Shown here: one piece after another, positions 1 through 64,000 of the stretch
Layout of the letters: each line of letters starts with the position of its first letter
How positions within the stretch are numbered: the first letter of the stretch is position 1
Assembly (NCBI GenBank): GCA_033720015.1
Contig: JAWWDH010000001.1
Span: forward strand, 38,097 to 102,096
Direction of reading: 5' to 3'
Source: Pseudomonas sp.
GTDB taxonomy: Bacteria; Pseudomonadota; Gammaproteobacteria; Pseudomonadales; Pseudomonadaceae
Length of the DNA: 64,000 nucleotides
Made by a program: the position numbers and the translations under genes
The notes under the pieces: generated by a model
What the model was told of the DNA's origin: nothing
What the model saw: only the letters and a program-made list of their open reading frames with translations
The model's database searches: none

Positions 1-608
1 GCACTGACCTCCACTTTTTGGGTGGCGATGTCCCTTGCTTCCTCCGCTGACGCGTTCTCATCAGCGACATTCTCGGCTGGGCGATAGGGGAGCGCGGTTC
101 GGCACAACAGCAAATCGGTCTTCGCTCGCCATGCCGTCGTTCGGCCCGTGATGACGATATGCGCCTGCTGGAGCACTCGTACCAGCAACCGCCCGAGCTT
201 CCTGATTGCACGCTCGAAATCCTTGGGATCGCGCAGCCGGGCCTCGTCGACCGAGTCGAGAAGCAACCACCCTTCCTCTCCGGACGCAGCCCAGGCGCTG
301 AACTCCTCGAAGCTGCCCTCCTCGAAGGCATCCTCGAAATCCTGACTGACATGCTCGATCCGCACAAAGAAGGCAGGCTTTCCATCTTGCCGAAGCTTGC
401 GGGCGGTATTGCGGATCTCCTCCGTCTTGCCCGAGCCTGCCTCGGATAGCAGGATTACGCGATATTCGCTTAATAGATTGGACCAGCGAAGAGTCTCGCG
501 CTTACCCAGGCGGTGAGTCAGATCGACATCGTCGTTCGCGCCTGGCTCGAGTACGAGTTCATGGAAAGTCCGAGCGAGCGGGATGTATTCGTCAAGAGAG
601 CCAGTCAT
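1..608 (-). CDS. STAND/NACHT-family NTPase, N-terminal ~202 aa (runs off the window edge; absent from ORF track)
   Basis: Manual translation from ATG at 608: MTGSLDEYIPLARTFHEL...RVILLSEAGSGKTEE (Walker A)...WLLLDSVDEAR (Walker B)...IVITGR (sensor-1-like); no stop before base 1. Confidence 0.8.
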   Translation of the reverse strand, partial: MTGSLDEYIPLARTFHELVLEPGANDDVDLTHRLGKRETLRWSNLLSEYRVILLSEAGSGKTEEIRNTARKLRQDGKPAFFVRIEHVSQDFEDAFEEGSFEEFSAWAASGEEGWLLLDSVDEARLRDPKDFERAIRKLGRLLVRVLQQAHIVITGRTTAWRAKTDLLLCRTALPYRPAENVADENASAEEARDIATQKVEVS

Positions 609-864
609 AGCAGTCCGTTAAAAACTGGTTATCGAAAGATCGAGCAGCAAGGCGCTGCAACGTTGTAAGAAATTGGGCCGAGTATCAACGTCCGTATGTG
701 GACTCCTCCTCATTGCTTCTGGCCGTTCGCTGCCGGTCGTCACTAGGGCGTGTGCTGGTCAAGCCGAATGCAAACGGTTGGTCCGCACGAATACAAATGG
801 GTGGTCAGTGGCAATGCAAATGGGTGGTCAAGTGCGATGCAATTACGCACATTGACTGAGAGAG

Positions 865-1398
865 TCAAGTATTGAAGAGGCTGTCCCACCACCGGCGGAT
901 ACGAAGGGGGTGCTTTGCCGGTACTGGCGTGGTGACCGCTTGGTAAGCTGCCATCAGCGCCGGCTCCTTTACGAGCATACGGTAGACGCACAGGTTGGCG
1001 TCTGGAGTTGGTTTATCCAGGGAATACCCATGGTACCGATTGAGGTACATGGCCACGGCCGCGCTGCGTGACCGGCCAGCCTGGCAGTTGATCACGATGT
1101 CCTGACTGGCCGCCGCCAGCTCATCGAGCCGCCGCCTGAGGGCATCCGCTTTGTGCGCCAGGAAGTAGTCGGCATAGTGCCGCTCGAAGTCGCTGCCGTA
1201 GATCTCAAGCACATCCTCATCGAACCCAGCATCAACAAAGTGATGGAAGCTAACGCTGGCCCAGCGGGATTCATCGACCTGGATCTGATCGTCCCTGTCG
1301 TCGGATATAGAGATCAGGTGACAGAAAGCCGGTGGCGTGATGCTTAGTACCTCCCAGCGAGACAGGTAGTCACACACAGGCCCGCTAGCTAGTGGCAT
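865..1398 (-). CDS. Protein-tyrosine/dual-specificity phosphatase-like protein
   Basis: CX5R motif VINCQAGRSRSAAVA. Confidence 0.75.
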   Translation of the reverse strand: MPLASGPVCDYLSRWEVLSITPPAFCHLISISDDRDDQIQVDESRWASVSFHHFVDAGFDEDVLEIYGSDFERHYADYFLAHKADALRRRLDELAAASQDIVINCQAGRSRSAAVAMYLNRYHGYSLDKPTPDANLCVYRMLVKEPALMAAYQAVTTPVPAKHPLRIRRWWDSLFNT

Positions 1399-1401
1399 TG
1401 A

Positions 1402-1989
1402 TCAGCCCTCCCAGAACGCTCGTGCCTCAAGGTCCAGCCACAGCAGATCGCTTCCGATCTCTACCGGCCGAAAGCCCAGTGCCGCATAGCGTATCGCCGC
1501 CTTGTTTGCCGCTGCTGGCGTTTCCATGTCCGACTGCCCTAGCTGCAGGAAAGCCCGGGATACACCGCTGGATAGGCCCATCAGGGCCGTTCGGATTGCC
1601 TCGTGCTCTACTCGGGTACCCTTGAACTCGTCGCGTAGTTCGATGCCATGCAACAACACGGTGTCACGGTGCATGCCGCCTTCCAGGGGGTTATTTTCTG
1701 CCTCGTTTTCAAAGATCCCATAGATGAATGCAGCGATGGCGCTATGTGAATCTGCGACAAATGCAGGTTCCACTCCAAGGTTCAACGCGGCGTCAAAGCG
1801 GAACAGGCTGGCGGTCAAGCTGCCAACCTTGGTCGGGATTGCCCAGTTGTCGTCATCGACTTCCCCAACCAGGGCGAGGATATCCATGCGGTACTGCCGC
1901 TCGATGTCGTCGTAGATCGCTCCCGCGGGGTCGCAGTTCAGCTCGAACTCCGACCGCGCAGACAGCTTGGCAAACCGGGCTTCAGTCAT
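1402..1989 (-). CDS. Hypothetical protein, possible GNAT-fold acetyltransferase
   Basis: IELRDEFKGTRV and RYAALGFRPV resemble GNAT motifs A and B; tightly coupled to neighbouring genes. Confidence 0.45.
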   Translation of the reverse strand: MTEARFAKLSARSEFELNCDPAGAIYDDIERQYRMDILALVGEVDDDNWAIPTKVGSLTASLFRFDAALNLGVEPAFVADSHSAIAAFIYGIFENEAENNPLEGGMHRDTVLLHGIELRDEFKGTRVEHEAIRTALMGLSSGVSRAFLQLGQSDMETPAAANKAAIRYAALGFRPVEIGSDLLWLDLEARAFWEG

Positions 1990-2568
1990 TGCTTCCTTCC
2001 CCTTGATTGAGCATGGCCTGAACCTCGGCCGCAGTAATGATGAACCCCCGCTTGAGTAGGCTCAGGCGCAGGGTGTGGATGAACAGGTCCGGTGAGGGCT
2101 TTAATCCCAGGAGGATGATTTGTTCCTGGTCGTCCAACCCATGGATCAGACAGTAGTAGTCCACCGCCTGGTTAAACGCCTCGTCGAAACCCAGCCGCTT
2201 GATCGAGAAGTCCCGCTGTCCCTTTCCATAGCCCGGCATCTGCACCACGAATACTGGCTTAATTACGCTCGCATGATGAGGCTGCTTGCCCCGTGCTACG
2301 CGGAACATCGCACTCAGCCCGGTGGCCAGCGCTCCAGGGCCAGCATGCGACGGGTTGATGTCAGCTGCGCCGCCCGCCGGTGATCCATGGCGCAGGCCCG
2401 CCACTGGGCATCCAGGTCGTGAGCCAGTCGGCTGCCGGGGGACATGCCGTATTGATCCACAGAAAAATATTTCTGCCTGAATTCTCTGGCGGTACCGAGG
2501 GTGGTGGCCACCCGGAAGCCAACAAACCCCGCCGGGTGTTCGCCCTCGCCGTAGAAAATAACTGCCAT
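1982..2568 (-). pseudogene. Conserved plasmid hypothetical (AP2-like DNA-binding) gene split by a single-base frameshift near 2352
   Basis: ORFs 2314..2568 and 1982..2404 join as ...AAQLTSTPSHAGPG... if one C is added to a C3 run. Confidence 0.55.
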
Positions 2569-2755
2569 GCGTATGCCTTTGCTGGTTTGAGGAGAGGATA
2601 TCCGCCTCGCTCGCCCTTGAGTCGACTAAAGCTGCACGAATTTTGTCGGTTAGTTCTGGCCATGCTCACCATGCCCGCACTTCTGCTCATCCCAACCCCT
2701 TCTCGCTTGGGATTCCCTGTCGCCACCGTAGGCTGAATCTCAAAGCACCAGGCAG

Positions 2756-3898
2756 GTGCTCAAGAGGAAAACAGCCATGCACCAATCACTCGCCCGCGCC
2801 CACCAGTTCGATGACCAGGTGGTTATCCCAGCACTGGGCCAGCAGCTCTCGCTGCTTGGCTTCGAGCCTGAGCCTGCGCTATTGGCTGAGGGCACCTACT
2901 TCGATGCGCCGACCGTGGATTTGGATAGCTACGACAACATCGTCGTGTGTGCCAGCGGCGGGAAGGACTCAATAGCCTGCCTGCTCGCGCTGATCGAGCA
3001 AGGGGCGGACATGAGCCGGGTCGAGCTCTGGCACCATCGGGTCGACGGTAACGAGGGGAGCACCCTGATGGACTGGGCATTCATCGACAGCTACATGGAG
3101 AATTTCGCCGCGGCCTTTGGCGTGCCTCTGTACTTCTCCTGGCTGCAGGGCGGCATCGAGGGCGAAATGCTCAAGCAGGACGCCTACTCCCAGCCTCACA
3201 TGGTTGAAACCCCGGGCGGAATTATCTGCCTGGATCGTGATACCACCCGGACATCGCCGGGCACCCGCCGCCGGTTCCCGCAGCAAAGCGCCAACCTGGC
3301 CACCCGCTGGTGTAGCTCTGCCGCCAAGATCGACGTGGGTCGCCGGGCCATCACCAACCAGGATCGCTTCCTCGGCTCTAAGACCCTGTTCGTCACCGGC
3401 GAGCGCCGCGCAGAGTCGAGCAACCGCAGCAAGTACAACCAGCTGGAGCCCCATGCCGTTGACCGGCGCAAGGGCCGCCTGGGCCGCCACGTCGATGCAT
3501 GGCGCCCTGTGCTGCACTACAGCGAGGAACAGGTATGGGATCTGATGGCACGTCACCGCGTTGAGGCTCCGGTCCCCTACCGCCTGGGGTGGGGCCGAAG
3601 CAGCTGCATGACCTGCATCTACAACTCGCCCAAGGTCTGGGCCACCATCCGCAAGTATTTCCCTGATCGGATCGCGCCGGTAGCCGCCTACGAAGATGAG
3701 TTCGGTTGCACCATCAGCCGGCAGAAAATAAACGTGCTGGATCTGTCGGCCACCGCCGATGCCTTCGAGATCACTGACCTGGCCGCCCTGGCCCAGGCCA
3801 GCCAGAGCGAGTACACCTTGCCGATCTTCACGCCCGAGGGCCAGGCTTGGCAGATGCCGGCCGGCGCGTTCGTGACTGAGGGGTGCGGCTCGGTTTGA
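2756..3898 (+). CDS. Phosphoadenosine phosphosulfate (PAPS) reductase family protein
   Basis: PP-loop SGGKDS; RWCSSAAK; TGERRAES; SSCMTC; start may be ATG 2777. Confidence 0.8.
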   Translation: MLKRKTAMHQSLARAHQFDDQVVIPALGQQLSLLGFEPEPALLAEGTYFDAPTVDLDSYDNIVVCASGGKDSIACLLALIEQGADMSRVELWHHRVDGNEGSTLMDWAFIDSYMENFAAAFGVPLYFSWLQGGIEGEMLKQDAYSQPHMVETPGGIICLDRDTTRTSPGTRRRFPQQSANLATRWCSSAAKIDVGRRAITNQDRFLGSKTLFVTGERRAESSNRSKYNQLEPHAVDRRKGRLGRHVDAWRPVLHYSEEQVWDLMARHRVEAPVPYRLGWGRSSCMTCIYNSPKVWATIRKYFPDRIAPVAAYEDEFGCTISRQKINVLDLSATADAFEITDLAALAQASQSEYTLPIFTPEGQAWQMPAGAFVTEGCGSV

Positions 3899-3922
3899 TC
3901 GGCCTGGTACCCACCAGACAGC

Positions 3923-3946
3923 AAAAACCCCGCATTTGGCGGGGTT
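3923..3946. terminator. Intrinsic terminator between convergent genes
   Basis: AACCCCGC-atttg-GCGGGGTT stem with flanking A-run. Confidence 0.7.
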
Positions 3947-3951
3947 GTAAC

Positions 3952-4692
3952 CTATTCCCGGTGTCCTCCATCGACCTTATCGACGTAGGCTTCAAAGAAC
4001 CAAACCGGGATATCATCAGTCAGATATTTGAGTCCCGTGCCGTCCGTAATCTCGGCCAACTCGACCGAGCTGGCCCCTGAGTTGTCGAAGATAAAGGCGC
4101 GATTGCTACATGCCACTGCCTCCGGCAACAACTCAAGCGACTTCGCATAGCGCGCCCGCACCGTGTCAGGCTCTACCTTGTGGCCACCGCCTTCGACACG
4201 GATTCTCACCCGGTCAACATTGATTTCGGGGTTTTCTGTAGAGACGAAGTAGAGGTAGGTGCGGTACCCAAGTTCTTGGGCCCTGCGCAAAATATCAATT
4301 TTGCTTTGGTGAGACATGACCGTTTCAAAGGTGAAACTTTCACCTCGGTCGAGTAATTGCTGGCGGATGAAATCAGCAATTACAGCTGCAAAGTAGGAGT
4401 CGACTTTCACAGACCTGTAGTCGATCTTAGAGCCCTCAACGCGCAGCAGTGCCGCTTCTTGAGTGCGCTCTTTCTTGATAAGCAACGGGTGCTTTGCGTG
4501 CAGCTCTGCGATCTGATCGGCAGTCGGGTCTATGCCGAATGCAGCCAGGTCGATAAAGCCGGTGGCTTTGGCTTGAGCTTCAAGCTCATCTGCATTCACA
4601 TAGGTTTTAATCTGCAGGATGTCTGCTAGTTCATCCTTGATCGTGCTTTTGCCTGACCCATTGGGGCCAGCGAACATCCGAAGTCTAGGCAC
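3952..4692 (-). CDS. Zeta-toxin-like / COG4185-type P-loop kinase-ATPase
   Basis: AGPNGSGKST Walker A; YVNADE; SFTFETVMSH; RVEGGGH; FIFDNS. Confidence 0.8.
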   Translation of the reverse strand: MPRLRMFAGPNGSGKSTIKDELADILQIKTYVNADELEAQAKATGFIDLAAFGIDPTADQIAELHAKHPLLIKKERTQEAALLRVEGSKIDYRSVKVDSYFAAVIADFIRQQLLDRGESFTFETVMSHQSKIDILRRAQELGYRTYLYFVSTENPEINVDRVRIRVEGGGHKVEPDTVRARYAKSLELLPEAVACSNRAFIFDNSGASSVELAEITDGTGLKYLTDDIPVWFFEAYVDKVDGGHRE

Positions 4693-4972
4693 TGCAGCCT
4701 GCAGCCTGGCTTTCTACCCGGCGAACCGTGACCACCTGTCCTACCGTCACCTTGCGGCGTGGCTTGGCTTTACCCACCACGGAGATAGTCCCGTCACGGG
4801 ATACGCGCACCAGGTCACCATTGTTGATCCGTAAAACGCCCTTCGTGCTGGATTGGAGAGCACGGGTATAAGCGGAGTAAGTGGCGACCATGGCCTTATT
4901 CGCAAGAATGCTCAGACCCGGATCTTTACTGTCATCCGATTTCTTTGCTTTGGACTTGGCTTTCACGTTCAT
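4685..4972 (-). CDS. Small basic protein, putative antitoxin/partner of the zeta-like protein
   Basis: 95 aa, overlaps the downstream gene by 8 nt. Confidence 0.55.
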   Translation of the reverse strand: MNVKAKSKAKKSDDSKDPGLSILANKAMVATYSAYTRALQSSTKGVLRINNGDLVRVSRDGTISVVGKAKPRRKVTVGQVVTVRRVESQAAGCSA

Positions 4973-5065
4973 TGCACTCTCCAGACGAGCAATATGCTTT
5001 TCGCCTCAACTGGCATCATATTCAAAGCTTACCCGGTTGTCACCGCCGGCCCGTGCATCCCTCCG

Positions 5066-5661
5066 TTATGTTTCACGAACGGGGAACCCCGCATCGGCCA
5101 TAGCGGCAAGGGCCTGATTGTCATCCACCGGTACTGCCCAGGCCTTCTCCCCGTTGACCCAGCGTGTCCCTGCAGCCTTCGCCACCTCGCGCTCTGCATA
5201 GGGCACCTTGAAGCAGATCAGCGGGCGGGCGGGGTCAGGTAGCCCAACTCGCGAGCCTTGGCCAGGGCCTTGTCATTGTCCTCGGCCACCCACCAGGAAT
5301 CCAGCAACTCTGACCATTTGGCTCCCAGGCGGCTGGCTTTGCGGTTTTCCTCGAACGGGACATGCAGCACCACTCTCCCAGCCAGGGGATCGAATGGTTG
5401 CTCCCCGCTCCACTCCGGCGGCAGGACCCAGCGCCACGTTTTGAAGGTGCCGGCCGAGCCAATGACGAATCGCTCATCCTTCACCTCGCCTGACTCGAAG
5501 TCGTAGACGGTGGCGACTACGGTCGGATTGCCAAAGTACGGCCCTGGGCCCTTGAGCTCGCCCACCTCGATCACTTTGGCGATGGTGGTGCCCCAGGTTG
5601 TGCGGCGCACCCAGAATCCCGGCCGGCGTCCGTGTTCGTCGTACATCTCGTAGATGTTCAA
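5066..5661 (-). pseudogene. Protein with two DUF5710-like repeats, interrupted by a single-base frameshift near 5222
   Basis: First repeat LHVPFEENRKASRLGAKWS; after the apparent stop at 5218 the shifted frame reads LICFKVPYAEREVAKAAGTRWVNGEKAWAV...ET* ending at 5066. Confidence 0.65.
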
Positions 5662-7073
5662 TTGGCTTGTTCCTCTGTTGTCCTCACCCGAACAACATCA
5701 TCGGCAAAGGTCAGGCTCAGTTCCCCGGCGGCTACGGCCTGGCCGGCGCTGGTGACGATATCGCCCTGTGCGTCACGCACCAGGGCAAAGCCCCGACCGA
5801 GCAACGCAAGCGGGTTGGTCTTTTCGTATAGCATGCTGGCCATCTCCAGTTGGCTGCGGTCACGCACTACCCGGGCCTGGCCGGCAGACTTCGCCCGCCC
5901 GCCGGCCAGCAGGATCTGCTGACGCTGGCCGGCACAGAACTGCCGACCCAGCATCCCCAGGTCAGCTGCACGCCGATCAAGCAGCAGGCGCTGGCCACTG
6001 AGTAGCCGCCCCACCGCGACATCCACCCGACCCCGAGCCTGCAACGCAATCTGCTGCTGCCGATGGGTCAAGCCCCTCACCAGCCGGGAAAACTCACCCC
6101 ACCGCCTCTCAAGCAACGGCCGCTCACCCGCTGCCAAGGACAGAATCTTGGCCTTCCCTGCCTGCAGCCCGGTACGAAGCCCCGTTGCCTCAGCTATCAG
6201 GCTGGTCTTGATGAACCCGATGACCTTGGAGGGGGTGTCGAACTTGCGGTGCGCCACCAGGTCAAGCAGGCACTCGTCGATCTCGTGGCCAATCCCGGTG
6301 TAGACCGGGATCGGTAGCCGGCATACCCAGGCCCCAAGGTTGCCGTCATTCAGGTGCGCCAGATCCGCCTTGGCCCCGCCGCCGCGGATGATGCACACCG
6401 CATCGTAAGGATCGCCCTGGTGACGCTCATGCACCGCCCGCATCGCCGTCCGAATTGACTCCGAGGTGTCTTTCCCCTGGAAGGTGGCCGAGAAGTAGTC
6501 GAAGCGACACACACCCGCGTCATCAAGCAGCTGGGCGTCGCGTTTGAAGTCCGCAAGACCGGCTGCCTCGTGGGGCGAGATCACCGCAATACGCCAGTGC
6601 CCACCAGGAGCAGGCAGCTTGCGCTGCAGCTCGAACCAACCCTTGCTTTTCAGGGAGTGAATTATCTCCTGCAGCTTGGCCTGCATGTCGCCCAGGGTGT
6701 AGCTCGGGTCAAGACCAGTGGCATTGAGCGAGAAGCCGTACTGAGGCGACAGCTCTGCCCTGACCTTGATCAGTACCCTCATGCCGGCCTCTGGGAGGCC
6801 GCCAGTGACGTTTTTCCACTCAGCCATCACCTTGCCCGCCAAATTGGCGAACATCGTCACCTTGGCCTTGGCTACCTCCTTACCGGCCTCAGACTCGAGG
6901 ATGTCCATGTAGACATGGCCGTTTGCCCGCAGCTTGAAGTCGGAAAGCTCGGCTATAACCCAGCAACTATCAGGCATCGCCAGCTTGATCGCCTTCGATA
7001 CCTGCTTGAGGTAGGCACTGAGCGTCAGGTGCTCGCTATTGGCCACCAGCTGCCCTGCGACGGCATTCATCAC
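5658..7073 (-). CDS. xseA: Exodeoxyribonuclease VII large subunit
   Basis: N-terminal OB fold (WVIAELSDF...NGHVY), IAVISP, CIIRGGG..DLAHLND, VYTGIGHEIDECLLDLVA, DTPS, C-terminal P..LL.RGFALV. Confidence 0.9.
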   Translation of the reverse strand: MMNAVAGQLVANSEHLTLSAYLKQVSKAIKLAMPDSCWVIAELSDFKLRANGHVYMDILESEAGKEVAKAKVTMFANLAGKVMAEWKNVTGGLPEAGMRVLIKVRAELSPQYGFSLNATGLDPSYTLGDMQAKLQEIIHSLKSKGWFELQRKLPAPGGHWRIAVISPHEAAGLADFKRDAQLLDDAGVCRFDYFSATFQGKDTSESIRTAMRAVHERHQGDPYDAVCIIRGGGAKADLAHLNDGNLGAWVCRLPIPVYTGIGHEIDECLLDLVAHRKFDTPSKVIGFIKTSLIAEATGLRTGLQAGKAKILSLAAGERPLLERRWGEFSRLVRGLTHRQQQIALQARGRVDVAVGRLLSGQRLLLDRRAADLGMLGRQFCAGQRQQILLAGGRAKSAGQARVVRDRSQLEMASMLYEKTNPLALLGRGFALVRDAQGDIVTSAGQAVAAGELSLTFADDVVRVRTTEEQAN

Positions 7074-7273
7074 TTCGCCCCGCCCTGGTCACCGCCCAGG
7101 GTGGCGCTGAGTACGCTTTCGATGCTGCTCAGTCTCGCCAGGCAATACTCACGGGACTCCGCAAATTTGCGGGCTAGATCCTCCAACTCGTCGATTCCAA
7201 CCTGGTTGGCCTCAAGCCGGGACACGGTGTCGTTGATGAATTCCATGTGCTGCTCGTAAGTCTGTCGCTCCAC
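7070..7273 (-). CDS. xseB: Exodeoxyribonuclease VII small subunit
   Basis: TYEQHMEFINDTVSRLE..VGIDEL; 67 aa helical protein overlapping the xseA start by 4 nt. Confidence 0.85.
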   Translation of the reverse strand: MERQTYEQHMEFINDTVSRLEANQVGIDELEDLARKFAESREYCLARLSSIESVLSATLGGDQGGAK

Positions 7274-7458
7274 GTTAAAACTCCTTCCTGTTCAGGGCAC
7301 AGAGCGCACCCGGGCAATAGCTGGATTGTCTCTTTGTTCCGGGCAAAACCCAAACCTACGCTGGCTGTTTATTGCTCAACCACCCTCAGGCCAGCACAGC
7401 CAACCGGCCCACTGGGTTATCCACAGACTTACTCAGGTTTTCGGTGGACAACGCCAGC

Positions 7459-7484
7459 AAAAAGAAAGCCCGCTTAAAGCGGGC
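7459..7484 (-). terminator. Intrinsic terminator
   Basis: GCCCGC-tttaa-GCGGGC followed by TTTCTTTTTG on the minus strand. Confidence 0.7.
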
Positions 7485-7496
7485 CGGTTTGTTCGA

Positions 7497-8042
7497 TCAG
7501 TCCTGCCGCCCACTGGCTTCACCCGGGATCTTGATCGTCGGCCTCGGCAGCAGTGCTTGATATCGAGCATTGGCCTCAGGCAGCTCACTATCCTTAATCC
7601 AGGCCAGCATTAACGCGGCATCCCACTCAGCCTCCGGGGCCTGATGCATCTGGTACATCAGGTCATTCCAACCATATATATCGAGAGGTTTGTAACCTGC
7701 TAGCTTGGAGGCGATAAATCCAACCCAGGTTTGCTGGGTGAGACGGTGCTTATTCAACGCATGCTCGAACACCTTCGACACTATAAACAGCACCATCAGC
7801 GTCACGAACCAGAATCCGACATCGGGGTTTGGTGCATACAGCTGGTATATGGCGGTCAATCCGGCCCCAAATGCTGACACCCAACCGATATAATAGAGGA
7901 AACTGCACATCCTTTCATAAGCCATATCTCGCGGCCCATGTCCAGAACCGTTGAGATGCATTGCTATTGCATTCTGAACTTCCTCAAGCATGTTGATCTG
8001 CTGGTGTAACTCAACTACTTCACTCACTTTCACCTCCGGCAT
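7497..8042 (-). CDS. Hypothetical membrane protein (two TM segments)
   Basis: 181-aa ORF with two hydrophobic stretches, followed by a terminator. Confidence 0.6.
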   Translation of the reverse strand: MPEVKVSEVVELHQQINMLEEVQNAIAMHLNGSGHGPRDMAYERMCSFLYYIGWVSAFGAGLTAIYQLYAPNPDVGFWFVTLMVLFIVSKVFEHALNKHRLTQQTWVGFIASKLAGYKPLDIYGWNDLMYQMHQAPEAEWDAALMLAWIKDSELPEANARYQALLPRPTIKIPGEASGRQD

Positions 8043-8056
8043 TCTAATTCCTCATT

Positions 8057-8359
8057 TTATTCAATCAGTAACTGCTTCTCATCACGACCCATCGGCATGT
8101 GCAGGCTCACTTTGTTGCCCTGTTCCTCTCCCGCTATAATCGCGGCTATCTCTGCCAGGTTAATCTTGCGCCTTGCCATCTTGAATCCATGCTCTTCCGC
8201 CCGGGACGCTTCATCATCAGAATAATCCAGGTGGAATTCATCCGTCAGTTTTCGCGGCTGCCTCAATGCCGATTAAGCTTCGTATGTATTCAAAGACTGC
8301 GACAGCGCCAAACACTTCTTAATCTTCTCCAATTCCCGCGCTTTATCAATTTCCGCCAT
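8057..8359 (-). pseudogene. DUF2786-family pseudogene with an in-frame TAA at 8273-8275
   Basis: MAEIDKARELEKIKKCLALSQSLNTYEA*SALRQPRKL matches the DUF2786 pattern KIKKCLAL..S.N.HEA..ALRQA.KL. Confidence 0.7.
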
Positions 8360-8403
8360 GTGTATCCCCCAGTTCATAAACGACCGCTGCGCGACACACT
8401 CTC

Positions 8404-8886
8404 TCACCCATGAAACAAAACCCAAAATGGGCGGACATGATCATTGCCGTGCATAAAATACTTCTCGGCCAAACTCACAGGCGAATTAATCTCGCTCGGC
8501 CTCGGCAGCCTTCCCGAAAACCGTGATGACAACATTGACGCCAATATCATCCGCTCCTGCTCAGTGCTTCTGAATAAGCCTCCCATCAATTGCGCTAGCG
8601 AATCCCGCGCAGCTTCAAGAAACGCAACCACCCGCACACTTATCGGGACCTCACGGTATTCCGTCATGATCCCAATCAAGTCCGAAAGCACTCGCAGAGA
8701 TTTCTCCCTTAACGCATGCACCTTCTGAAAACAGATCACCGCAACTATCAAATCTACACAGGCCGGAAAATCCCTCTCGATCTCCAGCAGAACTTCCCTG
8801 AAACCAATCTCATCCGCCGGCAGCGCAAATCCGTTCAGCGGGAATTCTCCGCTCAGCGTCATGATTGTCTTCAGTCTTCGATTCAT
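8404..8886 (-). CDS. Hypothetical protein
   Basis: ORF 8404..8928; ATG 8886 follows the upstream stop. Confidence 0.55.
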   Translation of the reverse strand: MNRRLKTIMTLSGEFPLNGFALPADEIGFREVLLEIERDFPACVDLIVAVICFQKVHALREKSLRVLSDLIGIMTEYREVPISVRVVAFLEAARDSLAQLMGGLFRSTEQERMILASMLSSRFSGRLPRPSEINSPVSLAEKYFMHGNDHVRPFWVLFHG

Positions 8887-8896
8887 ATAGCCGCCA

Positions 8897-9286
8897 TTAT
8901 TCGCTGCGCGACACAGTGTTATCTGCAAGCATCTGCTGCTCGAACGTTATTCGGTTCATCAGGCAATACTCAACCGGGTAGCCGTTTATGTTGAAGTGCA
9001 CTCTCTGGCGCTCATCCTCAAAGCGGCATGTCGCAATCACAAACTTCAGTCCGCCCGATATGTACTTGTGGCTAACCAAACACGCTTGCTCACCCACTAT
9101 CGAAACGCCGTGAAGGTCCTCCCAGTCATAACTCACTCCACCGCAACGCAGTCCCTCGTTGGTAACCGTCAGGATCTCCATCACCTGGTCAGCCCCGGCC
9201 GGCACAGCAAAGAACTTCCCATTCGGTAGAACAGGCGGCCAATACTCACCCGGCCTTATCTCTCTGAATTCCAATCGCCCCTCCAT
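8897..9286 (-). CDS. Hypothetical protein
   Basis: ATG 9286 with GAGGAAG RBS directly after the upstream stop. Confidence 0.6.
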   Translation of the reverse strand: MEGRLEFREIRPGEYWPPVLPNGKFFAVPAGADQVMEILTVTNEGLRCGGVSYDWEDLHGVSIVGEQACLVSHKYISGGLKFVIATCRFEDERQRVHFNINGYPVEYCLMNRITFEQQMLADNTVSRSE

Positions 9287-9288
9287 GT

Positions 9289-9456
9289 CTACTTCCTCAC
9301 CGCCCAGGCCAGCGCCTGCAGCGCGCATCGGTAACCCCGAATCGCCAGAGATACCCCGCAGAAAATCCCTGCTATCAGCATCCCCGTCACTACCGCGCCA
9401 TGCACCGCGTCCGTCCACGGTCCAAGGTGTGGCAGCCAGTAAACCTCAACGCCCAT
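9289..9456 (-). CDS. Small membrane protein, 55 aa (not in ORF track)
   Basis: MGVEVYWLPHLGPWTDAVHGAVVTGMLIAGIFCGVSLAIRG...; GGGGAGG RBS; overlaps the upstream ORF. Confidence 0.5.
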   Translation of the reverse strand: MGVEVYWLPHLGPWTDAVHGAVVTGMLIAGIFCGVSLAIRGYRCALQALAWAVRK

Positions 9457-9616
9457 CGCCACCTCCCCTCAGCCGTGCATGCAGCTCACCGATTCGCTCA
9501 AGGTCTGCCCTGATGTCCGCACGTATCCACCGGCACACCATCAGGGTCAGCCAGAAAACACCCAGGCATGCGCCCAGCGATAAAATTCCTCCCAGCAGCA
9601 GTTCCGCCGTTCCCAC
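9446..9616 (-). CDS. Small membrane protein, 56 aa (not in ORF track)
   Basis: GTG start with GGGGAG RBS; LLLGGILSLGACLGVFWLTLMVC TM helix. Confidence 0.5.
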   Translation of the reverse strand: MGTAELLLGGILSLGACLGVFWLTLMVCRWIRADIRADLERIGELHARLRGGGDGR

Positions 9617-9864
9617 CTAAATTTCTCCCCTCAGATCAGCTTCTGCTATCATCCTGGCACGCCCCGCGGAAGCCCCAAGCGCTTCCCAACCCCAAGACCC
9701 AGTTCCCTCCCCTCCTCTGAATCACTACGCTGCGCGACACGGGGTAAATCCCAGAAAACACACACTCGTAATATATCTATACGGAATGGGGTCTGTTTTC
9801 GCGCCTTCTTTTAGAAGATGGCCAGTCGTGCGTAGTGACTGTTAGAAGGTGCCTCCAGGCCCCG

Positions 9865-10112
9865 TGGTTGCTGGGTTTGAGCTTTCTAAGAAACGCCGGA
9901 TTCAGGAAATCTTCTAAGTTACTTTCTAAGCTACTTTCTAAGTGACCTTCTAAGCTACGCATTGAAGCTTTGAACTTGGCTGCAACCCGCATGGTTGCTG
10001 GCCTACAGCTTTCTAAGGGAGCTGCTGGCTTGGAAATCTTCTAGGCTACTTTCTAAGTGACTTTCTAACCTACCTTCTAAATGAGCGGCCGAGCTGCGTA
10101 GCGGCTTCTAAA
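9865..10112. repeat. Iteron/centromere-like array: TTCTAAG-type cores at 12-bp period within two 127-bp units
   Basis: Cores at 9884, 9912, 9924, 9936, 9948 and 10011, 10039, 10051, 10063, 10075 (+127), extra at 10106; TGGTTGCTGG at 9865 and 9992. Confidence 0.9.
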
Positions 10113-10124
10113 ACACGCCGCAAT

Positions 10125-10709
10125 CTATCTGCAGCCCCCGTCATTACTGACTTCCAGACCTTCTAAAGAAGCGACGAAGGCCTCTGACCGTAGGGCTTCA
10201 CCGGCGGCGAGCACTCCCGAGCACTCCTCGATGACTTTCCGGGATCTTTCGAGGCTGTAGAGCATGGCCCGCTTCTGTAAACGGTTGTCGTTGCCTGCCT
10301 TGCGTATTGATCCAAGCAGGCGCTCGTAGTGGATCGCGATTTGCCTCAGCTCGGTAGGAAGTGACGTGAAGGTGCTGGCCGGATAGGTGTTGCCCGCTCC
10401 TTTGGGGAGTTCCTTGGTGATGCAGTCGCCCGCCTTGGGTGCCCTGCCACCCCGAAGCTTGCTGGCAGCGGCTAGAGCCTTATCTGAGTCCTTGACCTTG
10501 ATCTTCTTGCTCCAGGCAGCGACCCAGCAGCCAGGCGTTTTGACCCGAACCGTGATCAGCATGTGTGCATGGAGCTTCTTGTCTGGGTTATGAGCAATGG
10601 CCCAGTTGGCATGGGCAAGGTAAGCGGCCGCAACATTCATGGCCTGCTTGTAGAGCTCCGCGTAATGCTCATCCAGCACACATCCGATGGTGAGGGTCTT
10701 CTTGGTCAT
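10125..10709 (-). CDS. mobI: MobI-like relaxosome accessory protein
   Basis: Pattern L.EHY..L...A...; VRVK; W; KG.GNTYP..TF; YER.L..IR resembles MobI(A/C); divergent from parM as in SXT/IncC. Confidence 0.65.
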   Translation of the reverse strand: MTKKTLTIGCVLDEHYAELYKQAMNVAAAYLAHANWAIAHNPDKKLHAHMLITVRVKTPGCWVAAWSKKIKVKDSDKALAAASKLRGGRAPKAGDCITKELPKGAGNTYPASTFTSLPTELRQIAIHYERLLGSIRKAGNDNRLQKRAMLYSLERSRKVIEECSGVLAAGEALRSEAFVASLEGLEVSNDGGCR

Positions 10710-11053
10710 GACCAGCTTCCGGCTTCAAATCCGGGGATCATGGCAGGCGTTTGCGCCCTCTACGGGCCTAATCTGACAATTTTCTTGCAGGTTTAGAAGC
10801 CATTTACCTTTTCGAGCCCTGGATAATCGCCCCGAGTGTCGGCATGCGTCCGTTTTGGCAACTCATGGCAGCAGGTTGGCCTTATTGGTCAACTACAGGG
10901 CAGTTAAGGTCTCGCTGATTGCCATCTTCGATCCGTTTTGGCAGCGCCACGGGCTTGGGTTCTCGGATTTGCATGTCTCAATGGGCTGTGAAGGTGCGAA
11001 GAAGCACCGTTCGAACCCCCTCTGGAAGGGGTTATCTTTGATGGAGTGGTGAT
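10710..11053. promoter_or_regulatory. Putative oriT and divergent promoter region
   Basis: Intergenic between divergent mobI and parM, the oriT position in SXT/R391 and IncC; 12-bp direct repeat TCCGTTTTGGCA at 10849 and 10932. Confidence 0.6.
10773..10791 (-). promoter_or_regulatory. Transfer-regulon box (degenerate) upstream of mobI
   Basis: CTGACAA-TTTTC-TTGCAGG; -10-like CATGAT 31-36 nt downstream; 63 nt to ATG. Confidence 0.55.
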
Positions 11054-12034
11054 ATGGCGAACTTTTTGGGGCTGGATATTGGCTACAGCAATGTGATTGG
11101 GGTGTTTGGCGATGGTGTAGATCAGTACGAAACCATTGTGCGGCCTTCACAGGCCGCCCCTCTGGACACGATTCCGGGCGATTCCGGGCTGCGGGCTGGC
11201 GAGGTGCTGGTTGAAGTTGACGGTGTGCAGTGGGTGGCCTTTGCGGCCCCTGGCCGCGTGCAGGAGGGCCGTGAGTTGCATCAGGACTATACCCAGTCGC
11301 CAGCATATAAGGCCCTATTCCGTGGTGCGCTGCTGCATGCTGCTGGTGATAGCGATGTAATTGATGTTCTGGTTACCGGATTGCCTGTTTCTCAGTCGCG
11401 GGACGATAAGTACGTTCAGGGTCTTATCGAGACAATGAAGGGGGCGCATCAAGTTACCCCCAAGCGATGCATCGAAGTGAAATCGGTTGTGGTTGTGGCT
11501 CAGCCAATTGGTACGCTGACCGATATTTATTGCTCATCTGAACATGCTGATGTTGTTGAAGAGTCGGTTTCGCTGATTATTGATCCGGGCTTCTTTAGCG
11601 TTGACTGGGTTCTGTTCGACCATAAAGAGCTAGTCGCACAATCAAGCTCCAGTAGCGTTAAGGCTATGAGCGTTCTGCTTCAGGCCTGCAATGAGGAAAT
11701 TGCTAAAGATCACGGTGGCATCCCTGGCGTTGAGAAGATTGAGCACGCCCTTCAGACTGGCAAGACATTTATTCTTATGTTTGGTCGCAAGGTAGAGCTT
11801 GCTGAATACATGAAGCGCGCGGCTGATCGTGTAGTGCCAGGGGTATTTACCGAAATCAAACAGACGCTACGCTTTCTCAAAGGGCGAGCCGTAGACTGCG
11901 TTATTCTTGGTGGTGGCGGTGCTAATGTTTATGAAGGCTATGCAAAGGTGGAATTTCCCGAGTCACTCGTTATCAAGCCTTCCGATAGCGTGAAGAGTAA
12001 TGCGGTTGGCTTTTACAATATCGCAGCCTCTTAA
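11054..12034 (+). CDS. parM: ParM/StbA actin-like partition ATPase (SrpM-like)
   Basis: LGLDIGYSN phosphate-1; LVTGLP; AQPIG; IIDPGFFSVD; LGGGGA. Confidence 0.9.
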   Translation: MANFLGLDIGYSNVIGVFGDGVDQYETIVRPSQAAPLDTIPGDSGLRAGEVLVEVDGVQWVAFAAPGRVQEGRELHQDYTQSPAYKALFRGALLHAAGDSDVIDVLVTGLPVSQSRDDKYVQGLIETMKGAHQVTPKRCIEVKSVVVVAQPIGTLTDIYCSSEHADVVEESVSLIIDPGFFSVDWVLFDHKELVAQSSSSSVKAMSVLLQACNEEIAKDHGGIPGVEKIEHALQTGKTFILMFGRKVELAEYMKRAADRVVPGVFTEIKQTLRFLKGRAVDCVILGGGGANVYEGYAKVEFPESLVIKPSDSVKSNAVGFYNIAAS

Positions 12035-12077
12035 AGTTTATTCAGGAGCGCCTCAAAATGAGGCGCTAAGGACATAT

Positions 12078-12350
12078 ATGCGTTTCCAAGTGAGAGTTGG
12101 TGAGCAATACCAAGAGCTACTTGAGCATCTTGAAGGCTTTAAGCCTGAGTATAGAGGCAAGCGGCTACTTGCTTTGGCTGCGATGCAGTTGAGTTCGGTA
12201 TCATTTAAAAACACGAATTCTTTAGGAGTTGTGGAAACCCCTGCCTCGGAGTCGGAGGAAGCCAGTCATACGGCAGCAGAAAATACACCCGCAGGACCTC
12301 CTAAAAGACGTTCAGCCCCTAACTGGATTAAGAGTAATACCAATGCTTAA
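12078..12350 (+). CDS. ParR/StbB-like DNA-binding adaptor (SrpR-like)
   Basis: Small protein after parM; AAGGA RBS; beta-strand/helix N-terminus and low-complexity tail. Confidence 0.6.
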   Translation: MRFQVRVGEQYQELLEHLEGFKPEYRGKRLLALAAMQLSSVSFKNTNSLGVVETPASESEEASHTAAENTPAGPPKRRSAPNWIKSNTNA

Positions 12351-12906
12351 CCAGGGACGCATTGTCGCAGTATTGTTGTTGGCTGGGCTGGCGAATACCG
12401 TTGCGGCATTCTCGCTTCAGGGGACAATGTGGGAGCGCGCTTCGAAGGCAAGCTCATGCAATGCGCCAGCCTTGTTGCTTTACTCAATAGCGCTTCAGGA
12501 ATCTCGCTCATCTGCCGGGGAAGGGCTCGTTCGCCCGCACCCATTTGCACTTAGGAATGAGCCCAGCGGTTCGAAATACCCTTCCTCAAAGGGCGAGGCT
12601 GTTGCACTCCTGCCTAAGTATATTGCGGAAGACAAGTTGACTGACATCGGAATGATGCAGATTAACTATCATTGGAACGGTAACAGGGTCAGCAAGCCAG
12701 AGCTGTTGCTTAATCCAGAGACAAATATTAAGGTTGCCGCTGATATTCTCTGCGAAGCAATCGCGGCGAAACGTGGTGATTTGGAGCTAGGCATAGGGGG
12801 TTATCATACCCTTAACCCTAAGCGTGAAATCGATGCCCGCACCTATGCACGAAACGTCCTATATATTTGGCGTGCTCTGCAGAGACTGGAGAGGCAGGGA
12901 GGCTAG
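12343..12906 (+). CDS. Lytic transglycosylase (SLT domain)
   Basis: Signal peptide; IALQES catalytic Glu; GMMQIN; L.PETNI..AA.IL; IGGYH. Confidence 0.9.
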   Translation: MLNQGRIVAVLLLAGLANTVAAFSLQGTMWERASKASSCNAPALLLYSIALQESRSSAGEGLVRPHPFALRNEPSGSKYPSSKGEAVALLPKYIAEDKLTDIGMMQINYHWNGNRVSKPELLLNPETNIKVAADILCEAIAAKRGDLELGIGGYHTLNPKREIDARTYARNVLYIWRALQRLERQGG

Positions 12907-12911
12907 TTCGG

Positions 12912-13940
12912 ATGTATGCACTGAATAGCGCTTTGGTTCAAATGACACTGCGGCGAATTGTCCTTAACGGGGATTCTAAGTTTAGCGCAGTGCTGGCTGA
13001 GCAACGGATCGGTTCCAAGGATCTAATGTGGCTTCAACTCCTCAATCGGAAGAAGCTTGAGGCGATTGACAAGCTCCCTGTATCCCTCTTCCGGATCTTC
13101 TACAGGACGATGGATATCGGCCGCTCCGGGCTCGATGACGATGTGTTCGAGAGCGCCTGCATTCGGCTTTCCATGATCATGGAAACGGTGGCCTTTGCTG
13201 TCACCAACAGGGCTAATTCTCTCATCTCAATCGGGTTTGATATGGAGGGGTTTGACAGGTTCCGAGCAGAGCCTTTCGCTCGCCGTCTCATGTTGATCCA
13301 GAAAGGTGGCTTCAGTCTGGGTACCCGCTGCAACCTTGCCTCTCTTGAGCTACGATCGGACGACCCTAGCAGTCAGTTGCGTGACTGCCTGCGCATCATC
13401 CTGGGAGACTATCGGTTCCTCCTGATCAATCGGCCGAAACATCTCGGCCGCATCCGGGATTGGAATGCTGAAATGATGGGGGCTGAAGCTATCGCTCACA
13501 ACCTCCTTTCAGATGGGGTGACCCCGAAGCTCGTTATCGCGCATGTAGGGTTGCCGCATAAGGTCAACAGCATTCACCGCAAGCTCCGTAGGGAGCAGGC
13601 GGTAATGCCGAAGGGAGGCGGTCGGATCGGCAGTCACACCGGTACTATTCAGCGCAATGCCCACCACTCTCTCCTTTTCATGGCTATCTACCTAATGCTC
13701 GCCAATGAGCCGATTGTGAGCATCAACGGCTTCGGGGTATCAAGGGCGCTGCATGAATACCGTCAGATTTGTGCCTACCTTGGCATTCACGAAGACGACA
13801 TGCTCGACGCCTCCGATTGCTGGCTCCTGGCCTCAGGTTACCGGGCTCAGGAGGTTGGCATAGAGGAATGCAAGTTGTGCAAGAACATCACTATCATCGA
13901 CAGGCGAAAGCCATGCGGATGTCCATGGTGTCAAAAATAG
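12912..13940 (+). CDS. FlhC-family transcriptional activator, apparently fused to an FlhD-like N-terminal half (AcaDC/SetDC-like)
   Basis: C-terminal LDASDCWLL and CKLC...CPWC zinc site; 342 aa; directly after the SLT gene, where acaDC/setDC sit. Confidence 0.7.
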   Translation: MYALNSALVQMTLRRIVLNGDSKFSAVLAEQRIGSKDLMWLQLLNRKKLEAIDKLPVSLFRIFYRTMDIGRSGLDDDVFESACIRLSMIMETVAFAVTNRANSLISIGFDMEGFDRFRAEPFARRLMLIQKGGFSLGTRCNLASLELRSDDPSSQLRDCLRIILGDYRFLLINRPKHLGRIRDWNAEMMGAEAIAHNLLSDGVTPKLVIAHVGLPHKVNSIHRKLRREQAVMPKGGGRIGSHTGTIQRNAHHSLLFMAIYLMLANEPIVSINGFGVSRALHEYRQICAYLGIHEDDMLDASDCWLLASGYRAQEVGIEECKLCKNITIIDRRKPCGCPWCQK

Positions 13941-13945
13941 GTTTG

Positions 13946-13971
13946 AGCCTCGCGATGTCGGGGCTTTTTTT
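13946..13971 (+). terminator. Intrinsic terminator
   Basis: GC-rich hairpin followed by a T7 run after the activator gene. Confidence 0.7.
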
Positions 13972-14069
13972 CCCGTCCAGGAAAGCGGTTTCGTAGCGCC
14001 GCGGGGTCGCTTGGGTTACTGCCGGGTCATGGGATGATGTAGACATGAAACTGATTGATGAGGTGATGT

Positions 14070-14429
14070 ATGGCTAACAACGACAAGGTCCAGTGCAAGT
14101 GCTGTGGGATGATGATGGTTCCGAAGACGATCTTCAGCCCCGGTATTTACGGTGGTTGGGGTTGGCGTATCGGTGGCGGTCGGCCGGTGTCGAACTGCTG
14201 CCCTTTCTGCTTGAGTGAGAGCTGGGATGGTGCGGCAACGGACGTTCGGACATCGACATGGTACCGCGCTGTAGCGCTTATCCTTTCCTTCGTTTGTCTG
14301 TTGGGCGGTTTTGCGATTCTTGGGTTCCTCAACGAGCAATTTTTCTCCGGAGGTTTGCCAGGGATACTGGCGCTTCTTCCCATTGCTGGTTCAATTTATT
14401 TTGCGTGGCGGTTTACGAAGGTGAGCTAA
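14070..14429 (+). CDS. Small inner-membrane protein with CxxC pairs; candidate entry-exclusion protein
   Basis: CKCC...CCPFC, two C-terminal TM helices, convergent with traG. Confidence 0.5.
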   Translation: MANNDKVQCKCCGMMMVPKTIFSPGIYGGWGWRIGGGRPVSNCCPFCLSESWDGAATDVRTSTWYRAVALILSFVCLLGGFAILGFLNEQFFSGGLPGILALLPIAGSIYFAWRFTKVS

Positions 14430-14465
14430 TCTCATAACAATAACCGCCGCGCAGTCAACACCCAC

Positions 14466-14491
14466 AAAAGAACCCGCTTGGCGGGTTTTTT
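14466..14491. terminator. Bidirectional terminator
   Basis: AAAAGAACCCGC-ttg-GCGGGTTTTTT. Confidence 0.8.
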
Positions 14492-14501
14492 GTTAATAAA
14501 A

Positions 14502-17342
14502 TTAATCGTCTATACTAGGAGGCTTTTTGCTGTTACGGCTTAGCTCCTGCAATTTACTGTACCCATCGCTCACAGCATTGATAACCGGAGAGGCTATCTG
14601 CTTTGCTCCTACAATAAGGGTGTTGCTGCTATCAAAGTTCCCTATGCCCTTAAACCCATCAACAACAGGTGACGTGGTATTCATGCTTACATCAGGCTTC
14701 TCCATCGTCATTTGGGGAACAGCGTTTAGGTTTTCTTGGTTATATTCGGCTACAACATTGTCGTTTTCAGTTTGAGCTGCACTAACAATATCTTTTCCGC
14801 TCTCTACCGATTGCTCTCGACCAGACAGGGACATATCGTATTCCGATGTATAGCCGCCTTCATTTGCACTCCACTTTGAGTTGAATCTGTCATTTAAGTG
14901 ATCAGTTGGTATGCGATTGTCTTGCATGCCTTCAAACTCACTTGCATTGCCAGCGCTTACATTGAAGTCAAACGGAGTGAATTTCGAGCCGATAAGTTCA
15001 TCTAGCCTACCTGACTGCATCATGTGTAGCATTGAAGCTGCTACAGCACGCTCATTACTGTCTGCACTCACGCCGCGCACAGTAGAGCTATCTATAAGCG
15101 TTCGAATTGCCTGCTGATCATCATTCGTTTTCCCAGCCATGTCCAATATTTGACGGGCGGCCTCTTCTCTTGGCAAGCCGCTTCTCGCTAAGCTACTTGC
15201 AGCAGCAACACCAATGTCCATATCTTGCCTGGATGACCATGCCTCTTTCTGTGACGCTGCGTATTTATAGGCTTCCTGAGCCGTTTTTGCGGCCGTGGTG
15301 CTTTTCGCTATTTGCTCACCATTGGAAGCCTGTTGCATTGCCTGCTGGCTTGAATTAAACGAATCTGCAGAGTTGTAGATTGTGCTTTCACTCATATTTG
15401 ACTGAACAGCTCGACTGAGTTGCGCAACTGCCTCACGAGCTTGCTGCTGCTGCTCAGAGCTCATCTTCTGGAAGGATTCGCTCTGTTCAAGTTTTGTTCC
15501 AATCGCTCCTAATGGCGCTTGGAAGCCTATAGATGCACCCCAAACGCCCTGCGCAATTTCATTTTGTGTTATTCCATGAGACTGAAGCGTTTTGGACGCT
15601 TCATTGAACTGTGCGTTTTTACTCAGACCAAGGGCTGCTTGTGATTGCTGCCCAAGGCCCGCTAAGGTCTGCCGGCCTTCTGAGCTGCTATTTAATTGCG
15701 ATGAGCCAGCAACAAGTTGCTGCTGCAGTTGACTGGTGGCTGTTTCTGCATTGGTGCGGCTACTTTCAACTGCAGCCTCTGCTGATTGTGAGGCCGAAAT
15801 CTTTGGTGCAACCGCCCTTGCTCCAGTAACAGCAACGCCCTGGGTCATCTGGTCAGACGTAAAGCTGCTGGTCGAATCCATCACCGGCGCTTGGTTCTTC
15901 GCCCGCGGCAACACATCCTCGGACTTGAACTTATCGCCCTGCGTCATCTGGCCCATGATGCCGTTGGCCACCATGGCTGAGCCAGACACGATGAAGAGTG
16001 CTAGGGGCGGTACCGAGGCAGCAAGCAAACCACCTATCCCAAGCGCCTTCGAAATGGCTTGATCTAGGTCCAGCACCTGCAGCATTGCGAAGCCTTCGCT
16101 TGTGCTGTCATAGCCTTCGAACACAGCCTGAATCTCAGCGCCGGCATACCAAAGGGTAAAGGCATTGACGATGCTTAAAAGGGGCATCCACAGGCCAACA
16201 GCCAACGGCAAGATCAGGTATTTGCCGAGCACGGACAGTCCAGGGCTACCCAGCACGAGGGCAAAGGCCATGAACGGAGTCATCGCGTACAGCAGGCCCT
16301 CAAAGAAGGCAATCATGGGGCGCATGTAGTGCTTGAAGATGTCGCCCTTGCCTGCCCACTGGATTTCTTGCTGGTTAAGGGATTCGCGCAAAGCCATGGC
16401 AGCATTCTGCTCCTGCCAATGGTTCAGGGCGTTGACGCGGGCATCCCCAAAGATCGGGACGATCAGGGCCATGGTGGTGTAACCCTGGGCATTCTTGGCG
16501 CTAATCCCCATTGATTGGATGGCGTCATCGGTACGCGCCATTACCTCGCCAGCGGTATTGATCTTTCCAGCAGCCCGCTCGGTAGCAAAGCCTCGGGCGA
16601 GTACATCTTCCATCAAGTCGGTGTAGACATCGGCTAGTGCCGTATTGAGTACAGCTTGGGCCTGGCTGCACGACATCAGCTGGCCGCCAGGTACGGTGCC
16701 GTCCTGGATGTAGACGAACTGAGATGTAAGCGGCGCGTTGAAGACCCCTGCAGCGCCAGAGGCGCGGTAAAGGTCGTCGATGCTCTGATACTCCCGTAGG
16801 GCAATCGGGTTCAGAGTACAGAACGTCAGAAACTCATCAACGCTTCTTGGCAGGTTCCAGCCCGCGTTTTTCCTGTAGTTCACATATGAATCGAGCGCCA
16901 AAGGATTGCGCAGTGCATCGCGCACCCGGCTAATGGTCGTAAGGCTGCTGAAGAGCCCATAGTCGGTCATTGTGGGGGTTGAAAAGGCCTGTTCACCGAC
17001 GCGAGTAATGTCGTATGCAACTGTCGAAATCACCGAGCCGACAAATGTTGGCCCTAAGGGCACATTGTCAACCACCCTCGCCTGCCCCGTGGTTGTGTCC
17101 TCTATAACTGCTGTTGTTGTCGGACCGTAGAAGATGAGATACAAAACCAACAGAAGCCCGGCCTTCTGGAAAGAGATCCCTTGGCCGTTGAATACAGCCT
17201 GAAACCCAAGAAGGAGCAAGCCAATCATAAGGCCAATCCTTGCAAGGTCTTCGGATGTTCCCGACGAGGTAATCATGGCGCTCGCATTGAGCATGATTTC
17301 AAGGAACTCGGCGCTGCCGGTTGTGTAAATGTTCATACTCAT
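14502..17342 (-). CDS. traG: Mating-pair stabilisation protein TraG
   Basis: TraG_N start MNIYTTGSAEFL..MLNA; RVVDNVPLG; multiple TMs; follows traH. Confidence 0.95.
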   Translation of the reverse strand: MSMNIYTTGSAEFLEIMLNASAMITSSGTSEDLARIGLMIGLLLLGFQAVFNGQGISFQKAGLLLVLYLIFYGPTTTAVIEDTTTGQARVVDNVPLGPTFVGSVISTVAYDITRVGEQAFSTPTMTDYGLFSSLTTISRVRDALRNPLALDSYVNYRKNAGWNLPRSVDEFLTFCTLNPIALREYQSIDDLYRASGAAGVFNAPLTSQFVYIQDGTVPGGQLMSCSQAQAVLNTALADVYTDLMEDVLARGFATERAAGKINTAGEVMARTDDAIQSMGISAKNAQGYTTMALIVPIFGDARVNALNHWQEQNAAMALRESLNQQEIQWAGKGDIFKHYMRPMIAFFEGLLYAMTPFMAFALVLGSPGLSVLGKYLILPLAVGLWMPLLSIVNAFTLWYAGAEIQAVFEGYDSTSEGFAMLQVLDLDQAISKALGIGGLLAASVPPLALFIVSGSAMVANGIMGQMTQGDKFKSEDVLPRAKNQAPVMDSTSSFTSDQMTQGVAVTGARAVAPKISASQSAEAAVESSRTNAETATSQLQQQLVAGSSQLNSSSEGRQTLAGLGQQSQAALGLSKNAQFNEASKTLQSHGITQNEIAQGVWGASIGFQAPLGAIGTKLEQSESFQKMSSEQQQQAREAVAQLSRAVQSNMSESTIYNSADSFNSSQQAMQQASNGEQIAKSTTAAKTAQEAYKYAASQKEAWSSRQDMDIGVAAASSLARSGLPREEAARQILDMAGKTNDDQQAIRTLIDSSTVRGVSADSNERAVAASMLHMMQSGRLDELIGSKFTPFDFNVSAGNASEFEGMQDNRIPTDHLNDRFNSKWSANEGGYTSEYDMSLSGREQSVESGKDIVSAAQTENDNVVAEYNQENLNAVPQMTMEKPDVSMNTTSPVVDGFKGIGNFDSSNTLIVGAKQIASPVINAVSDGYSKLQELSRNSKKPPSIDD

Positions 17343-17345
17343 TGC

Positions 17346-18749
17346 TTAGTTCCCCGCCGACTGAATCTGACGGCCTTGCGGCAACTTGCCTTGATCTGAG
17401 ACAGGTGCCATCTTCATGATTTCCGCTGCGCGGCGATCAGCATCGCGAAAGTTGGTGCCACTTGCCATTGCGCTTGTCCACTCCATGGAAATTCGCTGCC
17501 GCGTTTCTCGTATTTCAACTTTAATATCTTCTGCCTCAGGGAAATCAACAGTGGACACGCCTGCATATGTCAAATCAAGAAGATCCATTACAACGCTGTA
17601 AGCTGCATTTAGAGCGATGACCTGGGCGAACTCCTCGAAATAGATATGCCCCGCCTCAGCACCGGATTTCTGTAGAACCTTGAAGAGATTCGCACCAACA
17701 CTGCTGGTTGCTAAATACTTAATACGGTTTCCGTCTGCTGCGGTTGCATTACCAACAGCAAAGCGTTCAAACGCACCACTGTTTTTAACATCTTCAATCA
17801 TCCTTTGCTTGAGACCTTTGAAGGTGCCGAGCGTTCTAGGGGTAGGTACAAGGCATTGATCTTTGTCGTCGGAATCGCATGTCCAAACTTTAAGCTCTGA
17901 ATCCTGCGCGCCGTCTACAAAGAGAGTTAGTGCTTTGTCTTTAATTGTGGCCTGCACTGGGGTTGGTTTGGTGTTCATCCCGCCGCGATCATCGTTCCCA
18001 ATAGTAATGATCTGTGAGCCTGTCATGGACATGATGAACTCTGCGTTCTCATCACTTCCAAACATGATTTGCGAGGCTAGTCCTGTCTTCTTTAAGGCAC
18101 ACCAGATAATATTTCCGGTTTCAACACATGGCTTAATCTTGCCTGCTGACTGGAGGCGTTCTGCCGCCGAACCCTCCTTGGTTGTTTTTGCAGAGAAGAA
18201 ATCGGGAGCAACACTATCGAGGAAGGCCGTACTTGCTGCCTTCAAGTCGTGACGCTCTTGGAAAGCCTTTAATCCTCCACTCACAATCCCGCTAGCCAAC
18301 TGGCAGGAGTTTGAAAACATTTGGTTCAGTTGCTGAATCTTGTTCGCCAGGTTCCTGATGATGTTCGCGGTAGAGGGATCCATGTATTCAAGCGCCGCGT
18401 CAAAGGCAAAGCCGCTGACTATCCCGACCGCATTTGAGGCAATGTTTCGCATCAATGCTACGAACTCTTCGCCATTGATGAAGGAGAAGGAACCGGTATA
18501 CAGGTTAATGCCGCCACAACCACCCTTCGCTGACGGGGCGGTGATGCTGATCAGGTTTGAGGTGGAAATGCGGTTTCGGAGGACAACTCCACCGCCCGTT
18601 ACCACACCGCGAGTAGCTGTTTGATAAGAGCCCGGGCCGGTGATATTGATCAGCTGGCCGAACATCTGGTTGACCTGCTGCTCCATGTTGGCTGAGGCGC
18701 TGAGAGGGGCGGCCAGGGCAATGGCTAGGGCAAGTTTCTTGATCCTCAC
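17346..18749 (-). CDS. traH: Pilus assembly protein TraH
   Basis: TATRGVVTGGG; APSAKGGCGGINLYTGSFSFIN; NSCQLA. Confidence 0.95.
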   Translation of the reverse strand: MRIKKLALAIALAAPLSASANMEQQVNQMFGQLINITGPGSYQTATRGVVTGGGVVLRNRISTSNLISITAPSAKGGCGGINLYTGSFSFINGEEFVALMRNIASNAVGIVSGFAFDAALEYMDPSTANIIRNLANKIQQLNQMFSNSCQLASGIVSGGLKAFQERHDLKAASTAFLDSVAPDFFSAKTTKEGSAAERLQSAGKIKPCVETGNIIWCALKKTGLASQIMFGSDENAEFIMSMTGSQIITIGNDDRGGMNTKPTPVQATIKDKALTLFVDGAQDSELKVWTCDSDDKDQCLVPTPRTLGTFKGLKQRMIEDVKNSGAFERFAVGNATAADGNRIKYLATSSVGANLFKVLQKSGAEAGHIYFEEFAQVIALNAAYSVVMDLLDLTYAGVSTVDFPEAEDIKVEIRETRQRISMEWTSAMASGTNFRDADRRAAEIMKMAPVSDQGKLPQGRQIQSAGN

Positions 18750-19747
18750 TGGCTTTCTCCATGTTTGATATCAAAGGCTCGGGTGGCGGCATTACGCATT
18801 TGGCTCACGAATTCTTCAGGGTCTTGCGTAGGGTCTTGTGGTGCGCCTGCGATGTGCTGCGGATTGATCAGGCCGATCTGGGCTAAACGCGAGGTGGCGT
18901 TGTATTCGTGCTCGGTTATGAGCCCAACGTCCTTAGCTGCATGCAGGATGCGATTGCCTGCTGTTTCCATTGAGATCGTGCTGTAGCTCACGATCCGAAC
19001 GTCATTGGGCGGCACCACCAGGGCGATGGCAGGGGTAGTAACGATCCCCAAGTGGTTAGCAAGGCCGGTGTCGTACTGGGTGTTTGTGTATCGCCCACCT
19101 GGCAGGGGGCTCCCATCCATGGAGACAGGGATGATGGTGAAGCCGTACCTGTGCTCAAGACCGGATACCGCTGCGACCGCCTGAGGACAAAGGATGCATT
19201 CGTTGCCGTTGAAAAAGAGCATGAGCGCAGCGTTGCCGGCGATCTGGCTTAACAGCGCGTCTTTCTTCTTGACCGCGGCGTCGGCCAGGGCAGCGGACGC
19301 TGCATTGGTAGTTGGATACCTCAGGTCTTCATCCAGCATTGGTTCGTTCTTGACCGTTTCAACGGCAGCGCGGGAGAACCGCTCTGCCTTGTCGAGCATG
19401 AGGCGCTGGGCGTAGTAGTAGGCCTTGATGTTCGCCTCTGACGGATCGTCAATGGCGGCTTCCTTGAGCTTGGGTATCATGATCTGCAGCCAGGCGACGC
19501 TTCCGGTTGGTGGAAGCTCGCTTTCGGCTTTAGCAGGGGCGGTCACAACAGCTTCAGGGGCCGGTTCAGGCTTCTCTTCAGGCTCCTGCTCCGGCTCCTC
19601 ATACCAGAACCATCCTCTCTCCTGGTCTGAGTAGAAGGACGAACCAGCTATAGGAGGCTCTGCCTTAGGGGCCTGATTTGGTTCTGCGTAGGCAGTCCCC
19701 GCGATGAGCGAGGCGAGAAGAAATGGCGCAAATGACTTGGGTAGCAT
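18746..19747 (-). CDS. traF: Pilus assembly protein TraF (thioredoxin-like)
   Basis: ERGWFWYEE; AIDDPSEANIKAY; C..C; VSMDG; TPAIALV. Confidence 0.9.
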   Translation of the reverse strand: MLPKSFAPFLLASLIAGTAYAEPNQAPKAEPPIAGSSFYSDQERGWFWYEEPEQEPEEKPEPAPEAVVTAPAKAESELPPTGSVAWLQIMIPKLKEAAIDDPSEANIKAYYYAQRLMLDKAERFSRAAVETVKNEPMLDEDLRYPTTNAASAALADAAVKKKDALLSQIAGNAALMLFFNGNECILCPQAVAAVSGLEHRYGFTIIPVSMDGSPLPGGRYTNTQYDTGLANHLGIVTTPAIALVVPPNDVRIVSYSTISMETAGNRILHAAKDVGLITEHEYNATSRLAQIGLINPQHIAGAPQDPTQDPEEFVSQMRNAATRAFDIKHGESQ

Positions 19748-19815
19748 TGAGGTGGCCAAGTGAGATTTCTGACTTGGCCATTTTGCTCATCGAGCGAGAG
19801 GAAAGGTCTTCTAAA

Positions 19816-19834
19816 CCGACCAGTTTTTGGTAGG
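19816..19834 (-). promoter_or_regulatory. Transfer-regulon box upstream of traF
   Basis: CCGACCA-GTTTT-TGGTAGG; -10-like CAAAAT 31-36 nt downstream. Confidence 0.75.
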
Positions 19835-19848
19835 AAAAGCCCAGAGGC

Positions 19849-20970
19849 CTACCGCGTTGCGCGGTTGGCCTCATGAGCGAGGAAGCCGATAGGGCCATGT
19901 GCAATGAGCACATCGTTCCAGTCGACAGATTTCTTACCTTCCGGGATTTCCATGCCAGGAAGCTTGATCTGAGCACGAATCCCCATATCCCACAGGCGAA
20001 CTTTCAAGGCTTGCGCCGCTTTGAGTCCGCCACCGCTACGATCCTTGTCTGCCCAGATACGGACAGCGGTGGTTCCAACGGGTGGGATAAAGGTTTGCAG
20101 CAGGTAGCTGTTGACCATAGGCCAAACAGGGATACCCATTGCTGTCTCAACCGACAACGCCGTTTCCAACCCTTCAGCCACGTCGATGACCTCTACAGGT
20201 TTTGACGTGATGACGGCCGATCCCGGAAAAATACGGAGGCGGTCGCTAGGGATTGGGAACATCAGTTTGCATTCAGGTAAAGAGGCTTTCTCCCCCTTCG
20301 CCGTCAAGTACAGCCGATTGATCGTCACAGCTTCACCGCTCGAGGCGATTAGGCATGTGACAATTGCCGGATGGTAGGTTGGCTTGCCCTTCTTGCCCGG
20401 GTACGGCAGTTCAGGATGAAAGCGCACAGTGCGCTCTATCCCAGGCCGATCCCAAGCCAATATACCGCGTGAACGCAGGTACAAGCGGGCAGGCTCAGCA
20501 GCTTGATCTGTCAGGGGAATTGTTCCCTTCCAGATTTTGCGCAGCGACTCCCTGATCCAGGCATCGCTAGGGCCAGTTGCCTGGTCAGGCTTCTGAACCG
20601 CTCTTTTCGGAATGGGCTTCACCGCATTGGCCTGTCGGCCATTGGGGTCAACCACTCCAAGACGGGCTCCTACTTCTGCGAGAGCCTGACTGAAACTCCA
20701 GTCATTGACCCACATCAGCAGTGCCATACCGTCAGCCCTAAAGCCACAGGTTTGGCAGCAACCACCGCTAGAGGTGCCGGCTGTTTTCTTGAAAACCCTG
20801 AAGCCGTCTTTACCGCCGTGTTTCGGACAAGTGCCGGATCTTCCGGGCTTGGCCTGAAAGGGAGAGAGAGACGGCGCAAGGTGATCGAAGATGTCTTGCC
20901 AGCGGCCTTTGGCAGCTTCGAGCACATCTTTTTTCTCTGGAGCGTAAAGGCTCTTCGAGCTGTCGGACAT
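19849..20970 (-). CDS. P4-alpha-type zinc-ribbon plus TOPRIM primase-like protein
   Basis: CPKHGGKDGFR...CQTCG zinc ribbon; ARLYLRSRG; VAEGLETALS; WADKD. Confidence 0.85.
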   Translation of the reverse strand: MSDSSKSLYAPEKKDVLEAAKGRWQDIFDHLAPSLSPFQAKPGRSGTCPKHGGKDGFRVFKKTAGTSSGGCCQTCGFRADGMALLMWVNDWSFSQALAEVGARLGVVDPNGRQANAVKPIPKRAVQKPDQATGPSDAWIRESLRKIWKGTIPLTDQAAEPARLYLRSRGILAWDRPGIERTVRFHPELPYPGKKGKPTYHPAIVTCLIASSGEAVTINRLYLTAKGEKASLPECKLMFPIPSDRLRIFPGSAVITSKPVEVIDVAEGLETALSVETAMGIPVWPMVNSYLLQTFIPPVGTTAVRIWADKDRSGGGLKAAQALKVRLWDMGIRAQIKLPGMEIPEGKKSVDWNDVLIAHGPIGFLAHEANRATR

Positions 20971-21030
20971 GGTGATCTCCTATAGCTGTAAGGTGTATCC
21001 ACGCCCATTGCTGGGCGTGGGGTTGCTGGC

Positions 21031-21618
21031 TTAATTGACTACCTTGACCTCCCAGAGGTTTTTGTGGGTTTCCACCCACTCAGCATCATTTTGGCCATTG
21101 TTATTCACCGCCTTGAGCACCGTGACCGGTTTCTTGCCCATGAAGGTGACGCTTATTTTCTGGCCTTTTACAGCACCGCTACGGCGCAGCTCAGGAGCCA
21201 GTTCGATACCCCAGATCAGGTGCTTACCGACTCGAACGAAGAACGACTTGCCGTTCTTCTTGTTAAAGCGGTAATGGGCATGGCCACTGCCGCCATACAG
21301 GCCGGTTGCGGATTTGCCTTTGATGCCACCGAAATTCAGCTCAACGCCTTCTTCGGTTTCTGGGGCGCTGGTTGCATCTGCATCGCGGTTGAAAGGGATG
21401 AACTCCCCTTTGATCTCTTCAGCCGCAGCAGGCTCAGTGGTAGCCGGCACCTTCGACAACCCGTTGTACAGGCGGTTGATGATGACGGGCTCAGACTGAG
21501 CAGTTGATTCCAACACCTCATCATCCTCGGGAAGGAGATGGTTGAGGCGTGGAGAGAGGATGGCGAGGCCTTTGCTTGCACGCAGGTACGCCGGTTGATC
21601 GAAGTCGACGCGGATCAT
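21031..21618 (-). CDS. Hypothetical protein
   Basis: 195-aa ORF translationally coupled to the upstream gene. Confidence 0.65.
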   Translation of the reverse strand: MIRVDFDQPAYLRASKGLAILSPRLNHLLPEDDEVLESTAQSEPVIINRLYNGLSKVPATTEPAAAEEIKGEFIPFNRDADATSAPETEEGVELNFGGIKGKSATGLYGGSGHAHYRFNKKNGKSFFVRVGKHLIWGIELAPELRRSGAVKGQKISVTFMGKKPVTVLKAVNNNGQNDAEWVETHKNLWEVKVVN

Positions 21619-21944
21619 TACTTCACCTCCTGACGGCGCAGGTAGGTGGGGATCAGATAGTTGTCGTAGTCGATATGCGGGACGCTTTCGACCCGCACAG
21701 ATACATCGGTCTGTTTGGAGCTGAAAAGCGGTGTTGCTTGAGCAAAGCCGCGGCTGCGGCCAGCCAGTTGACGCTTTGCATGCGCGATCAGTTCAGGGGT
21801 GAACAGAGCGACACAGGCGATGAACAAACAGATGGCAAAGGGCACCAAGGCCCGGATTACTTCAGGTGCGTACAGCATCCCGAAAAGGGATACCAGCAGC
21901 CCAAATCCGAACAGGACTTTTGCTTTGAGGATTGCTTCGTTCAT
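21618..21944 (-). CDS. Hypothetical membrane protein
   Basis: ATG 21944 with GGAG RBS; two TM segments. Confidence 0.65.
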   Translation of the reverse strand: MNEAILKAKVLFGFGLLVSLFGMLYAPEVIRALVPFAICLFIACVALFTPELIAHAKRQLAGRSRGFAQATPLFSSKQTDVSVRVESVPHIDYDNYLIPTYLRRQEVK

Positions 21945-21980
21945 TTTCGTTTCTCCGTTTCTGAATTTCAGACGGAGAAA

Positions 21981-22010
21981 CCCCCTAACGGGAGTGTCCC
22001 CCGTCAGGGA
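21981..22010 (-). promoter_or_regulatory. GC hairpin-RBS module, copy A
   Basis: CCCTGACGGGGG-acact-CCCGTTAGGG about 35 nt upstream of ATG 21944. Confidence 0.55.
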
Positions 22011-22326
22011 TGGTTTGCGCACATGCGGAATCAACCCAATGGGTTGATTCGCCGTGGCTTATTGGTTGAGTCGGTTGAAGCACGACTAGACTTGATCAAA
22101 ACCACATAGGTGGTTTTGGGCGCCTGGCCACACACAGGTGGTTCAGGCTCTTGCTGAGTGCAACATGCACTTAGCGAAGATTCGGTGCGCTGAGGCGCGG
22201 GGGAGTGAACTGGTGAGGCTGTAGCCTCTTAGATGTGATTAACCACCACAAGTAAAGCGTGGTGCACGGTTCAATTTTCTAGGTGGAAACTGCTGCCAGT
22301 CAAGAAAATCTTGGCAAAGCCTTTTG

Positions 22327-22345
22327 CTGACCAGAATCTGGTCGA
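22327..22345 (+). promoter_or_regulatory. Transfer-regulon box upstream of the acaB-like gene
   Basis: CTGACCA-GAATC-TGGTCGA; 66 nt to ATG 22412. Confidence 0.75.
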
Positions 22346-22411
22346 ATTAGCGCAACCGAAAGCCGTTGCATTTGGTGGAATGAACATGCCACCAATCAAC
22401 GGAGATTCACC

Positions 22412-23071
22412 ATGGCCGTCAAGCCCGTAACCAGCGATGCACCCTACTCGACCGCGATCATGAAGCGGAAGATCACATTTCAGACCGAGGAAGCCAAAAG
22501 CTTCCTGGGCAACAAAATGGACAACATTGCTGTTGCCCTATTCATCCTCGACGTGATCTCTCGCAAGCGGATCGCTCGACTGAACCTCAGTACCAAAGAC
22601 CACAAGGCGGCATCCAAGGCGCTGAACAAGCTCTTTACCGACTTCGAAAAAGAAATCCAGGACGAAACCACTCGCCTGGAAGCTGTGCTGAAAGCACAGA
22701 AAATCCAGGGCCGGGCTGAGCACAACAACCCTGGAAGCTACGAGGTGGAAATTACCACCCCAGAACTGAAGCGCGCCGTTGATCTGCTGCTGGCCTTCGA
22801 CAACCTGATCGTCCTGGTCGATACCGTTTGGCTGATGGGCATCATGGAAACCGATGTCGCAAACCAGTTCCGCGCCACCAAGGCAGGCCAGATCAAGCGC
22901 CTCTTCGGTTCTGTCTACAAGCTCAGCCAGGCCGCCAAGCAGAGCGCCTTCGTTAAGGATGACGCCGATACACAGGCCGTTATTGCCCGTGAAGAGAAAA
23001 AGTTGGAACCGCAGGAAGAGCAGCCGGCGGCGGCTGAACCTCAACCTGCCGACTCCCAAGACGCGGCCTGA
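22412..23071 (+). CDS. acaB: AcaB / DUF1845-family transcriptional regulator
   Basis: KITFQTEEAK; IAVALFILDVI; VEITTP; FDNLI..VDTVWLMG. Confidence 0.7.
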   Translation: MAVKPVTSDAPYSTAIMKRKITFQTEEAKSFLGNKMDNIAVALFILDVISRKRIARLNLSTKDHKAASKALNKLFTDFEKEIQDETTRLEAVLKAQKIQGRAEHNNPGSYEVEITTPELKRAVDLLLAFDNLIVLVDTVWLMGIMETDVANQFRATKAGQIKRLFGSVYKLSQAAKQSAFVKDDADTQAVIAREEKKLEPQEEQPAAAEPQPADSQDAA

Positions 23072-23095
23072 TCAAATTTCGCAGATTAACCAACA

Positions 23096-23122
23096 TCGCC
23101 CTGCTTATGCAGGGCGAGTTGT
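23096..23122 (+). terminator. Intrinsic terminator
   Basis: TCGCCCTGC-ttat-GCAGGGCGA. Confidence 0.65.
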
Positions 23123-23271
23123 ATGGGGAAAGGAAAATGCCAACAAGCAGCGACACGATGGCTGTTCAACCTGGGAGGCCGGTACCGGCGCGTCGCCGCA
23201 ATCCCGGCCAGTCATCTTCAGAACCGGCCGACCCGCACAATAGCAACCGCCCTCTGGCCCACCTTGGAACG

Positions 23272-23463
23272 ATGAACGAAGGCAAGGATGAGGGTATGAG
23301 GGCAGGCTTTGACAGATGGGCGGAAGATTATGAGATCGAGGACGGCCCGAAGCGTGCGATTTTTTGGGATGCACAAGCCATTGTGGCAGCAAGCTTGGCC
23401 TTCGCTTTCGGGACTATCGCAGGCATTCCGCTCGGCCATTACCTCTATTCTGTCTGGTTTTGA
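23272..23463 (+). CDS. Small hypothetical membrane protein
   Basis: C-terminal TM helix; start uncertain. Confidence 0.35.
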   Translation: MNEGKDEGMRAGFDRWAEDYEIEDGPKRAIFWDAQAIVAASLAFAFGTIAGIPLGHYLYSVWF

Positions 23464-23473
23464 GCGCTCATAG

Positions 23474-23496
23474 AAAAGGGCGGGATATCCGCCCTT
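23474..23496. terminator. Terminator between convergent genes
   Basis: AAGGGCGG-gatat-CCGCCCTT. Confidence 0.7.
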
Positions 23497-23509
23497 ACCT
23501 TTATTGTTT

Positions 23510-24157
23510 CTAACTATCGCCCCTAGATCGCAGACGCTCGACATGACGCTGGGCCGCCCAGTACCCGCCTTTAACGCGCCTTCTTTTCAGCGCTGCACAG
23601 ATGTCGTCGACGTGCCGCCTGGTGAACACCGGAGCCTTGTAGCTCTGTATCTTCCGTACCACGCCCCAGATGCCATACACGCGCTCGGGGAGGCCGTAAG
23701 GAAAATCCGCATCGCCAGCCATCACCGCATAACTATGGATCTTCTGAGCATGGACGCCAGTAGCCTGCTGCACAGCCTTAACATGGGCGTAGTTCTGCAT
23801 TAGCGGGCTCTGCACCTTGTACTTGCGCCGGCCAACCAGCTGCACCCAGGTTTCAGGCTCAAGGGGGTCGACAAGCACCTTCCCCTTGAACGACTTCGTT
23901 TCAAGCACAAACAAACCAAACCTAGACACGACAATGTGGTCTACCTGGGTGCTCTCCCCCTTGGTCTTCCCACGGTAGATCGCATTGGGTAACACGCTGT
24001 ACTCGCTACTTAGGCATAGCCGCAGCATAAAGTTGACCTTGTATTCACCCCACCAGCCCCGATAGGTCGGCTTCTCCAGGAGCCTGGCGTGGATGAATCC
24101 CGCCAGGATTGCCATGCCGACTACAGGCGGCGCGTATAGAACAAAGAACTCAGTCAT
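23510..24157 (-). CDS. Membrane-anchored NERD-domain nuclease-related protein
   Basis: N-terminal TM; G..GE..V; QVDHIVVSRFGLFVLETKSFKG; SPLMQN..H. Confidence 0.85.
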   Translation of the reverse strand: MTEFFVLYAPPVVGMAILAGFIHARLLEKPTYRGWWGEYKVNFMLRLCLSSEYSVLPNAIYRGKTKGESTQVDHIVVSRFGLFVLETKSFKGKVLVDPLEPETWVQLVGRRKYKVQSPLMQNYAHVKAVQQATGVHAQKIHSYAVMAGDADFPYGLPERVYGIWGVVRKIQSYKAPVFTRRHVDDICAALKRRRVKGGYWAAQRHVERLRSRGDS

Positions 24158-24188
24158 AGCTCGCCGGCAAACCGGCCCCTCCTTCCGA

Positions 24189-25229
24189 TTAAAGTTTCGA
24201 GCAGCAGTCTGTCCAGCGCCACAGCATGTACATAGTGTCCACCTGGGTACCCGGAACATGGCGATTGGTTTTGCCGTCCCATTGGTAGGGATGCTCTCCA
24301 AGCCACATGCCTTTTTGAGTCATAGGCTTGGGCATGAACTGATTGAGCTTGTATTGGGACTTGGGAATAGTTGGGTAGAACGAGGCCCGGCAGATGTTCT
24401 CATCGCCCATGGTTCGCCGGGCAAGCCCACGACGATGCTGCTGGCTGAGTAGGCGAGCCGAAATCAGCGCTGTGGTACGGCTCATATCCGCTGCTGATGT
24501 ATGACCTGCGAGAGGGTAGATTCCGCCCCACGTTCCAGAACACCACCACAACGTCTCAAGCGGTTCCTTGCCAGCGGCAAGTAGCCCCGATTCGGCCGCG
24601 CAAGCTGCCCGGGCTATCGGATTCGCCACCGCAGCAGATTCGGGATGCTGGAAGAACGCCAGGGTGGCGTTACCCCAGGTCGGGTCAATCTCAGTGAATG
24701 AGATAATGTCCACGTCCAGATAGCCGTCCGGGTTGCACTTGGTTGGCGTATACAGGTCGAGGATCTGCAGCAGCGGAAAGGCATAGTAGTGCGTGTGATA
24801 GAACGAACCCTGATTGATCTCGTTGGAAGGCAAATGGCCCTGCTTCAGTCGACCGTATGTGCGTTTAGAGCCAAGCGGTAGCGTCACACCACCGAGAGTA
24901 GGCGAACACCCAGGCTTGCGCACATTCTCAATGATCCGGGCCGGTTCCCACATCGCAGTAACGATGCCCGGCTTATAGATGTTCGAACTCCCCTCTTGGC
25001 AAATGCAGAAGACCTTCTTCGAGGCTTTTTCGGGGGCTTTGCCAGGGGTGATCTGCACACCAGATATCCTGATCGGGAATAAGCATGCCCAACAAATATC
25101 CGTGAACAACTTCGGGCCGAAGATGCCCGAGTCTTCACACAACGGATCAGCGTATGCCCTTCCTGGAAGGGAAAGCAGCGCAGCCAGCATGATGGCCGTA
25201 GCTGCTATGAGAGCCCTATAGCGCTTCAT
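24189..25229 (-). CDS. traU: Pilus assembly protein TraU
   Basis: TDICWACLFPIRI; MWEPARIIE; FYHTHYYAFPL; EIDPTW; terminal DCC. Confidence 0.95.
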   Translation of the reverse strand: MKRYRALIAATAIMLAALLSLPGRAYADPLCEDSGIFGPKLFTDICWACLFPIRISGVQITPGKAPEKASKKVFCICQEGSSNIYKPGIVTAMWEPARIIENVRKPGCSPTLGGVTLPLGSKRTYGRLKQGHLPSNEINQGSFYHTHYYAFPLLQILDLYTPTKCNPDGYLDVDIISFTEIDPTWGNATLAFFQHPESAAVANPIARAACAAESGLLAAGKEPLETLWWCSGTWGGIYPLAGHTSAADMSRTTALISARLLSQQHRRGLARRTMGDENICRASFYPTIPKSQYKLNQFMPKPMTQKGMWLGEHPYQWDGKTNRHVPGTQVDTMYMLWRWTDCCSKL

Positions 25230-26433
25230 CTTCACCACCCACAATTTCCGATCGCGTGTATTCACGTACTGCAAACTCAAGCCCCTCGGCTGTCACTACG
25301 GACGGTGCTCTCAGAATCTGGAACCGCTGGGCCATATCCGGCGGCAGCAGGTACAGTGGGGCGTCAATGGAATCTTGGGTTGCCTCAAACAACTCCCAGC
25401 CAGAGGCGGGAGGGATTTGCGTGGCCATCACCGTGACGGTTAGCCTGGCCCCGTGGTCGGCGTATTCGCGCCTGGCCAGCTCTACCTGCCATTCTTGGGT
25501 CGGGTCGATGACGACCAGCTTCTGGTTGAAGGGCATCATTTCCAGGGGATTTATCCGCCCTGCTTTCTGCACCACTTTGCCGTGGTAGTCGAGGATATCC
25601 TGCTCGATGATGACGCCGGGGTCGACCATACGCTTGGCTGGGACGGTGACAGGGGGCAGTGGTGTGCCGGTGTGAACTGTCCAGAAGCGGTCGATTGCCC
25701 GCTCCTTCATCGCTTCCATGTCCAGGGCTTCAATTCGTTCCTTAGCGAGCTCAAGCATGTCGGGCTCGATGATGTCGCTGGTCGGGCCATGCAAACCCAA
25801 GTCGGACCCGGGTTTCGCACCTTCGGTTACTGCGTCATCGACCAGGCGGGTCGAGCTTGTGCCAGAGGCCTTGACGATGAGCTTGTCTTCTTCGTCTTCG
25901 AGCACAATGGCCGGTACTGAATCAACGGAGTGCCGGCGGAAGGCCAAGGGATCGAGGAGCACGCTCACCTGACTCTGGGTGTCCTGGGTGAGCATGTGCA
26001 TCTTGGTGATGGCGTCGACCATCTTCATACCGTCCGGAATGCCGCGGAACATGATCCCGGTTGCCGGCCTGCCATCGTAGGCGGCCATGATGTCCTTGAT
26101 GGCGGAAGCGCCCATCGACCAGGACACGAAGATCAGCGTCCGCACCCCCTCTCCGAGGGGATGCTTTTTCTCTGAATCTACTGTTGGACTGGCTTGGCCA
26201 TCATCAGGCTGCTCAATGACCGGAGTACGCGCAGTAAGCTCTTCAAGCCAGCGCATCTCTGCAGGGCCAACCTCCTTTGCCGCTCGCTGGCCCTGTTCGG
26301 ACACAGACTTGGCCTGCTCCAGTACAGAGGGGTCGATTTTTCCGATATCGAAGGGCTTGATGCCCAGGTCGTTAGCTTGAAGTGTACCGGCCAGCGCCAT
26401 GCAGACGGCCAGCGCGAGGGGTCGAATCACCAT
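25216..26433 (-). CDS. traW: TrbC-TraW fusion pilus assembly protein
   Basis: TrbC-like FVSWSM..., LDP.AF; TraW-like G....IIEPDML, GRINPL. Confidence 0.9.
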   Translation of the reverse strand: MVIRPLALAVCMALAGTLQANDLGIKPFDIGKIDPSVLEQAKSVSEQGQRAAKEVGPAEMRWLEELTARTPVIEQPDDGQASPTVDSEKKHPLGEGVRTLIFVSWSMGASAIKDIMAAYDGRPATGIMFRGIPDGMKMVDAITKMHMLTQDTQSQVSVLLDPLAFRRHSVDSVPAIVLEDEEDKLIVKASGTSSTRLVDDAVTEGAKPGSDLGLHGPTSDIIEPDMLELAKERIEALDMEAMKERAIDRFWTVHTGTPLPPVTVPAKRMVDPGVIIEQDILDYHGKVVQKAGRINPLEMMPFNQKLVVIDPTQEWQVELARREYADHGARLTVTVMATQIPPASGWELFEATQDSIDAPLYLLPPDMAQRFQILRAPSVVTAEGLEFAVREYTRSEIVGGEDEAL

Positions 26434-26999
26434 ATTGGATAGGCCTTACCGATGATTTGGGAGCGGTCTACGGAACCCCAGTACCGCGAGTCGAACGAGT
26501 CGGCGGTCTTGCCGAAGAACCAGTAACGATTGGCCTCGATAGTGCCTGCCCGAACGTAGCGATCGGGGCTGATGCCCATATCGGTTGCCACCTGCAGGCC
26601 CGTAGCTACCACCTGATCATTGATGGTCACCTGGCTCTGGGTGACGGCTACTGAATCCCCGGGCATGCCCTCCATCACCTTGACGATGGTTGTCTCATCT
26701 TCGAACACCGGGGCCAGGCCGGTGGATTTGAAGGCGAAAATATCGCCTCGAACCGGAGTGGTGTCGTGCTTATCGATGATCCAGATGCGGTACGGCGGCA
26801 GGCACAGATATTCCTGGGGCGCGATGGCAATGGAAAATCGCTGTGCCAGGCTCACAATGGCCCCAGTAAGCAGGAGCGACATGACGCCTGCCTTAACCAG
26901 GAAAGCCCCCGTAAGGGGGCCTCTGGCGCGTTCTGCCGCCACATCTGCCTGGGCCTTACGAACTGCATGCTCAGGATCGAACTTCAGCAGTCCCATCAT
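26427..26999 (-). CDS. trhF: Conjugative S26 signal peptidase
   Basis: CLPPY; RGDIFAF; VKVMEGMPGD; SFDSRYWG. Confidence 0.9.
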   Translation of the reverse strand: MMGLLKFDPEHAVRKAQADVAAERARGPLTGAFLVKAGVMSLLLTGAIVSLAQRFSIAIAPQEYLCLPPYRIWIIDKHDTTPVRGDIFAFKSTGLAPVFEDETTIVKVMEGMPGDSVAVTQSQVTINDQVVATGLQVATDMGISPDRYVRAGTIEANRYWFFGKTADSFDSRYWGSVDRSQIIGKAYPIW

Positions 27000-29470
27000 G
27001 CGGCCTCAATGCTGGTGGCATCGTAGGCAACACCGCGGTCTTTCAGTACGCGCAGGATCGCTTCGTGCTGCGGTACACCGCTGCTGGTGTAATCCTTGAT
27101 GGCCTGCACGTCCTCCGGCGCGGTCGAGTACAGCAGCTTCGCGTATTCATCCACCGTGAGCCGGGCAATACCGACGCCGCGGGGGGTCAGCATGAAGATT
27201 TCCGAGTAGTGGCCCTTGTAGGTCTTCACGGTCTTCAGGATGCGGTAGCCACCCTCGCCCAGCGGCAGACGTTTGTTTTCCTGGATGGCGTCGATGGCCT
27301 CTGCTTTCTGGCCCAGCAGCAGGGTGAAGGCCGAGTTCTCCGCAATGGCCTGGCCGACCTTGTTTTGGTACAGGTCGTTCACGCCCTGGGTAATCACAAT
27401 GGCGCTGCCGCCGTACTTACGGAAGCGGCGATAACCATGCTCGATGAACTCGCCCACGTTGCCTTGGCTCAGCAGCGACCAGGCCTCGTCGATGATCACA
27501 ATCTTCGGCCGGTCACGGTCACCCAGGTACATATCCTGCTGGATCTGGTAGATCAGCTGCAGCAGCACAACCTGCTGCAGGTGGGTACGCCCCTTCAGCT
27601 CTTCCAGCTCGAGAACCGTGAACGGGTTGCGGAAGTTCAGGTTGTTCTTGCCGTTGAAGAACCGGCCGTACTGACCCTTGGAGGTGAACGCGAAGAGCTG
27701 GTGGCCAATGTCATTGATACGGCGGTCAACGTCCAACAGCAGCGACTGCTCGATGTCGTCGACAACCATGGTTTTACCCTTCTCTTCCCAGGTCTTGGTC
27801 AGATGCTTCTTGAGGCCGGCTGTCTGGAAGTCATCCAGGGGCACGGTCGGGGCAGCCATGGCCGACAACAGACCGACCAGCACGTCTTCTTCTTCGGAGT
27901 AGTCCTCGATCAGCTCGAACGGGTTGAGGCAAATCTGGGAGTCCTGGTCGAAGCGGGCAAAATCGCCTTTATAGGCTTCACAAATCTTCAGGTAGGAAAG
28001 GCCCACGTCGATACACCAGACCTTGGCACCAATCGACAGGTAGGAAGAGATCAGGTAGTTGGTCAGGAACGATTTACCCGACCCGGACTGCGCGGCGATG
28101 GTGCCGTTGTAGTTGGTATCAGAGTCGAATAGGTGGAAGCTCATCGGCTGGCCGTTGCGCGAGATGAACGGAGCGACAGGCGTGCCAGTACCTTTCCAGT
28201 CGCCGTAGATCGGAAGAAGCGGCAGGGCCTGGGTCAGGCTCAGGGTCTTGTAGCGGAACATATCCTGGATAGAGGTCGGGTCAGCGCACATAGGCAGAGC
28301 ATTGATGAACACCGGCAGGACGACGAACTTGTCTTCCATGAAGGTGAAGCTTTGCGTGGAGAAGTGGCTTTTGGCGTTGGAAGATGCCTGGGTCAGCTCC
28401 TCCTTATTGCGGCCGAATACAACCAGGGTCATGGCCGCCTTGATGTTCGGCAAGCCCTTATCAAGGTCGGTGAAAAGCACCTCGTAAGCGTGGCGCTTCT
28501 GTACGAGCTTCGGCACGAAGGTAGCCAGCGGCCCCTGGGTCTGGTTGATCGCCCATTGGCGGTTGCGAGCCAGCTTGTCTTTCGTCTCCAGTTGCGGCGG
28601 GAAGAACATGGTCAGCGTGATCACGCAGTTGCCGCGTATCCCGCCCCGCTGAGACATGATGTCCGCAAGGTACTGCGAAGCATCACCCTGCCACATCAGG
28701 TCCGGAAACTTCTTGATGCTCATGGTCTTGAGCATGCAGTCGTCGCCAATACGGATGTGGTCGGGACGAACATGAACAGATCGCTGGAAATCAAGCACCT
28801 GCTCATTCAGAGGCTTGTCGGTTTCGGCGCGGATATAGGGATCTTCACGCCAGCTGGCCGATTCGCCCTGGTTGAGGATCGAGGTAAAAATTTCCTTGTA
28901 GGAATCGTTGGTCAGCGGGACGGGGGCAAGCCCGCAGCTATCCAGCGAGGTTTGCAGGCCATCGGCCAAGTCTTTGGCAAGGGTCGCTTCGGTATTCGTC
29001 GGCGTACTATTGGCAATGGGCATGGTCACAGAAATAACCAGGTTCTGTTCACGCACACGAACGCCTGAAATCTTGTCCACCGGTACAAGGGTACGCTCGC
29101 TGAAATACTCGGCCCGGGCCTCAGTCACTTTCTGCAGCAGTGCCAAGGTTTCGGGGCTGACATCGAACTTGCCCCGCTCTATATAGGCTTTGCGCAGGCG
29201 CGTGGAGCCGGTCTTCAATCCGTTGATGTTCTCGGTACAGATAAGCGAAAACTGAATGGTTGTGCCCTCCGGCCAATCAACAGTCAGGCCAGCTTTCAAA
29301 CGTGCGCCCTCATCGCCGGATGAGCCGGAAAGAGGCTGGCAGACGAATGCAAAGCCCAACCGATTACCCGTGAGCTGGAACAGGTGCATGTTCGGGTCGT
29401 AGGCCAGCCCATTGATCAGCTTGGAAAGGCGCGGCGTGACGCGGATCAGCGATTGCAGAAAGGACAGCAT
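26996..29470 (-). CDS. traC: VirB4-like ATPase TraC
   Basis: AAQSGSGKSF; CIDVGLSY; IIDEAWSLL; YRRFRKYGG. Confidence 0.97.
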   Translation of the reverse strand: MLSFLQSLIRVTPRLSKLINGLAYDPNMHLFQLTGNRLGFAFVCQPLSGSSGDEGARLKAGLTVDWPEGTTIQFSLICTENINGLKTGSTRLRKAYIERGKFDVSPETLALLQKVTEARAEYFSERTLVPVDKISGVRVREQNLVISVTMPIANSTPTNTEATLAKDLADGLQTSLDSCGLAPVPLTNDSYKEIFTSILNQGESASWREDPYIRAETDKPLNEQVLDFQRSVHVRPDHIRIGDDCMLKTMSIKKFPDLMWQGDASQYLADIMSQRGGIRGNCVITLTMFFPPQLETKDKLARNRQWAINQTQGPLATFVPKLVQKRHAYEVLFTDLDKGLPNIKAAMTLVVFGRNKEELTQASSNAKSHFSTQSFTFMEDKFVVLPVFINALPMCADPTSIQDMFRYKTLSLTQALPLLPIYGDWKGTGTPVAPFISRNGQPMSFHLFDSDTNYNGTIAAQSGSGKSFLTNYLISSYLSIGAKVWCIDVGLSYLKICEAYKGDFARFDQDSQICLNPFELIEDYSEEEDVLVGLLSAMAAPTVPLDDFQTAGLKKHLTKTWEEKGKTMVVDDIEQSLLLDVDRRINDIGHQLFAFTSKGQYGRFFNGKNNLNFRNPFTVLELEELKGRTHLQQVVLLQLIYQIQQDMYLGDRDRPKIVIIDEAWSLLSQGNVGEFIEHGYRRFRKYGGSAIVITQGVNDLYQNKVGQAIAENSAFTLLLGQKAEAIDAIQENKRLPLGEGGYRILKTVKTYKGHYSEIFMLTPRGVGIARLTVDEYAKLLYSTAPEDVQAIKDYTSSGVPQHEAILRVLKDRGVAYDATSIEAA

Positions 29471-29481
29471 GTAGATCTCCC

Positions 29482-30183
29482 TTATTGAGCCCGGTTGTTC
29501 TCGATCCAGGCTCGAAGGCCTTCGGTCGGCTTCCCTTCACGGATCAGACCGTCATCACGAACGAGGAAAGGGACGTTGCGTGCCCCAATGAATTGCGCGG
29601 TAAGGCGGCGCTTTCCGATCACGTCGACTTCGCAGGCACCTTTCGGCTTTTGGGCAAGTGGTGCATCCAGATCACCCTTCACTGCAGCCTGCCAAGCAGC
29701 GGCCTGGTCTTGAGCGCAGTGCAATTCTTTGGTGCGAGAAGCGCTTCGCTCAGAGAGGAGAGGCAACATCAGGACATCAAGGCGGTAACCCTCAGGAAGT
29801 GAGCTTCGCGCTTCGGCCATGATTTCTTTGCAGAACTTGCAGGCGGGGTCGGAGAACATCGTAATGGCCTTATCACCGTTGCCGATGCTCAGAGGGGCCA
29901 GGTCTTTAAAGCCCATCTTGGCCTTGTCGATTGGGATGTAGTTCGCGGCGAATCGTGCCTCTTCCAGGGTCTGGAGTTCCTTTTGGCTCCAGGTGTCATA
30001 GACCTTGCCCTGAATGATGAAACGTCCGTTGTCACTGATGACTGCGAACTTGCCGTTCTTCTCGATGGCCAGCATTCCGGATACCGGGAGCATGACCACG
30101 TTGTCCTGGTTCTTGAGGGGCGACGCACTGGCGGCCGTTGCCAGGGTCAGGGCAGCTGTGGTGGTGATCAACGCGCGGATCAT
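29482..30183 (-). CDS. dsbC: Disulfide isomerase DsbC-like protein
   Basis: Signal peptide; GRFIIQGKVYD; FSDPACKFC. Confidence 0.85.
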   Translation of the reverse strand: MIRALITTTAALTLATAASASPLKNQDNVVMLPVSGMLAIEKNGKFAVISDNGRFIIQGKVYDTWSQKELQTLEEARFAANYIPIDKAKMGFKDLAPLSIGNGDKAITMFSDPACKFCKEIMAEARSSLPEGYRLDVLMLPLLSERSASRTKELHCAQDQAAAWQAAVKGDLDAPLAQKPKGACEVDVIGKRRLTAQFIGARNVPFLVRDDGLIREGKPTEGLRAWIENNRAQ

Positions 30184-30247
30184 GGGCAAGCCTCTGATTG
30201 AAGTTGCCAATAGGATAGGGAGAGGAGAAACAGAAAGGCCTCTTAAT

Positions 30248-30266
30248 CTGACAACAATCTGGTCAG
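30248..30266 (-). promoter_or_regulatory. Transfer-regulon box upstream of dsbC-traC, embedded in the traA terminator hairpin
   Basis: CTGACAA-CAATC-TGGTCAG inside AGGCCTCTTA...AAGAGGCCT; -10-like TATCCT 31-36 nt downstream. Confidence 0.75.
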
Positions 30267-30302
30267 ATAAGAGGCCTTTGGGAGGGGCGTGAAACCCGGG
30301 GA

Positions 30303-30647
30303 TTACATGCCTACAGGCAGGGCATTCAACACTTCGTAGACAGCGGCGGCAGCCGGCACGGTAGCAGTCATGATCGACTCGATAACATCCGGCGCAGCAT
30401 ACAGACCGACACCACCGCCTACGCCGGTCACGAACGGCATCAGCGACTGGCGCAGAACGCCGGCGCCGATGCCGGTCAGGATCATCAGACCAATCAGGAT
30501 GCGGCCCAGGGTGCCTTGCATCCAGTCAGTCAGGGTTATCCAGACGCTATCGAAGGTGTCACCACCGGTACCGGCCAGGGCGGTACCAGCGATCATCATT
30601 GCAACGGCCAGGGCGAGTGTGTTCAGAGTGGTTTTGCTTAATTGCAT
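30303..30647 (-). CDS. traA: Conjugative pilin TraA
   Basis: Signal peptide; GTGGDTFDSVWITLTDWMQGTLGR; two hydrophobic helices. Confidence 0.9.
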   Translation of the reverse strand: MQLSKTTLNTLALAVAMMIAGTALAGTGGDTFDSVWITLTDWMQGTLGRILIGLMILTGIGAGVLRQSLMPFVTGVGGGVGLYAAPDVIESIMTATVPAAAAVYEVLNALPVGM

Positions 30648-30730
30648 GGGGTAAAGCTCCTTTAGATATACGCAGGGCCTGCGCTCGTCATGCATTTTTC
30701 CAAAGGAGGGGTGGCTAATTGGGCGGTTAT

Positions 30731-30749
30731 TCGGCCACTTTGTTGTGAG
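30731..30749 (-). promoter_or_regulatory. Degenerate transfer-regulon box upstream of traA
   Basis: TCGGCCA-CTTTG-TTGTGAG, resembling the traK copy. Confidence 0.4.
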
Positions 30750-30760
30750 GTTTAGAAATA

Positions 30761-32956
30761 GGGTTTGGAGAGCAGTGGAACCAAAAACCAACGTAAGGCG
30801 TAGTTAGAGTTCGCCGTTGCCAAGAACCGGGCGGTTATCCAGACGATGAACTCCGTTGCCCTTCATAAATTGTCCGCCCGATGCCGCTAAGGCATCTGCA
30901 GACGCTGTCTAGTAGGATTGCGCCCACCAGAAGCGGTTCTGTCTCCGGGGTCACGCCAAGCGCGCTGAGTGATTTCTGTATCTCTGTCTTCGAGGGCAGA
31001 TGGGCATCCCCTAAACGCAGGCCATAGGCGATGTGTAACGGCCCCATGATCCTGTAGGCAGCTTCCTTGTCGCAGTAACTTTGAAGGACCCGCTCTAGCA
31101 ACTTTAAACCCCCAAACTTCTCCTTCGGATCAAGGGGGAGGAGTGTTCGGAGCAGGCTAATGTCGATAGAGTCAGCGGTTAGCCTGGCTATATCTTTGGC
31201 AAGTGCGAGGATGCCGTTCTCTTTCAACGCCCGGAATCGGTGGCATTGCCCCAGGATTTGCTCGGCATGGTCATGGGGTTTGAAGAGCGGACCACCGAAT
31301 GATTCATCGAAGAGTGCGTTCAGCTTTTCAATTAGAACCTGGAAATCAACCTCGGGCGCCTTGGTGTGGGCAGGTTCGCACCTCTGTTGGGAGTCAAGCA
31401 GTTCTCGCGATGGTGGACCGTCGGGAGATATGTTGAATCCATGCCAGATTTGCTGCTGCCAGAGAGGCAGACGAGCGACGTCGTAGGCGTAGACGTTGAT
31501 TCGACAGTTTTCATTGATTCCGAAGTGTACGTAGTAGTCTGGTGAGCAGCTGATAGAGCCCGTTTCGGCGGTGTACCAGCTTAGCGAGGCGCCGCGGTAC
31601 GCAAGCAGCGCCTCGATGACTTCTGCTTTGAACCAGAGATACTTACCTACGTCTTCATTGTTGAGCTTGCTGGCCGGCGCCTTCTCACCAGCTGCGCCGA
31701 CCGAATAGTAGAGCTGTTCGGCAGGGGTATCCCTGCGAACACGTTCGCTTGCAGCGGCAGGCTCCACCCACTCATCGCGCCACAGCTCTCCCTCTACTCG
31801 CTCAACCGTGGGGCCGCCACGATCAAACTGGTACGACTCGAAATCAGTGTTCGAGTCGTCTTCTGGCCCAAATTCAGGTACGTCCTCGCCGTGGTCAACA
31901 TCCGTACGCCACGCCTTCATCACAGCAACGCGGCCAGGAATTGAGCCGTCTTCAGTGATTGCGAACGTGCGCAGCCCAAATCTTTCGGTCGCAGTCTTCT
32001 CAGTCGAGTTTTTGCCATACCAGGGAAGGTGGGATGTGTCTGCCATTATCTGGAGTCGCTGCCGGTATTGAACAAGGCGCAGGGCCAGCTTTCGCGCGCA
32101 GAGGTAGTCGCGAAGGTGTTCGGCACGGATTTCGATTGCAACGATACTCCCGCTTGGATCTCGTCGTTGCCGGATGACCTCGATATAGCCTTCATCGACA
32201 CGAAACCAGGAATCCCCTTCGCGCAAGAGGCCGAGCGCGATGACCAGGTCCTGATTAACGTGCCACTCGGTCTCGTGGGCTCCGTTCAGCCGATTCAAGA
32301 GCACAAGCTCAATGCCAACCGGGTCTTCTTTGTCGTAGTGCCAGTACTGGTCTGCGGGCTTGTAGCGGCCATCTTCGAAGGCATAGGGGCCGGGAACGTG
32401 GATCAGACCAATATCGTTCCAGCTCAGCGTGTCTCCGATCTCTCGTCGGTCCTGGCGAACGGCCAGTGATCCTACACACAGGGACTCCTCGAAATACCCA
32501 GGCTTCCCTTTGGTGCCACCGGTTGCTAGCTGCTCAGATTGCCGAAGTGGTATCCAGATGCCTGAGGAAAGACGCCGCCGACGGATCTCGGGCATCTGGA
32601 ACCAATCGGCTTGAAATATCTCTGACATAGGTGCGCCCCGGTGCTGTCCTTGTGGCTTTCGAGCCTACATTACCGGGGCATAAAATACCCCGCCTAGTCG
32701 GAGTTGGAACGGAACAGAAAGTGCATTTAAGCCCAGCGCCTGCCCGCAAACCCTTGTGGAGTCTGGTGAGTTCGGGGAAACCATCGTTTTGCCGAACCGA
32801 AACAGTCACAGCGTTCGGGGGCAGCGCGAGGCGCTGATAGCGGCCCAGAAAACTCGTTCGACAAAACAAAGTTCTGAAAACCGCCCATGCTCACGGCAGA
32901 GCTGAACTCTAATCTCGCCTTACGTTGGTTTTTGGTTCCACTGCTCCCCAAACCCC
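30761..32956. mobile_element. Non-autonomous Tn3-family element (mobile insertion cassette), 2196 bp, 5-bp target duplication AAATA
   Basis: IR-R 32919-32956 GGGGTTTGGGGAGCAGTGGAACCAAAAACCAACGTAAG (38 bp); IR-L 30761-30797 is the same minus one terminal G with one substitution; AAATA at 30756-30760 and 32957-32961; no transposase or resolvase inside. Confidence 0.9.
30835..32628 (-). CDS. Passenger protein, 597 aa, with a C-terminal helical HEPN-like RxxxxH motif
   Basis: IMGPLHIAYGLRLGDAH in an alpha-helical C-terminus; sole gene of the Tn3 cassette. Confidence 0.6.
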   Translation of the reverse strand: MSEIFQADWFQMPEIRRRRLSSGIWIPLRQSEQLATGGTKGKPGYFEESLCVGSLAVRQDRREIGDTLSWNDIGLIHVPGPYAFEDGRYKPADQYWHYDKEDPVGIELVLLNRLNGAHETEWHVNQDLVIALGLLREGDSWFRVDEGYIEVIRQRRDPSGSIVAIEIRAEHLRDYLCARKLALRLVQYRQRLQIMADTSHLPWYGKNSTEKTATERFGLRTFAITEDGSIPGRVAVMKAWRTDVDHGEDVPEFGPEDDSNTDFESYQFDRGGPTVERVEGELWRDEWVEPAAASERVRRDTPAEQLYYSVGAAGEKAPASKLNNEDVGKYLWFKAEVIEALLAYRGASLSWYTAETGSISCSPDYYVHFGINENCRINVYAYDVARLPLWQQQIWHGFNISPDGPPSRELLDSQQRCEPAHTKAPEVDFQVLIEKLNALFDESFGGPLFKPHDHAEQILGQCHRFRALKENGILALAKDIARLTADSIDISLLRTLLPLDPKEKFGGLKLLERVLQSYCDKEAAYRIMGPLHIAYGLRLGDAHLPSKTEIQKSLSALGVTPETEPLLVGAILLDSVCRCLSGIGRTIYEGQRSSSSG

Positions 32957-32985
32957 AAATAAGAGAGGGGGCCGAAGCCCCCTCT
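32957..32985 (-). terminator. Intrinsic terminator of the large surface-protein gene
   Basis: AGAGGGGGC-TTCG-GCCCCCTCT then CTTATTT. Confidence 0.8.
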
Positions 32986-32999
32986 GGATGTCGCTGCTC

Positions 33000-35900
33000 T
33001 TAATAGTTGGAGACTGGCTGGGACTCAGCCCCAGAGTCATCGACCCCTACCAGGGTAATGACCGGCTCCCCGTTCGGGTAACGCCACATGGGAACCGAAA
33101 TCGAGCTGGAGGTGATGGCCTGCTGCACACCGTCGACGAACCAGAGGTAGCTAGCCAAACGGCCGTCTTCGTCTGTACAGCCCGAGCGGGCCAGCCAGCT
33201 GGTACGCCCTTCGATGACCTCGACGGTACAGGTCGGCGGCATGTTTTCCTCAACCTGGATGCTGACCTCACCATTGGCCGTATGGCCCATCTGCGAGGCG
33301 ATATCGAGGCGAACGGTATGGGTGCCCTTATCCAGGGTGGCCCTGCCGTAGTCGCCTGAGCTTTCCAGCGGCTCGCCGTTGAGGGTGTACTGACGCGACT
33401 CAATACGATCCTTCGGATGGCCACCGGTGATGCTCGGGCGAATCAGTACACCAAGGGGCGCACGGTTGGCCGGGTTGTCACCACTCCACGAAAGGGTCAC
33501 CTCGTAGGGAATCGGCTCCATGAAGGTCAACTCAGTCTGGGCATAGGAATAATTCCCCCGGGCGTCGCTGACGTGAACGCCGAAGGTATAAGTTCCTGCC
33601 TCGATGATCCTGAGCACGCGGCTGGTCTGGCTCGTATCCTTGACAACCTCCACACCGGGGTACGGTGGGATATCCCAGTCCATCTCCAGCCCCTCGAACT
33701 CACGGAACAGGCCCAAAGAGCGCACCTGCATAGTCAGGTCGGCCGGCGAATACGCAGCAGAGGTTTTCGCCTGGATTGACCACTCAGGCCAGTCATACGA
33801 CCAGAACAGCAGGCGGTGCTGGGTCAGGCCCTTACCGCCGTTGTCCTCATAGCCGTTAATCCACGCCTCGAAGCCGATATAGCTCTTCTCCTCGGTGCTG
33901 TCCTCCATGGTTGGGGTGTAGGCCACCTCCCGCTCATGCACGATCTCGCCGTTGGGCAGGATGAAATAGCCGTCCATGGTCAAATCCATTTTCGGGTACG
34001 GCATCATCAAGTTGGCCTTCCAGATCGCTTCTTGGCCCACCTCTGGCCGGCGCGGGCCGATCAGCTGGACACGCGGCGGCCGGACCTTGCGGAAGGCCAC
34101 GCCAGCACGGAGATTGCGATAGACGCGCTTGTCATCTGGCGAATCGGCAAACTTCACCCGAGCCATCAGGTACACGCGCTCAGCCGAATCACGGGTCAGT
34201 TCGTAGCTTCCGGTGCCTTCTACCCAGGTCTGGCCGCGGTCTTCCGACCACTCGACTACCATGCCGGCCGTATCGAGGCCTTCGCCCTGGATGTCAGTCA
34301 GTTGGAAGCGGCCAATGTCGCTGATGAAGACGTTCGCCGGCCCCTTCAGGCGAGCTACCGGCACCTCGTAGGCAATCACCTCAATCTGCGGGGTGAAAGA
34401 CTTCTCCCCAGAATGACGGTTCGTGATCTCGGCCCGCAGGTGGTAGGTGCCCTTGGCAAATACCATGGTCAGGCGCTGCTGCAGCTGGCCAGTGTTTTCG
34501 ACCGTCTCCCAGGTAGCACCACCGTCTTTGCTCCGCTCCCACCGCACGTCGCCAATATCACTCGATTCCATACGGTTGACGGTCATGGCGTAGAAAGTGC
34601 TGCGCAGAGGCGCAGGACCGATCACGCGCAGGGCCTGGATCATCCCGTCGAGTGGATCGCCATTGAGGATGGTCAGGGTCATCGGGTAAGCGGTCTTGCG
34701 CACCGACTCATACCCAGGCACCGGGGAGCGAACACGGGCCTCTGCTACGACTCGAACGATCTTGTTCGTCAGCAAGGCCAGATCCATTTCGAACTCTGCT
34801 ACTCCATCGTCATTGATCGGCTCCCAGTCCGAAAGCGGCTGATAGTTCATGCCCGATGTGCTCATCAGCAAGCGGATATCCCAATCGCCCATGCTCGAGA
34901 GCCTGTGACCATCCTCGGGGAAGTTGGTATCCAGAATCTGCACATTGATCGGCAGGGACTGGGTATCCAGCACGCGGCGCTCATCGTTGAGGATGACTGG
35001 TAGGATCTTGTCGTGTGGCACCGCCAGCAGTTGAGCTTCCTTGTGAGTTTCCAGAGCAGGCAACTGCGTGTAGCGGGCCGAGAAACGATAAGGCGTCAGG
35101 CTCCACAGTGGCTGCTCGTCTCCCTCGATGTAACGGGTAATCCGCTGGTTGCGACCATAACTCGGGATGGTGGAATACTCCCCTTCCTCGAGCCCATGGC
35201 TGTCTTTCACGTCGATGTTTGCTGGCAGGGCGTTGACCGTCACGCTACCGACATAACCGCCGAGTTGCGATACCGCGTAGATGTCGTCACCCACCAGATT
35301 GGAGGTGGGTAGCTCGATCTCAATGGCCGGCGGCTCGATAACCTCGATGTCATGGCTGCCATGGGTCACGTCGATCTCTTCGCCGCTCGGAGTGAAGACG
35401 GACACCTTCCAGGTGATTGATTGTTCACCCAGAACCAAGGCCGACCCCACAGCTTGCGGGACATGCCAAGTGGTGGATTGGGCCAAACCCTCTGGCAGGT
35501 TCGTCCAACGAATGAAGCACATCGGCTTGCTCTGCCACTGCTTGGCGACATTGCGGGCTATCGTCTCGGTCGTTGTTGCATCGCAGGACGCTCCGCTTTG
35601 CTGGCGAAGTACCAGGGCCAGATTCTGCACCGACTGGTAGGTCTGGGCCGGAGCAGGCTGCAACGCAAAGCTCACCGCATCAATCACCGGCAGAACAGTG
35701 AGCTCCTGGTCGAAGTCCGCTATCCAGTGCTTCCCACCTTGAGGGTCGAACACATAGGCCTTGGCCCGTACCGGGTGCTTGCCAGTGGTGCGCCCATAGG
35801 CCTCCATGGCGAGCGAGGTGCTGTTGCTGGTGTTGCGCCACTCCTCGGGCTTCAGATCCCACTCAATCAAGCAAGCAGGGTCTTGGAGCACGTTTTTCGG

Positions 35901-38900
35901 CTTCACCATGCCCTCGCTGGTCAGAACCGCACAGGCATTGCCAGCAGATTCGAAACGAATTTCCGCGGGCTCGATGGCCTGACGAACCTCCCAGCGAGAA
36001 GAGGAGAGTTGGCCTTTCGGAGCCCAGGCATGCACCGGCACCGGGTAAACCGGACCGCTCATGTCGGCACGGGACAGGTAGACCTGGGCCATGCCGTCGA
36101 CACCAACATTCAGACCAGCTAGGCGTGCTTCAAGGTAGCCGGCGGTACGTTTGGTTGGGGTCAAGCGCATGCCGATCTCGGGGGCTAGATCTCGGCTTTC
36201 CAGTTTCACTCCCACAGGGGAGTCTGGGGTAACCACTGCGATGATGTCATCACCTAGCGCCTCTACCACGGCTGCGTCGGTGAGCTGTAGTGCGTAGCTG
36301 CCATCGCGGCGCGTCATAAAGGTCGTCACCGCGGGAACAGACGCTTCTGCACCGCTTGGCTGAACCGCCCTACCCTCGAACATGCCCCAGGCAGACTCGA
36401 ATTTCAGGAGGATATTTTTCTCCAAGGTGAGGCCATCTTGATCCGTCGCCTTGATGCGAACCGAAGTGTCGGCGTCATCGTCGGTTCTGATCGTCAGGGT
36501 ATTGCCGTCGATAGTCGCGCTGCCATGGGCCGGCTGGCCGATAACGCTGAGCTGGTGGCTACCCCAAGTATTCGGGTCAACAACCTGCAGCTCGGCGGTA
36601 CCACCGATGCCCGCATACAGGGTCACCACGCCAGGCACTATGTCGATCGGGGCATAGTTGAACTTGGCCACCTCCACGCGCACTTCACCTTCGACACTCG
36701 CGCCGGCCTTGTCAGTGGCGCGGATGATGAAGGCGTCATTACCGAAGAACTGCGGATATGGGGTGTACTCCAGCATGCCGTGGACAAGCTGGGCCGACCC
36801 TTTAGCAGGCTGCGAGACGATCTCGAAGGTGTGCTCATCACCATAAGGAAGGTCTGCATCGACTACCCAGGGCTCAACATGGTCGCTGGCCATCCCCTCC
36901 TTGGTTGGGATCGTAGCCCCGGTTGCGTCCGGCGTATCATTGACATAGGTGACCTCGAGGGTGATCGGCTCAACCTCCGACCAAGCGCCCTCAGAGTCCA
37001 TCGCTCGGTAGGTAAGCGTGAGCTGTCCATTCCAGTCCTCGGTAGGGGTAATAGTCAGTTTGTCACCTTGAAGGGTGTACTTCCCTTCTTCCTCCTCAAG
37101 CGTGCCTATGATCTCAAACTCGAACGGAGCTGCACTGTCCACGTCTGCGGCAGTGAGCGTTACGACCAATTCTGTGTCCTCCGGCATCGTCAGGGTGAGC
37201 GGTGACACCACGGGCGCATCGTTGACCGGATTCACTGTGATTGTGATGGTCGCGGTATTGGAGTTGGCATTCTTCGAGTCGGTGGCCCGATAGGTCAGCG
37301 TGGTCGTGCCATTCCAGTCCTTCACTGGGGTGAAGGTCAGCTTGTTGCCGGCGATGCTCGCCGTGCCATGGGCGGCGTTCGGCGCAGTGACGATGGCCCA
37401 GGTATGGCTGTCACCCTCGAACTGCAGATCCACGTCAGTGACCTGCAGTTCGAGGGTGCCCACGGTGTCTTCATCGATCACCAGGGTTGCATTGCTTACC
37501 GAGGGCACATCGTTGACCGGGGTAACGGTCAACGTCACGGTCGCGGTGTTCGAGTTGGCCGTGCCGTCATTGGCCCGGTAGGTGAAGCTGGTGGTGCCGT
37601 TCCAGTTCGGCTTGGGCGTGAAGGTGGCCTTGTTGCCACTGATCGTCACGGTGCCGTGGGCGCTATTCGGGGCGGTCACAACACCATAAGTCAGGCTGTC
37701 GCTGTCCACGTCGCTGGCAACCAGGGTCACCGTGGCGGCGGTATCTTCTGCAACCGTCAGGCTGCCATTGCTGGCAACTGGTGCATCGTTGACCGGATTC
37801 ACTGTGATGGTGATGGTCGCGGTGTTGGAGTTCACATTCTTCGAGTCGGAGGCCCGATAGGTCAGCGTGGTCGTGCCATTCCAGTCCTTCACTGGGGTGA
37901 AGGTCAGCTTGTTGCCGGCGATGCTCACCGTGCCGTGGGCGGCGTTAGGCGCGGTGATGATGCTCCAGGTATGGCTGTCGCCCTCGAACTGTAGATCCAC
38001 GTCCGTAACCTGCAGGGTCAGGGTGCCAACCGTGTCTTCGTTGACCGTCAACGTCGCGTTGCTCACCGAGGGCGCATCGTTCACCGGGGTGACGGTTACG
38101 CTGATCGTCGCGGTGTTGGAATTGGCCGTTCCATCATTGGCTCTGTAGGTGAAGCTGGTCGTGCCGTTCCAGTTGGGCTTGGGCGTGAAGGTGGCTTTGT
38201 TACCGCTGATCGTCACGGTGCCGTGGGCGCTATTCGGCGCAGTCACAACGCCATAGGTCAGGCTGTCGCCATCCACGTCGCTGGCAACCAGGGTCACCGT
38301 TCCGGCGGTGTCTTCAATAACCGTCAAGGTGCCATTGCTTGCAACTGGGACGGTATTATTTGGAACGCTTTCGCAAAGGGGGCCATAGGATACGCTGCCT
38401 GCTGTCCATGCCGCACCACTACCCATAGAGTATAATTTGCCATTCCTATAGATTGTAAAATTCAAGTAAGAGCCATGAACGTCCTCTTTGTACACTCCAC
38501 CTACATAGGTCTTTGTTGAAAATTTCACTCCGTCAAAATGACCAAAAACACCCCCGTGTTTTCCTGGCTCAGATTTACAATTTAAAATCCAATCGGATCT
38601 GTCAATAGATGATTCAACACAAAGCTCGTATTCATTAATGGTCAGTCCATACATGGTGGCTGATTTTACAAACTTCCCCCGTGAGAATTTTGCCACTGGT
38701 GTAGACATCGACTTCAATACCATGCTGGAGCCTTGATCATATACTTTGGAACTGACATAGTTGTCAGTATCCATGATTTGTTGCCCTGCATAAACTATAT
38801 GATTGCCAGGAACCATAACGCCAGAACTCCAAACCAACATATTTGCACCGTTATACGAGCAAACAAATGCTGCCATTGAGCTTCCGGAAAAACCAAATAA

Positions 38901-38936
38901 CAAGAAGAACACAAGAAATATCTTAGGCGCCTTCAT
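33000..38936 (-). CDS. Large secreted Ig-like (Big_9/cadherin-like) repeat protein, 1978 aa
   Basis: Signal peptide; five ~95-aa repeats (VTPVNDAP..S..TL.V.ED...DVD.D.LTY...P...WNGTTTFTYRA.D); PKD-like C-terminal modules. Confidence 0.9.
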   Translation of the reverse strand: MKAPKIFLVFFLLFGFSGSSMAAFVCSYNGANMLVWSSGVMVPGNHIVYAGQQIMDTDNYVSSKVYDQGSSMVLKSMSTPVAKFSRGKFVKSATMYGLTINEYELCVESSIDRSDWILNCKSEPGKHGGVFGHFDGVKFSTKTYVGGVYKEDVHGSYLNFTIYRNGKLYSMGSGAAWTAGSVSYGPLCESVPNNTVPVASNGTLTVIEDTAGTVTLVASDVDGDSLTYGVVTAPNSAHGTVTISGNKATFTPKPNWNGTTSFTYRANDGTANSNTATISVTVTPVNDAPSVSNATLTVNEDTVGTLTLQVTDVDLQFEGDSHTWSIITAPNAAHGTVSIAGNKLTFTPVKDWNGTTTLTYRASDSKNVNSNTATITITVNPVNDAPVASNGSLTVAEDTAATVTLVASDVDSDSLTYGVVTAPNSAHGTVTISGNKATFTPKPNWNGTTSFTYRANDGTANSNTATVTLTVTPVNDVPSVSNATLVIDEDTVGTLELQVTDVDLQFEGDSHTWAIVTAPNAAHGTASIAGNKLTFTPVKDWNGTTTLTYRATDSKNANSNTATITITVNPVNDAPVVSPLTLTMPEDTELVVTLTAADVDSAAPFEFEIIGTLEEEEGKYTLQGDKLTITPTEDWNGQLTLTYRAMDSEGAWSEVEPITLEVTYVNDTPDATGATIPTKEGMASDHVEPWVVDADLPYGDEHTFEIVSQPAKGSAQLVHGMLEYTPYPQFFGNDAFIIRATDKAGASVEGEVRVEVAKFNYAPIDIVPGVVTLYAGIGGTAELQVVDPNTWGSHQLSVIGQPAHGSATIDGNTLTIRTDDDADTSVRIKATDQDGLTLEKNILLKFESAWGMFEGRAVQPSGAEASVPAVTTFMTRRDGSYALQLTDAAVVEALGDDIIAVVTPDSPVGVKLESRDLAPEIGMRLTPTKRTAGYLEARLAGLNVGVDGMAQVYLSRADMSGPVYPVPVHAWAPKGQLSSSRWEVRQAIEPAEIRFESAGNACAVLTSEGMVKPKNVLQDPACLIEWDLKPEEWRNTSNSTSLAMEAYGRTTGKHPVRAKAYVFDPQGGKHWIADFDQELTVLPVIDAVSFALQPAPAQTYQSVQNLALVLRQQSGASCDATTTETIARNVAKQWQSKPMCFIRWTNLPEGLAQSTTWHVPQAVGSALVLGEQSITWKVSVFTPSGEEIDVTHGSHDIEVIEPPAIEIELPTSNLVGDDIYAVSQLGGYVGSVTVNALPANIDVKDSHGLEEGEYSTIPSYGRNQRITRYIEGDEQPLWSLTPYRFSARYTQLPALETHKEAQLLAVPHDKILPVILNDERRVLDTQSLPINVQILDTNFPEDGHRLSSMGDWDIRLLMSTSGMNYQPLSDWEPINDDGVAEFEMDLALLTNKIVRVVAEARVRSPVPGYESVRKTAYPMTLTILNGDPLDGMIQALRVIGPAPLRSTFYAMTVNRMESSDIGDVRWERSKDGGATWETVENTGQLQQRLTMVFAKGTYHLRAEITNRHSGEKSFTPQIEVIAYEVPVARLKGPANVFISDIGRFQLTDIQGEGLDTAGMVVEWSEDRGQTWVEGTGSYELTRDSAERVYLMARVKFADSPDDKRVYRNLRAGVAFRKVRPPRVQLIGPRRPEVGQEAIWKANLMMPYPKMDLTMDGYFILPNGEIVHEREVAYTPTMEDSTEEKSYIGFEAWINGYEDNGGKGLTQHRLLFWSYDWPEWSIQAKTSAAYSPADLTMQVRSLGLFREFEGLEMDWDIPPYPGVEVVKDTSQTSRVLRIIEAGTYTFGVHVSDARGNYSYAQTELTFMEPIPYEVTLSWSGDNPANRAPLGVLIRPSITGGHPKDRIESRQYTLNGEPLESSGDYGRATLDKGTHTVRLDIASQMGHTANGEVSIQVEENMPPTCTVEVIEGRTSWLARSGCTDEDGRLASYLWFVDGVQQAITSSSISVPMWRYPNGEPVITLVGVDDSGAESQPVSNY
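37216..38349. repeat. Tandem 567-bp near-identical duplication (two Ig domains per unit)
   Basis: Matching sequence at 37321/37888, 37216/37783 and 37763/38330. Confidence 0.9.
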
Positions 38937-39101
38937 TATTCTTCCCCTTAAAGTGTTCGCGCATACAATTCAGCATTTCCCAATGGTGCAATCTTGTAGT
39001 TTGTGAAGGCCGGCAAGCTTTCAGTGGTCATGATTCACAATGGGAATTCTCAATGAGCGCCCCGTGAACTGCTTTGGCTACTGATGTGTACCGCTGGCCC
39101 G

Positions 39102-39599
39102 CTAATTATTCCCTTGACGGTCTACAACCTTTGTCGACAACGGCCGCAACGTCGGTGCTGCATCAGACTGACGCGAGCCAATTTCCCAGCGACGCGCTTC
39201 CACTTCGGTATATATAAAACCAGGAACGTACAGGTCACCGTTCTCGTCTTCCCACGGATCTATTGCAATCCGCATAACTACAGCCTGGGTGCGAATAGGG
39301 AGCGGGTTGCGAGCGCGCATTGGAATAGGCGCGTTATCAGCCCCCTCTGCGTAGAGAACTCGGGTTTGAGGTTCGCCCTGAACGGCAGGCTTACCTCCCT
39401 GGGCGGCCTGCTGCTCGGCCTTGAGGGTAGTCTTGTAGTTCTCAGTTTCGGTGGCGTTATAAACCTCTTTTGCCGACATGCAGGACACACCTTCAGGCAT
39501 ACCCTTACAGGAATATTCAGAAGCGCCGATATTGAGCATGCTCGTGCAGCCGGTCATAAGGAATGTTGCAACGGAAATTGCAATAATATTCTTGATCAT
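39102..39599 (-). CDS. traV: Lipoprotein TraV
   Basis: Lipobox MTGC; YSCKG..GVSCMSA; MRIAIDPWEDENGDL.VPG.IY. Confidence 0.92.
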   Translation of the reverse strand: MIKNIIAISVATFLMTGCTSMLNIGASEYSCKGMPEGVSCMSAKEVYNATETENYKTTLKAEQQAAQGGKPAVQGEPQTRVLYAEGADNAPIPMRARNPLPIRTQAVVMRIAIDPWEDENGDLYVPGFIYTEVEARRWEIGSRQSDAAPTLRPLSTKVVDRQGNN

Positions 39600-39609
39600 G
39601 GTCAGTTCC

Positions 39610-40917
39610 TTAGTTCACGTCTGCAACTTTTAGGGTGGTCGAGTTGAATTTAACGGTCATGCCTTTATTGACGATAAAGTCGATATCGCGCATGGCGTCG
39701 ATTTCAATTACGGGGAAAATGTTCTCGGCCATTTCCAGATAGAAGTCGGCAATGCGCTCCAGGGCGCTACCTACACCACCTACACCAGCGGCCTGGATAG
39801 CGTTTGAATCGAATGCCTGCTCATAAACGGGTGATTGCGTAGAGCCGTTGTCGCCCGAACGTGTGATGTTGATCGAGGGAACCTGCTTTACATCGAAAGC
39901 CCCGGCTACGCCTTGGAGGAAACCAGCCATCAGGCTGCGAGCAATGATCTGCCCTTGCTTACTGACCAGTCGACCGCGAATGCCCGTCTTACCATCCTCA
40001 CCGGTGGCGTAGGCTTCGATGGGAGCTTCGAGAACGGTGCCGTCATTGCGCACACAGGAGAGGCGCTCAGCACGCATGTAGGCCCGTTCAGAGCTGAGGT
40101 CGCCCCAGCCGCCAGCGATCAGCATGCACTCGCGAAAGTCGGCGCGGAAACGGTTTGGCAGGATGGCCTCGGCCTTGATGCGCAGCAGCGAGGGGAAGGG
40201 ATCGCGCTGCGCCTGACGTCCGGTAGGAGCGTCCATTCCGGTCACCAGTACACCGGAGAGGATTGAGCCGGCCGGGATAGTGATCGACATCTCTTTGGTC
40301 GACTCGTCCTCCGTCTTGGCCTTCTCATTGCGGATGGTGCGGATCTTGGGCGCTTCTTGCTTCTCGCTGGATCGCGCCCGCGGGTCAACGGGCGGAGCTG
40401 GCGGCAGGTTGGAGTAAACGTCACCCAGGGCGTCAGCAGAGTCGGTTGCCTTTTGCACAAACTGAGGCGTGCGCTCAGAAATCACAGTCGCCTGCTGCTG
40501 GGCTGGATCTTCATCCTCCCTAGCATCGACACTGCGCTTGCCGCCTTCACGCTCGACTCGGGCAAGCTCCTGCTGCAGGATATTCACCTGCTCTTCTAGG
40601 CTAGTGACTTGCTCCTGGGTCTTGACTAACTTTTGATCCTTCTCACGCATACCAAGGGTGCGTTCGAGACGTTGCTGCTGGGTCTGGAGCTGGCGAAGCT
40701 GGGTCGCCATAGAATCGAGGCCAAGGCCACGCGGGTCTTCGTCAGTGATGACTGCTTCAACCTGTGGCTTTGCTGATGAACGATCGCGTTTCTCCGGGGT
40801 TGCTGCGTTCATTGCTACGCCGACGAAGGAACCAACTACGAGCACGGTACCGCCAATAGCGGCGATCATTTTGCCCTTGGGGGTCATGTTGCTCAGGGCG
40901 TTGCGTATAGCTTCCAT
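39610..40917 (-). CDS. traB: TraB (VirB10-like)
   Basis: IPAGSILSGVLVTGMDAP; FRECMLIAGGWGDLSSERA; GKTGIRGRLVSKQG. Confidence 0.95.
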   Translation of the reverse strand: MEAIRNALSNMTPKGKMIAAIGGTVLVVGSFVGVAMNAATPEKRDRSSAKPQVEAVITDEDPRGLGLDSMATQLRQLQTQQQRLERTLGMREKDQKLVKTQEQVTSLEEQVNILQQELARVEREGGKRSVDAREDEDPAQQQATVISERTPQFVQKATDSADALGDVYSNLPPAPPVDPRARSSEKQEAPKIRTIRNEKAKTEDESTKEMSITIPAGSILSGVLVTGMDAPTGRQAQRDPFPSLLRIKAEAILPNRFRADFRECMLIAGGWGDLSSERAYMRAERLSCVRNDGTVLEAPIEAYATGEDGKTGIRGRLVSKQGQIIARSLMAGFLQGVAGAFDVKQVPSINITRSGDNGSTQSPVYEQAFDSNAIQAAGVGGVGSALERIADFYLEMAENIFPVIEIDAMRDIDFIVNKGMTVKFNSTTLKVADVN

Positions 40918-40930
40918 GGGTGCCTTCTCC

Positions 40931-41974
40931 TTAATCCAAGAGGCTTGGACGAACCGATGTCTCGGCAACTACCTTCGGAACGCGGGTGATCACGAACACT
41001 TCGGTCTTCTGGCCCGGCTCCAGCATTTCGTGTGGCCAGCTGCTTACCGCTGCACGATGAGGATGGGTACATGCTCCATGGTCGAACTCGACGGTTTTGG
41101 CAGAGATGTTCTCGGCTACGGCCACATACACGCGGAAGTCATGGCCCTGGATCAACTGGGATTTGGAGAAGTCGTAGGTGATCGCAGGCTGAGCGCATGC
41201 AGGAATCGAGTCCCCGTGCTGCAGAACGCCAAAGCTGTAGCCTCGCGGCAAGCTGCCCATGGCAAGTTCGCGCATCAGAGATCGCAAGGTGTCCATGTAT
41301 GGCTGAGATCGTTCCCACTTACGCGCAGTGCCGCTATAGGCTTGGCCGCCGAGAGCGGGTATACCGCCCGCTACACCTGGAACGCTCTGGGCGAAGATGA
41401 GATTGGCCTGGATGGGCGGAATGCTCTGCGGCAGCAGGGTCAGCGAGATAGCGACCGACTCATCATCTTCCGGCGTGACGAACATGGTCACGGGTTGATC
41501 GTTCTCGGTGGTCACATAGATGACATTGCCGCTGGTGGAGATTTCAGCACTCGAAACCGTCTGGATATTTGGGTTCTCAAAGGGGGTTACCAGGCGGTTG
41601 ATCTGGGACTTGCTGATGGGGATCAGAGTGTTGGTACCAGACGCCACTACAACGTCCTGGCGGGTTTCGACAGGCTTGCCGGGTCTGGGCGCAGGCCTCG
41701 GGACAACGCCGGCCGGCACAGCTGGAATTTCACTACCGCTGTTCTCTACCAGGACAAGGCGCTTAGATGGCTCGGTAGGAGCTGCGCTCTGACCACCTTG
41801 GCCAACGTGCTGCACCTTAGTACGCGCAGGATCGTCCTGCTGAACGCTGGCAGCCACCGGCATGCTCAGGCCGGGAATACTGATGGGCTCTTGCGCGAAT
41901 GCATGGGTCGTCGCTGTGATGGCCAGGAACAGCGCGGCCAGCTTGATAGGTGCGGTAATGCGTGGGGGGATCAT
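40931..41974 (-). CDS. traK: TraK (secretin-like)
   Basis: ISKSQINRLVTPF; GNVIYV; LTLLPQSIPP; position between traE and traB. Confidence 0.9.
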   Translation of the reverse strand: MIPPRITAPIKLAALFLAITATTHAFAQEPISIPGLSMPVAASVQQDDPARTKVQHVGQGGQSAAPTEPSKRLVLVENSGSEIPAVPAGVVPRPAPRPGKPVETRQDVVVASGTNTLIPISKSQINRLVTPFENPNIQTVSSAEISTSGNVIYVTTENDQPVTMFVTPEDDESVAISLTLLPQSIPPIQANLIFAQSVPGVAGGIPALGGQAYSGTARKWERSQPYMDTLRSLMRELAMGSLPRGYSFGVLQHGDSIPACAQPAITYDFSKSQLIQGHDFRVYVAVAENISAKTVEFDHGACTHPHRAAVSSWPHEMLEPGQKTEVFVITRVPKVVAETSVRPSLLD

Positions 41975-42038
41975 CGGGAAGCCTCAGTTCTCTGATAGCT
42001 GCATTTTCCCGAGTCAGCGAACATGATTGGCGTTTAAT

Positions 42039-42057
42039 CTGACCACTTTTTTGTCGA
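42039..42057 (-). promoter_or_regulatory. Transfer-regulon box upstream of traK
   Basis: CTGACCA-CTTTT-TTGTCGA; -10-like GAAAAT 31-36 nt downstream; 64 nt to ATG. Confidence 0.75.
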
Positions 42058-42059
42058 AT

Positions 42060-42089
42060 AAAAAAAAGCCCCGGGATCTGCCGGGGCTT
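42060..42089 (-). terminator. Intrinsic terminator after traE
   Basis: AGCCCCGG-cagatc-CCGGGGCT followed by a T8 run. Confidence 0.85.
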
Positions 42090-42102
42090 ATCTGGTGGGC
42101 TA

Positions 42103-42738
42103 TCAGCTTTTGTTGCGAGCTGCTCGCTCTGCCATTTTTGCATCCTTCTTGGCTTCCCGGTCGATCACGTCCTGGGTGCGTGCGTCGCCGGCATTGGTGC
42201 TGATCCAGCTCAGGACGGGCTTGTAGTCCTGAATTCGCAGCTCAATCTCGTAAGTCCGATTGGTGCGCCGCTTTTCACCCGCAGGGCCTTGACTAATCGA
42301 GCGGCCAGTGATGAAGAAGCGATTCGGGTTGACGTTATCGCGCAGAACCTTCTGCGGCTCGAAGCTCAGCGATACCCGATCCTGCCGAATCTGGAAGATT
42401 TGGTTGTCGAGCACATCCATGGTGGATTGGTAGATTTCCGGATCGAGGATCGGCCCGAGGGCATCCTTCACAATCGTGGCATTGGCCGGCGTCACGTTGC
42501 CCAGCAGCATGCCGATGTAGAGCGCCCAGGCTTCGGTGTACTCACTGGAACTCTGGGTTTTACTGACCCAGGCTTGTTCGGTGAGGGTTGGAGGCACCAC
42601 GGTGATGATCTGGTCTTTTTTCAGCGCCGAGCATGAAGACACCATGACCCCAACACCCAGGACAGCGAGCATGAGCCGGAGGAATTTATTCTCCCCCCGC
42701 ATTCCGTCGAACGAGTTTTGCAGATTGGAAAGAAGCAT
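42103..42738 (-). CDS. traE: TraE
   Basis: ENKFLR; TVVPPTL; LLGNVTP; position after traL. Confidence 0.92.
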   Translation of the reverse strand: MLLSNLQNSFDGMRGENKFLRLMLAVLGVGVMVSSCSALKKDQIITVVPPTLTEQAWVSKTQSSSEYTEAWALYIGMLLGNVTPANATIVKDALGPILDPEIYQSTMDVLDNQIFQIRQDRVSLSFEPQKVLRDNVNPNRFFITGRSISQGPAGEKRRTNRTYEIELRIQDYKPVLSWISTNAGDARTQDVIDREAKKDAKMAERAARNKS

Positions 42739-43028
42739 CAGATGAAATCTCTCTCGTAGGAATTGGGCATGATCCGGGTTTGTTTGGAGCTAATTGCGCC
42801 CATGTACCAATAGATCGCATGAAGCAAATAGCCGTCCGGCCGGTTGTCACAAAAGCGCCGGTAGAAGCGGGCCAGGACAAGACCCGCCACGGTACAGAGA
42901 GTCAGCTGGGCCAGGAGCACGCCGGCAACCAGGCCAATACCGATGGGCAGCACCTCGTCGAGTCGCCAGAACATGACATAGGGAGGCTCGTCGATATGAG
43001 CAGGGATTTCGACCGGTTCATGGCTCAT
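42738..43028 (-). CDS. traL: TraL
   Basis: EIPAHIDEPP...W..DE; PDGYLLHAIYW.G. Confidence 0.92.
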   Translation of the reverse strand: MSHEPVEIPAHIDEPPYVMFWRLDEVLPIGIGLVAGVLLAQLTLCTVAGLVLARFYRRFCDNRPDGYLLHAIYWYMGAISSKQTRIMPNSYERDFI

Positions 43029-43792
43029 TGTTGCGCTCCTGTGCGGCTGACTTGTTCCATGGCACTCAAGATTCCTTCCTGATTCGCGTTCGCCCCTTGC
43101 AAGACGATGGAGTTGCCGGTCTCGTTGTCGATAACCATGGTGGATGGGGTTTGTTTGATGTCGAGCTTGATGGCTTGCTCCATGTCGGCCATGACACGCT
43201 CAATGACTGCAGTGGAGTCCATGCACAGGCTGAAACGCTTGGGGTCAAGCCTCAGTTTGCTAGCCAGCCCCGAAAGCGAACTGGAAACGCCTTTCCCATG
43301 GCCGCCGGTGTTTTCGAATACCTGCTGGGTGTATTTCCACGCGGTTTCTGAGCCGCCCTGCTCGCCTGCACACTCGATGGCCAGCGCCTGCTGGCGGGAT
43401 GCCTCGGACAGTGCCGGCACATGCACAAGGGCCGCATTGATCTGGCCGCCGGAGGTATCAATCATCGACTTGAGGATCGGGAAGTGATCCCTGCAGTAAG
43501 GGCATTCGGTGTCGGTCATTTCCACCAAGGTGAAGCGCGCTTGGGTGTTACCGTAGATCCAGTTGTCGGGAACACCGCCCTCCTGGATGGGGGTTTCTTC
43601 CAGGGTCAGTCCGGAAATGATTTCCTGCAGCTCGGCAATGTCGTCAGAGTTGAGCGGCTTCGAGGGCAATGCCTCAAGCTCGGTAATGCGCTGATTCAGG
43701 TGGCTGACGGTGGTGACGTGCATGTAAGCGCCTACAGCCAGCGCGGTAGCAAGGCCAGTGATAGCGATCACTGACGGGATGGATGTCGCCAT
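43025..43792 (-). CDS. Membrane-anchored DsbA/thioredoxin-fold protein
   Basis: YGNTQARFTLVEMTDTECPYC; QTPST cis-Pro loop. Confidence 0.85.
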   Translation of the reverse strand: MATSIPSVIAITGLATALAVGAYMHVTTVSHLNQRITELEALPSKPLNSDDIAELQEIISGLTLEETPIQEGGVPDNWIYGNTQARFTLVEMTDTECPYCRDHFPILKSMIDTSGGQINAALVHVPALSEASRQQALAIECAGEQGGSETAWKYTQQVFENTGGHGKGVSSSLSGLASKLRLDPKRFSLCMDSTAVIERVMADMEQAIKLDIKQTPSTMVIDNETGNSIVLQGANANQEGILSAMEQVSRTGAQQ

Positions 43793-43858
43793 GGTTTCTG
43801 TCCCAGTACGTTGTTGCTGGGCAGTGTGCATCCAGCAACAACCGATTTGGGCCTGAAT

Positions 43859-43877
43859 CCGACCAGATTTTGGTCGG
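43859..43877 (-). promoter_or_regulatory. Transfer-regulon box (perfect arms) upstream of the dsbA-like/traL/traE unit
   Basis: CCGACCA-GATTT-TGGTCGG; -10-like CACACT 31-36 nt downstream. Confidence 0.8.
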
Positions 43878-43878
43878 T

Positions 43879-44529
43879 TTAGATTTGCTTGGGCAGGTTA
43901 CGAATCAGCACAGAAAGCAAGATAGGCAGCACGATGATGATGAAGGTACAGACCACAAGCGGCGGTAGAGGCAGAGGCGCGAGAAGGCTGAGCACAAGCA
44001 GGATGCCGCCCCAACTGATCATCGCCGCGGCGTTGTTGTTGAGGAAGGGCGACGAGTAGTCGAATCCATGGCGCTTTGCCTGCCAGCGCATATAGCCGGC
44101 GAAGACCGCCGGCACGACGACAACCGCAAAGAACGGCACCCAGAAGAGCGTAAGGACGCCTCGATAAACCACTTGGTAGATGATCTTTTGCAGCGCCTCG
44201 CCCCGGGTTTGCAGGTAGTCAAACCACCAGCCCACATTCTTCTCGAAGGCGTCCACCGTGTCCTTGCCGCGAGGCATGAAGACATCACTCACGACCTGCT
44301 TGGCTCCGGAGTCGATGACCAAGCTGGTATAGATCCGGTTTGTGTTATCGACAACCCGCTTGTAGTCGCCCGCGGCAAGCAGATCATTGCTCCACTTGTG
44401 CTCCACCTGGATCACCTTGTCGATCAGCAGATTCGGTGCCAGCGTGGCCAGCATCAAGATCAGGATGAACAGGAAGGCGATGGAGGCGACCATGCTCTTG
44501 GGCCATTTCTCCTCAATGGTGTCAGCCAT
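43879..44529 (-). CDS. traJ: DUF4400-family membrane protein (TraJ-like of SXT/IncC)
   Basis: TM helices; RWQAKRHGFDYSSP; located downstream of traD. Confidence 0.7.
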   Translation of the reverse strand: MADTIEEKWPKSMVASIAFLFILILMLATLAPNLLIDKVIQVEHKWSNDLLAAGDYKRVVDNTNRIYTSLVIDSGAKQVVSDVFMPRGKDTVDAFEKNVGWWFDYLQTRGEALQKIIYQVVYRGVLTLFWVPFFAVVVVPAVFAGYMRWQAKRHGFDYSSPFLNNNAAAMISWGGILLVLSLLAPLPLPPLVVCTFIIIVLPILLSVLIRNLPKQI

Positions 44530-44878
44530 TTAGCAGGTACTCCTTAATGGGGGTTGGAATCGTCGCTACATCGCAAAGGCCAGCCACAACATCATCAGGA
44601 ACTGCCGAACCGCGCTCCTTTAGCTGGATGAACAGCTGCGACAGAACGTAATACAGGCGCTCGTAATCGCTCACGCCTTGCTGGCATAGGATTTTGTAGT
44701 TAAACAGCGCATCGCTTAGTGACTCGGCCACATCCTTGTTGGCAAAGCCGGCCTTCACCAGGCCGAGTAGGAAACGTGTACCGCAATTCCAGTCGATGTC
44801 GAAATTGCGCAGGATGGCCATCGTTTGCTCATCCAGGGCGAGGTAACGCTGTATCTCAAGGGTACGGGTAACAGACAT
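44522..44878 (-). CDS. Hypothetical protein in the traD-traJ operon
   Basis: 118-aa ORF coupled to the next gene. Confidence 0.6.
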   Translation of the reverse strand: MSVTRTLEIQRYLALDEQTMAILRNFDIDWNCGTRFLLGLVKAGFANKDVAESLSDALFNYKILCQQGVSDYERLYYVLSQLFIQLKERGSAVPDDVVAGLCDVATIPTPIKEYLLNG

Positions 44879-44895
44879 GGGGCATTCCTGTGCGC

Positions 44896-46728
44896 TTAAG
44901 CGTTGAATTGAAGGATGGGTAGTCGACCTTTCCGGACATCGCCGCCGGCAAAAATGGCCAGGTACTCAAGGTCTGGCAACTCGCCAAGCAAAGCAGATGG
45001 GAAAAGCTCGCCCTCTTCTTCCATCAGGCGCTCGCCTTGGTTGCCACCCGTGATAACTCCGCCCTCTCCTGCGTTGTTCCCCTGGGTTCGCATCACATAC
45101 TTGAGCCGGGTCATCGGCATCTTCTTGGTGATGAACTCCTGGGTGTCACTGTCGAGAATGCGCAGAGAGATGATGTTGTTGGCGTTCGCCAGTACCTGCA
45201 TGGCCTTGGCTTCATCGCCCATCCGGGCCTTGAAGTCCGCAATGGTCTGGGTCGCGATGTACAGGTTGATGCCAGCCCCGCGGCCCTTGTTGAGCAGCTG
45301 GATCAGCTGGTCATTGATAACCTCTGCAGCCTCGTCGACAAAGATGTTCACCGGACACGGGAGGCGGTGGTTGTAGATTTCACCGGCTGTAGAGGCCAGG
45401 TCAGCCAGGGCCAGGGAACCCAGAGCAGAGCCCACCATCGGGTCTGACAGCGAGTCCAGCCCCATGTAAAGCACCTGGTTGCCATTGATGATGCTGTTCA
45501 TGTCCGAGTAGGGGTCGCCAGCGACCGTGCCGTCTTCGTTCATCTGCGGTGAAAGCAGATCACTCATCCGGCCGGCGGTCAGCATGACTAGGATCGGCAG
45601 CAGACCCGCGATCATCTTGCTGAAGTGCGTGCGCTCATGCTCGAGCATGGTCAGCAGGCCTTCCAGATCCGAGTTGGGTGCGTCGTGGATCAAGTCCGCA
45701 TAGTAGATTTTACGCAAGACCTTAGCTTTGGCCTCAGGGTCTTTGGCCTTGGCCTGGGCAAATGCCTGCTCCATCGTAGCGTCGAAATCCTTCTCGCCGC
45801 GCACCCGGCGGCCGTACTGAGACAGCACACGGATAGTAAGCCCCGGCACGTCCCCTTCCAGGGTGCGGCGCAGGCTCAGTAGGGTTGGCAGCTCCCCAAT
45901 AATCAGCATTGCCTGGATGACGTTGTTCAAGGCCATCATGGCGAACGCCTGGAACGTATCGCCCGATTCCGAGTTCATCAGAACAGCTACGCGGGAAGCC
46001 AGCTCGGTGGCCCGGCCATAGTTGCGGGTGAGCGACAGGCGGATGGACTCTTCAGGGAACCCGGGATGGAAGTATAGGAAGCGCTTGCCTTTCCCCATTG
46101 CTTCACAGGTACGCCGGCAGGTTTCGGCCAAGCCCTTATCGCCCTTCGGGTCAATCACGATTACGGTTTCGCCACGCAGGATGCACTGAGCGATGGCCAG
46201 GTCGAATAGGCGGGTTTTCCCCGCGCCGGTGGTGCCTGTGATCAGCGTATGGATCGAGCGCAAGTCAGCGGGACGCAGGCAAGGGGTTTCCTCGCGCATG
46301 CCCAGGCCGTGCAGCCACTTTGTCCCTTTGACCGTGGGGTCGCGACGACCTTTTTTCCCCAAGATCGAGTCCATATCCCTGGACTGCAACTCGAAAGCGT
46401 ACTGGGCATGTTGCTGACGCCACTGGAACGCTTCCCCGTAGTAGAAGCTCTCTGGGTTCTCCTCCACGATCTTGGCCATGGATTCGACGCTGGTGAAGGT
46501 CAGCGGCATCCCGTAAAGGGACTTTTTCGCACGTTGCACACGAAGCGCACGGGGTAACGCGGCCAGTGCGAAGCCTGCTTGGACGCCTACGGTGATCAGA
46601 TAAGGGGTCATCGGCATGCCGGCCAAGGCCTGCACAGCAGTGCTGGCCACCATTGATGCTCCCCATGCCCCTACCTCTCGCGCTTCGTAGTTTGTGCGCC
46701 ATAGGCTGGTGTAATTCCATTCGCTCAT
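44896..46728 (-). CDS. traD: Type IV coupling protein TraD
   Basis: N-terminal WRTNYE; GTTGAGKTR; IVIDPKGD; FVDEAAE; KGRGAG. Confidence 0.97.
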   Translation of the reverse strand: MSEWNYTSLWRTNYEAREVGAWGASMVASTAVQALAGMPMTPYLITVGVQAGFALAALPRALRVQRAKKSLYGMPLTFTSVESMAKIVEENPESFYYGEAFQWRQQHAQYAFELQSRDMDSILGKKGRRDPTVKGTKWLHGLGMREETPCLRPADLRSIHTLITGTTGAGKTRLFDLAIAQCILRGETVIVIDPKGDKGLAETCRRTCEAMGKGKRFLYFHPGFPEESIRLSLTRNYGRATELASRVAVLMNSESGDTFQAFAMMALNNVIQAMLIIGELPTLLSLRRTLEGDVPGLTIRVLSQYGRRVRGEKDFDATMEQAFAQAKAKDPEAKAKVLRKIYYADLIHDAPNSDLEGLLTMLEHERTHFSKMIAGLLPILVMLTAGRMSDLLSPQMNEDGTVAGDPYSDMNSIINGNQVLYMGLDSLSDPMVGSALGSLALADLASTAGEIYNHRLPCPVNIFVDEAAEVINDQLIQLLNKGRGAGINLYIATQTIADFKARMGDEAKAMQVLANANNIISLRILDSDTQEFITKKMPMTRLKYVMRTQGNNAGEGGVITGGNQGERLMEEEGELFPSALLGELPDLEYLAIFAGGDVRKGRLPILQFNA

Positions 46729-46731
46729 CGC

Positions 46732-49158
46732 TTACTCCTGACCTTCAACGCGGAAGTAGTACTTTTTGTCACGACCGACTTTTATGCCTTCGAGGCAATA
46801 GAAAATGGCGGTTTCAACTGCTTCAAAGTCGACACCCATGACTTCCATGGTTTTGTGGAGCTTTCCAAAGCTGATCGAGTAGATGCCCTCGCCTTTGGCC
46901 GGCTCTGCGATAGCGACACCGCGGAGGGCTTCGGCGATAGGTGCGGAAGTGGCTCTAAGCTCAGGAGACAGGGTTTCGCTACAGGCCGGCTGCCACTGCG
47001 CCTTGGTCAGCCGGCAATAAATCAGGGACAACTTCTTGCTCGCCAGGAAACCCGTGACATGCCGGAGCGTGCGAGTGCGCTCATCTTCAGCATTTGAAAA
47101 ATCGCGCCAGAGCCAGCCGGAAGCCTCTAATTCCGGAAGGTCAACCTCGGAAATGCCGCCGACCAAGGGGATAAACGCCTTGTTGCGCACCGCGCGAATC
47201 TGACTGTTGGTGGCGAATTCGTTGAGCAAGCGACTAGCCAGGTCAGTGTTCACGCTCAGGAATTCAATCTCCTCTTGCTTGAGCTTGCCCTTGAACTTCT
47301 CGGGAATATCGAGAGCCGATGCCTGAACAGCCTTAGCTGTAGCGGCCGGCTTAGGTTGCTCTTTTTTCTGCTTGACTGGCTTTTTCAGCGTGATGTCGTC
47401 GACCTGCAGCTTGAACCCCTTCTGCGCGAACTCGGCAAGGGTGTCGTCCTCGGTTTCATCGACTGCTGTCGCTGGCTCGCTCTCTGCAACCGTAGCGGGC
47501 TCGGTAGCTTCAGCTTTGACCTCAGGGGTTCCACCGTTCAGATCCATCAGCATGTTAGTCAGGGTGTCATCGTCCATGTTGGCCAGGTCGATATTCTGAT
47601 CATCCGCCTCTTCCGTCTCAGCAGGCTCACTCGGTAGTGCCGGTCCGTTAGCGACCAACTTGATACCGGCGGCGCGGGCGGCTAAGTCTGGCGCCAGCGA
47701 AACCCCTCTGCGCTCAACTGCAGGGGCAGGCCCCTGGCGATTATCTTTCTTCGGCTTCTCTGGGCCGCCTGCTTGGTTCTGAGCAAGTGCAAACAGATCG
47801 TTCTGCCCGGACTTTTGGCCTTCCTTCGCCACCACGGCGCGGATCTTCTCGTCTTCCTCGGTCAGGTAATCCTTGGCCTGCTCATCCCGGCCAATGGTTA
47901 CCGAAACCGCGGAAACGGAACCGAGCACCGAGGGGAAAACGCCGTCTGGGTTTTTCAGTTTGACGCAGCGGATAGCTGGCCCTTTCCCGTTCTTTTGCAG
48001 GGCATGGGGCGCGACAAACCAGACGGAGGTGCCATCGGGGGCTTTCTCAATCAACTCGCGCTCGGTCATGGCGGCGAGCAGGCTGATCTCACCCCGCGGG
48101 AAGCCGCCTACCTTGTCTTTGACCACCTGCTGGATGATGTCGTCTGAACCGGTATTCCAGACCAGGAACAGGCCCTGCGTGCTCTTCCAGAGTCGAGAGC
48201 CAGGGGTATTGAACGTCCACTTACCCTCATCGAGCAGGGCGCGCATGGCATCGACGCACAGGCGCTGAATTGGAACGCCGGTGGTGGCCTCCCCTTCGCT
48301 GCTACCGGAACGCTCGCGGTCAGCCTTAACAGAGCGGCTATCCGCAATCTTCACAGCTTTGGTCAGAGGGCCAGGCTCGTCATTGGTGGCATCGAGAAGG
48401 GCCTGCCAAATATCCTCACCGCCATCAAAAAGCCACTCACGGATCTTGGTAGTTACAAATGTGCCAATGAGAACAGATGTGTGGGCAAGGTGCTTGTCTT
48501 CCCTGTTCTTAACCCAGGTAAGGAAATATCTGGTGATGTTGTTGGCAACTGCCCACTCGTGGATGGTCTTGGTGCCCATGTTCCACTTCTGGCTCCCATC
48601 GAAGGACATGACCCGAACATCGGTCAGGGGCTTACCGGAGTCGTGGAACAGTGCCGCGATGATCCCCGCGACATACCAGCGCCGCAGTCGCTTACTGGCC
48701 TGGCCAGGGGTCAACTCGTGGTCGAACTTGGTCATCACCATCCAGTCGAGCATGAAGCACGCTGTTTCCAGGCCATGCCGCAACAGGCCGCCTGGTGTGT
48801 TGTGGTGATGGTGCTCGGACGCCGGCAGCAGATGCACAAGCTCTGCATAGGCGATGATGATGGGCTCAAGGTAGTGCTCAAACTCATGCGGAGAGAGGCC
48901 GGACTGAATTTCGAGCTTATCCATCAGCTTGCCCTGGAACTTACGCATGCAGAACTCGCCCGAGATCAGGCCGTAGTAGCCATCGTGGTAGGGAGGGTTG
49001 CGCAGGTAGGTCGGGTCACCGAGGGCACGCAACAACTCCTCGGGAATGTTCTTGTACGCAGGGTGCTCGAACCTTGGATCAACCAGCGGCGCAAGTAGCT
49101 TGCTGCGCGTAGGCTTGCGCGACGGGAACAGAGCCTTCAGGGCTGCGAAAAATGGCAT
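46732..49158 (-). CDS. traI: MOBH (HD-domain) relaxase TraI
   Basis: LLPASEHHHH..PGGLLRHGLE; ALFHDSGK..TD; ADSRSV. Confidence 0.95.
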   Translation of the reverse strand: MPFFAALKALFPSRKPTRSKLLAPLVDPRFEHPAYKNIPEELLRALGDPTYLRNPPYHDGYYGLISGEFCMRKFQGKLMDKLEIQSGLSPHEFEHYLEPIIIAYAELVHLLPASEHHHHNTPGGLLRHGLETACFMLDWMVMTKFDHELTPGQASKRLRRWYVAGIIAALFHDSGKPLTDVRVMSFDGSQKWNMGTKTIHEWAVANNITRYFLTWVKNREDKHLAHTSVLIGTFVTTKIREWLFDGGEDIWQALLDATNDEPGPLTKAVKIADSRSVKADRERSGSSEGEATTGVPIQRLCVDAMRALLDEGKWTFNTPGSRLWKSTQGLFLVWNTGSDDIIQQVVKDKVGGFPRGEISLLAAMTERELIEKAPDGTSVWFVAPHALQKNGKGPAIRCVKLKNPDGVFPSVLGSVSAVSVTIGRDEQAKDYLTEEDEKIRAVVAKEGQKSGQNDLFALAQNQAGGPEKPKKDNRQGPAPAVERRGVSLAPDLAARAAGIKLVANGPALPSEPAETEEADDQNIDLANMDDDTLTNMLMDLNGGTPEVKAEATEPATVAESEPATAVDETEDDTLAEFAQKGFKLQVDDITLKKPVKQKKEQPKPAATAKAVQASALDIPEKFKGKLKQEEIEFLSVNTDLASRLLNEFATNSQIRAVRNKAFIPLVGGISEVDLPELEASGWLWRDFSNAEDERTRTLRHVTGFLASKKLSLIYCRLTKAQWQPACSETLSPELRATSAPIAEALRGVAIAEPAKGEGIYSISFGKLHKTMEVMGVDFEAVETAIFYCLEGIKVGRDKKYYFRVEGQE

Positions 49159-49222
49159 GTGATGTATCCACCAGTTAAGTGGGCACATGATCCCGAAAGC
49201 AGCTCGCCTTAGGTTCTCTAAA

Positions 49223-49241
49223 CCGACCAGATTTTGGTAAT
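49223..49241 (-). promoter_or_regulatory. Transfer-regulon box upstream of traI
   Basis: CCGACCA-GATTT-TGGTAAT; -10-like GATCAT 31-36 nt downstream; 64 nt to ATG. Confidence 0.8.
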
Positions 49242-49267
49242 AAAAAAACCCGGCCAGAGGCCGGGTT
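49242..49267 (-). terminator. Intrinsic terminator after exo
   Basis: AACCCGGCC-tct-GGCCGGGTT followed by a T-run. Confidence 0.85.
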
Positions 49268-49271
49268 GGGG

Positions 49272-50306
49272 TCAGAAGGTGAAAACGCCTGCTACAAGCA
49301 GTGTGTGCGAGTCCACCTGGCCATCAGCTTGCCGAGGGGTCGGCATTACTTCTGGCTGGTAATTGCTGAAATCGAACTCCGTGTTCACGGAAACCCGTGT
49401 AGCGGTGTGCGAGTCAGCACGGTGTTGCTCGATCACGTCAGCTGGAATCTGTGGGTCGAGGCTTTCAGCCACGCCCTTCCAGTTCACCCGACCTTCAACA
49501 TCGTACCGACTGATGCGAATCCCAAACGCATCAGCGCGTTTGAAATCACCCATCAACTCAAGTAGGCGATCGTCCATTTCTTTGGCGTCCGCCTGTATCT
49601 TGACCAGCAGTTTCTTAGCCTCCGCAATTTTTTGCTCTGTGTCGCGACGCGCTGCAGCAATGATTCGCCAACGATCCAGATCCAACATGCTGTGTGGGAT
49701 GAAATCGCGCTCAGGATCGGCTTCCGGCGGCGTAGCCGTGGTTACCAGATTCCAGAACGCAGCTTCAGCTTTGATGATCCTCTTAACCAGCAGGTCATCA
49801 CGCTCTACCACTAGGCAGATCGGTTCATGCTTGGGTGACCAGCACCAGAGGTATCCCCGTTGCGCGCCACTGACAATCAGCTGATGCGTCAGCTGCCAGC
49901 GGTACAGCAGGTATGCCTTGGACTTGTCACGATTGGTTAGCACATCCAGGTGGTTGTCATCGGAGAGGTTTTTAATCTCCACCGGCGAGCCATCTGCAAT
50001 CACGCCATCGAACGAAGCCCGAATGAACGGATGTTCGGTGGACTCTGCGCAGAATGGCAGGCCAACCTGACCGTACTTATCCTCGAACGCCTGCAGGGCC
50101 AGAGGCTCGAACTTAACCCCACGCCGAACCTGGGGAATGCACCCCAAGTCAGGTGGCGTGTCGATGCCAACCAACTCCCGCCACAGCTCCAGAGGCGTCT
50201 TGTCCGGGTTTTCACCCATGATGATCGCGCAACTGGTTGCGCTCACACCTTCACGACGCCACTGATGCCACTCAGGTGAACGCTGGGCGATATCAACGAC
50301 TTTCAT
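49272..50306 (-). CDS. exo: YqaJ/lambda-Exo family 5'-3' exonuclease
   Basis: QRSPEWHQWRREGVSAT; RASFDG; VEIKN; QLTHQL. Confidence 0.92.
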   Translation of the reverse strand: MKVVDIAQRSPEWHQWRREGVSATSCAIIMGENPDKTPLELWRELVGIDTPPDLGCIPQVRRGVKFEPLALQAFEDKYGQVGLPFCAESTEHPFIRASFDGVIADGSPVEIKNLSDDNHLDVLTNRDKSKAYLLYRWQLTHQLIVSGAQRGYLWCWSPKHEPICLVVERDDLLVKRIIKAEAAFWNLVTTATPPEADPERDFIPHSMLDLDRWRIIAAARRDTEQKIAEAKKLLVKIQADAKEMDDRLLELMGDFKRADAFGIRISRYDVEGRVNWKGVAESLDPQIPADVIEQHRADSHTATRVSVNTEFDFSNYQPEVMPTPRQADGQVDSHTLLVAGVFTF

Positions 50307-50901
50307 CGCCGACCTCCTCAGCGAACCCCAACCGCACAATGTCACCATATTTCTGCGCCGGCCCTTTCAACTCACGGATCTGCGCGCAGAGCTTCAAATC
50401 GGCAAACATTTGAGTCCGCTTCAGACCAGAGGCCTTGTAAAAGCCCTTGCCGAAGTTGCTTCCTTCTTCGCGCACACAGACGTAGCCGATACCATCGAGC
50501 TCAACCTTGCGGCGCTGGTCAGCCTTAGCCAGTAAGCCTTGAACACGCTCATCGAACGCGCCAACAGCTTCCCGGTAGGCCTTCCCTGTTTCGTAACCCA
50601 GAGAGTGAAGCCCATTGCAAAGAGCTTCGAAGCGCGCCTTGAGCAGGGTTTCAGTCTTTGCATGGAATACCTTGAGCTGCTCAGCGTACTGATCACCCCA
50701 GGCAACAAGCTCAGCCTTTTCAGCATCGCCAATCCCTTCCAGGAGTGGGCTTTCTGGCCAGTAGGTCAGATCACTGTAGGCGCTGAACTTTTCCAGGTGC
50801 TTCTTGCTGCGAATATCAACGGCCATTTCAGCCCCCTGGTGTTCGCAGATTGCTTCACATGCAGCGTGGTAAGCCACGCAGGCGTCAGCGAAAGTTTTCA
50901 T
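50293..50901 (-). CDS. Hypothetical protein
   Basis: AGGAG RBS; overlaps the exo start. Confidence 0.7.
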   Translation of the reverse strand: MKTFADACVAYHAACEAICEHQGAEMAVDIRSKKHLEKFSAYSDLTYWPESPLLEGIGDAEKAELVAWGDQYAEQLKVFHAKTETLLKARFEALCNGLHSLGYETGKAYREAVGAFDERVQGLLAKADQRRKVELDGIGYVCVREEGSNFGKGFYKASGLKRTQMFADLKLCAQIRELKGPAQKYGDIVRLGFAEEVGDESR

Positions 50902-50970
50902 CTCTATTCTCCTTTCTGGTTAGTTCACCACCCAGGCCAAAACACCCAAGGCGGAACCCAGAAAGGGCAA

Positions 50971-51002
50971 ATCCCCAGAGGGGGTATTGCCCCCCTGGGG
51001 AT
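50971..51002 (-). promoter_or_regulatory. GC hairpin-RBS module, copy B
   Basis: ATCCCCAG(A)GGGGG-tattg-CCCCCCTGGGGAT on the plus strand. Confidence 0.55.
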
Positions 51003-51021
51003 TGGTTTTCCAGTTACTTTC

Positions 51022-51285
51022 TCAACTGGATATACCCTTGCGCACAAGGCTCAGGGCTTCGATTTTGTCTGCTCCAAGCATCTCGTCTCTCTTATCGATG
51101 CCTGGAGCTATTTTTGCCACCTTGAACAGGCGGCAGGTTTCAGCAGTGACTGCCCAATGCTCATCGCCGTGCCTGCTGAGTAGCTGGCTGAACAGCCTGG
51201 CCCCGCAAATTTGCGGGGTCTGACCGAACACAGCGATACAGCGATTGAGCGATCGCCCGTACTTCAAGATCGCCATGTAGCTCAC
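51022..51285 (-). CDS. Hypothetical protein
   Basis: 87 aa; 4-nt overlap with the upstream gene. Confidence 0.55.
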   Translation of the reverse strand: MSYMAILKYGRSLNRCIAVFGQTPQICGARLFSQLLSRHGDEHWAVTAETCRLFKVAKIAPGIDKRDEMLGADKIEALSLVRKGISS

Positions 51286-51815
51286 GCGACCTCCTGGTAC
51301 TGCTGCTTGATTTCATCAGCGCGGCGGTTAGCCTCCTCCCAGCTCATCTGCCCAGCATTGCAAGCCTGGATGATTGCTGTGATTTGGCTGCCACGCTGCC
51401 AGTCACGAGTGACGCACAGACGGTCGAGCGCCCCCTGATCGAGGACGGTGTATCCATCGTCAAGCATGTCCCCCAAGCAAAGCTCAGGGGTGTCATGCGT
51501 GCAGTGCCCGGTGAACCCGTCCCGCTGGAATTGTGTCCAACGGTATCGGCCCGGCCCTGATGCATCCTCTGTGAGAACGCCCCAGGCATCACGGTCTTGG
51601 TGTTTAAGCGTCAGGCCAAGCCCGTGCGCAGCGAACAGACCGAACAGCAATTCCAGGGAGGAAATTTTCCCCTGAATCCAGCTGATCAGCTCATCCGCCA
51701 AACAGGCAAAGCCTTCTCCCGTTTCTTTCGCAGCCAGCCAATCGGCAAGCGACTCACGCAGCGACTCAAGCGTTGAAGGAACCATGTCGCCCTCCTTCAC
51801 TCTTGTCGGCTGCAA
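51282..51815 (-). CDS. Conserved plasmid hypothetical protein
   Basis: 177-aa ORF; start may be ATG 51785. Confidence 0.65.
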   Translation of the reverse strand: MQPTRVKEGDMVPSTLESLRESLADWLAAKETGEGFACLADELISWIQGKISSLELLFGLFAAHGLGLTLKHQDRDAWGVLTEDASGPGRYRWTQFQRDGFTGHCTHDTPELCLGDMLDDGYTVLDQGALDRLCVTRDWQRGSQITAIIQACNAGQMSWEEANRRADEIKQQYQEVA

Positions 51816-51948
51816 GACCCGGGAACCCGTTCAACTCCTTCTGTGCCATCTGGACAGCTTGATTGAAGCTGTAAGCCTGACACTGGTACCGGGTGTATTC
51901 CTTGGTCTGTTTGTTAAACATCGCCAGGATGTAAGTACGCATTTTCAT
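51766..51948 (-). CDS. Small hypothetical protein
   Basis: AGGAG RBS downstream of hairpin C. Confidence 0.55.
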   Translation of the reverse strand: MKMRTYILAMFNKQTKEYTRYQCQAYSFNQAVQMAQKELNGFPGLAADKSEGGRHGSFNA

Positions 51949-51978
51949 TTCTCCTTCTCATCCCTGAAACGGAGCTAT

Positions 51979-52004
51979 CCCCTGTGGGGAAATGCCCCAC
52001 AGGG
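51979..52004 (-). promoter_or_regulatory. GC hairpin-RBS module, copy C
   Basis: CCCTGTGGGG-aaatg-CCCCACAGGG perfect stem. Confidence 0.6.
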
Positions 52005-52025
52005 TTGTTTGTTTGAGCTGAAGCC

Positions 52026-52070
52026 TTACGGCAGCAGCAGAGTCAGGATCAGGACGATGATGTCGGCCAT
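52026..52070 (-). CDS. Putative 14-aa hydrophobic peptide MADIIVLILTLLLP
   Basis: GAGG RBS; located between hairpins D and C. Confidence 0.35.
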   Translation of the reverse strand: MADIIVLILTLLLP

Positions 52071-52080
52071 TTCGCTATCC

Positions 52081-52323
52081 TCATTGATTGCCAACAGCTG
52101 CCCTATGCAGGGGTAGCCCCGGCATAGGGTTGGTTGGATGCTCGGGGTTGTCCCATACAGCAAGACATTCCGAGCAGATTTTATTTCTGTAGATGCGGTT
52201 CTCAAGCAACTTGACGTTGGGGTGAGAGACATCTTCACCCCTGTCAAACACCCTGGATCGCGATTGGCCGCAGAACGTCGCGCCGGCCATGAAACCATTG
52301 ATCGACAGGTGCGCCATGATCAC
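52081..52323 (-). CDS. Small hypothetical protein
   Basis: 4-nt overlap with the bet stop; CSEC motif. Confidence 0.45.
   Translation of the reverse strand: MIMAHLSINGFMAGATFCGQSRSRVFDRGEDVSHPNVKLLENRIYRNKICSECLAVWDNPEHPTNPMPGLPLHRAAVGNQ
52101..52129 (-). promoter_or_regulatory. GC hairpin-RBS module, copy D
   Basis: CCCTATGC(A)GGGG-tag-CCCC(G)GCATAGGG. Confidence 0.5.
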
Positions 52324-53462
52324 TCCCCATTCGCTGCAGCTTCGTACTGAGCGGCACGCAACAAACGCAGAGCGTAGTCACGAGCTTCTACAGGCCAAGC
52401 AGAGACGTATTCGATGGCGGCTTGCCAGCCACCGGATGCACGCGCACGCTTGAGCACCTCCTGGGCTTTGGCGATCACCTTGGGCGGAAGATCCGCTTCA
52501 GTGGTCGCTTGAGCGTGGGTAGGTGCAGGTTGTTCAGCAGCTTCCGCTTGTGCCTGGACAGGCTCAGCGTTTTCCACCAACTCGCCATTGATCGGCTCCG
52601 GTTCAGCTTCAGTTGCAGGGTCTGCCGCAGCTTGTGTCCCGGCCTGGTTAGAGGTCGGCAGCGGCTGGGATTCGTCCACAACTTCAGCAGCACCCATGTA
52701 GCGCTCAACCACGGAAGCAGGCACATCGTGAGAGGCAAAGCCTTCGCCTGCAGCTGTGTTGAGGTACTGGATAACCGTGTCGAGCTTTTCACCGACCTGG
52801 GGCCAGTATTTTTTGGCGATCTTGATGCCGGACTTCTTGCGCATGGAATCTTCGAAGTCGAGCCAAGGGCCTTTCTTCTTCCGTTTCCACAGCTCGCTGG
52901 CATCACGCGCCTTGTAGATTTCGGCAGCCGTAACCGCCTCCACATGAACGCGACCATCCGGCAGCGTGACTTCGACGTAGACACCGCGGAATTCACCGCG
53001 CTGCTCCTTCAGATCGAAGGGGTCGAACTCATGAACAGGGCTGTGACGCTTGCCTTTGTACTGGAACGTGTCCAGCGAGTAGACCAGCTCCACGATGCAA
53101 TCCCTGATCGCGCCATCGTTCACGGCAGTCTTGATCATGCCCTTGTAGGACACATCCAAGATCACCTGCCCCTCGCGAGGCACCAGGTAACACAGACCCC
53201 GGGCGGGGTTCAGTGTCAGGCCGCAAGCGGCAACCTGGGAGAACGCATTTCGAAGGCTCAGCGGGTTGTTGATTGCAGTGGTACACAGGTAATCGTTATT
53301 CATCATCGCTTGAGATGCATAAAGCATCTCTTGCTTGAATACGACATCCGTGTTGGCCGCTTTAACCAACTCCATGAACTTCATTTCCTGCTTAGCAATA
53401 ATTGCCACGGCGTTTTGGAATTTTTCACTCATCTTAATTATCCCTTCAAAGAAAAAGCGCAC
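52320..53462 (-). CDS. bet: RecT/Bet single-strand annealing protein
   Basis: FKQEMLYASQ; QVAACGLTLNPARGLCYLVPR; DVSYKGMI; M..KS.IK.A.KYWP; true start probably ATG near 53432. Confidence 0.9.
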   Translation of the reverse strand: MRFFFEGIIKMSEKFQNAVAIIAKQEMKFMELVKAANTDVVFKQEMLYASQAMMNNDYLCTTAINNPLSLRNAFSQVAACGLTLNPARGLCYLVPREGQVILDVSYKGMIKTAVNDGAIRDCIVELVYSLDTFQYKGKRHSPVHEFDPFDLKEQRGEFRGVYVEVTLPDGRVHVEAVTAAEIYKARDASELWKRKKKGPWLDFEDSMRKKSGIKIAKKYWPQVGEKLDTVIQYLNTAAGEGFASHDVPASVVERYMGAAEVVDESQPLPTSNQAGTQAAADPATEAEPEPINGELVENAEPVQAQAEAAEQPAPTHAQATTEADLPPKVIAKAQEVLKRARASGGWQAAIEYVSAWPVEARDYALRLLRAAQYEAAANGE

Positions 53463-53539
53463 CCTGGGGCGCGCTTTTATTTGCTACCTAGTTGCAGTTA
53501 GTTCAGAAAACAATGCCTGTTAGGAATTGTTATTCCTCG

Positions 53540-54022
53540 CTAAAAGGGGATGTCGTCATCGAAGCTATCGTAATTCTGCGCGGGGGCCGGAGCCGAAGCC
53601 TGTTGACGATTATTTTGCTGCTGGGGACGCTGCTGGTTTTGTCCTTGCGGACGATTGTTACCAGAACCGCCATCCTGCTGCTTACCGCCGAGCAACTGCA
53701 TCGTGCCGTTGATATCAACCACGATTTCCGTGGTGTAGCGCTTGATACCATCCTTTTCCCACTCACGAGTTTGAAGTTTGCCTTCGATATAAACTTGCGA
53801 GCCCTTTTTGAGGTACTCACCAGCAATCTCAGCAACTTTCCCGAAGAGGGATACACGGTGCCACTCGGTTTTTTCTTTTTTCTCACCAGATTGTTTGTCA
53901 GTCCAAGCTTCACTGGTTGCGAGAGACAGGTTGGTTACCGCATTGCCGTTGGGCATATAACGGACTTCCGGATCTTGTCCGCAAGTACCAACCAGGATCA
54001 CTTTGTTTACGCCACGAGCCAT
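53540..54022 (-). CDS. ssb: Single-stranded DNA-binding protein
   Basis: [12 protein letters not shown]...DPEVRY; C-terminal FDDDIPF. Confidence 0.97.
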
Positions 54023-54058
54023 ATCAATTCTCCATTCGAAGATAATACGGGGCGACGT

Positions 54059-54097
54059 AAACCCCGGTCGGGGAATAGCGTAGCCCCGAGTGGGTTT
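54059..54097 (-). promoter_or_regulatory. GC hairpin-RBS module, copy E, upstream of ssb
   Basis: AAACCCACTCGGGG-ctacgctatt-CCCCGACCGGGGTTT. Confidence 0.55.
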
Positions 54098-54350
54098 CAT
54101 TTTCTGATGATTGAGTTGCTTTTATCAGACGGCCAACTTACCGACCATACGCCGAAGCGTATGACTAAATCGAACTGCGCATGCAGATCGACTTAATAGG
54201 AGGAATTCTTGAGTGGGGCTTGCCCAGGGCCGCGCAGTGAGGGTCACGCGCTGGCAGAAGATTGACGCCATTGAGACGTGGCTAAATCTTAGCCTTGCTT
54301 CAATCGCCATTGCAAGCCTTGGCCTGCGTCAAAGTCGACGGAAGGTTTAT

Positions 54351-54369
54351 CTGACCAATTTCTTGCACA
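54351..54369 (+). promoter_or_regulatory. Transfer-regulon box (degenerate) upstream of the lipoprotein-DsbA operon
   Basis: CTGACCA-ATTTC-TTGCACA, nearly identical to the mobI copy; -10-like CAGAAT 31-36 nt downstream; 66 nt to ATG. Confidence 0.6.
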
Positions 54370-54435
54370 TTTGGCCGGCACAGCAGCTGCCCAGATAGAC
54401 AGAATACGCTCGACCAACCGTCTGAGGATTACCCC

Positions 54436-55020
54436 ATGCCATTCGTTCGCTCGCTCCTGCCAGTAGCGCTCGCTGCCGGCGTTGCTGTGCTAACCGGCTG
54501 CTCCAGTATGGACAAAGCCCCCGCCCAGCCGGAGTTGACCGGCACGCCCTTCGAAGTGAGCGCCTTCGCGCCTGACATGCGCGATCATCACACCAGCTGG
54601 GGCCACTCGGGCCGCGGCGGTGCTGCCCTGCGCAAACCGGCCTACCAGCCTGTCCTGGGTAGCCCAGATGCTCTGGAAACGCGATACGGCAAGCTCCACC
54701 CTGAGCTTCAGTACAAGGCTCAGGATGTCACCGCCTCCATCAGCGTGCCACCGTCCCTGGTAGCCAGCACTTGCCCGCAGGCCGCGGACGAGGCCAAGAC
54801 GCCAGTAACCGTCATGACCCCGGCTGAAACTGCCGAAAGCCACAGTATCTACACCCTCGCCAACAGCAAAGGCACCGTCAACGACTACATCCAGGTGCGC
54901 AACAAGCTCTGCAAGGGGGCCGAACGGCTCACCTACGAGGAATGGGAGATCCTCGTCATGGGCACTCCGAAGGATGTTCCGTTGCGCCTGCAACCCACCC
55001 TCTTGAACCAGGTCAGGTGA
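54436..55020 (+). CDS. Lipoprotein of unknown function
   Basis: Lipobox LTGC; GAGG RBS. Confidence 0.75.
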   Translation: MPFVRSLLPVALAAGVAVLTGCSSMDKAPAQPELTGTPFEVSAFAPDMRDHHTSWGHSGRGGAALRKPAYQPVLGSPDALETRYGKLHPELQYKAQDVTASISVPPSLVASTCPQAADEAKTPVTVMTPAETAESHSIYTLANSKGTVNDYIQVRNKLCKGAERLTYEEWEILVMGTPKDVPLRLQPTLLNQVR

Positions 55021-55025
55021 TCACC

Positions 55026-55826
55026 ATGCACGCGAATATATCCACTTGGGCCATTGCCACTGCTGCATCACTGACAGGTGCAGCCATTGCGATCGGCGTT
55101 TCCTACCACCTGACCCAGCAGGCCATTACCGCTCAGTTGCCCGCCGCGATTGCCAGCCATCTGGCGAACGAGGAAGAGGCCCGTATCGCCGCACGCAAGG
55201 AACAGATTCTGGCTCCGTGGGCTAATGCCGCCGCGCTCAACAAGCCTGGCAAGCACATCTACGGCGACCTCAATGCCGACTTCACTCTGGTCGAATTCAG
55301 TGACCTTGAATGCGGTTTCTGTAAACGCTTCCACGACACCCCCAAGCAACTGGTCGAACAGGCCGGCGGTAAGATCAACTGGGAGTGGCAGCACTACCCG
55401 CTGGCATTCCACAACCCTGCGGCCGACAAAGCAGCCCACGCTGCTGAGTGCATCGCGGAGGAAGCTGGCAACAAGGCCTTCTGGGCATTCACAGGCGAGT
55501 GGTTTGGCCGCAGCGCTATGAACGGCCAGGGCTACGATGACATCGAGCTGCTGGCTCGAGAAGTAGGGGTCAAGCCGGAAGCCTACCGGTCATGCATGGA
55601 TAGCGGTCGTTACAAGCAGCTGGTGAAAGAGCAAATGGACAAGGGCACCGCGCTGGGCGTGACTGGGACCCCTGCCACTGTGGTAGTCGACAACACCACC
55701 GGCCGGCAGATCCTGGTCAAAGGCGCTCAGCAGCCCCAGGCCTTGCTCCAGGCAATTGGCCAACTCATCGAGCAGCGCACCCAGCCAGCCATGAGCCCCA
55801 TCCAGGAGAAGCCGGTCGATGGCTAA
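55026..55826 (+). CDS. DsbA/thioredoxin-fold protein
   Basis: YGDLNADFTLVEFSDLECGFCKRFH; HYPL.FH; GVTGTPA. Confidence 0.88.
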   Translation: MHANISTWAIATAASLTGAAIAIGVSYHLTQQAITAQLPAAIASHLANEEEARIAARKEQILAPWANAAALNKPGKHIYGDLNADFTLVEFSDLECGFCKRFHDTPKQLVEQAGGKINWEWQHYPLAFHNPAADKAAHAAECIAEEAGNKAFWAFTGEWFGRSAMNGQGYDDIELLAREVGVKPEAYRSCMDSGRYKQLVKEQMDKGTALGVTGTPATVVVDNTTGRQILVKGAQQPQALLQAIGQLIEQRTQPAMSPIQEKPVDG

Positions 55827-56169
55827 GCACTCCCAATTCATGGGGTCGCTTTCATCTCTCTTAGCGTTTGCTGAGGATTCCCAGGGTCAGCTTGATGAAC
55901 ACCAGCCCTCGGACGCCTCTGCCTGCATGGGGGGCGCTCGCAATGTGGAGGCGATGGTCGAATCACGAGCGATATTTTTCGCCAAGCTTCGCAATGCCAA
56001 GAGCTGGACAGAGCTGCACAACCTTCTGGCAGGTCGGGGGTTTGACTTGATCGAGTCCAAGGGAGTTTTTTTCGCTGTGAACCGGGGAAGCGGTGCAATG
56101 TTCGAGCTGTCGGATTGCGGCCACAACGCCACGGTTTTCCTGGAGCGGCTTGGTGCTTACCATCACTAG
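55819..56169 (+). CDS. Hypothetical protein
   Basis: 116 aa; overlaps the upstream stop. Confidence 0.55.
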   Translation: MAKHSQFMGSLSSLLAFAEDSQGQLDEHQPSDASACMGGARNVEAMVESRAIFFAKLRNAKSWTELHNLLAGRGFDLIESKGVFFAVNRGSGAMFELSDCGHNATVFLERLGAYHH

Positions 56170-56191
56170 GCACATAACTGACAGAGCCTTT

Positions 56192-56217
56192 GCCCATCCA
56201 TATGATGGGCTTTTTTT
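56192..56217 (+). terminator. Intrinsic terminator
   Basis: GCCCATC-catat-GATGGGC followed by T7. Confidence 0.85.
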
Positions 56218-56385
56218 AGCCTTGGGTTTGTCTGCCCCAGAGGTGCAATAGACCTACCGTGAGGAGTTCTTCCAGCACATACAGAACGATATTTTCTCCT
56301 GACAACACATCTCCAGTCACTCGGCCTCGCTTGGGATTCGCGCCGAAGCCGGTAACCTATGCCAAACGAAACAAGGAGTTTCACC

Positions 56386-57222
56386 ATGAAGAACCATAGT
56401 GCGGCGATCCGCGCCGGCCTCCTGACAGCAGCTGTTGCCCTCTTGGTCGGGTGCTCTTCCGCGCCAATGGCTACCACCGTGCAACTGCCTGATCCGAAGG
56501 ATGTACCGAAGGAAAAATGGTCTGATGCCATGCATGTCCTTACCGCCATGAACATCAGTGGTCAGCGTGATGTTCCGCGCGAGCTGGTTGCATCCGGCCC
56601 GATCACCGCAAGCCCGAGTGCAGGCGGCTCGGCTGTGGCCGATGTCGCTGTTGCAGCAGGCGGCTATACGTCGCCTCCATCTGGCGTCAGCAGCAATGCA
56701 GCTCTTGGCCTAGGGGTTGGTCTCTTCCTCCTCGGTGGATCGAGCGACCCAGCTCACACCTACCAGACGGCGGCTTGGGTACCCACCACTCTGGCAAACT
56801 CGCCCGAGGAAGCTTCTGCCTTGGTGCTGAAGCTCGTTGAGGAGGCGCGGGTCAAAGCTTTTCCTCAAACCCGCTCCAAGCTCAAACCCCTGGTGGGTAA
56901 GTACCCATCCGGTCATGGGAAGGCCTACGATAGTCCCGCTGCTTTCGTGAAGGAAACTCCCGTGCAGTTTGCCGACAGCGCCACGATGCCCCCGAGTTTT
57001 ATAAGTGCCACCGAGGCATACGGGCCGATCTTCATTCTCAACGCGCAATACACGGTTGACGGAATGAAAAACGACATAACGACCCTAGAAGCGATGACTC
57101 AAATGTCCAAAATCCTGCCTGAATGGTTCTATATGTATCACCCAGGTCAGAAGCTCCGTAAGAACTCGGTCCCCGCTACCATCATCAATAAGGGTCAAGC
57201 TCTTTACTTCATCGGGAAGTAG
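56386..57222 (+). CDS. Lipoprotein of unknown function
   Basis: AAGGAG RBS; lipobox LVGC. Confidence 0.75.
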   Translation: MKNHSAAIRAGLLTAAVALLVGCSSAPMATTVQLPDPKDVPKEKWSDAMHVLTAMNISGQRDVPRELVASGPITASPSAGGSAVADVAVAAGGYTSPPSGVSSNAALGLGVGLFLLGGSSDPAHTYQTAAWVPTTLANSPEEASALVLKLVEEARVKAFPQTRSKLKPLVGKYPSGHGKAYDSPAAFVKETPVQFADSATMPPSFISATEAYGPIFILNAQYTVDGMKNDITTLEAMTQMSKILPEWFYMYHPGQKLRKNSVPATIINKGQALYFIGK

Positions 57223-57515
57223 AGACTCAAGGCGTAGGTTTTCAACAAACATTGAAATTTTTTCACTAAATGTTGAAACGGCGCACCGTCTCGGTGCGCC
57301 GCCGCTGCCTGGGGAGACAGCGGCGCCAGCCAACCAAGGCTGGCTCACGGTAAAGGGCAAGACCATTGGCCCCCACGGGAAATGAGGACATCAGAGAGTA
57401 AACAACGGGACCGGCGAGCAATGCTCGCTGCCCTTTTCACTAGCAGGGCAGTTCCGCTTTGGGGAAAGCTGCCGTAACCCTCCCCTTGGAGCTAACCACC
57501 TAAGTTTGATTCCGT

Positions 57516-58739
57516 TTGGCCATTGCTAGCCAAGAACATCGATGTACCAGGGGGTACGCCGAGTTGGACGAACAAGGAAAGCTCAAACCCGTGAATGGGC
57601 GCTACAACACCAACGACGAAACGAAACGAATCGTCTGGACTCAGGCTGCCGGCCACTGCGAGCTATGCGGCACCGATCTCACGTTCGACTATCGCGCAGG
57701 CAAGCCGATGAGGTGGGGTGAGGTTGCCCACATCCTACCGGCCAGCCCTCAAGGCCCGCGAGGGCGTAAGGCTCATGACGAAGCAAAGGCGCAGGGTCTC
57801 ACGAACGACTGCGCCAACCTCATGCTCTTGTGTCCGGGCTGCCACGACAAGATTGATCGTGACGCGGATGGCTACCCGGAAAATGACTTGAGTGGCCTGC
57901 ACCAGGCCTACCTCGAACGCATCCGCCTCGCGGCTACAACGCCCGATGGCGGCCGGGCAATTCCCGTAATCGTTCAGAGCCAGCACTTCGCGACGAGCAA
58001 TGACATTTCCGTTCGCGATCTGCTGACTGCAATGTCTTCCGAGGGGCTAACGGCCTTCGACCATCCCATCAAGATCACCTTCCCGCCTCCCGGACCTCGT
58101 GGCAGGGATGCGTTCTATTGGCAGAAAATCAAGGACGACATCCAGCACGACCTGGAGCAGCAACTGAAACGCCGTGGGGGTACTTATGGCGACGCGCCTG
58201 CGCTGGCTGTCGTGGGTGTGGCTGATATTCCAGCGCTAATGCTATTGGGACAGGCTATAGGCGACCGCTCTAAACGCCTGCTCTTTTCCTTCAATCGCGA
58301 GCATCAACTACGTTGGCCTAATCAGTCAGCTGAGCCGCCGGAGTTTTTGTTCACCCCCCGGGCGGTTGGGGATGGCCCGCTTGCACTGGTACTGTCTATC
58401 TCCGCTCAGGTCCCGCTTCGCGACGTCGAGGAGGCACTACCTGGCGCACGTATCGCAGAGCTAAGCATCCCAGAACCCAGTTACGCGATGGTTCAGAACC
58501 GTCGCGTGATTCACGCTTTTCGCGACGCCCTACAAATGCACTTGAGCCGACTTGAGGCCGCGACGGCGGACACAATTCATGTGTTCGCGGCGATTCCAGC
58601 TGCTTTGGCGATTGAGTTCGGTGCCTTGCTTACCACGCAACACCAGCATCCTTACCTGATTTTCGATCGAGATAAAGACAACCAAAACAGGTTCACGCCA
58701 ACACTACAGTTGGGCCTTCAGGCCCAGGAGGTCCGTTGA
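57516..58739 (+). CDS. cap5: CBASS effector, HNH endonuclease-SAVED (Cap5-type)
   Basis: AAGHCELCG; GEVAHI; NLMLLCPGCHDKID; SAVED-like HVFAAIPAALAIEFG; start may be further downstream. Confidence 0.9.
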   Translation: MAIASQEHRCTRGYAELDEQGKLKPVNGRYNTNDETKRIVWTQAAGHCELCGTDLTFDYRAGKPMRWGEVAHILPASPQGPRGRKAHDEAKAQGLTNDCANLMLLCPGCHDKIDRDADGYPENDLSGLHQAYLERIRLAATTPDGGRAIPVIVQSQHFATSNDISVRDLLTAMSSEGLTAFDHPIKITFPPPGPRGRDAFYWQKIKDDIQHDLEQQLKRRGGTYGDAPALAVVGVADIPALMLLGQAIGDRSKRLLFSFNREHQLRWPNQSAEPPEFLFTPRAVGDGPLALVLSISAQVPLRDVEEALPGARIAELSIPEPSYAMVQNRRVIHAFRDALQMHLSRLEAATADTIHVFAAIPAALAIEFGALLTTQHQHPYLIFDRDKDNQNRFTPTLQLGLQAQEVR

Positions 58740-59992
58740 TGTCCATGAGCAATGAACAGACCAAGCGAGGGAGTTGGGAACACTTTCTGCTCCGCGCAGC
58801 AAGGGAGATCTCACTGTCGGAAGCGCAGTACGAGAAGATCAACGATCGATACTCCCAGTTGGAGAAGATCCTTTCTGCATCCGACAATCCGCTACTGGCG
58901 GAGGCGCATATTTTTGTTCAGGGCTCCATGCGCCTGAAAACGACGATCAAACCCGTTTCTGGCGCTCCCGAAGATTTGGACACCATCGATGCGGACGCCA
59001 TCATTTGGCTTCCACATGCCCAGGGGGCGGGAGCTCAAGAAGTCCTGGATGCTATCGAGGAGCGATTCAGGGCTGGTAGCCGTGTACAGGAGGAAATCAA
59101 GCCGCTGCGTCGCGGCATTCGGATCGTCTATGCCGACGAAAACCCCGGATTCCATATCGATGTCACGCCAGCGCGTGCCATCAATGGGAACTCTCAAGGC
59201 AATGGCGAAGGTAAGCTGGAAGTTCCAGACCGGGAGACAGGATGGAAGGCGAGCAGCCCCATCCCCTACTCCAATTGGCTGCAGGTCGCTTCAACCCAGA
59301 CGATTTCCTTGGAGGAGCATCTAGCTGTCGCGAAAAGTCAGCGCACCGTTGATGCCGCCACTCAGGATCCGTTGCCTCAGTATGAGGAGTACCTCGATCA
59401 AGACCCACTTCGGGCAACGATCAAGCTGCTGAAGCGGCATCGTGATGAGTGGGCCATCAGAACGAAGAATGAGGACTGCCGACCTATTTCGGCAGTCATC
59501 ACAACACTCGCCACTCACGCCTACCTTGACGTGGCGAAAGAGTCTCAGTCGAAACCGCTAAGGCCGCTGGATGCGATCCTCGAGATCGTCCGGAGGATGC
59601 CGGATCACGTCAAACACCGGGGGAACGAATGCTTGGTCTGCAACCCAGCAGACAGCGGTGAAAACTTCGCTGAGAAATGGAATAGACCGAGTGAGGGGCA
59701 TCGCTACCGCCGGGCTTTCCAAGACTGGCACTCGAATGCCAGTGCATCTGTGTCATTGGGGCTTGAGAGCTTCGATTCCGCGGAGGCTTTTGCCAAGGCA
59801 GTTAAGGAAAACTTTGGCATGAGCCCAGCGTTCATCTCGGCAGTGAACAGCGAAATTCCGTCCAACTGGACGATGCCTGGCCGCTCGGACGGAACCACCC
59901 GAAACTCTACGTCAATGGGCGCACTGTTTGGAGGTGTCAGTGGGACAGCGAGTTCTCAGGAGGACGTGAAGCCGGTTGAGCGTCTTGGTTGA
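58736..59992 (+). CDS. CBASS CD-NTase (SMODS nucleotidyltransferase)
   Basis: QGSMRLKTTIKP; DTIDAD; FHIDVTPA; IKLLKRHRD; ENFAEKW. Confidence 0.93.
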   Translation: MMSMSNEQTKRGSWEHFLLRAAREISLSEAQYEKINDRYSQLEKILSASDNPLLAEAHIFVQGSMRLKTTIKPVSGAPEDLDTIDADAIIWLPHAQGAGAQEVLDAIEERFRAGSRVQEEIKPLRRGIRIVYADENPGFHIDVTPARAINGNSQGNGEGKLEVPDRETGWKASSPIPYSNWLQVASTQTISLEEHLAVAKSQRTVDAATQDPLPQYEEYLDQDPLRATIKLLKRHRDEWAIRTKNEDCRPISAVITTLATHAYLDVAKESQSKPLRPLDAILEIVRRMPDHVKHRGNECLVCNPADSGENFAEKWNRPSEGHRYRRAFQDWHSNASASVSLGLESFDSAEAFAKAVKENFGMSPAFISAVNSEIPSNWTMPGRSDGTTRNSTSMGALFGGVSGTASSQEDVKPVERLG

Positions 59993-61760
59993 TCAGGCAA
60001 ACACGCTTCTGCAGCGGGGCATAGCCGCGCTGCGAGGCGCTCTCGGTGAAGACGCTGCACTTGCACTTCTTCAGCCTGCCCCCACGCGGGCTGACGAAGC
60101 TTCGAGCTACTATTTTCCTCTGCCAGTTGACTACACGGGGACAGAGCGGCGGCTGCGCATCAGCTTTCCGACGAATTTTCCCCGCGCAGGCTTAAGGCTC
60201 ATTGTCGAGCCCTCGCCGTGGCTTATATGGCCCCACGCCATGGAAGTTGGGCTGTGCCTGCATGGCTTTCAGGAACGCCCGGTGATGGGCTCTCCTGAGT
60301 CTGTCGTGGCAGATAGCTTGTCTCGATTAGGCAAGATCGTGAACTTGTCCAAGATGGGATCATGCGCGGCTGTTCGGGATGCCGAATTTCAACGCGAAAT
60401 CACGTCCTACTGGTCCAGGCAGCACGGCCTATCGCTACAGAACCTCATCCTTCTGGATCGCCCTCAGGCGGCCTCAAGGCTATTTGCCTTAAGTGATCCT
60501 CGCCAAGCTTTGCCGTCTGGCCAAGAAACAGTCTGGTTAGCGACAGATGTGTCATCACTAAAAAGGCACTGCACACGAACGATTGGCCGATCCCCGATCA
60601 TGCGTGCGCCGGAGGCACCTGGCTTCTATGCAAAGCTTCAAAGCTATCCAGATCTACGCATTCCAGCCCCTGAACTATTGCTCGCATGGCTCGCTCCTCA
60701 TCTTGATCCCGATGATTGCGCGCAGCTGTTGGCTTGGTTCAATGAGCGAGGTTCGCTAACTAACCGCTGGATCGCCTTGAAGCTTCCTGGAGACGCCAGT
60801 ACCCCGATCTACTGTCTCAACGTGCGCACCCACGGCCCTCAGCTGGATCGCGGGTCAAAGTTTTATTTGCGATCAGCGCGACGCCGGCCAGCAGTTGCGG
60901 TCACTTATCCCCCTGTTCTCATCCGCGCAACGACACTGGACGTGCTGGATCGGACCGAGATTTTATCCCGCGACCTCAGCGGTGTGGCCCAGAGCCTGGA
61001 AAGTGCTCGCGTAGTTTGTGTCGGGGTGGGCTCGCTGGGTAGTACGGTTGCCCTGCAGTTGGCACGCTCGGGGGTTGGGCATCTGACACTCATTGATCAC
61101 GACCAACTGGTGTCGGCGAATCTTGGCAGGCATGTTCTCGGGGCAGATGACTTAGGGCGGGCAAAGGCCGAAGCGCTCCACGAGCGAATCCGCAAAGACT
61201 TACCCACCACAGAGGTCGCTGCATTCTCAACCTTCGCTGAAGTGGTGATGTACAAGAATCCCAAGGTATTTGAACAAGCGGATTTGGTGGTGGTCACCAC
61301 TGCTGATTGGCCATCGGAGGTGGCTCTCTGGAGATCCAAGTCGAATGGCACCTCATGGTGCCTACTCCAGGCCTGGAGTGAGCCACATACGCAGGTGGGA
61401 CACGTGCTGCTTGCCCCATCTGGTGCATTCGATGCCCGAGACATGTTCATGGAGAACGGTGATTTTAGGCATAAGTTCACCGAATGGCCGGGAGGCGGCG
61501 TCATCGCCCTTCCCGCCTGCGGAGAGAGTTTCATCCCAGGAGGTTCTCTGGGGATGGTGAATATTGCTTCTATGGTTTCTCAAGCTGCGTTACGGGCATT
61601 GAGTGGTGACATCGAAAGTCCGGTCTGGGTCAGCAGCATCAACAGACCCCACGATGTGGCGACTCTGGGAGGGAAGTACCTTGGGCCTGAGTTACCTGCT
61701 GGAATGCAGCAGGCCCAGTTGGAGCGAAGTTGGCCGGCGCAAATGGAGAAAGCTCAATGA
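59976..61760 (+). CDS. cap2: CBASS Cap2 (E2-E1/ThiF fusion)
   Basis: N-terminal E2-like PHA...LCL; ThiF VGVGSLGS..ALQLARSGVG.LTLIDHD..NLGRH. Confidence 0.92.
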   Translation: MSVLVDQANTLLQRGIAALRGALGEDAALALLQPAPTRADEASSYYFPLPVDYTGTERRLRISFPTNFPRAGLRLIVEPSPWLIWPHAMEVGLCLHGFQERPVMGSPESVVADSLSRLGKIVNLSKMGSCAAVRDAEFQREITSYWSRQHGLSLQNLILLDRPQAASRLFALSDPRQALPSGQETVWLATDVSSLKRHCTRTIGRSPIMRAPEAPGFYAKLQSYPDLRIPAPELLLAWLAPHLDPDDCAQLLAWFNERGSLTNRWIALKLPGDASTPIYCLNVRTHGPQLDRGSKFYLRSARRRPAVAVTYPPVLIRATTLDVLDRTEILSRDLSGVAQSLESARVVCVGVGSLGSTVALQLARSGVGHLTLIDHDQLVSANLGRHVLGADDLGRAKAEALHERIRKDLPTTEVAAFSTFAEVVMYKNPKVFEQADLVVVTTADWPSEVALWRSKSNGTSWCLLQAWSEPHTQVGHVLLAPSGAFDARDMFMENGDFRHKFTEWPGGGVIALPACGESFIPGGSLGMVNIASMVSQAALRALSGDIESPVWVSSINRPHDVATLGGKYLGPELPAGMQQAQLERSWPAQMEKAQ

Positions 61761-62248
61761 CGGCAATTGCCTGGCGATGGGGCTGGCCTGGGGTGGACAC
61801 TCATCTGTTGGTATCGCAGGACGTCGCGAGCCTGCTAGAGCGCTATCGCCAACGGAAGTTTGATGTGGAGCGTGGGGGACAGCTATTTGTAGACCCTTCT
61901 AGCTCAACCGGATTGGTGCTTGCCTTGGCCACGCCCCCTCATGGAGACGATCGGGCTGGAAGGACTTGGCTGGAATTGAATGCCCGCCGCTGCCGGGATG
62001 AGATAGAGCGTGCCAACGCTGAAGGGCTCCGCCTGGTGGGTTACTGGCATACACATCCGCAAAGCATTCCCATGATCTCCCCGACCGATATCGGGAGTTT
62101 TTCCAGGTTTGCTGCGCGCTACACACGGGATCTGCCACATCCAATGGCAATCATCGTGGGCAACGCCAACAGCCCTGAAGGCATAAAGGCTTGGTCTTTC
62201 AGGGAGGGGCGCTATGTTGAAGCTGTCAGGGATAACAGGCCAGATTAG
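61757..62248 (+). CDS. cap3: CBASS Cap3 (JAB/MPN+ isopeptidase)
   Basis: ERGGQL; GYWHTHPQ..P..SPTD; ATGA overlap with cap2. Confidence 0.92.
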   Translation: MTAIAWRWGWPGVDTHLLVSQDVASLLERYRQRKFDVERGGQLFVDPSSSTGLVLALATPPHGDDRAGRTWLELNARRCRDEIERANAEGLRLVGYWHTHPQSIPMISPTDIGSFSRFAARYTRDLPHPMAIIVGNANSPEGIKAWSFREGRYVEAVRDNRPD

Positions 62249-62793
62249 CGATTGCGCCCTTCTGCCAGCATTAGCGCGAATAGCTCTGCCTGAAATCGTG
62301 CGTCGTCTAATGCGTTATGGTTCGGTGAGCTTTGGGGCTTGAGCCGAGCTGTCATTAGGGAGGATTTAGTTTCCTTCCAGCGGCAGCCCGTAGCCCCCAT
62401 GTAATACGCCTTTATGTCGACTGCAGTGAACCCAAAGGGGTTTGCCCCAACATACTTGTGGAAGTAGTAGTTGATGAATGACCAGTCGAATGGAGCATTA
62501 AGGCCTACGAAAATGGCTTTCTGCCCTGCTGGGCATGCCTGGGTTAGCCATTGCTCAAGTTTGAGCATCGCTACCTGCGGACTAAGCCCCTCGCTTTCCA
62601 GCCTTTTCAGATCAAAGCCTGTCACGGCCACTGCCTCTGGATCATGCTTTGAACCATCAGGCTGAAGCTCGAGATAAATAGAATTGGCAGGTTCTGCAAC
62701 AAGACAGGCCCCGATTGAAAGCAAGCTATAAATACCCGGCACCGGCCCGGAAGTTTCGACGTCGACGGAGACATAAAGCTCATCACTGGTCAT
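62245..62793 (-). CDS. DEDDh 3'-5' exonuclease (DnaQ-like)
   Basis: SVDVETSG (ExoI); NAPFDWSF (ExoII); HNALDDA (ExoIII). Confidence 0.9.
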   Translation of the reverse strand: MTSDELYVSVDVETSGPVPGIYSLLSIGACLVAEPANSIYLELQPDGSKHDPEAVAVTGFDLKRLESEGLSPQVAMLKLEQWLTQACPAGQKAIFVGLNAPFDWSFINYYFHKYVGANPFGFTAVDIKAYYMGATGCRWKETKSSLMTARLKPQSSPNHNALDDARFQAELFALMLAEGRNR

Positions 62794-63438
62794 GCCATTT
62801 CCTTATAGTCAAAGCTCGTTGGCGCACGGTGCTAGCTGTCCGCGCTAGAGCGCCCCGCCCCTCGAGCAGAACGGGCCAGTACTTACGGATACATTAACAA
62901 AATACATGCTCCACCGCCTCAGCAAGGGCAACGATGCTCGCGCTTAGTTGTGTCTCGGACAGCAACTCGATGCAATGCGGCGATGTGTTCGCCGATAAAC
63001 TCAACCTTAGCTGCGGCACTGATCAGCCGGTTTGTCAGATGAACCAGGCTTTCTCGGCACCTTTTGCTTTGCCTGCCGCTTTGCCTGCCGCTCAGCTCGC
63101 CTTTCTGCTTTATCCACCAAGAACTGTTCCTCCTTTCGTTCCGCAGCAGCAACTGATGCAATGGAAACATCGAGAACGACAACTGTGGTCAGGTGCCGAA
63201 GCTGGTCGGGAAGCCGGCCCACCAGTTGCTCCTGGAGTTCACCAGGAGTTTTCGGCGTAGGAATACCAACGGGGGCCGTCTGTTGCCGCCGATGCGCTTT
63301 TGACCCACGTACCGGAGTTTCATTGACCCTGTTTCGAACGCCGAACTCGTTGCTGCATTTCGCTTTTCAGACTGCTGGGGTGGGTCAACTTAGCGTCGGC
63401 ACCCGGGTTAATAAGGCGTCGGCAGCGACCGCCCCTCC

Positions 63439-64000
63439 CTAACAGGGATGACATGCTCCCTCGGAAGCTAAAGCCTGTGTCAGCAGCATCTCACCCATGG
63501 CCTGCGCCGCGCTGGACAGCTGATAGCCGGCCAGGTGCAGCAGTCCGACGCGGCGCTCCACCTGAGGCTCGCTCAGGGGTAGGCAGCGCGCGCCCAGTTC
63601 CTCCATCTGCCGTAGGCATAGACTGGGCACCGCGCTTACCCCCAAACCCTCGGCGACCATGCGCCCCACAGTTGCCAGTTGATGACTCTCGAATGCCACC
63701 GGCAGTTTGCCGTAGCGTGCGGCGATGCTCTCCTCCAGCAATAGGCGCACAGCCGAAGGACGTTGCAAGGCGATAAAAGGTTCGGTCAGCAGATCCGCCC
63801 AGCTCAGCGCGTCCTTGCCGGCCAGCGCGCCAATGGCGGGCACCACGGCGACGAAGCGATCGTTGTACAGCGGGGTGAACTGAAGGCCGTCAAGCGCCGC
63901 CGGCTCGAAGGCCACGCCCAGTTCGACGCGGCGGTCGCGCACCATCTCCACCACCTGCTCATTGATCACGTCATGCACCGCCACGTTGACCCGTGGGTAG
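63439..64000 (-). CDS. LysR-family regulator, C-terminal substrate-binding domain (partial)
   Basis: YPRVNVAVHD; RRVELGV; VAEGLGVSAVP; starts outside the window. Confidence 0.9.
   Translation of the reverse strand, partial: YPRVNVAVHDVINEQVVEMVRDRRVELGVAFEPAALDGLQFTPLYNDRFVAVVPAIGALAGKDALSWADLLTEPFIALQRPSAVRLLLEESIAARYGKLPVAFESHQLATVGRMVAEGLGVSAVPSLCLRQMEELGARCLPLSEPQVERRVGLLHLAGYQLSSAAQAMGEMLLTQALASEGACHPC

Follow-up and report, generated by a model that had tools for sequence, protein, structure and literature searches.

A palindromic box at the transfer promoters of a Pseudomonas conjugative plasmid and its candidate FlhC-like activator

What switches on the transfer operons of a large conjugative plasmid when most of them are preceded by the same short palindrome? 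The question was raised by a first-pass annotation of a 64-kb stretch of Pseudomonas DNA (the window), which listed ten copies of a 19-bp box, eight of them as main copies, and read them as activator sites that define a transfer regulon. Here, we propose that this box serves as the operator for a master activator of transfer encoded by the plasmid itself, likely the 342-residue protein P0001, a reading to which we give a probability of roughly 80%. We read the system as the form that the known AcaCD/SetCD master-activator regulon takes in this plasmid lineage; the box specificity is new and the mechanism is the known AcaCD/SetCD principle.

The plasmid and its box motif

The window belongs to a large conjugative plasmid of the MOBH12/MPF-F type, represented by contigs C1, C2 and C71, and the plasmid backbone is syntenic with IncP-7 pCAR1. 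The MOBH12 assignment is based on a MobH/TraI relaxase, MobI, an F-type T4SS, ssb-bet-exo and parM between traG and mobI, on Pfam hits (MobI, TraU, TrbC_Ftype, TraV, RecT, YqaJ, SSB, ALP_N and TraN), and on synteny with the annotated pCAR1 and a Stutzerimonas plasmid. The only replication initiator seen is of the Rep3 family (C2:13190-14353).

All ten annotated sites are present in the window at their given positions (Table 1). An exact match to CYGACCA-N5-TGGTCRG occurs once, at 43859 (0.00 expected), which is also the only perfect palindrome of the set. With up to 2 mismatches there are 8 matches against 0.96 expected, a number that none of 100 shuffles reached, and six of the eight are annotated sites (19816, 22327, 30248, 42039, 43859 and 49223). 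The remaining two, 27784 and 42563, fall within the ORFs of traC and traE and appear to be chance matches. The view that all eight main copies fit the consensus thus holds for six: 10773 (4 mismatches) and 54351 (5 mismatches) are poor matches with one good half-site only, neither being recovered at 3 mismatches or fewer, and they are backed by geometry, flank and conservation in relatives rather than by the consensus.

The motif is directional, WTTAGA following on the promoter-proximal side. A 25-nt position weight matrix (PWM), built from seven sites with each left-out site scored, gave leave-one-out scores of 21.4-34.1 bits. Applied to the 3.91 Mb of genome outside the window, it returned 7 hits of at least 20 bits (0.2 in shuffles), all on C1, C2 or C71 and none on the chromosome; the scan for hijacker genomic islands that the annotation had suggested detected none in the assembly. 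Boxes with the same geometry lie outside the window, among other places at traN (C2:49709), at C1:6455 and at a traR/dksA-like gene (C71:11153), extending the regulon beyond its annotated members. Boxes were found only at promoter positions of transfer-related operons, and at least 13 promoters, representing at least a dozen conjugation operons, carry one that ends 30 nt before a hexamer of the pattern nAnnnT (A2/T6).

Table 1. Boxes and encoded regulon proteins in the window
Feature	Position	Strand	Box and flank	-10-like hexamer	Start codon	Remarks
mobI/parM intergenic box	10773..10791	.	CTGACAATTTTCTTGCAGG; rightward flank TTTAGA	leftward CATGAT 10737-10742; rightward GATAAT 10822-10827	ATG 10709 (mobI)	read in both directions; leftward to mobI, rightward to parM-parR-SLT-activator
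traF-traH-traG box	19816..19834	-	CCTACCAAAAACTGGTCGG+TTTAGA	CAAAAT 19780-19785	ATG 19747	34.1 bits leave-one-out; directly after terminator hairpin
acaB box	22327..22345	+	CTGACCAGAATCTGGTCGA+ATTAGC	TGGAAT 22376-22381	ATG 22412	
dsbC-traC-(S26 peptidase)-traW-traU box	30248..30266	-		TATCCT 30212-30217	ATG 30183	
traA (pilin) box	30731..30749	-	CTCACAACAAAGTGGCCGA	AAAAAT, shifted 1 nt	ATG 30647	weak
traK-traB-traV box	42039..42057	-		GAAAAT 42003-42008	ATG 41974	
dsbA-like-traL-traE box	43859..43877	-	CCGACCAGATTTTGGTCGG	CACACT 43823-43828	ATG 43792	
traI (MobH relaxase)-traD box	49223..49241	-		GATCAT 49187-49192	ATG 49158	
lipoprotein + DsbA-like operon box	54351..54369	+		CAGAAT 54400-54405	ATG 54436	
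MobI homologue	10125..10709	-				boxed regulon member; Pfam MobI 27.7 bits
Candidate activator P0001	12912..13940	+				342 aa
AcaB homologue	22412..23071	+				boxed regulon member; Pfam AcaB 26.4 bits; PDB 6n8b, E 3e-8

Promoter geometry and its conservation

A -10-like hexamer of the A2/T6 pattern lies at +31 to +36 after every 19-mer, and it keeps this distance on the gene-proximal side only; every hexamer that the annotation listed is at this place, and the traA promoter fits the pattern after a 1-nt shift. The start codons follow the box by 64-69 nt (84 nt for traA), which bears out the near-constant spacing described for the main copies. The promoters have a weak -10 (nAnnnT) and no -35, and should therefore need an activator. 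If transcription starts 7 nt after the hexamer, as we predict, the box and its flank occupy -61 to -37. The AcaCD motif of IncC plasmids occupies -64 to -37 (PMC8373056), with a GCCC-N5-GGGC palindrome and an RNA polymerase footprint from -42 (PMC8373056, PMC4207636). The promoter positions, the missing -35, the AcaCD-like interval and the conservation in relatives described below all support the geometry of an activator site.

A palindrome could also suggest the operator of a repressor or of some other plasmid or host factor, with promoters that are constitutive unless the factor is bound, as repressor operators are typically palindromic. We consider this improbable, because the box is placed upstream of -35 and covers neither the -10 nor the start site, because promoters of this kind should depend on activation, and because homologous systems activate from the same position. 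The box thus appears to mediate activation rather than repression.

As had been pointed out, several boxes directly follow a terminator: hairpins with T-runs adjoin those of traF, traK (a T8 run), traI (a T7 run) and traN. In addition, the dsbC box stands in the middle of a longer palindrome of 45 nt (AAAGGCCTCTTAT-box-ATTAAGAGGCCTTT) that may also serve as the terminator of traA transcripts. Such arrangements would suit structural repeats, whether terminator parts or REP-like elements, without a role in transcription initiation. However, 7-bp arms around a 5-nt spacer make weak hairpins, the real terminator stems stand beside the boxes and not inside them, and boxes occur at acaB and mobI/parM, where no upstream gene ends. 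The reading as structural repeats, which would also leave the fixed 30-nt distance to the A2/T6 hexamer and the conservation in relatives unexplained, is very improbable, more so than a repressor operator.

The phylogenetic footprint was drawn from two relatives, the complete Stutzerimonas plasmid NZ_CP078510.1 (activator 63% identical) and the metagenome contig L018 (75%). At all orthologous promoters of both, boxes and hexamers are kept while the spacers have diverged. Orthologous boxes precede traF and acaB in both, the latter with TGAAAT or TGGAAT. In the Stutzerimonas plasmid, the TATCCT of dsbC and the CACACT of the 43859 box are identical, the traK promoter has an identical 'tcggGAAAAT' after a divergent spacer, and a box with CATGAT lies upstream of mobH. 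The site orthologous to 54351, whose operon encodes a product with the lipobox LTGC, scores 22 bits there and is followed by CAAAAT. The weaker traA copy scores below 8 bits in the window, yet a box is kept at the same place in two relatives, the Stutzerimonas plasmid (hexamer GACAAT) and pCAR1.

The half-site at 54141, annotated as a weak copy before ssb, has no hexamer at +31 to +36 and was rejected as an activator box. It is part of a different element, a structured leader upstream of ssb that is conserved separately, and falls there in the region of a hairpin's 3' arm. The annotated regulon therefore stands for the transfer operons and loses ssb.

The transfer regions of pCAR1 (NC_004444.1) and the Stutzerimonas plasmid are syntenic with ours gene for gene, including a 340-aa activator homologue, and both have boxes at the same promoters, 24 nt from box flank to -10. 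In pCAR1, where the activator is 35% identical, the same genes are preceded by another box, CnGACnnTAAAAnnGCCTGAAAACG, with unchanged spacing to the -10; hence box sequence and activator diverge together. The distal half-site CnGACC is common, whereas the proximal half in pCAR1 is CTGAAAACG, so that its box is not a palindrome. We found no paper describing the activator or the box of either plasmid.

P0001 and the AcaCD, SetCD and FlhD4C2 systems

The C-terminal half of P0001 is homologous to AcaC/FlhC by both fold and profile. Residues ~190-342 form an AcaC/FlhC-type domain with four cysteines (C320, C323, C337 and C340) invariant in the family, and residues 1-185 form an all-helical domain of no recognised kind; the AF2 model of the protein has a pLDDT of 89. 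The top three Foldseek matches are FlhC chains (8j56_C/F and 2avu_E; probability 1.0, TM 0.70-0.72), hhalign pairs P0001 with IncC AcaC (96.6% probability, E 4.9e-10), and tblastn matches it to 'FlhC family' genes of IncC and pAQU, while Pfam FlhC gave no match. The FlhD side is missing from every comparison made: FlhD chains are absent among the Foldseek hits for the full-length, high-confidence model, the N-terminal half gives no alignment to IncC AcaD (hhalign probability 0.4%), a genome-wide search with PF05247 (FlhD) finds nothing even when relaxed to E 10, and the small ORFs neighbouring P0001 give no hint of an FlhD-like gene. P0001 may therefore need a partner or act unlike AcaCD. The gene order is SLT-acaD-acaC in IncC and SLT-P0001 here, a positional orthology that also speaks for P0001 as the activator; the N-terminal domain, placed where AcaD would follow SLT, could also be a diverged fusion.

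From this homology we infer that P0001 is the binder of the box. Two copies of its AcaC/FlhC-type DNA-binding domain would contact the dyad GACCA-N5-TGGTC and the proximal WTTAGA flank at about -61 to -37, and the bound protein would recruit sigma-70 RNA polymerase to the weak, -35-less promoters, as AcaCD does at IncC promoters. P0001 alone would thereby switch on traI-traD, dsbA-traL-traE, traK-B-V, traA, dsbC-traC-W-U, traF-H-G, traN, mobI and acaB, along with the lipoprotein/DsbA operon and the traR/dksA-like operon.

The window encodes a second candidate binder, the AcaB homologue, whose match PDB 6n8b is titled 'transcription regulator AcaB'. IncC transfer requires AcaB, a DNA-binding regulator of transcription; here AcaB co-occurs with the boxes, and the box of its own gene would fit autoregulation, so AcaB might be the general tra activator with P0001 acting elsewhere. 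In IncC, though, AcaB acts at the acaDC operon promoter, and the known circuit already includes an acaB promoter that depends on AcaCD. The IncC tra promoters are bound by AcaCD in ChIP-exo (PMC4207636), and the geometry of our box fits the AcaCD motif interval. AcaB as the binder is thus an unlikely alternative, about on a par with a repressor operator and if anything slightly less probable, and P0001 is preferred.

Compared with AcaCD of IncA/IncC plasmids (pVCR94; PMC4207636, PMC8373056), the system shares a 5-N5-5 palindrome followed by an A/T-rich flank, the adjoining missing -35, a homologous C subunit, an SLT gene immediately upstream, the presence of AcaB, and the targets traI, traL-E, traK, traA, dsbC-traC, traF-H-G, traN, mobI, acaB and the parM side of the mobI spacer. 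It differs in its core, GACCA-N5-TGGTC(RG)WTTAGA as against GCCC-N5-GGGC (the IncA/IncC core GCCCNDWWWGGGC is not that of our box, and the IncC spacer read for comparison carries TGCCCAAAAGGGGCA), in its single 342-aa chain with an AcaD/FlhD-like part detected neither there nor in neighbouring genes, and in its host range of Pseudomonadaceae-type plasmids.

SetCD of the SXT/R391 ICEs is likewise an FlhDC-like master activator with a box immediately upstream of a degenerate -35 and with numerous tra promoters, among them divergent pairs with back-to-back boxes in common; its box is sufficient for activation (PMC4344509). SetCD differs in its unrelated box sequence, its two subunits, its integrative element with SetR/SOS control and int/xis targets, and a box slightly nearer the promoter (-53 to ~ -35 by deletion analysis, PMC4344509). 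With FlhD4C2 at class II flagellar promoters, P0001 shares the FlhC fold and the Cys4 zinc site of the DNA-binding subunit, and the activator there too is upstream of and adjoining the -35 of sigma-70 promoters; unlike FlhD4C2, it has no detected FlhD partner, a much shorter and unrelated operator, and conjugation genes as targets. Three marks of an AcaCD/SetCD-type regulon are found, namely an FlhC-like C subunit bearing a Cys4 zinc site, a MOBH12 backbone, and a shared motif at most transfer operons, at the predicted interval next to a degenerate -35; a separate FlhD-like D subunit beside the C subunit is not found.

The parM operon and feedback

The box at 10773 also faces the divergent parM-parR-SLT-activator operon, and its parM-side hexamer is kept as GATAAT or GATTAT in L018, the Stutzerimonas plasmid and pCAR1. 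Co-transcription of this operon is supported by the lack of a sigma-70-like + strand promoter from 10800 to 13940, by a terminator right after the P0001 stop codon and by a tiling array of pCAR1, in which ORF154-150 form a single unit (#41) that starts at 165130 (PMC2642839). The box geometry predicts 165123 for that start; for pCAR1 traF, the array start (155840) lies 32 nt upstream of the predicted 155872. Since the box would also drive this operon, autoregulation is implied, and P0001, acting through the mobI/parM box, would probably stimulate its own synthesis. The mobI/parM spacer of an IncC plasmid has the same arrangement. Whereas the activator gene here ends a boxed parM operon, which would give direct feedback, the IncC activator is encoded in the acr1-acaDC operon, on which AcaB and the repressors Acr1 and Acr2 act.

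These features would also fit a further reading, at a little under even odds, in which in this lineage of Pseudomonadaceae plasmids (IncP-7 and relatives) a single polypeptide replaces the two-subunit AcaCD/SetCD and acts as one feedback switch, with an operator specificity that has drifted between sub-lineages. If so, an AcaC/FlhC DNA-binding domain would have been linked to a new N-terminal domain without recognisable FlhD/AcaD character; a single, direct positive-feedback switch would connect partition, oriT processing and transfer; and operator drift would account for the palindrome here as against the asymmetric CnGAC..CTGAAAACG box of pCAR1. By analogy with IncC, where oriT lies beside the 5' end of mobI (PMC13635750), oriT is expected in the intergenic region adjoining mobI.

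Boxed promoters and their geometry

Megaplasmids of the IncP-7 type and their relatives in Pseudomonas and Stutzerimonas carry catabolic, metal-resistance and antibiotic-resistance cargo. In the open literature we found no account of how conjugation is switched on in these plasmids, and neither an activator nor an operator described for IncP-7 or the relatives considered here. Our analysis yields a putative operator, a candidate gene for its activator and a set of at least 13 target promoters, and gives matching predictions for the well-studied pCAR1.

All ten sites of a 19-bp palindrome located by the first-pass annotation are present (see table), but its consensus, CYGACCA-N5-TGGTCRG, describes them only in part. 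In the window it occurs once exactly (0.00 expected) and eight times at no more than two mismatches (0.96 expected); six of these eight are sites from that annotation, and the other two are intragenic and chance-like. The mobI and lipoprotein-operon boxes differ from the consensus by 4 and 5 mismatches, respectively, so that a search at up to three mismatches misses both. Once each site is oriented to its gene, the motif proves directional: CYGACCARAWWNTGGTCRG, with WTTAGA adjoining it towards the promoter. A 25-nt weight matrix trained on seven window sites scores each of them at 21-34 bits when left out, and the lipoprotein-operon box is the top untrained site in the window (14.7 bits).

The promoter geometry is rigid. 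The -10-like hexamers lie at +31 to +36 after the box exactly as first listed, and an A2/T6 hexamer (A second, T last) accompanies every box, traA fitting with a 1-nt shift, and is restricted to the side with a following gene. The hexamers are CATGAT, GATAAT, CAAAAT, TGGAAT, TATCCT, GAAAAT, CACACT, GATCAT and CAGAAT. The start codon, placed earlier at 63-68 nt, is found 64-69 nt after the box (84 nt at traA). As had been noted, the boxed promoters lack a TTGACA-like element at the -35 position and several boxes follow terminators: T-run hairpins end right at the traF, traK, traI and traN boxes. Assuming a transcription start 7 nt after the hexamer, the box with its flank would span -61 to -37, with the dyad ending at -45. 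On this layout, the predicted starts in the window are 10730, 10834, 19773, 22388, 30205, 41996, 43816, 49180 and 54412.

Several annotated starts conflict with this layout. In the Stutzerimonas stutzeri plasmid NZ_CP078510.1, the RefSeq starts of traF (36934 in locus L007) and DUF1845/AcaB (34421 in the same locus) overlap the box or the -10 hexamer, and the real starts are more likely the downstream ATGs at the conserved spacing; the longest-ORF starts of traI (49188), the dsbA-like gene (43831) and dsbC (30210) in the window have the same problem. Separately, the dsbC box forms the centre of a palindrome of 45 nt with perfect arms (AAAGGCCTCTTAT-box-ATTAAGAGGCCTTT), directly after traA, and this palindrome may combine the traA terminator and the dsbC operator in one sequence.

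The ssb half-site, proposed as a weak box, has no hexamer at the right place and belongs to a separate element. The real ssb start is the ATG near 54022, not 54100, and the ~190 nt upstream are ~85-90% conserved with the Stutzerimonas plasmid, far better than the adjoining intergenic DNA. This leader forms several hairpins (e.g. CATACGC-TTCG-GCGTATG; z = -3.6 as single-stranded DNA) and has no match in Rfam; its possible roles are those of an RNA leader, of a single-strand promoter, or of a priming signal that serves early expression in the recipient. Reading the lipoprotein-operon box leftward, towards ssb, was rejected as the hexamer on that side is not conserved.

Boxes and associated features (window positions unless a contig, C1, C2 or C71, of the same assembly is named)
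Feature	Position	Detail
mobI box	10773	
traF box	19816	
acaB box	22327	
dsbC-traC box	30248	
traA box	30731	
traK box	42039	
dsbA-traL-traE box	43859	
traI box	49223	
ssb half-site	54141	
Lipoprotein-operon box	54351	
traN box	C2:49709	TAGCAT; ATG 69 nt after box; upstream of 884-aa TraN
C1 box outside window	C1:6455	TATCAT
traR-like box	C71:11153	TACCCT; upstream of DksA/TraR zinc-finger gene
Palindromic box near Rep3 gene	C2:14532-14562	23-25 bits in both orientations
Rep3-family initiator	C2:13190-14353	
Candidate activator	12912-13940 (+)	342 aa
Small ORFs	7497-9992	
12-nt direct repeat, TCCGTTTTGGCA	10849-10860, 10932-10943	
Region of dsbC palindrome	30225-30290	
ssb leader	54022-54215 (-)	
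SAVED-HNH gene	57516-58739	
Zeta-toxin-like ORF	3952-4692 (-)	246 aa; 33.3 bits

The box in related plasmids

The window holds an F-type transfer region. Its parts are a MobH-type relaxase, traD, traL/E/K/B/V, traA, dsbC-traC, traW/U, traF/H/G, ssb-bet(RecT)-exo(YqaJ), and genes for MobI, a ParM-like partition protein, SLT and an AcaB homologue. At the DNA level, database plasmids match it only in traD and its neighbours (~75%); the gene order is that of the complete 261-kb NZ_CP078510.1 and of the IncP-7 plasmid pCAR1. The literature assigns these backbones to MOBH12, the group that also holds IncA/C, pAQU1, IncT and SXT/R391 (PMC13635750; PMC4489591).

With the window-trained matrix, boxes are found in the Stutzerimonas plasmid upstream of traN, the lipoprotein/thioredoxin operon, mobH, thioredoxin-traL, traK, traA, dsbC, acaB and traF. 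Others lie on either side of the mobI/parM spacer and at three more backbone sites. Orthologous promoters have identical or nearly identical -10 hexamers (TAGCAT, CACACT, GAAAAT, TATCCT and GATAAT are examples) but divergent 24-nt spacers; half-sites in this plasmid tend to TTGTAGG and TGGTAAG. The metagenome contig L018 has boxes at parM/mobI, traF and acaB. A close-alignment search for related loci returned only three; L014 carries window-type boxes, and L015 and L016 have neither type of box, save one weak pCAR1-type match in L015.

The pCAR1 box is different, CnGACnnTAAAAnnGCCTGAAAACG, sharing only the distal CnGACC with that of the window, and we found no description of it in the open literature. 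It occurs at the same genes (mobH, trx-traL, traK, traA, dsbC, traF, mobI and the parM side of the mobI spacer, and more loosely at acaB; record positions 124160-165190), and the 24 nt from box end to A2/T6 hexamer are those of the window. Identity to the window's candidate activator is 75% in L018, 63% in the Stutzerimonas plasmid and 35% in pCAR1, whose homologue lies at record positions 162089-163099. Thus, box and activator sequences diverge together, with the geometry unchanged.

How does this compare with known systems? The motif of AcaCD, the IncC master activator, lies at -64 to -37 with the palindrome GCCCNDWWWGGGC and an RNA polymerase footprint from -42 (PMC8373056), an interval resembling the predicted -61 to -37 here. 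Published descriptions call the promoters of AcaCD and of its SXT/R391 counterpart SetCD class II-like and their -35 degenerate (PMC4207636; PMC4344509). In an IncC plasmid taken for comparison, TGCCCAAAAGGGGCA sits in the mobI/parM spacer, facing parM, at a similar distance to a TATTCT element. The box is thus this known device with a recognition sequence of its own. Our finding extends a known principle and adds no new one.

A candidate activator and its own operon

Pfam FlhC and FlhD have no match in the whole genome, and the small ORFs weighed as acaC/acaD candidates are without family matches. The candidate activator was found by tblastn, fold and profile comparison as an ORF directly following the SLT gene. 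By tblastn, its residues 152-342 align with IncC and pAQU-type plasmid genes labelled "FlhC family". A library-wide phmmer search returned only ~13 clusters at full length; its other matches are short proteins that align with residues 189-342, and the majority of these pass Pfam FlhC. In an AlphaFold model from a more diverse alignment (pLDDT 89, pTM 0.89), the top three Foldseek hits are FlhC chains (probability 1.0, TM 0.70-0.72, ~150 columns), and hhalign pairs the candidate with IncC AcaC at 96.6% probability (E 4.9e-10).

The N-terminal 185 residues match neither FlhD structure (Foldseek) nor IncC AcaD (alignment), so that of an FlhD-FlhC fusion only the FlhC half is supported. The IncC order is SLT-acaD-acaC, whereas here SLT is followed by the 342-aa gene; from this shared position, the protein may be a fusion that includes a diverged D-like part. 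The main alternative as box binder is the AcaB homologue (E 3e-8 against PDB 6n8b), which we rate low because in IncC the many tra promoters are occupied by AcaCD. We infer instead that the 342-aa protein binds the box and activates the boxed promoters from the predicted start sites.

On its right side, towards parM-parR-SLT-activator, the mobI box also bears a proper flank, TTTAGA, and GATAAT, the best of all the -10 hexamers. L018 and the Stutzerimonas plasmid conserve the hexamer on this parM side, as does pCAR1 in the form GATTAT. No other sigma-70-like promoter was found ahead of the activator gene, whose stop codon is followed by a terminator. On a pCAR1 tiling array, ORF154-150 form one transcription unit starting at 165130 (PMC2642839), against 165123 predicted from box geometry; agreement is poorer at traF (155840 on the array, 155872 predicted). 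This arrangement suggests that the activator would stimulate its own operon from the oriT/mobI spacer, through the mobI box. The oriT is expected in this spacer. From the start predicted on the parM side, a 220-nt leader runs to parM; it contains a 12-nt direct repeat in two copies, which may be parC-like ParR sites.

Sites beyond the window

The window is C1:38097-102096 of a 3.97-Mb draft genome (G000) in 697 contigs. Run on the remaining 3.91 Mb, the matrix trained only on window sites gives seven matches of at least 20 bits (0.2 in shuffles), all on C1 outside the window, C2 or C71, and three have the full geometry. One precedes traN, the sole T4SS gene missing from the window. C2 (52.9 kb) carries this boxed traN and a Rep3-family initiator, and C71 (11.6 kb) an mvaT-integrase-phosphoesterase-traR block. 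Since the block also lies inside the complete Stutzerimonas plasmid, C1, C2 and C71 are pieces of one plasmid, which is at least 167 kb.

SGI1 is an island that eavesdrops on IncC plasmids, and the matrix can be used to seek islands eavesdropping on these plasmids. The genome scan suggested for such hijackers detects none in this draft: strong matches are all on plasmid contigs, and weaker chromosomal ones (12-17 bits) have no hexamer and fall within long ORFs or a tRNA gene. C71, with a P4-type integrase downstream of its boxed traR-like gene, was considered as a mobilizable hijacking island and rejected, its block being plasmid backbone.

On C2, a strong palindromic box with no A2/T6 hexamer at +31 to +36 precedes the Rep3 initiator gene by 180 nt; it may link replication to the activator or be inert. 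Past the transfer region come a SAVED-HNH protein (CBASS-type effector) and more plus-strand ORFs, probably anti-phage cargo. Near the other end of the window, an ORF matches the Pfam Zeta-toxin kinase family.

Follow-up and report, generated by a model that had tools for sequence, protein, structure and literature searches.

Gene order and signals at the locus

The window (the whole 64,000-nt stretch of Pseudomonas sp. DNA that was analyzed) encodes at positions 12912..13940 of the + strand an ATG-initiated ORF of 342 aa plus a stop codon. Its translation, full-length homologs, and AF2 model mark it as a candidate activator gene that combines a D-type and a C-type subunit. A GGAGG motif lies ~10 nt upstream of the ATG at 12912, and a terminator-like hairpin followed by a T-run (13945..13975, + strand) lies just downstream of the stop codon. 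A TTG start at 12867 for the 342-aa ORF was discarded because every homolog aligns from Met1.

The gene order in this part of the window comprises mobI (10125..10709, minus strand), parM/stbA (11054..12034, + strand; Pfam ALP_N, E 1e-29), a small ORF of 116 aa in the position of ParR (12000..12350, + strand; called as an ORF and assigned by position), a gene for a lytic transglycosylase (SLT; + strand; Pfam SLT, E 1.9e-6), the activator ORF, a small ORF with two predicted TM segments, and traG and traH on the minus strand. The SLT gene (12343..12906, with a putative start at 12343 and a stop at 12906) directly precedes the activator ORF. The ORFs for ParM, the ParR-position protein, SLT, and the activator overlap or abut and probably constitute one operon. 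In the IncP-7 plasmid pCAR1 (MOBH, MPF_F), the homologous stretch (ORF154-150) was mapped as a single, weakly expressed transcription unit of 3.5 kb, and transcription of the entire transfer cluster of that plasmid is weak (PMC2642839). Low-level co-transcription with parM, the ParR-position gene, and the SLT gene is likewise probable for the activator gene of the window.

The order mobI/parM/small ORF/SLT/activator/small ORF/traG/traH is common to the window, pCAR1, and plasmids of S. stutzeri. More generally, the position of the activator ORF after SLT and near mobI, parM/stbA, and traG is that of the genes for AcaCD (IncA/C), SetCD (SXT/R391), and AqaCD (pAQU1), and all of the relatives examined have an SLT gene immediately ahead of either the D and C pair or the fused gene. 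In plasmids with separate genes (IncC, IncT, pAQU-like, Citrobacter, Pseudoalteromonas, and Pseudomonas), SLT is followed by D (161-206 aa) and then by C (163-262 aa). The D gene is annotated as ‘hypothetical’ and is often overlapped by the gene for the FlhC-family C protein. In the window, pCAR1, S. stutzeri, and marine plasmids, SLT is instead followed by one protein of 340-352 aa. Whereas the AcaCD locus adjoins genes for Acr1-type HTH and H-NS-like repressors, the window gene sits in a parM-ParR-SLT operon, and no Acr1-type HTH or H-NS-like repressor gene adjoins it.

A D-type and an FlhC-type subunit in one chain

Residues ~187-342 (13470..13937, + strand), as delimited with Foldseek, a family profile, and hhalign, constitute a full C subunit of the FlhC type, including a Cys4 zinc site, a conclusion drawn from matches to the FlhC profile and fold, matches to C subunits, and conserved cysteines. 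Foldseek aligned the C half with FlhC over ~150 columns at a probability of 1.00 (8j56_C, E 3e-3, TMt 0.72; 2avu_E, TMt 0.70), and the family profile matched the same PDB FlhC chains (8j56_C, E 1.3e-5; 2avu_E, E 6e-3). In hhalign comparisons, the C half matched C proteins of the AcaC/AqaC/IncT type at 99.5% (E 3e-23, 154 columns) and those of the Pseudomonas type at 99.1%, with stand-alone C proteins beginning to align at residues 189-196 of the fused protein. The zinc-ribbon cluster, recognized by conservation and by alignment to FlhC, comprises C320, C323, C337, and C340 (13869..13931, + strand). In the family alignment, C320 and C337 are invariant and conservation is at least 90% at C323 and C340, and the four residues fall in a stretch aligned to FlhC (2avu_E residues 70-160) that bears CxxC...CxxC motifs.

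The similarity to FlhC is below family thresholds when the 342-aa protein is searched as a single sequence: Pfam FlhC (PF05280) scored 13.4 bits against a threshold of 27 (E 0.068, residues 245-331), and NCBIfam PRK12722 scored 14.2 bits against a threshold of 216. Among 23 relatives, 11 matched PF05280 at E ≤ 1. The FlhC fold and the Cys4 zinc site are shared between the C half and the flagellar complex FlhD4C2 (PDB 2AVU, 8J56); in contrast to FlhD4C2, the window protein is non-flagellar, comprises a single chain, and resembles its flagellar counterpart at a level under the Pfam thresholds.

Residues 1 to ~172 (12912..13427, + strand), as delimited by hhalign to stand-alone D proteins and by the AF2 model, comprise a first repeat (~1-69), a second repeat (~76-150), and a long helix (152-173). 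Comparisons of sequence profiles identify this half as a homolog of the D subunits that, as separate proteins, pair with members of the FlhC family. The match to four stand-alone D proteins of Pseudomonas megaplasmids reached 97.9% (E 6e-13) over 161 collinear columns (3-168 versus 1-166), such that D proteins of this type (161-170 aa) are aligned to the N half over their whole length, and the match to an eight-sequence set that adds D proteins of the IncT/Rts1 Orf247 type reached 95.7% (E 1e-8). Negative controls, in which the C half was compared to D proteins and the N half to C proteins, yielded probabilities of ~0.1%. The homology emerged only with D profiles built from four to eight sequences: the N half did not match an IncT-type D set alone at a significant level (P 0.18), and BLASTP or hhalign searches with the protein as a single sequence found no match to AcaD or to IncT D. 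The possibility of an internal duplication, in which the N half would be a copy of the C half, was rejected (probability 0.05%).

The D alignment stops near residues 168-172 of the fused protein, leaving a linker of ~15 residues (~173-186; 13428..13469, + strand), which was delimited by the alignment ends and by invariant columns and includes the invariant residues G179 and D183. From the matches to D profiles, with controls at ~0.1%, it follows that the protein is a D-C fusion joined by this linker. An AF2 model built from a 25-sequence alignment had an overall pLDDT of 89.7 and a pTM of 0.90, the latter of which suggests an intramolecular interface between the D and C halves.

The fused form characterizes one deep clade of plasmids, and full-length counterparts with ~20-77% identity were identified on IncP-7/pCAR1-type, Stutzerimonas, Azotobacter, and marine MOBH plasmids. 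A scan of 1.84 billion cluster representatives identified only 23 related clusters, 12 of which were full length (340-359 aa) with 19-51% identity, whereas nearer relatives of the 342-aa protein have 61-77% identity. Plasmid records that cover at least 80% of the protein numbered 23 and included the complete sequence of pCAR1. The orthologs of pCAR1 (35% identity) and of an S. stutzeri plasmid (63%) are both annotated as ‘hypothetical protein’, and two orthologs of the pCAR1 type were named ‘FlhC family transcriptional regulator’ by NCBI. The pCAR1 ortholog has the locus tag HXC08_RS00890 and apparently corresponds to ORF151 within the transcription unit ORF154-150. In a distant marine branch (~20% identity), found on Rep3/ParAB plasmids from Tara and other metagenomes, a single gene follows straight after SLT and lies beside mobI. 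Candidates for naturally split forms inside the clade (P0021, P0025, P0028, P0048, and P0049) proved to be frameshifts or truncations, with no clean division between D and C. In a tree of FlhC-like proteins, the C halves of the fused proteins group together in one clade (SH-aLRT 96), which is consistent with a single, old fusion event.

Since the full-length form is conserved across plasmid groups, the comparative sequence data indicate that the 342-aa ORF is real and is no artifact of assembly. The genome is a fragmented draft of 697 contigs, and database entries for certain relatives (P0021 and P0049) contain frameshifts or truncations, both of which are compatible with D and C genes that were artificially joined by an indel. 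However, such an explanation is highly improbable given that the uninterrupted architecture recurs in independent complete plasmids and in metagenomes down to ~20% identity, that the linker residues G179 and D183 are invariant, and that the AF2 model retains high confidence through the proposed junction (pLDDT 84-91 at residues 170-200).

Collectively, these results uphold several claims of a preliminary description of this DNA, which had placed a single 342-aa ORF where the SetCD/AcaCD pair sits and had ascribed to it an FlhC-type zinc-binding C-terminus. The ORF does occupy the place of the D and C genes of IncC, IncT, pAQU-like, and other MOBH plasmids, and the FlhC fold, the conserved Cys4 cluster, and the homology to AcaC agree with the proposed C-terminus. 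With both halves homologous to the respective subunits and the gene at the D and C site, the protein is also, as had been proposed, the single-chain equivalent of a two-gene activator of the SetCD/AcaCD type. The fusion further acts as a ‘Rosetta stone’ that links the FlhC-family proteins of IncT and Pseudomonas plasmids to their D partners, which are poorly conserved and unannotated, and because most orthologs are labeled ‘hypothetical protein’ the result improves their annotation.

Relation of the D half to FlhD

D proteins vary in size, comprising 202 aa in AcaD (IncC), 193 aa in pAQU-like plasmids, 174 aa in Rts1-like (IncT) plasmids, and 161-170 aa in Pseudomonas megaplasmids. AcaD has two stretches that match Pfam FlhD (E 2e-7). 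The repeats of AcaD-type proteins matched an FlhD-superfamily alignment, assembled from 13 genomes, at 95.6% and 94.2% in hhalign and matched one another at 96.4%. At the level of sequence profiles, AcaD-type D proteins are thus clearly composed of two tandem FlhD-like domains.

For the D half of the window protein, the AF2 model predicts two units of similar build, the first with helices at residues 4-18, 24-30, 35-42, and 46-53 and a strand at 61-63, and the second with helices at 76-98, 103-107, 111-119, and 122-131 and a strand at 135-137, after which the long helix follows. This order of four helices and a strand is presumably that of the FlhD core. With a merged D profile (the N half plus stand-alone D proteins), hhalign aligned repeat 1 with FlhD residues 10-74 (64%, P 6.4e-5) and repeat 2 with FlhD residues 8-75 (43%, P 2.5e-4); both matches are weak and collinear, and controls for the comparison gave P values of 0.03-0.09. 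A Foldseek search with the N-half model alone returned nothing significant; FlhD (2avu_A) was matched with a TMt of 0.52 and an rmsd of 6.9 Å at E 9.9, and other matches had a TMt not above 0.3 and an rmsd of ~18. Pfam FlhD (PF05247) was absent from the 342-aa protein (E up to 10) and from its 23 relatives, and the host genome has neither a Pfam FlhD match (E up to 1) nor a Pfam FlhC match.

We consider it quite likely that the D half, at ~170 aa, comprises two tandem FlhD-like repeats. An alternative is that the fusion is real but that the D half, like the D proteins of the IncT and Pseudomonas types, is a non-FlhD partner domain that has taken the role of FlhD, in which case the picture of a single-chain FlhD2-FlhC would be wrong even though the fusion would stand. 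The absence of a Pfam FlhD match from every member of the family and the lack of a significant Foldseek match for the N half would both be expected of such a domain. Profile comparisons point the same way in that IncT-type and Pseudomonas-type D proteins matched FlhD at P values of only 0.5 and 0.05, respectively, repeat 1 matched repeat 2 at only P 0.033, and the merged D profile did not match AcaD-type D proteins at a significant level (P ~0.03), so that AcaD is not detectably similar in sequence to the window D half. However, each repeat separately aligned in a collinear manner with the same FlhD core (8-75) while controls remained at P 0.03-0.09, the order of four helices and a strand occurs twice, 2avu_A was the sole Foldseek match with a TMt above 0.3, and AcaD-type D proteins are tandem FlhD repeats of equal total size. 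On balance these observations render a non-FlhD domain unlikely.

The preliminary description had expected an FlhD-like fold in the N-terminal half. Its relationship to stand-alone D subunits stands, whereas the FlhD-like fold itself is at present only suggested, by repeat matches of 43-64%. The half is probably better described as a D subunit of ~170 aa, likely with two FlhD-like repeats, than as one FlhD. If the D half holds two FlhD-like cores, as is probable, then a homodimer of the fused protein would rebuild the arrangement of four FlhD and two FlhC.

Palindromic boxes and the proposed regulatory function

A 19-bp palindrome, CYGACCA-N5-TGGTCRG, with AT-rich flanks occurs in eight copies before transfer operons of the window. 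The copies lie upstream of mobI (10773..10791, centered 73 nt from the start codon), traF (19816..19834, centered 66 nt from the start codon), a + strand ORF at 22412 (22327..22345), dsbC-traC (30248..30266), traK (42039..42057), dsbA-traL-traE (43859..43877, a perfect palindrome of the form CCGACCA-N5-TGGTCGG), the relaxase gene (49223..49241), and a + strand ORF at 54436 (54351..54369). The box centers are mostly 66-76 nt before start codons. Three boxes lie just 37-47 nt from the start codon of the longest ORF, and in these cases the start codons may have been mis-called. A loose pattern that allows three mismatches had 19 matches in comparison to 9.6 expected by chance, a number that none of 100 shuffles reached; most of these matches probably reflect chance, whereas six of the eight matches with at most two mismatches belong to the operon-upstream boxes.

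Related boxes were identified at the corresponding promoters of relatives. In the S. stutzeri plasmid L002, the box of the window precedes both mobI and traF, in the latter case at 12957. Plasmid pCAR1 has its own imperfect palindrome of ~27 bp, TTTYCMGAC...CCTGAAAA, before nine operons that include mobI, mobH, traL, traK, traA, dsbC, and traF. A stricter palindrome, our first guess for pCAR1, had identified just one further site, and a reading of the promoters gave the looser box. In the marine plasmid L032, GCCAGAATCTGGC is located 75 nt before mobI. The palindromic box of the preliminary description is therefore real, with eight copies in front of transfer operons and related boxes in relatives. 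FlhD4C2 (PDB 2AVU) is itself two-fold symmetric, and because the AcaCD motifs are palindrome-like as well, a palindrome does not tell a fused activator from a split one. These motifs, which are of the TGCCC-N5-GGGCA type (PMC4207636), belong to a two-gene activator, and the argument that the palindrome speaks for a fusion does not hold.

We estimate a probability of roughly 0.7 that the ORF encodes a master transcriptional activator of the conjugative transfer genes, formed by natural fusion of subunits of the AcaD and AcaC, SetD and SetC, or Orf247 and Orf246 type, a function that is assigned from homologs whose identity is only 20-30% over the C half and lower over the D half. Both AcaC and AcaD are indispensable; they purify together and switch on tra promoters (PMC4207636), and Orf246 and Orf247 of Rts1 are positive regulators of conjugation that are both required for efficient transfer (PMC10838148). 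SetCD and AcaCD are class II activators with a motif that overlaps the -35 element, and FlhD4C2 is a class II-type activator that acts on an inverted-repeat operator (PMC4542580).

By analogy, the D half would form a tandem FlhD-like pair, or built-in ‘FlhD dimer’, that packs against the C half of the same chain, and two such chains would pair via their C halves as in FlhD4C2 to yield a two-fold symmetric particle. Such a particle may bind the 19-bp palindrome and its AT-rich flanks, as suggested by AcaCD and SetCD. The location of most box centers 66-76 nt from start codons would allow the protein to overlap the -35 region and to act as a class II activator that recruits RNA polymerase, in the manner of AcaCD and SetCD. 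The site of FlhD4C2 is much longer than the operators of 19-27 bp considered here.

It is conceivable that the boxes are bound by another plasmid protein, such as a KorB/ParB-like or ParR-like repressor, and that the fused protein acts elsewhere. Strong palindromes are typical of repressor operators, pCAR1-type plasmids encode a KorB-domain protein and further DNA-binding proteins, and transcription of the pCAR1 transfer genes is low (PMC2642839). This is nonetheless improbable considering that the boxes precede the same operons as AcaCD and SetCD sites in related elements (traI, traL, dsbC, traF, and mobI) and that the AcaCD motif has the same palindromic core layout of 5-N5-5. Moreover, the box is kept in the S. 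stutzeri plasmid, with an activator of 63% identity, and differs in sequence between the clades of the window and of pCAR1, with activators of only 35% identity.

The regulators AcaCD, SetCD, SgaCD, and those of Rts1 have been described in papers as two-gene heteromers, and a survey in 2015 reported FlhDC-like activators in Enterobacteriaceae and Vibrionaceae only (PMC4542580). A literature search that covered part of the journals returned no paper on a fused form or on a named transfer activator of IncP-7 (pCAR1) plasmids. The protein represents a known regulator in a naturally single-chain form rather than a new kind of system. AcaCD is encoded on the same MOBH/MPF_F backbone type as the window plasmid, has a combined size close to that of the fused protein (AcaD, 202 aa; AcaC, 183 aa), and acts at a palindrome-like operator before the same transfer operons. 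It differs in the sequence of that operator and in comprising a heteromer from two genes, whereas the window protein is one chain from an ORF that is uninterrupted across its clade.

An evenly balanced proposition is that FlhDC-type activators form a series of rising covalent linkage, from FlhD with one domain (D4C2), to the tandem D proteins of plasmids including AcaD (D2C2), to the D-C fusion of IncP-7 and marine plasmids, of which a homodimer would be equivalent to a hexamer. For the SetCD/AcaCD class, both the stoichiometry and the function of the D subunit have so far been described only by analogy with FlhD4C2 (PMC8373056). If the series holds, the stoichiometry of AcaCD/SetCD-type activators would be settled, and an entire conjugation regulon would have a master switch of one gene and one protein. 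The natural union of D and C in a single chain is also convenient for structural and biochemical studies of this class. IncP-7 plasmids, including pCAR1, serve as models of catabolic and resistance plasmids in Pseudomonas, and for them the finding points to one gene and one operator.

The closest relatives with separate genes are Orf247/Orf246 of Rts1 (IncT) and the D/C pairs encoded on Pseudomonas megaplasmids (such as the plasmids of P. aeruginosa PA83 and P. mandelii JR-1), which share the order SLT-D-C. Unlike in the window, D and C are separate and often overlapping genes in these pairs. The Pseudomonas C proteins have an extra tail of ~100 aa, and some plasmids of the Rts1/Pseudomonas type encode a third, zinc-less FlhC-like protein between D and C.

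Tandem FlhD-like domains in AcaD-type D subunits

The D subunit of the plasmid transfer activator AcaCD, encoded on an IncC plasmid (AcaD, L004:4354-4962), and further AcaD-type D subunits at two comparison loci (L006:3391-3972 and L008:3360-3980) are made up of an FlhD-like domain duplicated in tandem. The two repeats matched FlhD with hhalign probabilities of 95.6% and 94.2%, respectively, and each other with 96.4%. In the literature examined, AcaD is called simply 'FlhD-like'. With this duplication, one AcaD would be equivalent to an FlhD dimer, and an AcaD2C2 stoichiometry would thus correspond to FlhD4C2. At L019 (genome G385, ORF 1102-1872, minus strand), FlhD weakly matches a protein of 256 aa that appears to contain two FlhD-like stretches; it may represent another protein of the tandem-D type, beyond the plasmid families covered here.

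Variants of the activator genes

In some Pseudomonas megaplasmids, the interval between the D and C genes contains a third gene (L003:5556-5993; L027:2006-2383) that encodes a short FlhC-like paralogue of 125-145 aa (Pfam FlhC E 0.012) in which the zinc ribbon is missing. The 342-aa fused activator has a distant branch (~20% identity) on Tara and other marine metagenome contigs (L031-L033, gene at 7001-8059), where it is carried by marine Rep3/ParAB plasmids with SLT directly before the gene and mobI adjoining. In the window protein, Met188-Met189 (13473-13478) lie at the start of the C half. A methionine is kept at the first C-half residues in several members of the window/pCAR1 branch and is not conserved at this position in the marine branch. 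These methionines may be left over from the start codon of an ancestral C gene, or may serve as an internal start.

Palindromes and neighboring features

An imperfect palindrome of ~27 bp (TTTYCMGAC...CCTGAAAACG) is conserved in pCAR1 (L024, pCAR1 112000-161900; L001:3920-3950). It precedes nine pCAR1 operons (mobI, mobH, trx-traL, traK, traA, dsbC, traF, and two others) at 55-75 nt upstream and is a candidate transfer regulon operator of this model plasmid. In the marine contig L032, a GCCAGAATCTGGC palindrome (6332-6344) is located 75 nt upstream of mobI.

Downstream of the fused activator gene, a small protein gene (window 14070-14429, plus strand) is convergent with traG. Its product has a CxxC...CxxC motif at the N terminus, hydrophobic segments, and a weak match to a LITAF-like zinc ribbon (E 0.0076); its pCAR1 counterpart, ORF150, shares a transcription unit with the pCAR1 activator. 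Just past mobI, the repeat search recovered two blocks of repeats that have a TTCTAAG core and 12-bp spacing (family D1, window 9893-10092); the blocks are separated by 127 bp and look like iterons or a centromere.

Follow-up and report, generated by a model that had tools for sequence, protein, structure and literature searches.

What role do the short GC-rich hairpins that stand ahead of ssb and its neighboring genes play in a conjugative element? The question arises from a 64,000-nt stretch of contig C1 (hereafter, the window), in which the initial annotation had described five hairpins with an A/C-rich 5' flank, G4/C4 runs in the stem and a downstream SD and ATG on the minus strand. All five are present, at sites labelled A, B, D, E and F (Table 1), and four of them do lie, as described, within the stretch extending from ssb to exo.

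Anatomy of the leaders in the window

At the five sites the hairpin (P1) is composed of a 5' arm of the form CCC..GGGG, a loop of 3-10 nt and a 3' arm of the form CCCC..GGG; it folds at -13 to -21 kcal/mol and has an A/C-rich, G-poor 5' flank. An SD (GGAG or GAGG) lies 30-72 nt past each P1 and is followed after 7-8 nt by an ATG. A scan combining a regular expression with folding returned 5 matches on the minus strand of the window, compared to 1.0 +/- 1.1 in 100 dinucleotide shuffles, an excess that, taken alone, is modest.

Immediately 3' of each P1 we found a pyrimidine arm (approximately nUUCUCC) that pairs with the SD of the next gene, generating a second hairpin (P2). Among 23 copies from the window, contig C2 and pCAR1, P1 plus P2 are present in nearly all minimum free energy (MFE) folds, the exceptions being the ssb-leader copies (w_A and pC_A), which fold in an Alt-like form, and the B-type copies (w_B and pC_B), which are weak. 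In these folds, to which copies c2_0 and pC_7 were added later, the SD sits either within P2 or within a small hairpin. Sites A and B have a weak P2 (about -7 kcal/mol), and in the predicted MFE fold of module A the P1 5' arm pairs with a downstream GCCCCG segment, giving the Alt-like form. P2 had been missed in the initial annotation.

The ssb product belongs to PF00436 (E=9e-38), and the true start of bet is the ATG at 53429-53431 (minus strand), preceded by a different leader that does not contain the two-hairpin module. Hairpin B is not intergenic but is located inside the last codons of a conserved ORF, which shows 46-68% protein identity with its counterparts in loci L003-L005 and whose TGA stop (52081-52083) overlaps the SD of module B. 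The peptide of the mini-ORF downstream has been kept in L003, L004, pDK1 and pCAR1, where the changes are synonymous or conservative.

Table 1. Coordinates of the modules and neighboring features in the window; P2 pairings are predicted folds.
Feature	Coordinates	Strand	Remarks
Module A, hairpin P1	54063..54094	-	ssb leader; orthologues in L004, L005, pDK1, pCAR1
Module A, P2	54020..54049	-	Weak hairpin, RNAfold -7.2 kcal/mol; contains ssb SD GGAG (54030-54033) and ATG (54020-54022)
Terminator-like hairpin AAAGCGCGCC-CCAG-GGUGCGCUUUUU	53455..53481	-	Between ssb and bet; different type, outside the hairpin family
Module B, hairpin P1	52101..52129	-	Within the final 16 codons of conserved 80-aa Cys-rich ORF (52081-52323)
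Module B, P2	52074..52098	-	Weak hairpin across SD GAGG (52079-52082)
Hydrophobic mini-ORF, 14 codons, MADIIVLILTLLLP	52026..52070	-	Conserved; served by module B
Module D, hairpin P1	51980..52004	-	Perfect 10-bp stem; seed of covariance model R1 (47.4 bits)
Module D, P2	51951..51974	-	CUCC..GGAG, -9.9 kcal/mol; shuts SD (51951-51954) of MRTYILAMFNK gene (ATG 51940-51942)
Module E, hairpin P1	50974..50999	-	Orthologues in L003, L004, L005, pDK1, pCAR1
Module E, long P2 CCUUUCUGG..CCAGAAAGG	50906..50972	-	Encloses an inner hairpin; -27.8 kcal/mol
Module E target	SD 50909-50912; ATG 50899-50901	-	202-aa gene; SD shut by P2
Module F, hairpin P1	21983..22009	-	Ahead of 108-aa / 195-aa / primase operon, itself preceding traF-traH-traG
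Module F, P2 UUUCUCCGU..ACGGAGAAA	21949..21981	-	Shuts SD (21953-21956); ATG 21942-21944; -18.0 kcal/mol

Covariation, strand polarity and distribution

P1 covaries strongly, and it is clearly the pairing, rather than sequence identity, that selection maintains. In a covariance-model alignment of 80 matches, 94.2% of cells pair and 8 of the 10 pairs vary on both sides, yielding a covariation score of 0.416 versus 0.102 in shuffles (none of 500 shuffles reached the observed value). Compensatory changes are found in the same hairpins at orthologous sites of L003-L007, and the sequence identity common to the P1 copies comprises only CCC/GGGG/CCCC/GGG. The initial annotation had named an absence of covariation across homologues in such a model as grounds for abandoning its proposal; what the model reveals is strong covariation. 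The Rfam search that it also suggested produced no match at the gathering score (Rfam 15) in the window, L007, L009 or L013.

P2 likewise covaries from copy to copy. In the element itself, cognate anti-SD/SD duplexes have energies of -12.6 kcal/mol, compared to -8.4 kcal/mol for non-cognate combinations (p<2e-4), and the same test is significant in pCAR1 (p=6e-4) and IncC (p=2e-4), with the cognate preference persisting inside a single subfamily. Furthermore, compensatory changes in P2 distinguish the element from pWTJH2, and an orthologous alignment (A4) covers P2 of module D.

The helices are also polarized with respect to strand. In the sense orientation, 50 distinct P1 contain 41 G·U pairs versus 5 A·C mismatches, each of the three helices has the greater stability on the sense strand, and at non-seed copies the covariance model favors that strand over the antisense strand by 5-13 bits. 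The G·U pairs assign the structure to the sense RNA and not to the antisense strand.

Within the 3.97 Mb assembly, copies are restricted to operons on C1 (5 sites) and C2. The latter contains at least 8 copies, of which the regex-plus-fold scan identified 7 and the covariance model one more (c2_0), a count that excludes 2 further candidates; the remaining regex matches in the assembly (about 25) are coding or generic hairpins. The element encodes SSB, RecT, YqaJ, TraI_2, TraD and F-type tra functions, pDK1 and pCAR1 share its gene order, and its cluster is homologous to the IncC counterpart. It is a MOBH, MPF-F conjugative element, and the modules sit in the leaders of its ssb-bet-exo / AAA-ATPase (hde) cluster. 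The AAA-ATPase gene carries a module both on C2 (L009 6626-7582) and in pNDM-KN (L013 9878), and C2 modules are also found ahead of a MoxR-ATPase / DUF3150 / VWA cluster, which in IncC has been assigned to host-defence evasion (hde) by Roy et al. (PMC7498323).

Two-hairpin modules occupy orthologous sites in the IncP-7 plasmids pCAR1 and pDK1, in pWTJH2, in three genomic loci and in the IncC plasmid pNDM-KN, where the same architecture precedes ssb, bet, exo, the AAA-ATPase gene and others. The modules are hence conserved from IncP-7-like elements to IncC, and in IncC one P1 and its flank have been duplicated ahead of two genes. The AT-rich relatives pG32-177 and pM2-1 carry canonical hairpin-plus-U-run terminators at the same positions and no P2, suggesting that the hairpin may originally have had a transcriptional role. 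In pCAR1, ORF100-109 form one 7.8 kb transcription unit (PMC2642839) that traverses at least 8 modules, the first of them within the mapped 5' UTR, so that P1 is unlikely to be a promoter or to terminate sense transcription efficiently.

Function of the modules

Each hairpin is probably the P1 half of a two-hairpin leader of the sense mRNA, and the leaders would then constitute serial translational attenuators of establishment genes. P1 is followed by the pyrimidine arm, which builds P2 with the SD (GGAGAA) of the cistron behind it; with the RBS closed at equilibrium, each copy would therefore act as a translational attenuator. The operon would thereby have one attenuator ahead of nearly every gene, serving ssb, bet, the small genes ahead of exo and the small-gene/primase operon, as well as the hde-type cluster on C2, while at site B a ribosome arriving from upstream would traverse the module in what amounts to ordinary translational coupling. 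That the modules lower translation is suggested by the experimentally demonstrated SXT attenuator upstream of bet, the one case for which such an effect is reported, and by the predicted RBS-sequestering structure of vcrx089. P1 may be the control half of the leader, with its 5' arm plus loop mimicking the SD arm; SD sequestration alone, however, leaves the need for a stable P1 with an invariant CCC/GGG polarity unexplained. By suggesting a role in mRNA processing or stabilization, the initial annotation had correctly placed the hairpins at the level of the sense mRNA, but the best-supported function, SD sequestration by P2, was not among its proposals.

A tentative extension of the attenuator reading, possible although we would not call it likely, is that the modules are not fixed brakes but RNA switches with two states. 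The anti-SD arm is complementary, copy by copy, to the P1 5' arm plus loop in three lineages (p<=0.002), as indicated by comparisons of cognate and non-cognate R1:R3 combinations in the element itself (p<2e-4), pCAR1 (p<2e-4) and IncC (p=0.002). The anti-SD segment has, then, two mutually exclusive partners, each backed by covariation in the IncP-7-like, pCAR1 and IncC lineages, and the additional complementarity predicts a further conformer in which the SD is free. In the OFF state, P1 and P2 would both be formed and the SD would be paired; in the ON state, the anti-SD would be captured by the SD mimic (the P1 5' arm plus loop), leaving the SD free and allowing the P1 3' arm to fold on itself (CCCC..GGGG). 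The ON fold is the predicted nascent-chain MFE in 16 of 25 copies, compared to 20% of non-cognate chimeras, and energy models put the barrier at an estimated 11-23 kcal/mol whichever way the module switches, so that either state would be long-lived. Candidate triggers include the first ribosome, a helicase or chaperone, and the rate of synthesis in a fresh transconjugant. If such switches operate, a dozen of them in series would let a single signal gate the whole establishment programme at translation, and, provided that it is functional, the three-way complementarity would represent a rare case in nature of a short, modular and repeated bistable RBS switch.

Several other explanations must be weighed against the attenuator reading. 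P1 might mainly set mRNA fate, as a barrier to 3' exonucleases, as a cap-like 5' hairpin after an endonucleolytic cut in the A/C-rich flank or as a weak sense terminator grading operon expression, with P2 a separate and ordinary RBS structure. This is consistent with the high stability of P1 (-13 to -30 kcal/mol), with the A-rich/U-rich flanks that often lengthen it, with the true terminators at equivalent positions in AT-rich relatives and with the mapped pCAR1 ssb-recT unit, which stops at about 119180, next to the start of hairpin B at 119172 (PMC2642839). We nonetheless consider it unlikely, as it accounts neither for the copy-specific complementarity between the P1 5' arm plus loop and the anti-SD nor for the invariant CCC..GGGG / CCCC..GGG polarity. 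Moreover, none of the five window sites has a U-rich tract directly 3' of the P1 stem on the sense strand that qualifies under the terminator rule, and pCAR1 ORF100-109 are read through at least 8 copies (PMC2642839). The earlier observation that sense U-tails are lacking hence stands, whereas the T-rich antisense tails reported along with it are terminator-like only at D. That single site, which satisfies the rule on the plus strand, the T/G-rich composition of the antisense tails and the pCAR1 antisense ncRNA2 (119470 to 119330), which stops just short of the degenerate hairpin C (PMC2642839), are what could be adduced for antisense or bidirectional terminators, or insulators, shielding the operons from convergent transcripts. 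This proposal of the initial annotation appears very improbable given the sense-strand excess of G·U over A·C and the sense-favoring model scores, the failure of the other four sites under the antisense rule, and the absence of any reason for such terminators to occur once per RBS at a fixed distance.

The suggestion that the hairpins mark cassette junctions did find real support. A 209-aa gene of L003, L004 and pDK1 is absent from the window, with the breakpoint exactly at ACCCTG, the P1 5' edge, and its slot is filled by a different gene in L005; in IncC, one P1 and flank are duplicated before two genes, and Bet/Exo break repair anneals intergenic repeats down to 7 bp, some of them palindromic (PMC7498323). 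It remains improbable that the repeats are chiefly recombination sites, at which the element's own Bet/Exo would anneal short boundary sequences to delete or swap cassettes or repair breaks: the copies share little identity, pairing and not sequence is under selection, and P2 would be left unexplained, as would the constant orientation of the copies and their constant distance to the start codons. It is more likely that recombination follows from the presence of the copies than that the copies exist for its sake. The hairpins could also be structures of the transferred single DNA strand, active in the recipient as Frpo-type ssDNA promoters or priming signals; in favor of this, these genes function early in the recipient (hde), ssb is a gene typical of leading regions and a primase is encoded by the element. 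Frpo-type promoters are long imperfect hairpins whose stem supplies -35 and -10 hexamers, whereas the P1 stems are merely 10-12 bp long and no such promoter-like hexamers were found in those of the window. Wobble pairs, which are weak in DNA, are frequent (16% in the Alt helix), and the module is linked to the SD and ATG rather than to a transcription start, with the first pCAR1 copy lying downstream of a mapped dsDNA-type start (PMC2642839); we regard this explanation as scarcely credible. Leaders controlled by CsrA/RsmA were rejected as well, since the SD GGA lies in a stem and not in a loop and C1 carries no csrA; csrA is carried by pCAR1, and the sole CsrA match in the present assembly is on C8.

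When IncC and SXT/R391 elements enter a new host, SSB, Bet/Exo, the MoxR-type ATPase cluster and many small proteins help them to survive restriction and CRISPR, and homologues are found in IncP-7 and related Pseudomonas plasmids. If the same gate stands on almost every cistron, the protein output of the whole establishment programme would be set after transcription. The module also provides a compact RNA motif for annotating small genes in such regions, which can be mutated in laboratory plasmids such as pCAR1 in P. putida KT2440.

Comparison with known systems

The closest precedent comes from ICE SXT, in which a translational attenuator precedes bet; there, high transcription is accompanied by hindered translation, and the attenuator is also said to occur in IncA/C, according to a review sentence summarizing Garriss, Poulin-Laprade and Burrus 2013 (PMC4542580). 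Both involve the ssb-bet-exo cluster of a MOBH/MPF-F element, and the IncC bet leader displays the P1/anti-SD/SD layout; the likeness is drawn from the review sentence and from this IncC leader. A single position is described for SXT, compared to at least 13 copies per element here, on nearly every cistron of two or three operons, and the SXT attenuator precedes bet, whereas bet in the window is devoid of the module. Similarly, vcrx089 of the IncC hde operon has a predicted RBS-sequestering structure (Roy et al. 2020, PMC7498323), and the homologous AAA-ATPase gene bears the module on C2 and in pNDM-KN. That structure is a side remark on one gene, with no family, role for P1 or alternative pairing described (PMC7498323).

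Rho-independent terminators resemble the modules in their GC-rich hairpin and in their often A-rich 5' and pyrimidine-rich 3' flanks, but the window modules have no qualifying sense U-tract, and transcription of the pCAR1 operon proceeds past at least 8 copies. The PeSL mobile regulatory cassettes of T4-type phages are repeated stem-loop units carrying an early promoter. PeSLs and the IncC rptI-IV repeats (PMC7498323) share with the modules stem-loop units that border small variable genes, and the gain or loss of genes at the repeats. PeSLs differ in having an early promoter, while the window modules have a putative RBS gate and no promoter-like hexamers.

The hok mRNA family is known for metastable hairpins and dynamic folding with coupled covariations, and the MS2 maturation gene for the kinetic trap of delayed folding. 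In these systems, as here with the anti-SD, one segment has two exclusive covarying partners, of which only one state frees the SD, and the folds predicted here for the nascent chain differ from the final fold. The likeness is one of logic and not of homology, the present modules being 60-100 nt long, modular and repeated many times per operon, with their states drawn from energy models. Taken together, the module family and its possible built-in switch appear to be new, a single brake of this kind being already known in a related element.

Distribution and covariation of the hairpin family

From traG (14.5 kb) to ssb (54.0 kb) every gene is encoded on the minus strand, and the five GC hairpins that the initial annotation had described ahead of a ribosome-binding site and start codon on this strand were all located at the named sites (A, B, D, E and F). 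Each of these hairpins, designated P1, follows the pattern CCC-n(3-5)-GGGG, loop, CCCC-n(3-5)-GGG, with an A/C-rich 5' flank containing few G and with GGAG or GAGG, then ATG, 30-72 nt downstream. A minus-strand scan of the window combining a regular expression with folding returned five sites, against 1.0 +/- 1.1 in dinucleotide shuffles. Pfam searches identified a MOBH relaxase (TraI_2), TraD and a complete F-type transfer set in the window, and its gene order is that of the IncP-7 plasmids pDK1 and pCAR1. The bet ORF called from GTG 53462 is overlong, homology supporting the downstream ATG.

Hairpins and associated genes of the window
Feature	Position	Strand	Basis or remark
Hairpin A	54063-54094	minus	
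Hairpin B	52101-52129	minus	
Hairpin D	51980-52004	minus	
Hairpin E	50974-50999	minus	
Hairpin F	21983-22009	minus	
SSB	53540-54022		Pfam
RecT/Bet	true start ATG 53431		Pfam; start by homology
YqaJ/Exo	49272-50348		Pfam
80-aa Cys-rich ORF (…KICSECLAVWDNPE…)	52081-52323	minus	conserved
14-codon hydrophobic mini-ORF MADIIVLILTLLLP	52026-52070	minus	peptide conserved

Several further sequence features were noted at these sites. CCCTGA, CCCTAA or CCCTAG are the first bases of many P1 copies, and a canonical hairpin with A-tract, GC stem and U-run lies between ssb and bet (window 53455-53481, minus strand). A six-codon uORF with no visible SD (ATG TGC GCA AAC CAT CCC TGA; window 22006-22026, minus strand) has its stop inside the 5' arm of hairpin F, and a perfect 10-bp palindrome just upstream of module F (GAATCAACCC-AAT-GGGTTGATTC; window 22028-22050) is a possible operator of the module F operon.

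Across the whole 3.97 Mb assembly, which is fragmented, copies of this hairpin type occur only on the contig containing the window (C1) and on a second contig (C2). Seven C2 copies were found by the same type of scan, and a covariance model seeded with six copies added an eighth (c2_0) and two more candidates, with zero matches across the other 38 kb of C1. The genes downstream of the C2 copies encode a MoxR-type ATPase, DUF3150 and VWA proteins and small products, and this operon adjoins traN, as in pCAR1 (PF06986, E=4.9e-36; L009 13797-16451, corresponding to G000:C2:49796-52450). The location of traN on C2 therefore indicates that C1 and C2 form one element, and that the apparent absence of traN from the window reflects an assembly break and not a loss.

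Copies are also found in pDK1 (11 in 25 kb) and pCAR1 (13 in 26 kb), where every one has the sense orientation and is followed by a gene, in the close relative pWTJH2, and at orthologous positions in Stutzerimonas (L003) and Aquipseudomonas (L004 and L005). The covariance model matched in all related loci searched (L003-L005, L007 of pCAR1, L009 on C2, L012 and L013 [IncC pNDM-KN]); plasmid records supplied the breadth of the comparison, a class-wide genome search with Bet having yielded just three distant matches. Neither the window nor any of three related loci matched an Rfam family at the gathering score.

In the covariance-model alignment P1 pairing holds in 94.2% of cells, all Watson-Crick types are seen at the four central pairs, and both sides have changed in 8 of the 10 pairs, giving a covariation score of 0.416 compared to 0.102 in shuffles (0/500). 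Identity and polarity hardly vary at the outer CCC:GGG and inner GGG:CCC pairs. The hairpin observation is confirmed and extended beyond the five sites.

Pairing over the Shine-Dalgarno sequence and the acting molecule

The original description captured the hairpins but missed the second half of each module, in which a pyrimidine arm lying 0-3 nt 3' of P1 is complementary to the SD of the next gene and would pair with it in a second hairpin, P2. For nearly every one of the 23 folded copies, the predicted minimum free energy (MFE) structure is P1 plus P2, with the SD within P2. Only the ssb-leader copies of the window and pCAR1 (w_A and pC_A), which adopt a form like the alternative pairing (Alt) discussed below, and the weak B-type copies w_B and pC_B depart from it.

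Arms of representative modules (c2, copies on C2; pC, copies on pCAR1; R1, P1 5' arm plus loop; R3, anti-SD arm as paired with R1)
Copy	Anti-SD arm	SD arm	R1	R3
F	UUUCUCCGU	ACGGAGAAA		
E	CCUUUCUGG	CCAGAAAGG		
c2_2	GAAGUUCCCC	GGAGAACUUC	GGGGGAACUU	AAGUUCCCCC
c2_7	CACCUCUUUGU	ACAAAGAGGUG		
pC_3			GGGGGAAUC	GAUUCCCCC
pC_4	UUACUCCUUUUC	GAGAAAGGAGAUAA	GGAGUAAC	GUUACUCC

The bases flanking the GGAG core vary from copy to copy, with the anti-SD and SD sides changing in concert. Whole-module MAFFT alignments (A1, A5) were too structure-inconsistent for pair counts, and P2 was tested by permutation in Python. Cognate anti-SD/SD duplexes of the element on C1 and C2 average -12.6 kcal/mol, compared to -8.4 for non-cognate ones (p<2e-4), and the cognate excess recurs in pCAR1 (p=6e-4), in IncC (p=2e-4) and within a single subfamily. 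Compensatory substitutions in this pairing separate the element from pWTJH2.

Several lines of evidence point to the sense mRNA as the acting molecule. In the sense orientation the 50 distinct P1 sequences contain 41 G·U pairs and just 5 A·C mismatches, which would be wobble pairs on the opposite strand; for each of the three helices the sense-strand version is the more stable, and the covariance model scores non-seed copies 5-13 bits higher on it. The initial interpretation was supported in part, with action on the sense mRNA and a role as cassette junctions retained, and antisense terminators and single-stranded DNA promoters disfavored. The G·U bias, helix stability and model scores argue against antisense terminators, and a simple terminator on either strand was rejected; only site D passes the terminator rule, and on the antisense strand only. 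A consensus scan found no promoter-like hexamers in the hairpins, and the weakness of G·T pairs in DNA makes the G·U content an argument against a single-stranded DNA role. In pCAR1, tiling arrays and primer extension define ORF100-109 as a single 7.8 kb unit starting 141 nt ahead of ORF100 (PMC2642839); the 5' UTR therefore contains the first module, and transcription passes through at least eight modules.

Possible alternative pairing and candidate triggers

Sequence complementarity points to a possible second partner for the anti-SD arm (R3), since, copy by copy, it also matches the 5' arm and loop of its own P1 (R1). Cognate R1:R3 duplexes are more stable than non-cognate ones in the element itself (mean -12.6 vs -9.2 kcal/mol, p<2e-4), in pCAR1 (-14.3 vs -9.8 kcal/mol, p<2e-4) and in IncC (-11.1 vs -8.3 kcal/mol, p=0.002). 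For the control pairing R2:R4, cognate duplexes have no advantage in the element (p=0.41) or pCAR1 (p=0.65) and a borderline one in IncC (p=0.049). Template switching within quasi-palindromes may have generated this complementarity neutrally, but its persistence over IncP-7-like and IncC lineages argues for selection.

Formation of Alt, the R1:R3 hairpin, would leave the SD free and allow the P1 3' arm to self-fold (CCCC..GGGG), which would account for the unusual, invariant polarity of P1. G·U accounts for 37 of the 229 pairs in Alt, because the R3 U residues, which meet A in the SD arm, face G in R1. In model energies Alt by itself roughly matches P1 in stability in many copies, and in growing-chain folds with R3 exposed and the SD not yet so, Alt is the MFE structure in 16/25 cognate modules compared to 40/200 non-cognate chimeras (Fisher p=1.2e-5). 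Direct-path estimates from model energies place the P1 to Alt barrier at 11-23 kcal/mol and the Alt to P1 plus P2 barrier mostly at 13-22 kcal/mol, the latter falling to 2.6 kcal/mol in w_A, whose final fold retains Alt. If these energies are meaningful, either state would be long-lived and switching would need a catalyst. That each module is a two-state RNA switch is a tentative proposal, and we consider it rather unlikely.

An upstream-terminating ribosome melting the P1 base would be workable only with a stop no more than about 9 nt from P1. Stop-to-P1 gaps span 3-56 nt in pCAR1 and 6-33 nt in the element, and this ribosome relay was rejected as a general trigger because most gaps, at 13-33 nt, are beyond ribosome reach. 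CsrA was likewise rejected as a partner, given that the element lacks csrA and that GGA is placed in stems; pCAR1 itself encodes a CsrA homologue, located between traN and ssb (L007 12608-12781; pCAR1 114107-114280).

The sole exception to the rejected relay is site B, where the upstream 80-aa ORF runs through the module, an arrangement that amounts to plain translational coupling. This ORF starts at the bet stop codon, contains hairpin B within its last 16 codons, and shares 46-68% identity with its counterparts in L003-L005; no CDS for it is present in the pCAR1 and pDK1 gene tables examined. Its TGA overlaps the SD of the mini-ORF, whose peptide is conserved across IncP-7-like elements (MADLIVFILTLLLP, MAEIIINLIMLFFN, MADLIVLILTLLF). 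A sigma-70-like site (TTGAGA-16-TAAAAT, 10/12; window 52178-52205, minus strand) lies inside the 80-aa ORF, about 50 nt upstream of hairpin B.

Cassette boundaries and relation to known attenuators

A 209-aa gene that separates modules C and D in L003, L004 and pDK1 is precisely missing from the window (51935-52075, minus strand), where a C-type flank continues until ACCCTG, the 5' edge of P1, and a D-type module follows; L005 carries a different gene in the same slot. The absence of this gene at a P1 edge and the different gene in L005 indicate that the modules behave as cassette boundaries. This behavior fits repeat-mediated annealing by Bet/Exo, which were shown to repair breaks through short repeats that are intergenic and partly palindromic (PMC7498323), but it more probably follows from the repeats than accounts for their existence.

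In Proteus and Providencia, AT-rich MOBH plasmids present a canonical hairpin-plus-U-run and an AU-rich motif before each of the same genes, with no P2 there; in Providencia pM2-1 (L019, 8400-16300) the motif UUUUAAAUCUAUUAAA lies just 5' of the SD in at least five small genes and in every case follows a hairpin-plus-U-run. Having a hairpin in front of each cistron therefore seems the more ancient trait, and the anti-SD arm may derive from the U-tract.

The IncC operon encoding an AAA ATPase, ssb, bet and exo has been defined as the host-defense evasion (hde) operon, and a predicted structure sequestering the vcrx089 RBS is mentioned there (PMC7498323). We found no text in which an RBS-sequestering attenuator is presented as a family of repeats, and Rfam has no model of one. 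The best explanation, and in our judgment a fairly probable one, is that the modules form a family of translational attenuators placed in series on the mRNAs of establishment genes. In IncC pNDM-KN, the leaders of ssb, bet, exo, the ATPase, DUF3150, VWA and several small proteins are each predicted to fold into P1 followed by an anti-SD:SD hairpin. The window hairpins share this layout and are therefore probably members of the attenuator type reported upstream of bet in SXT and predicted for IncC vcrx089.
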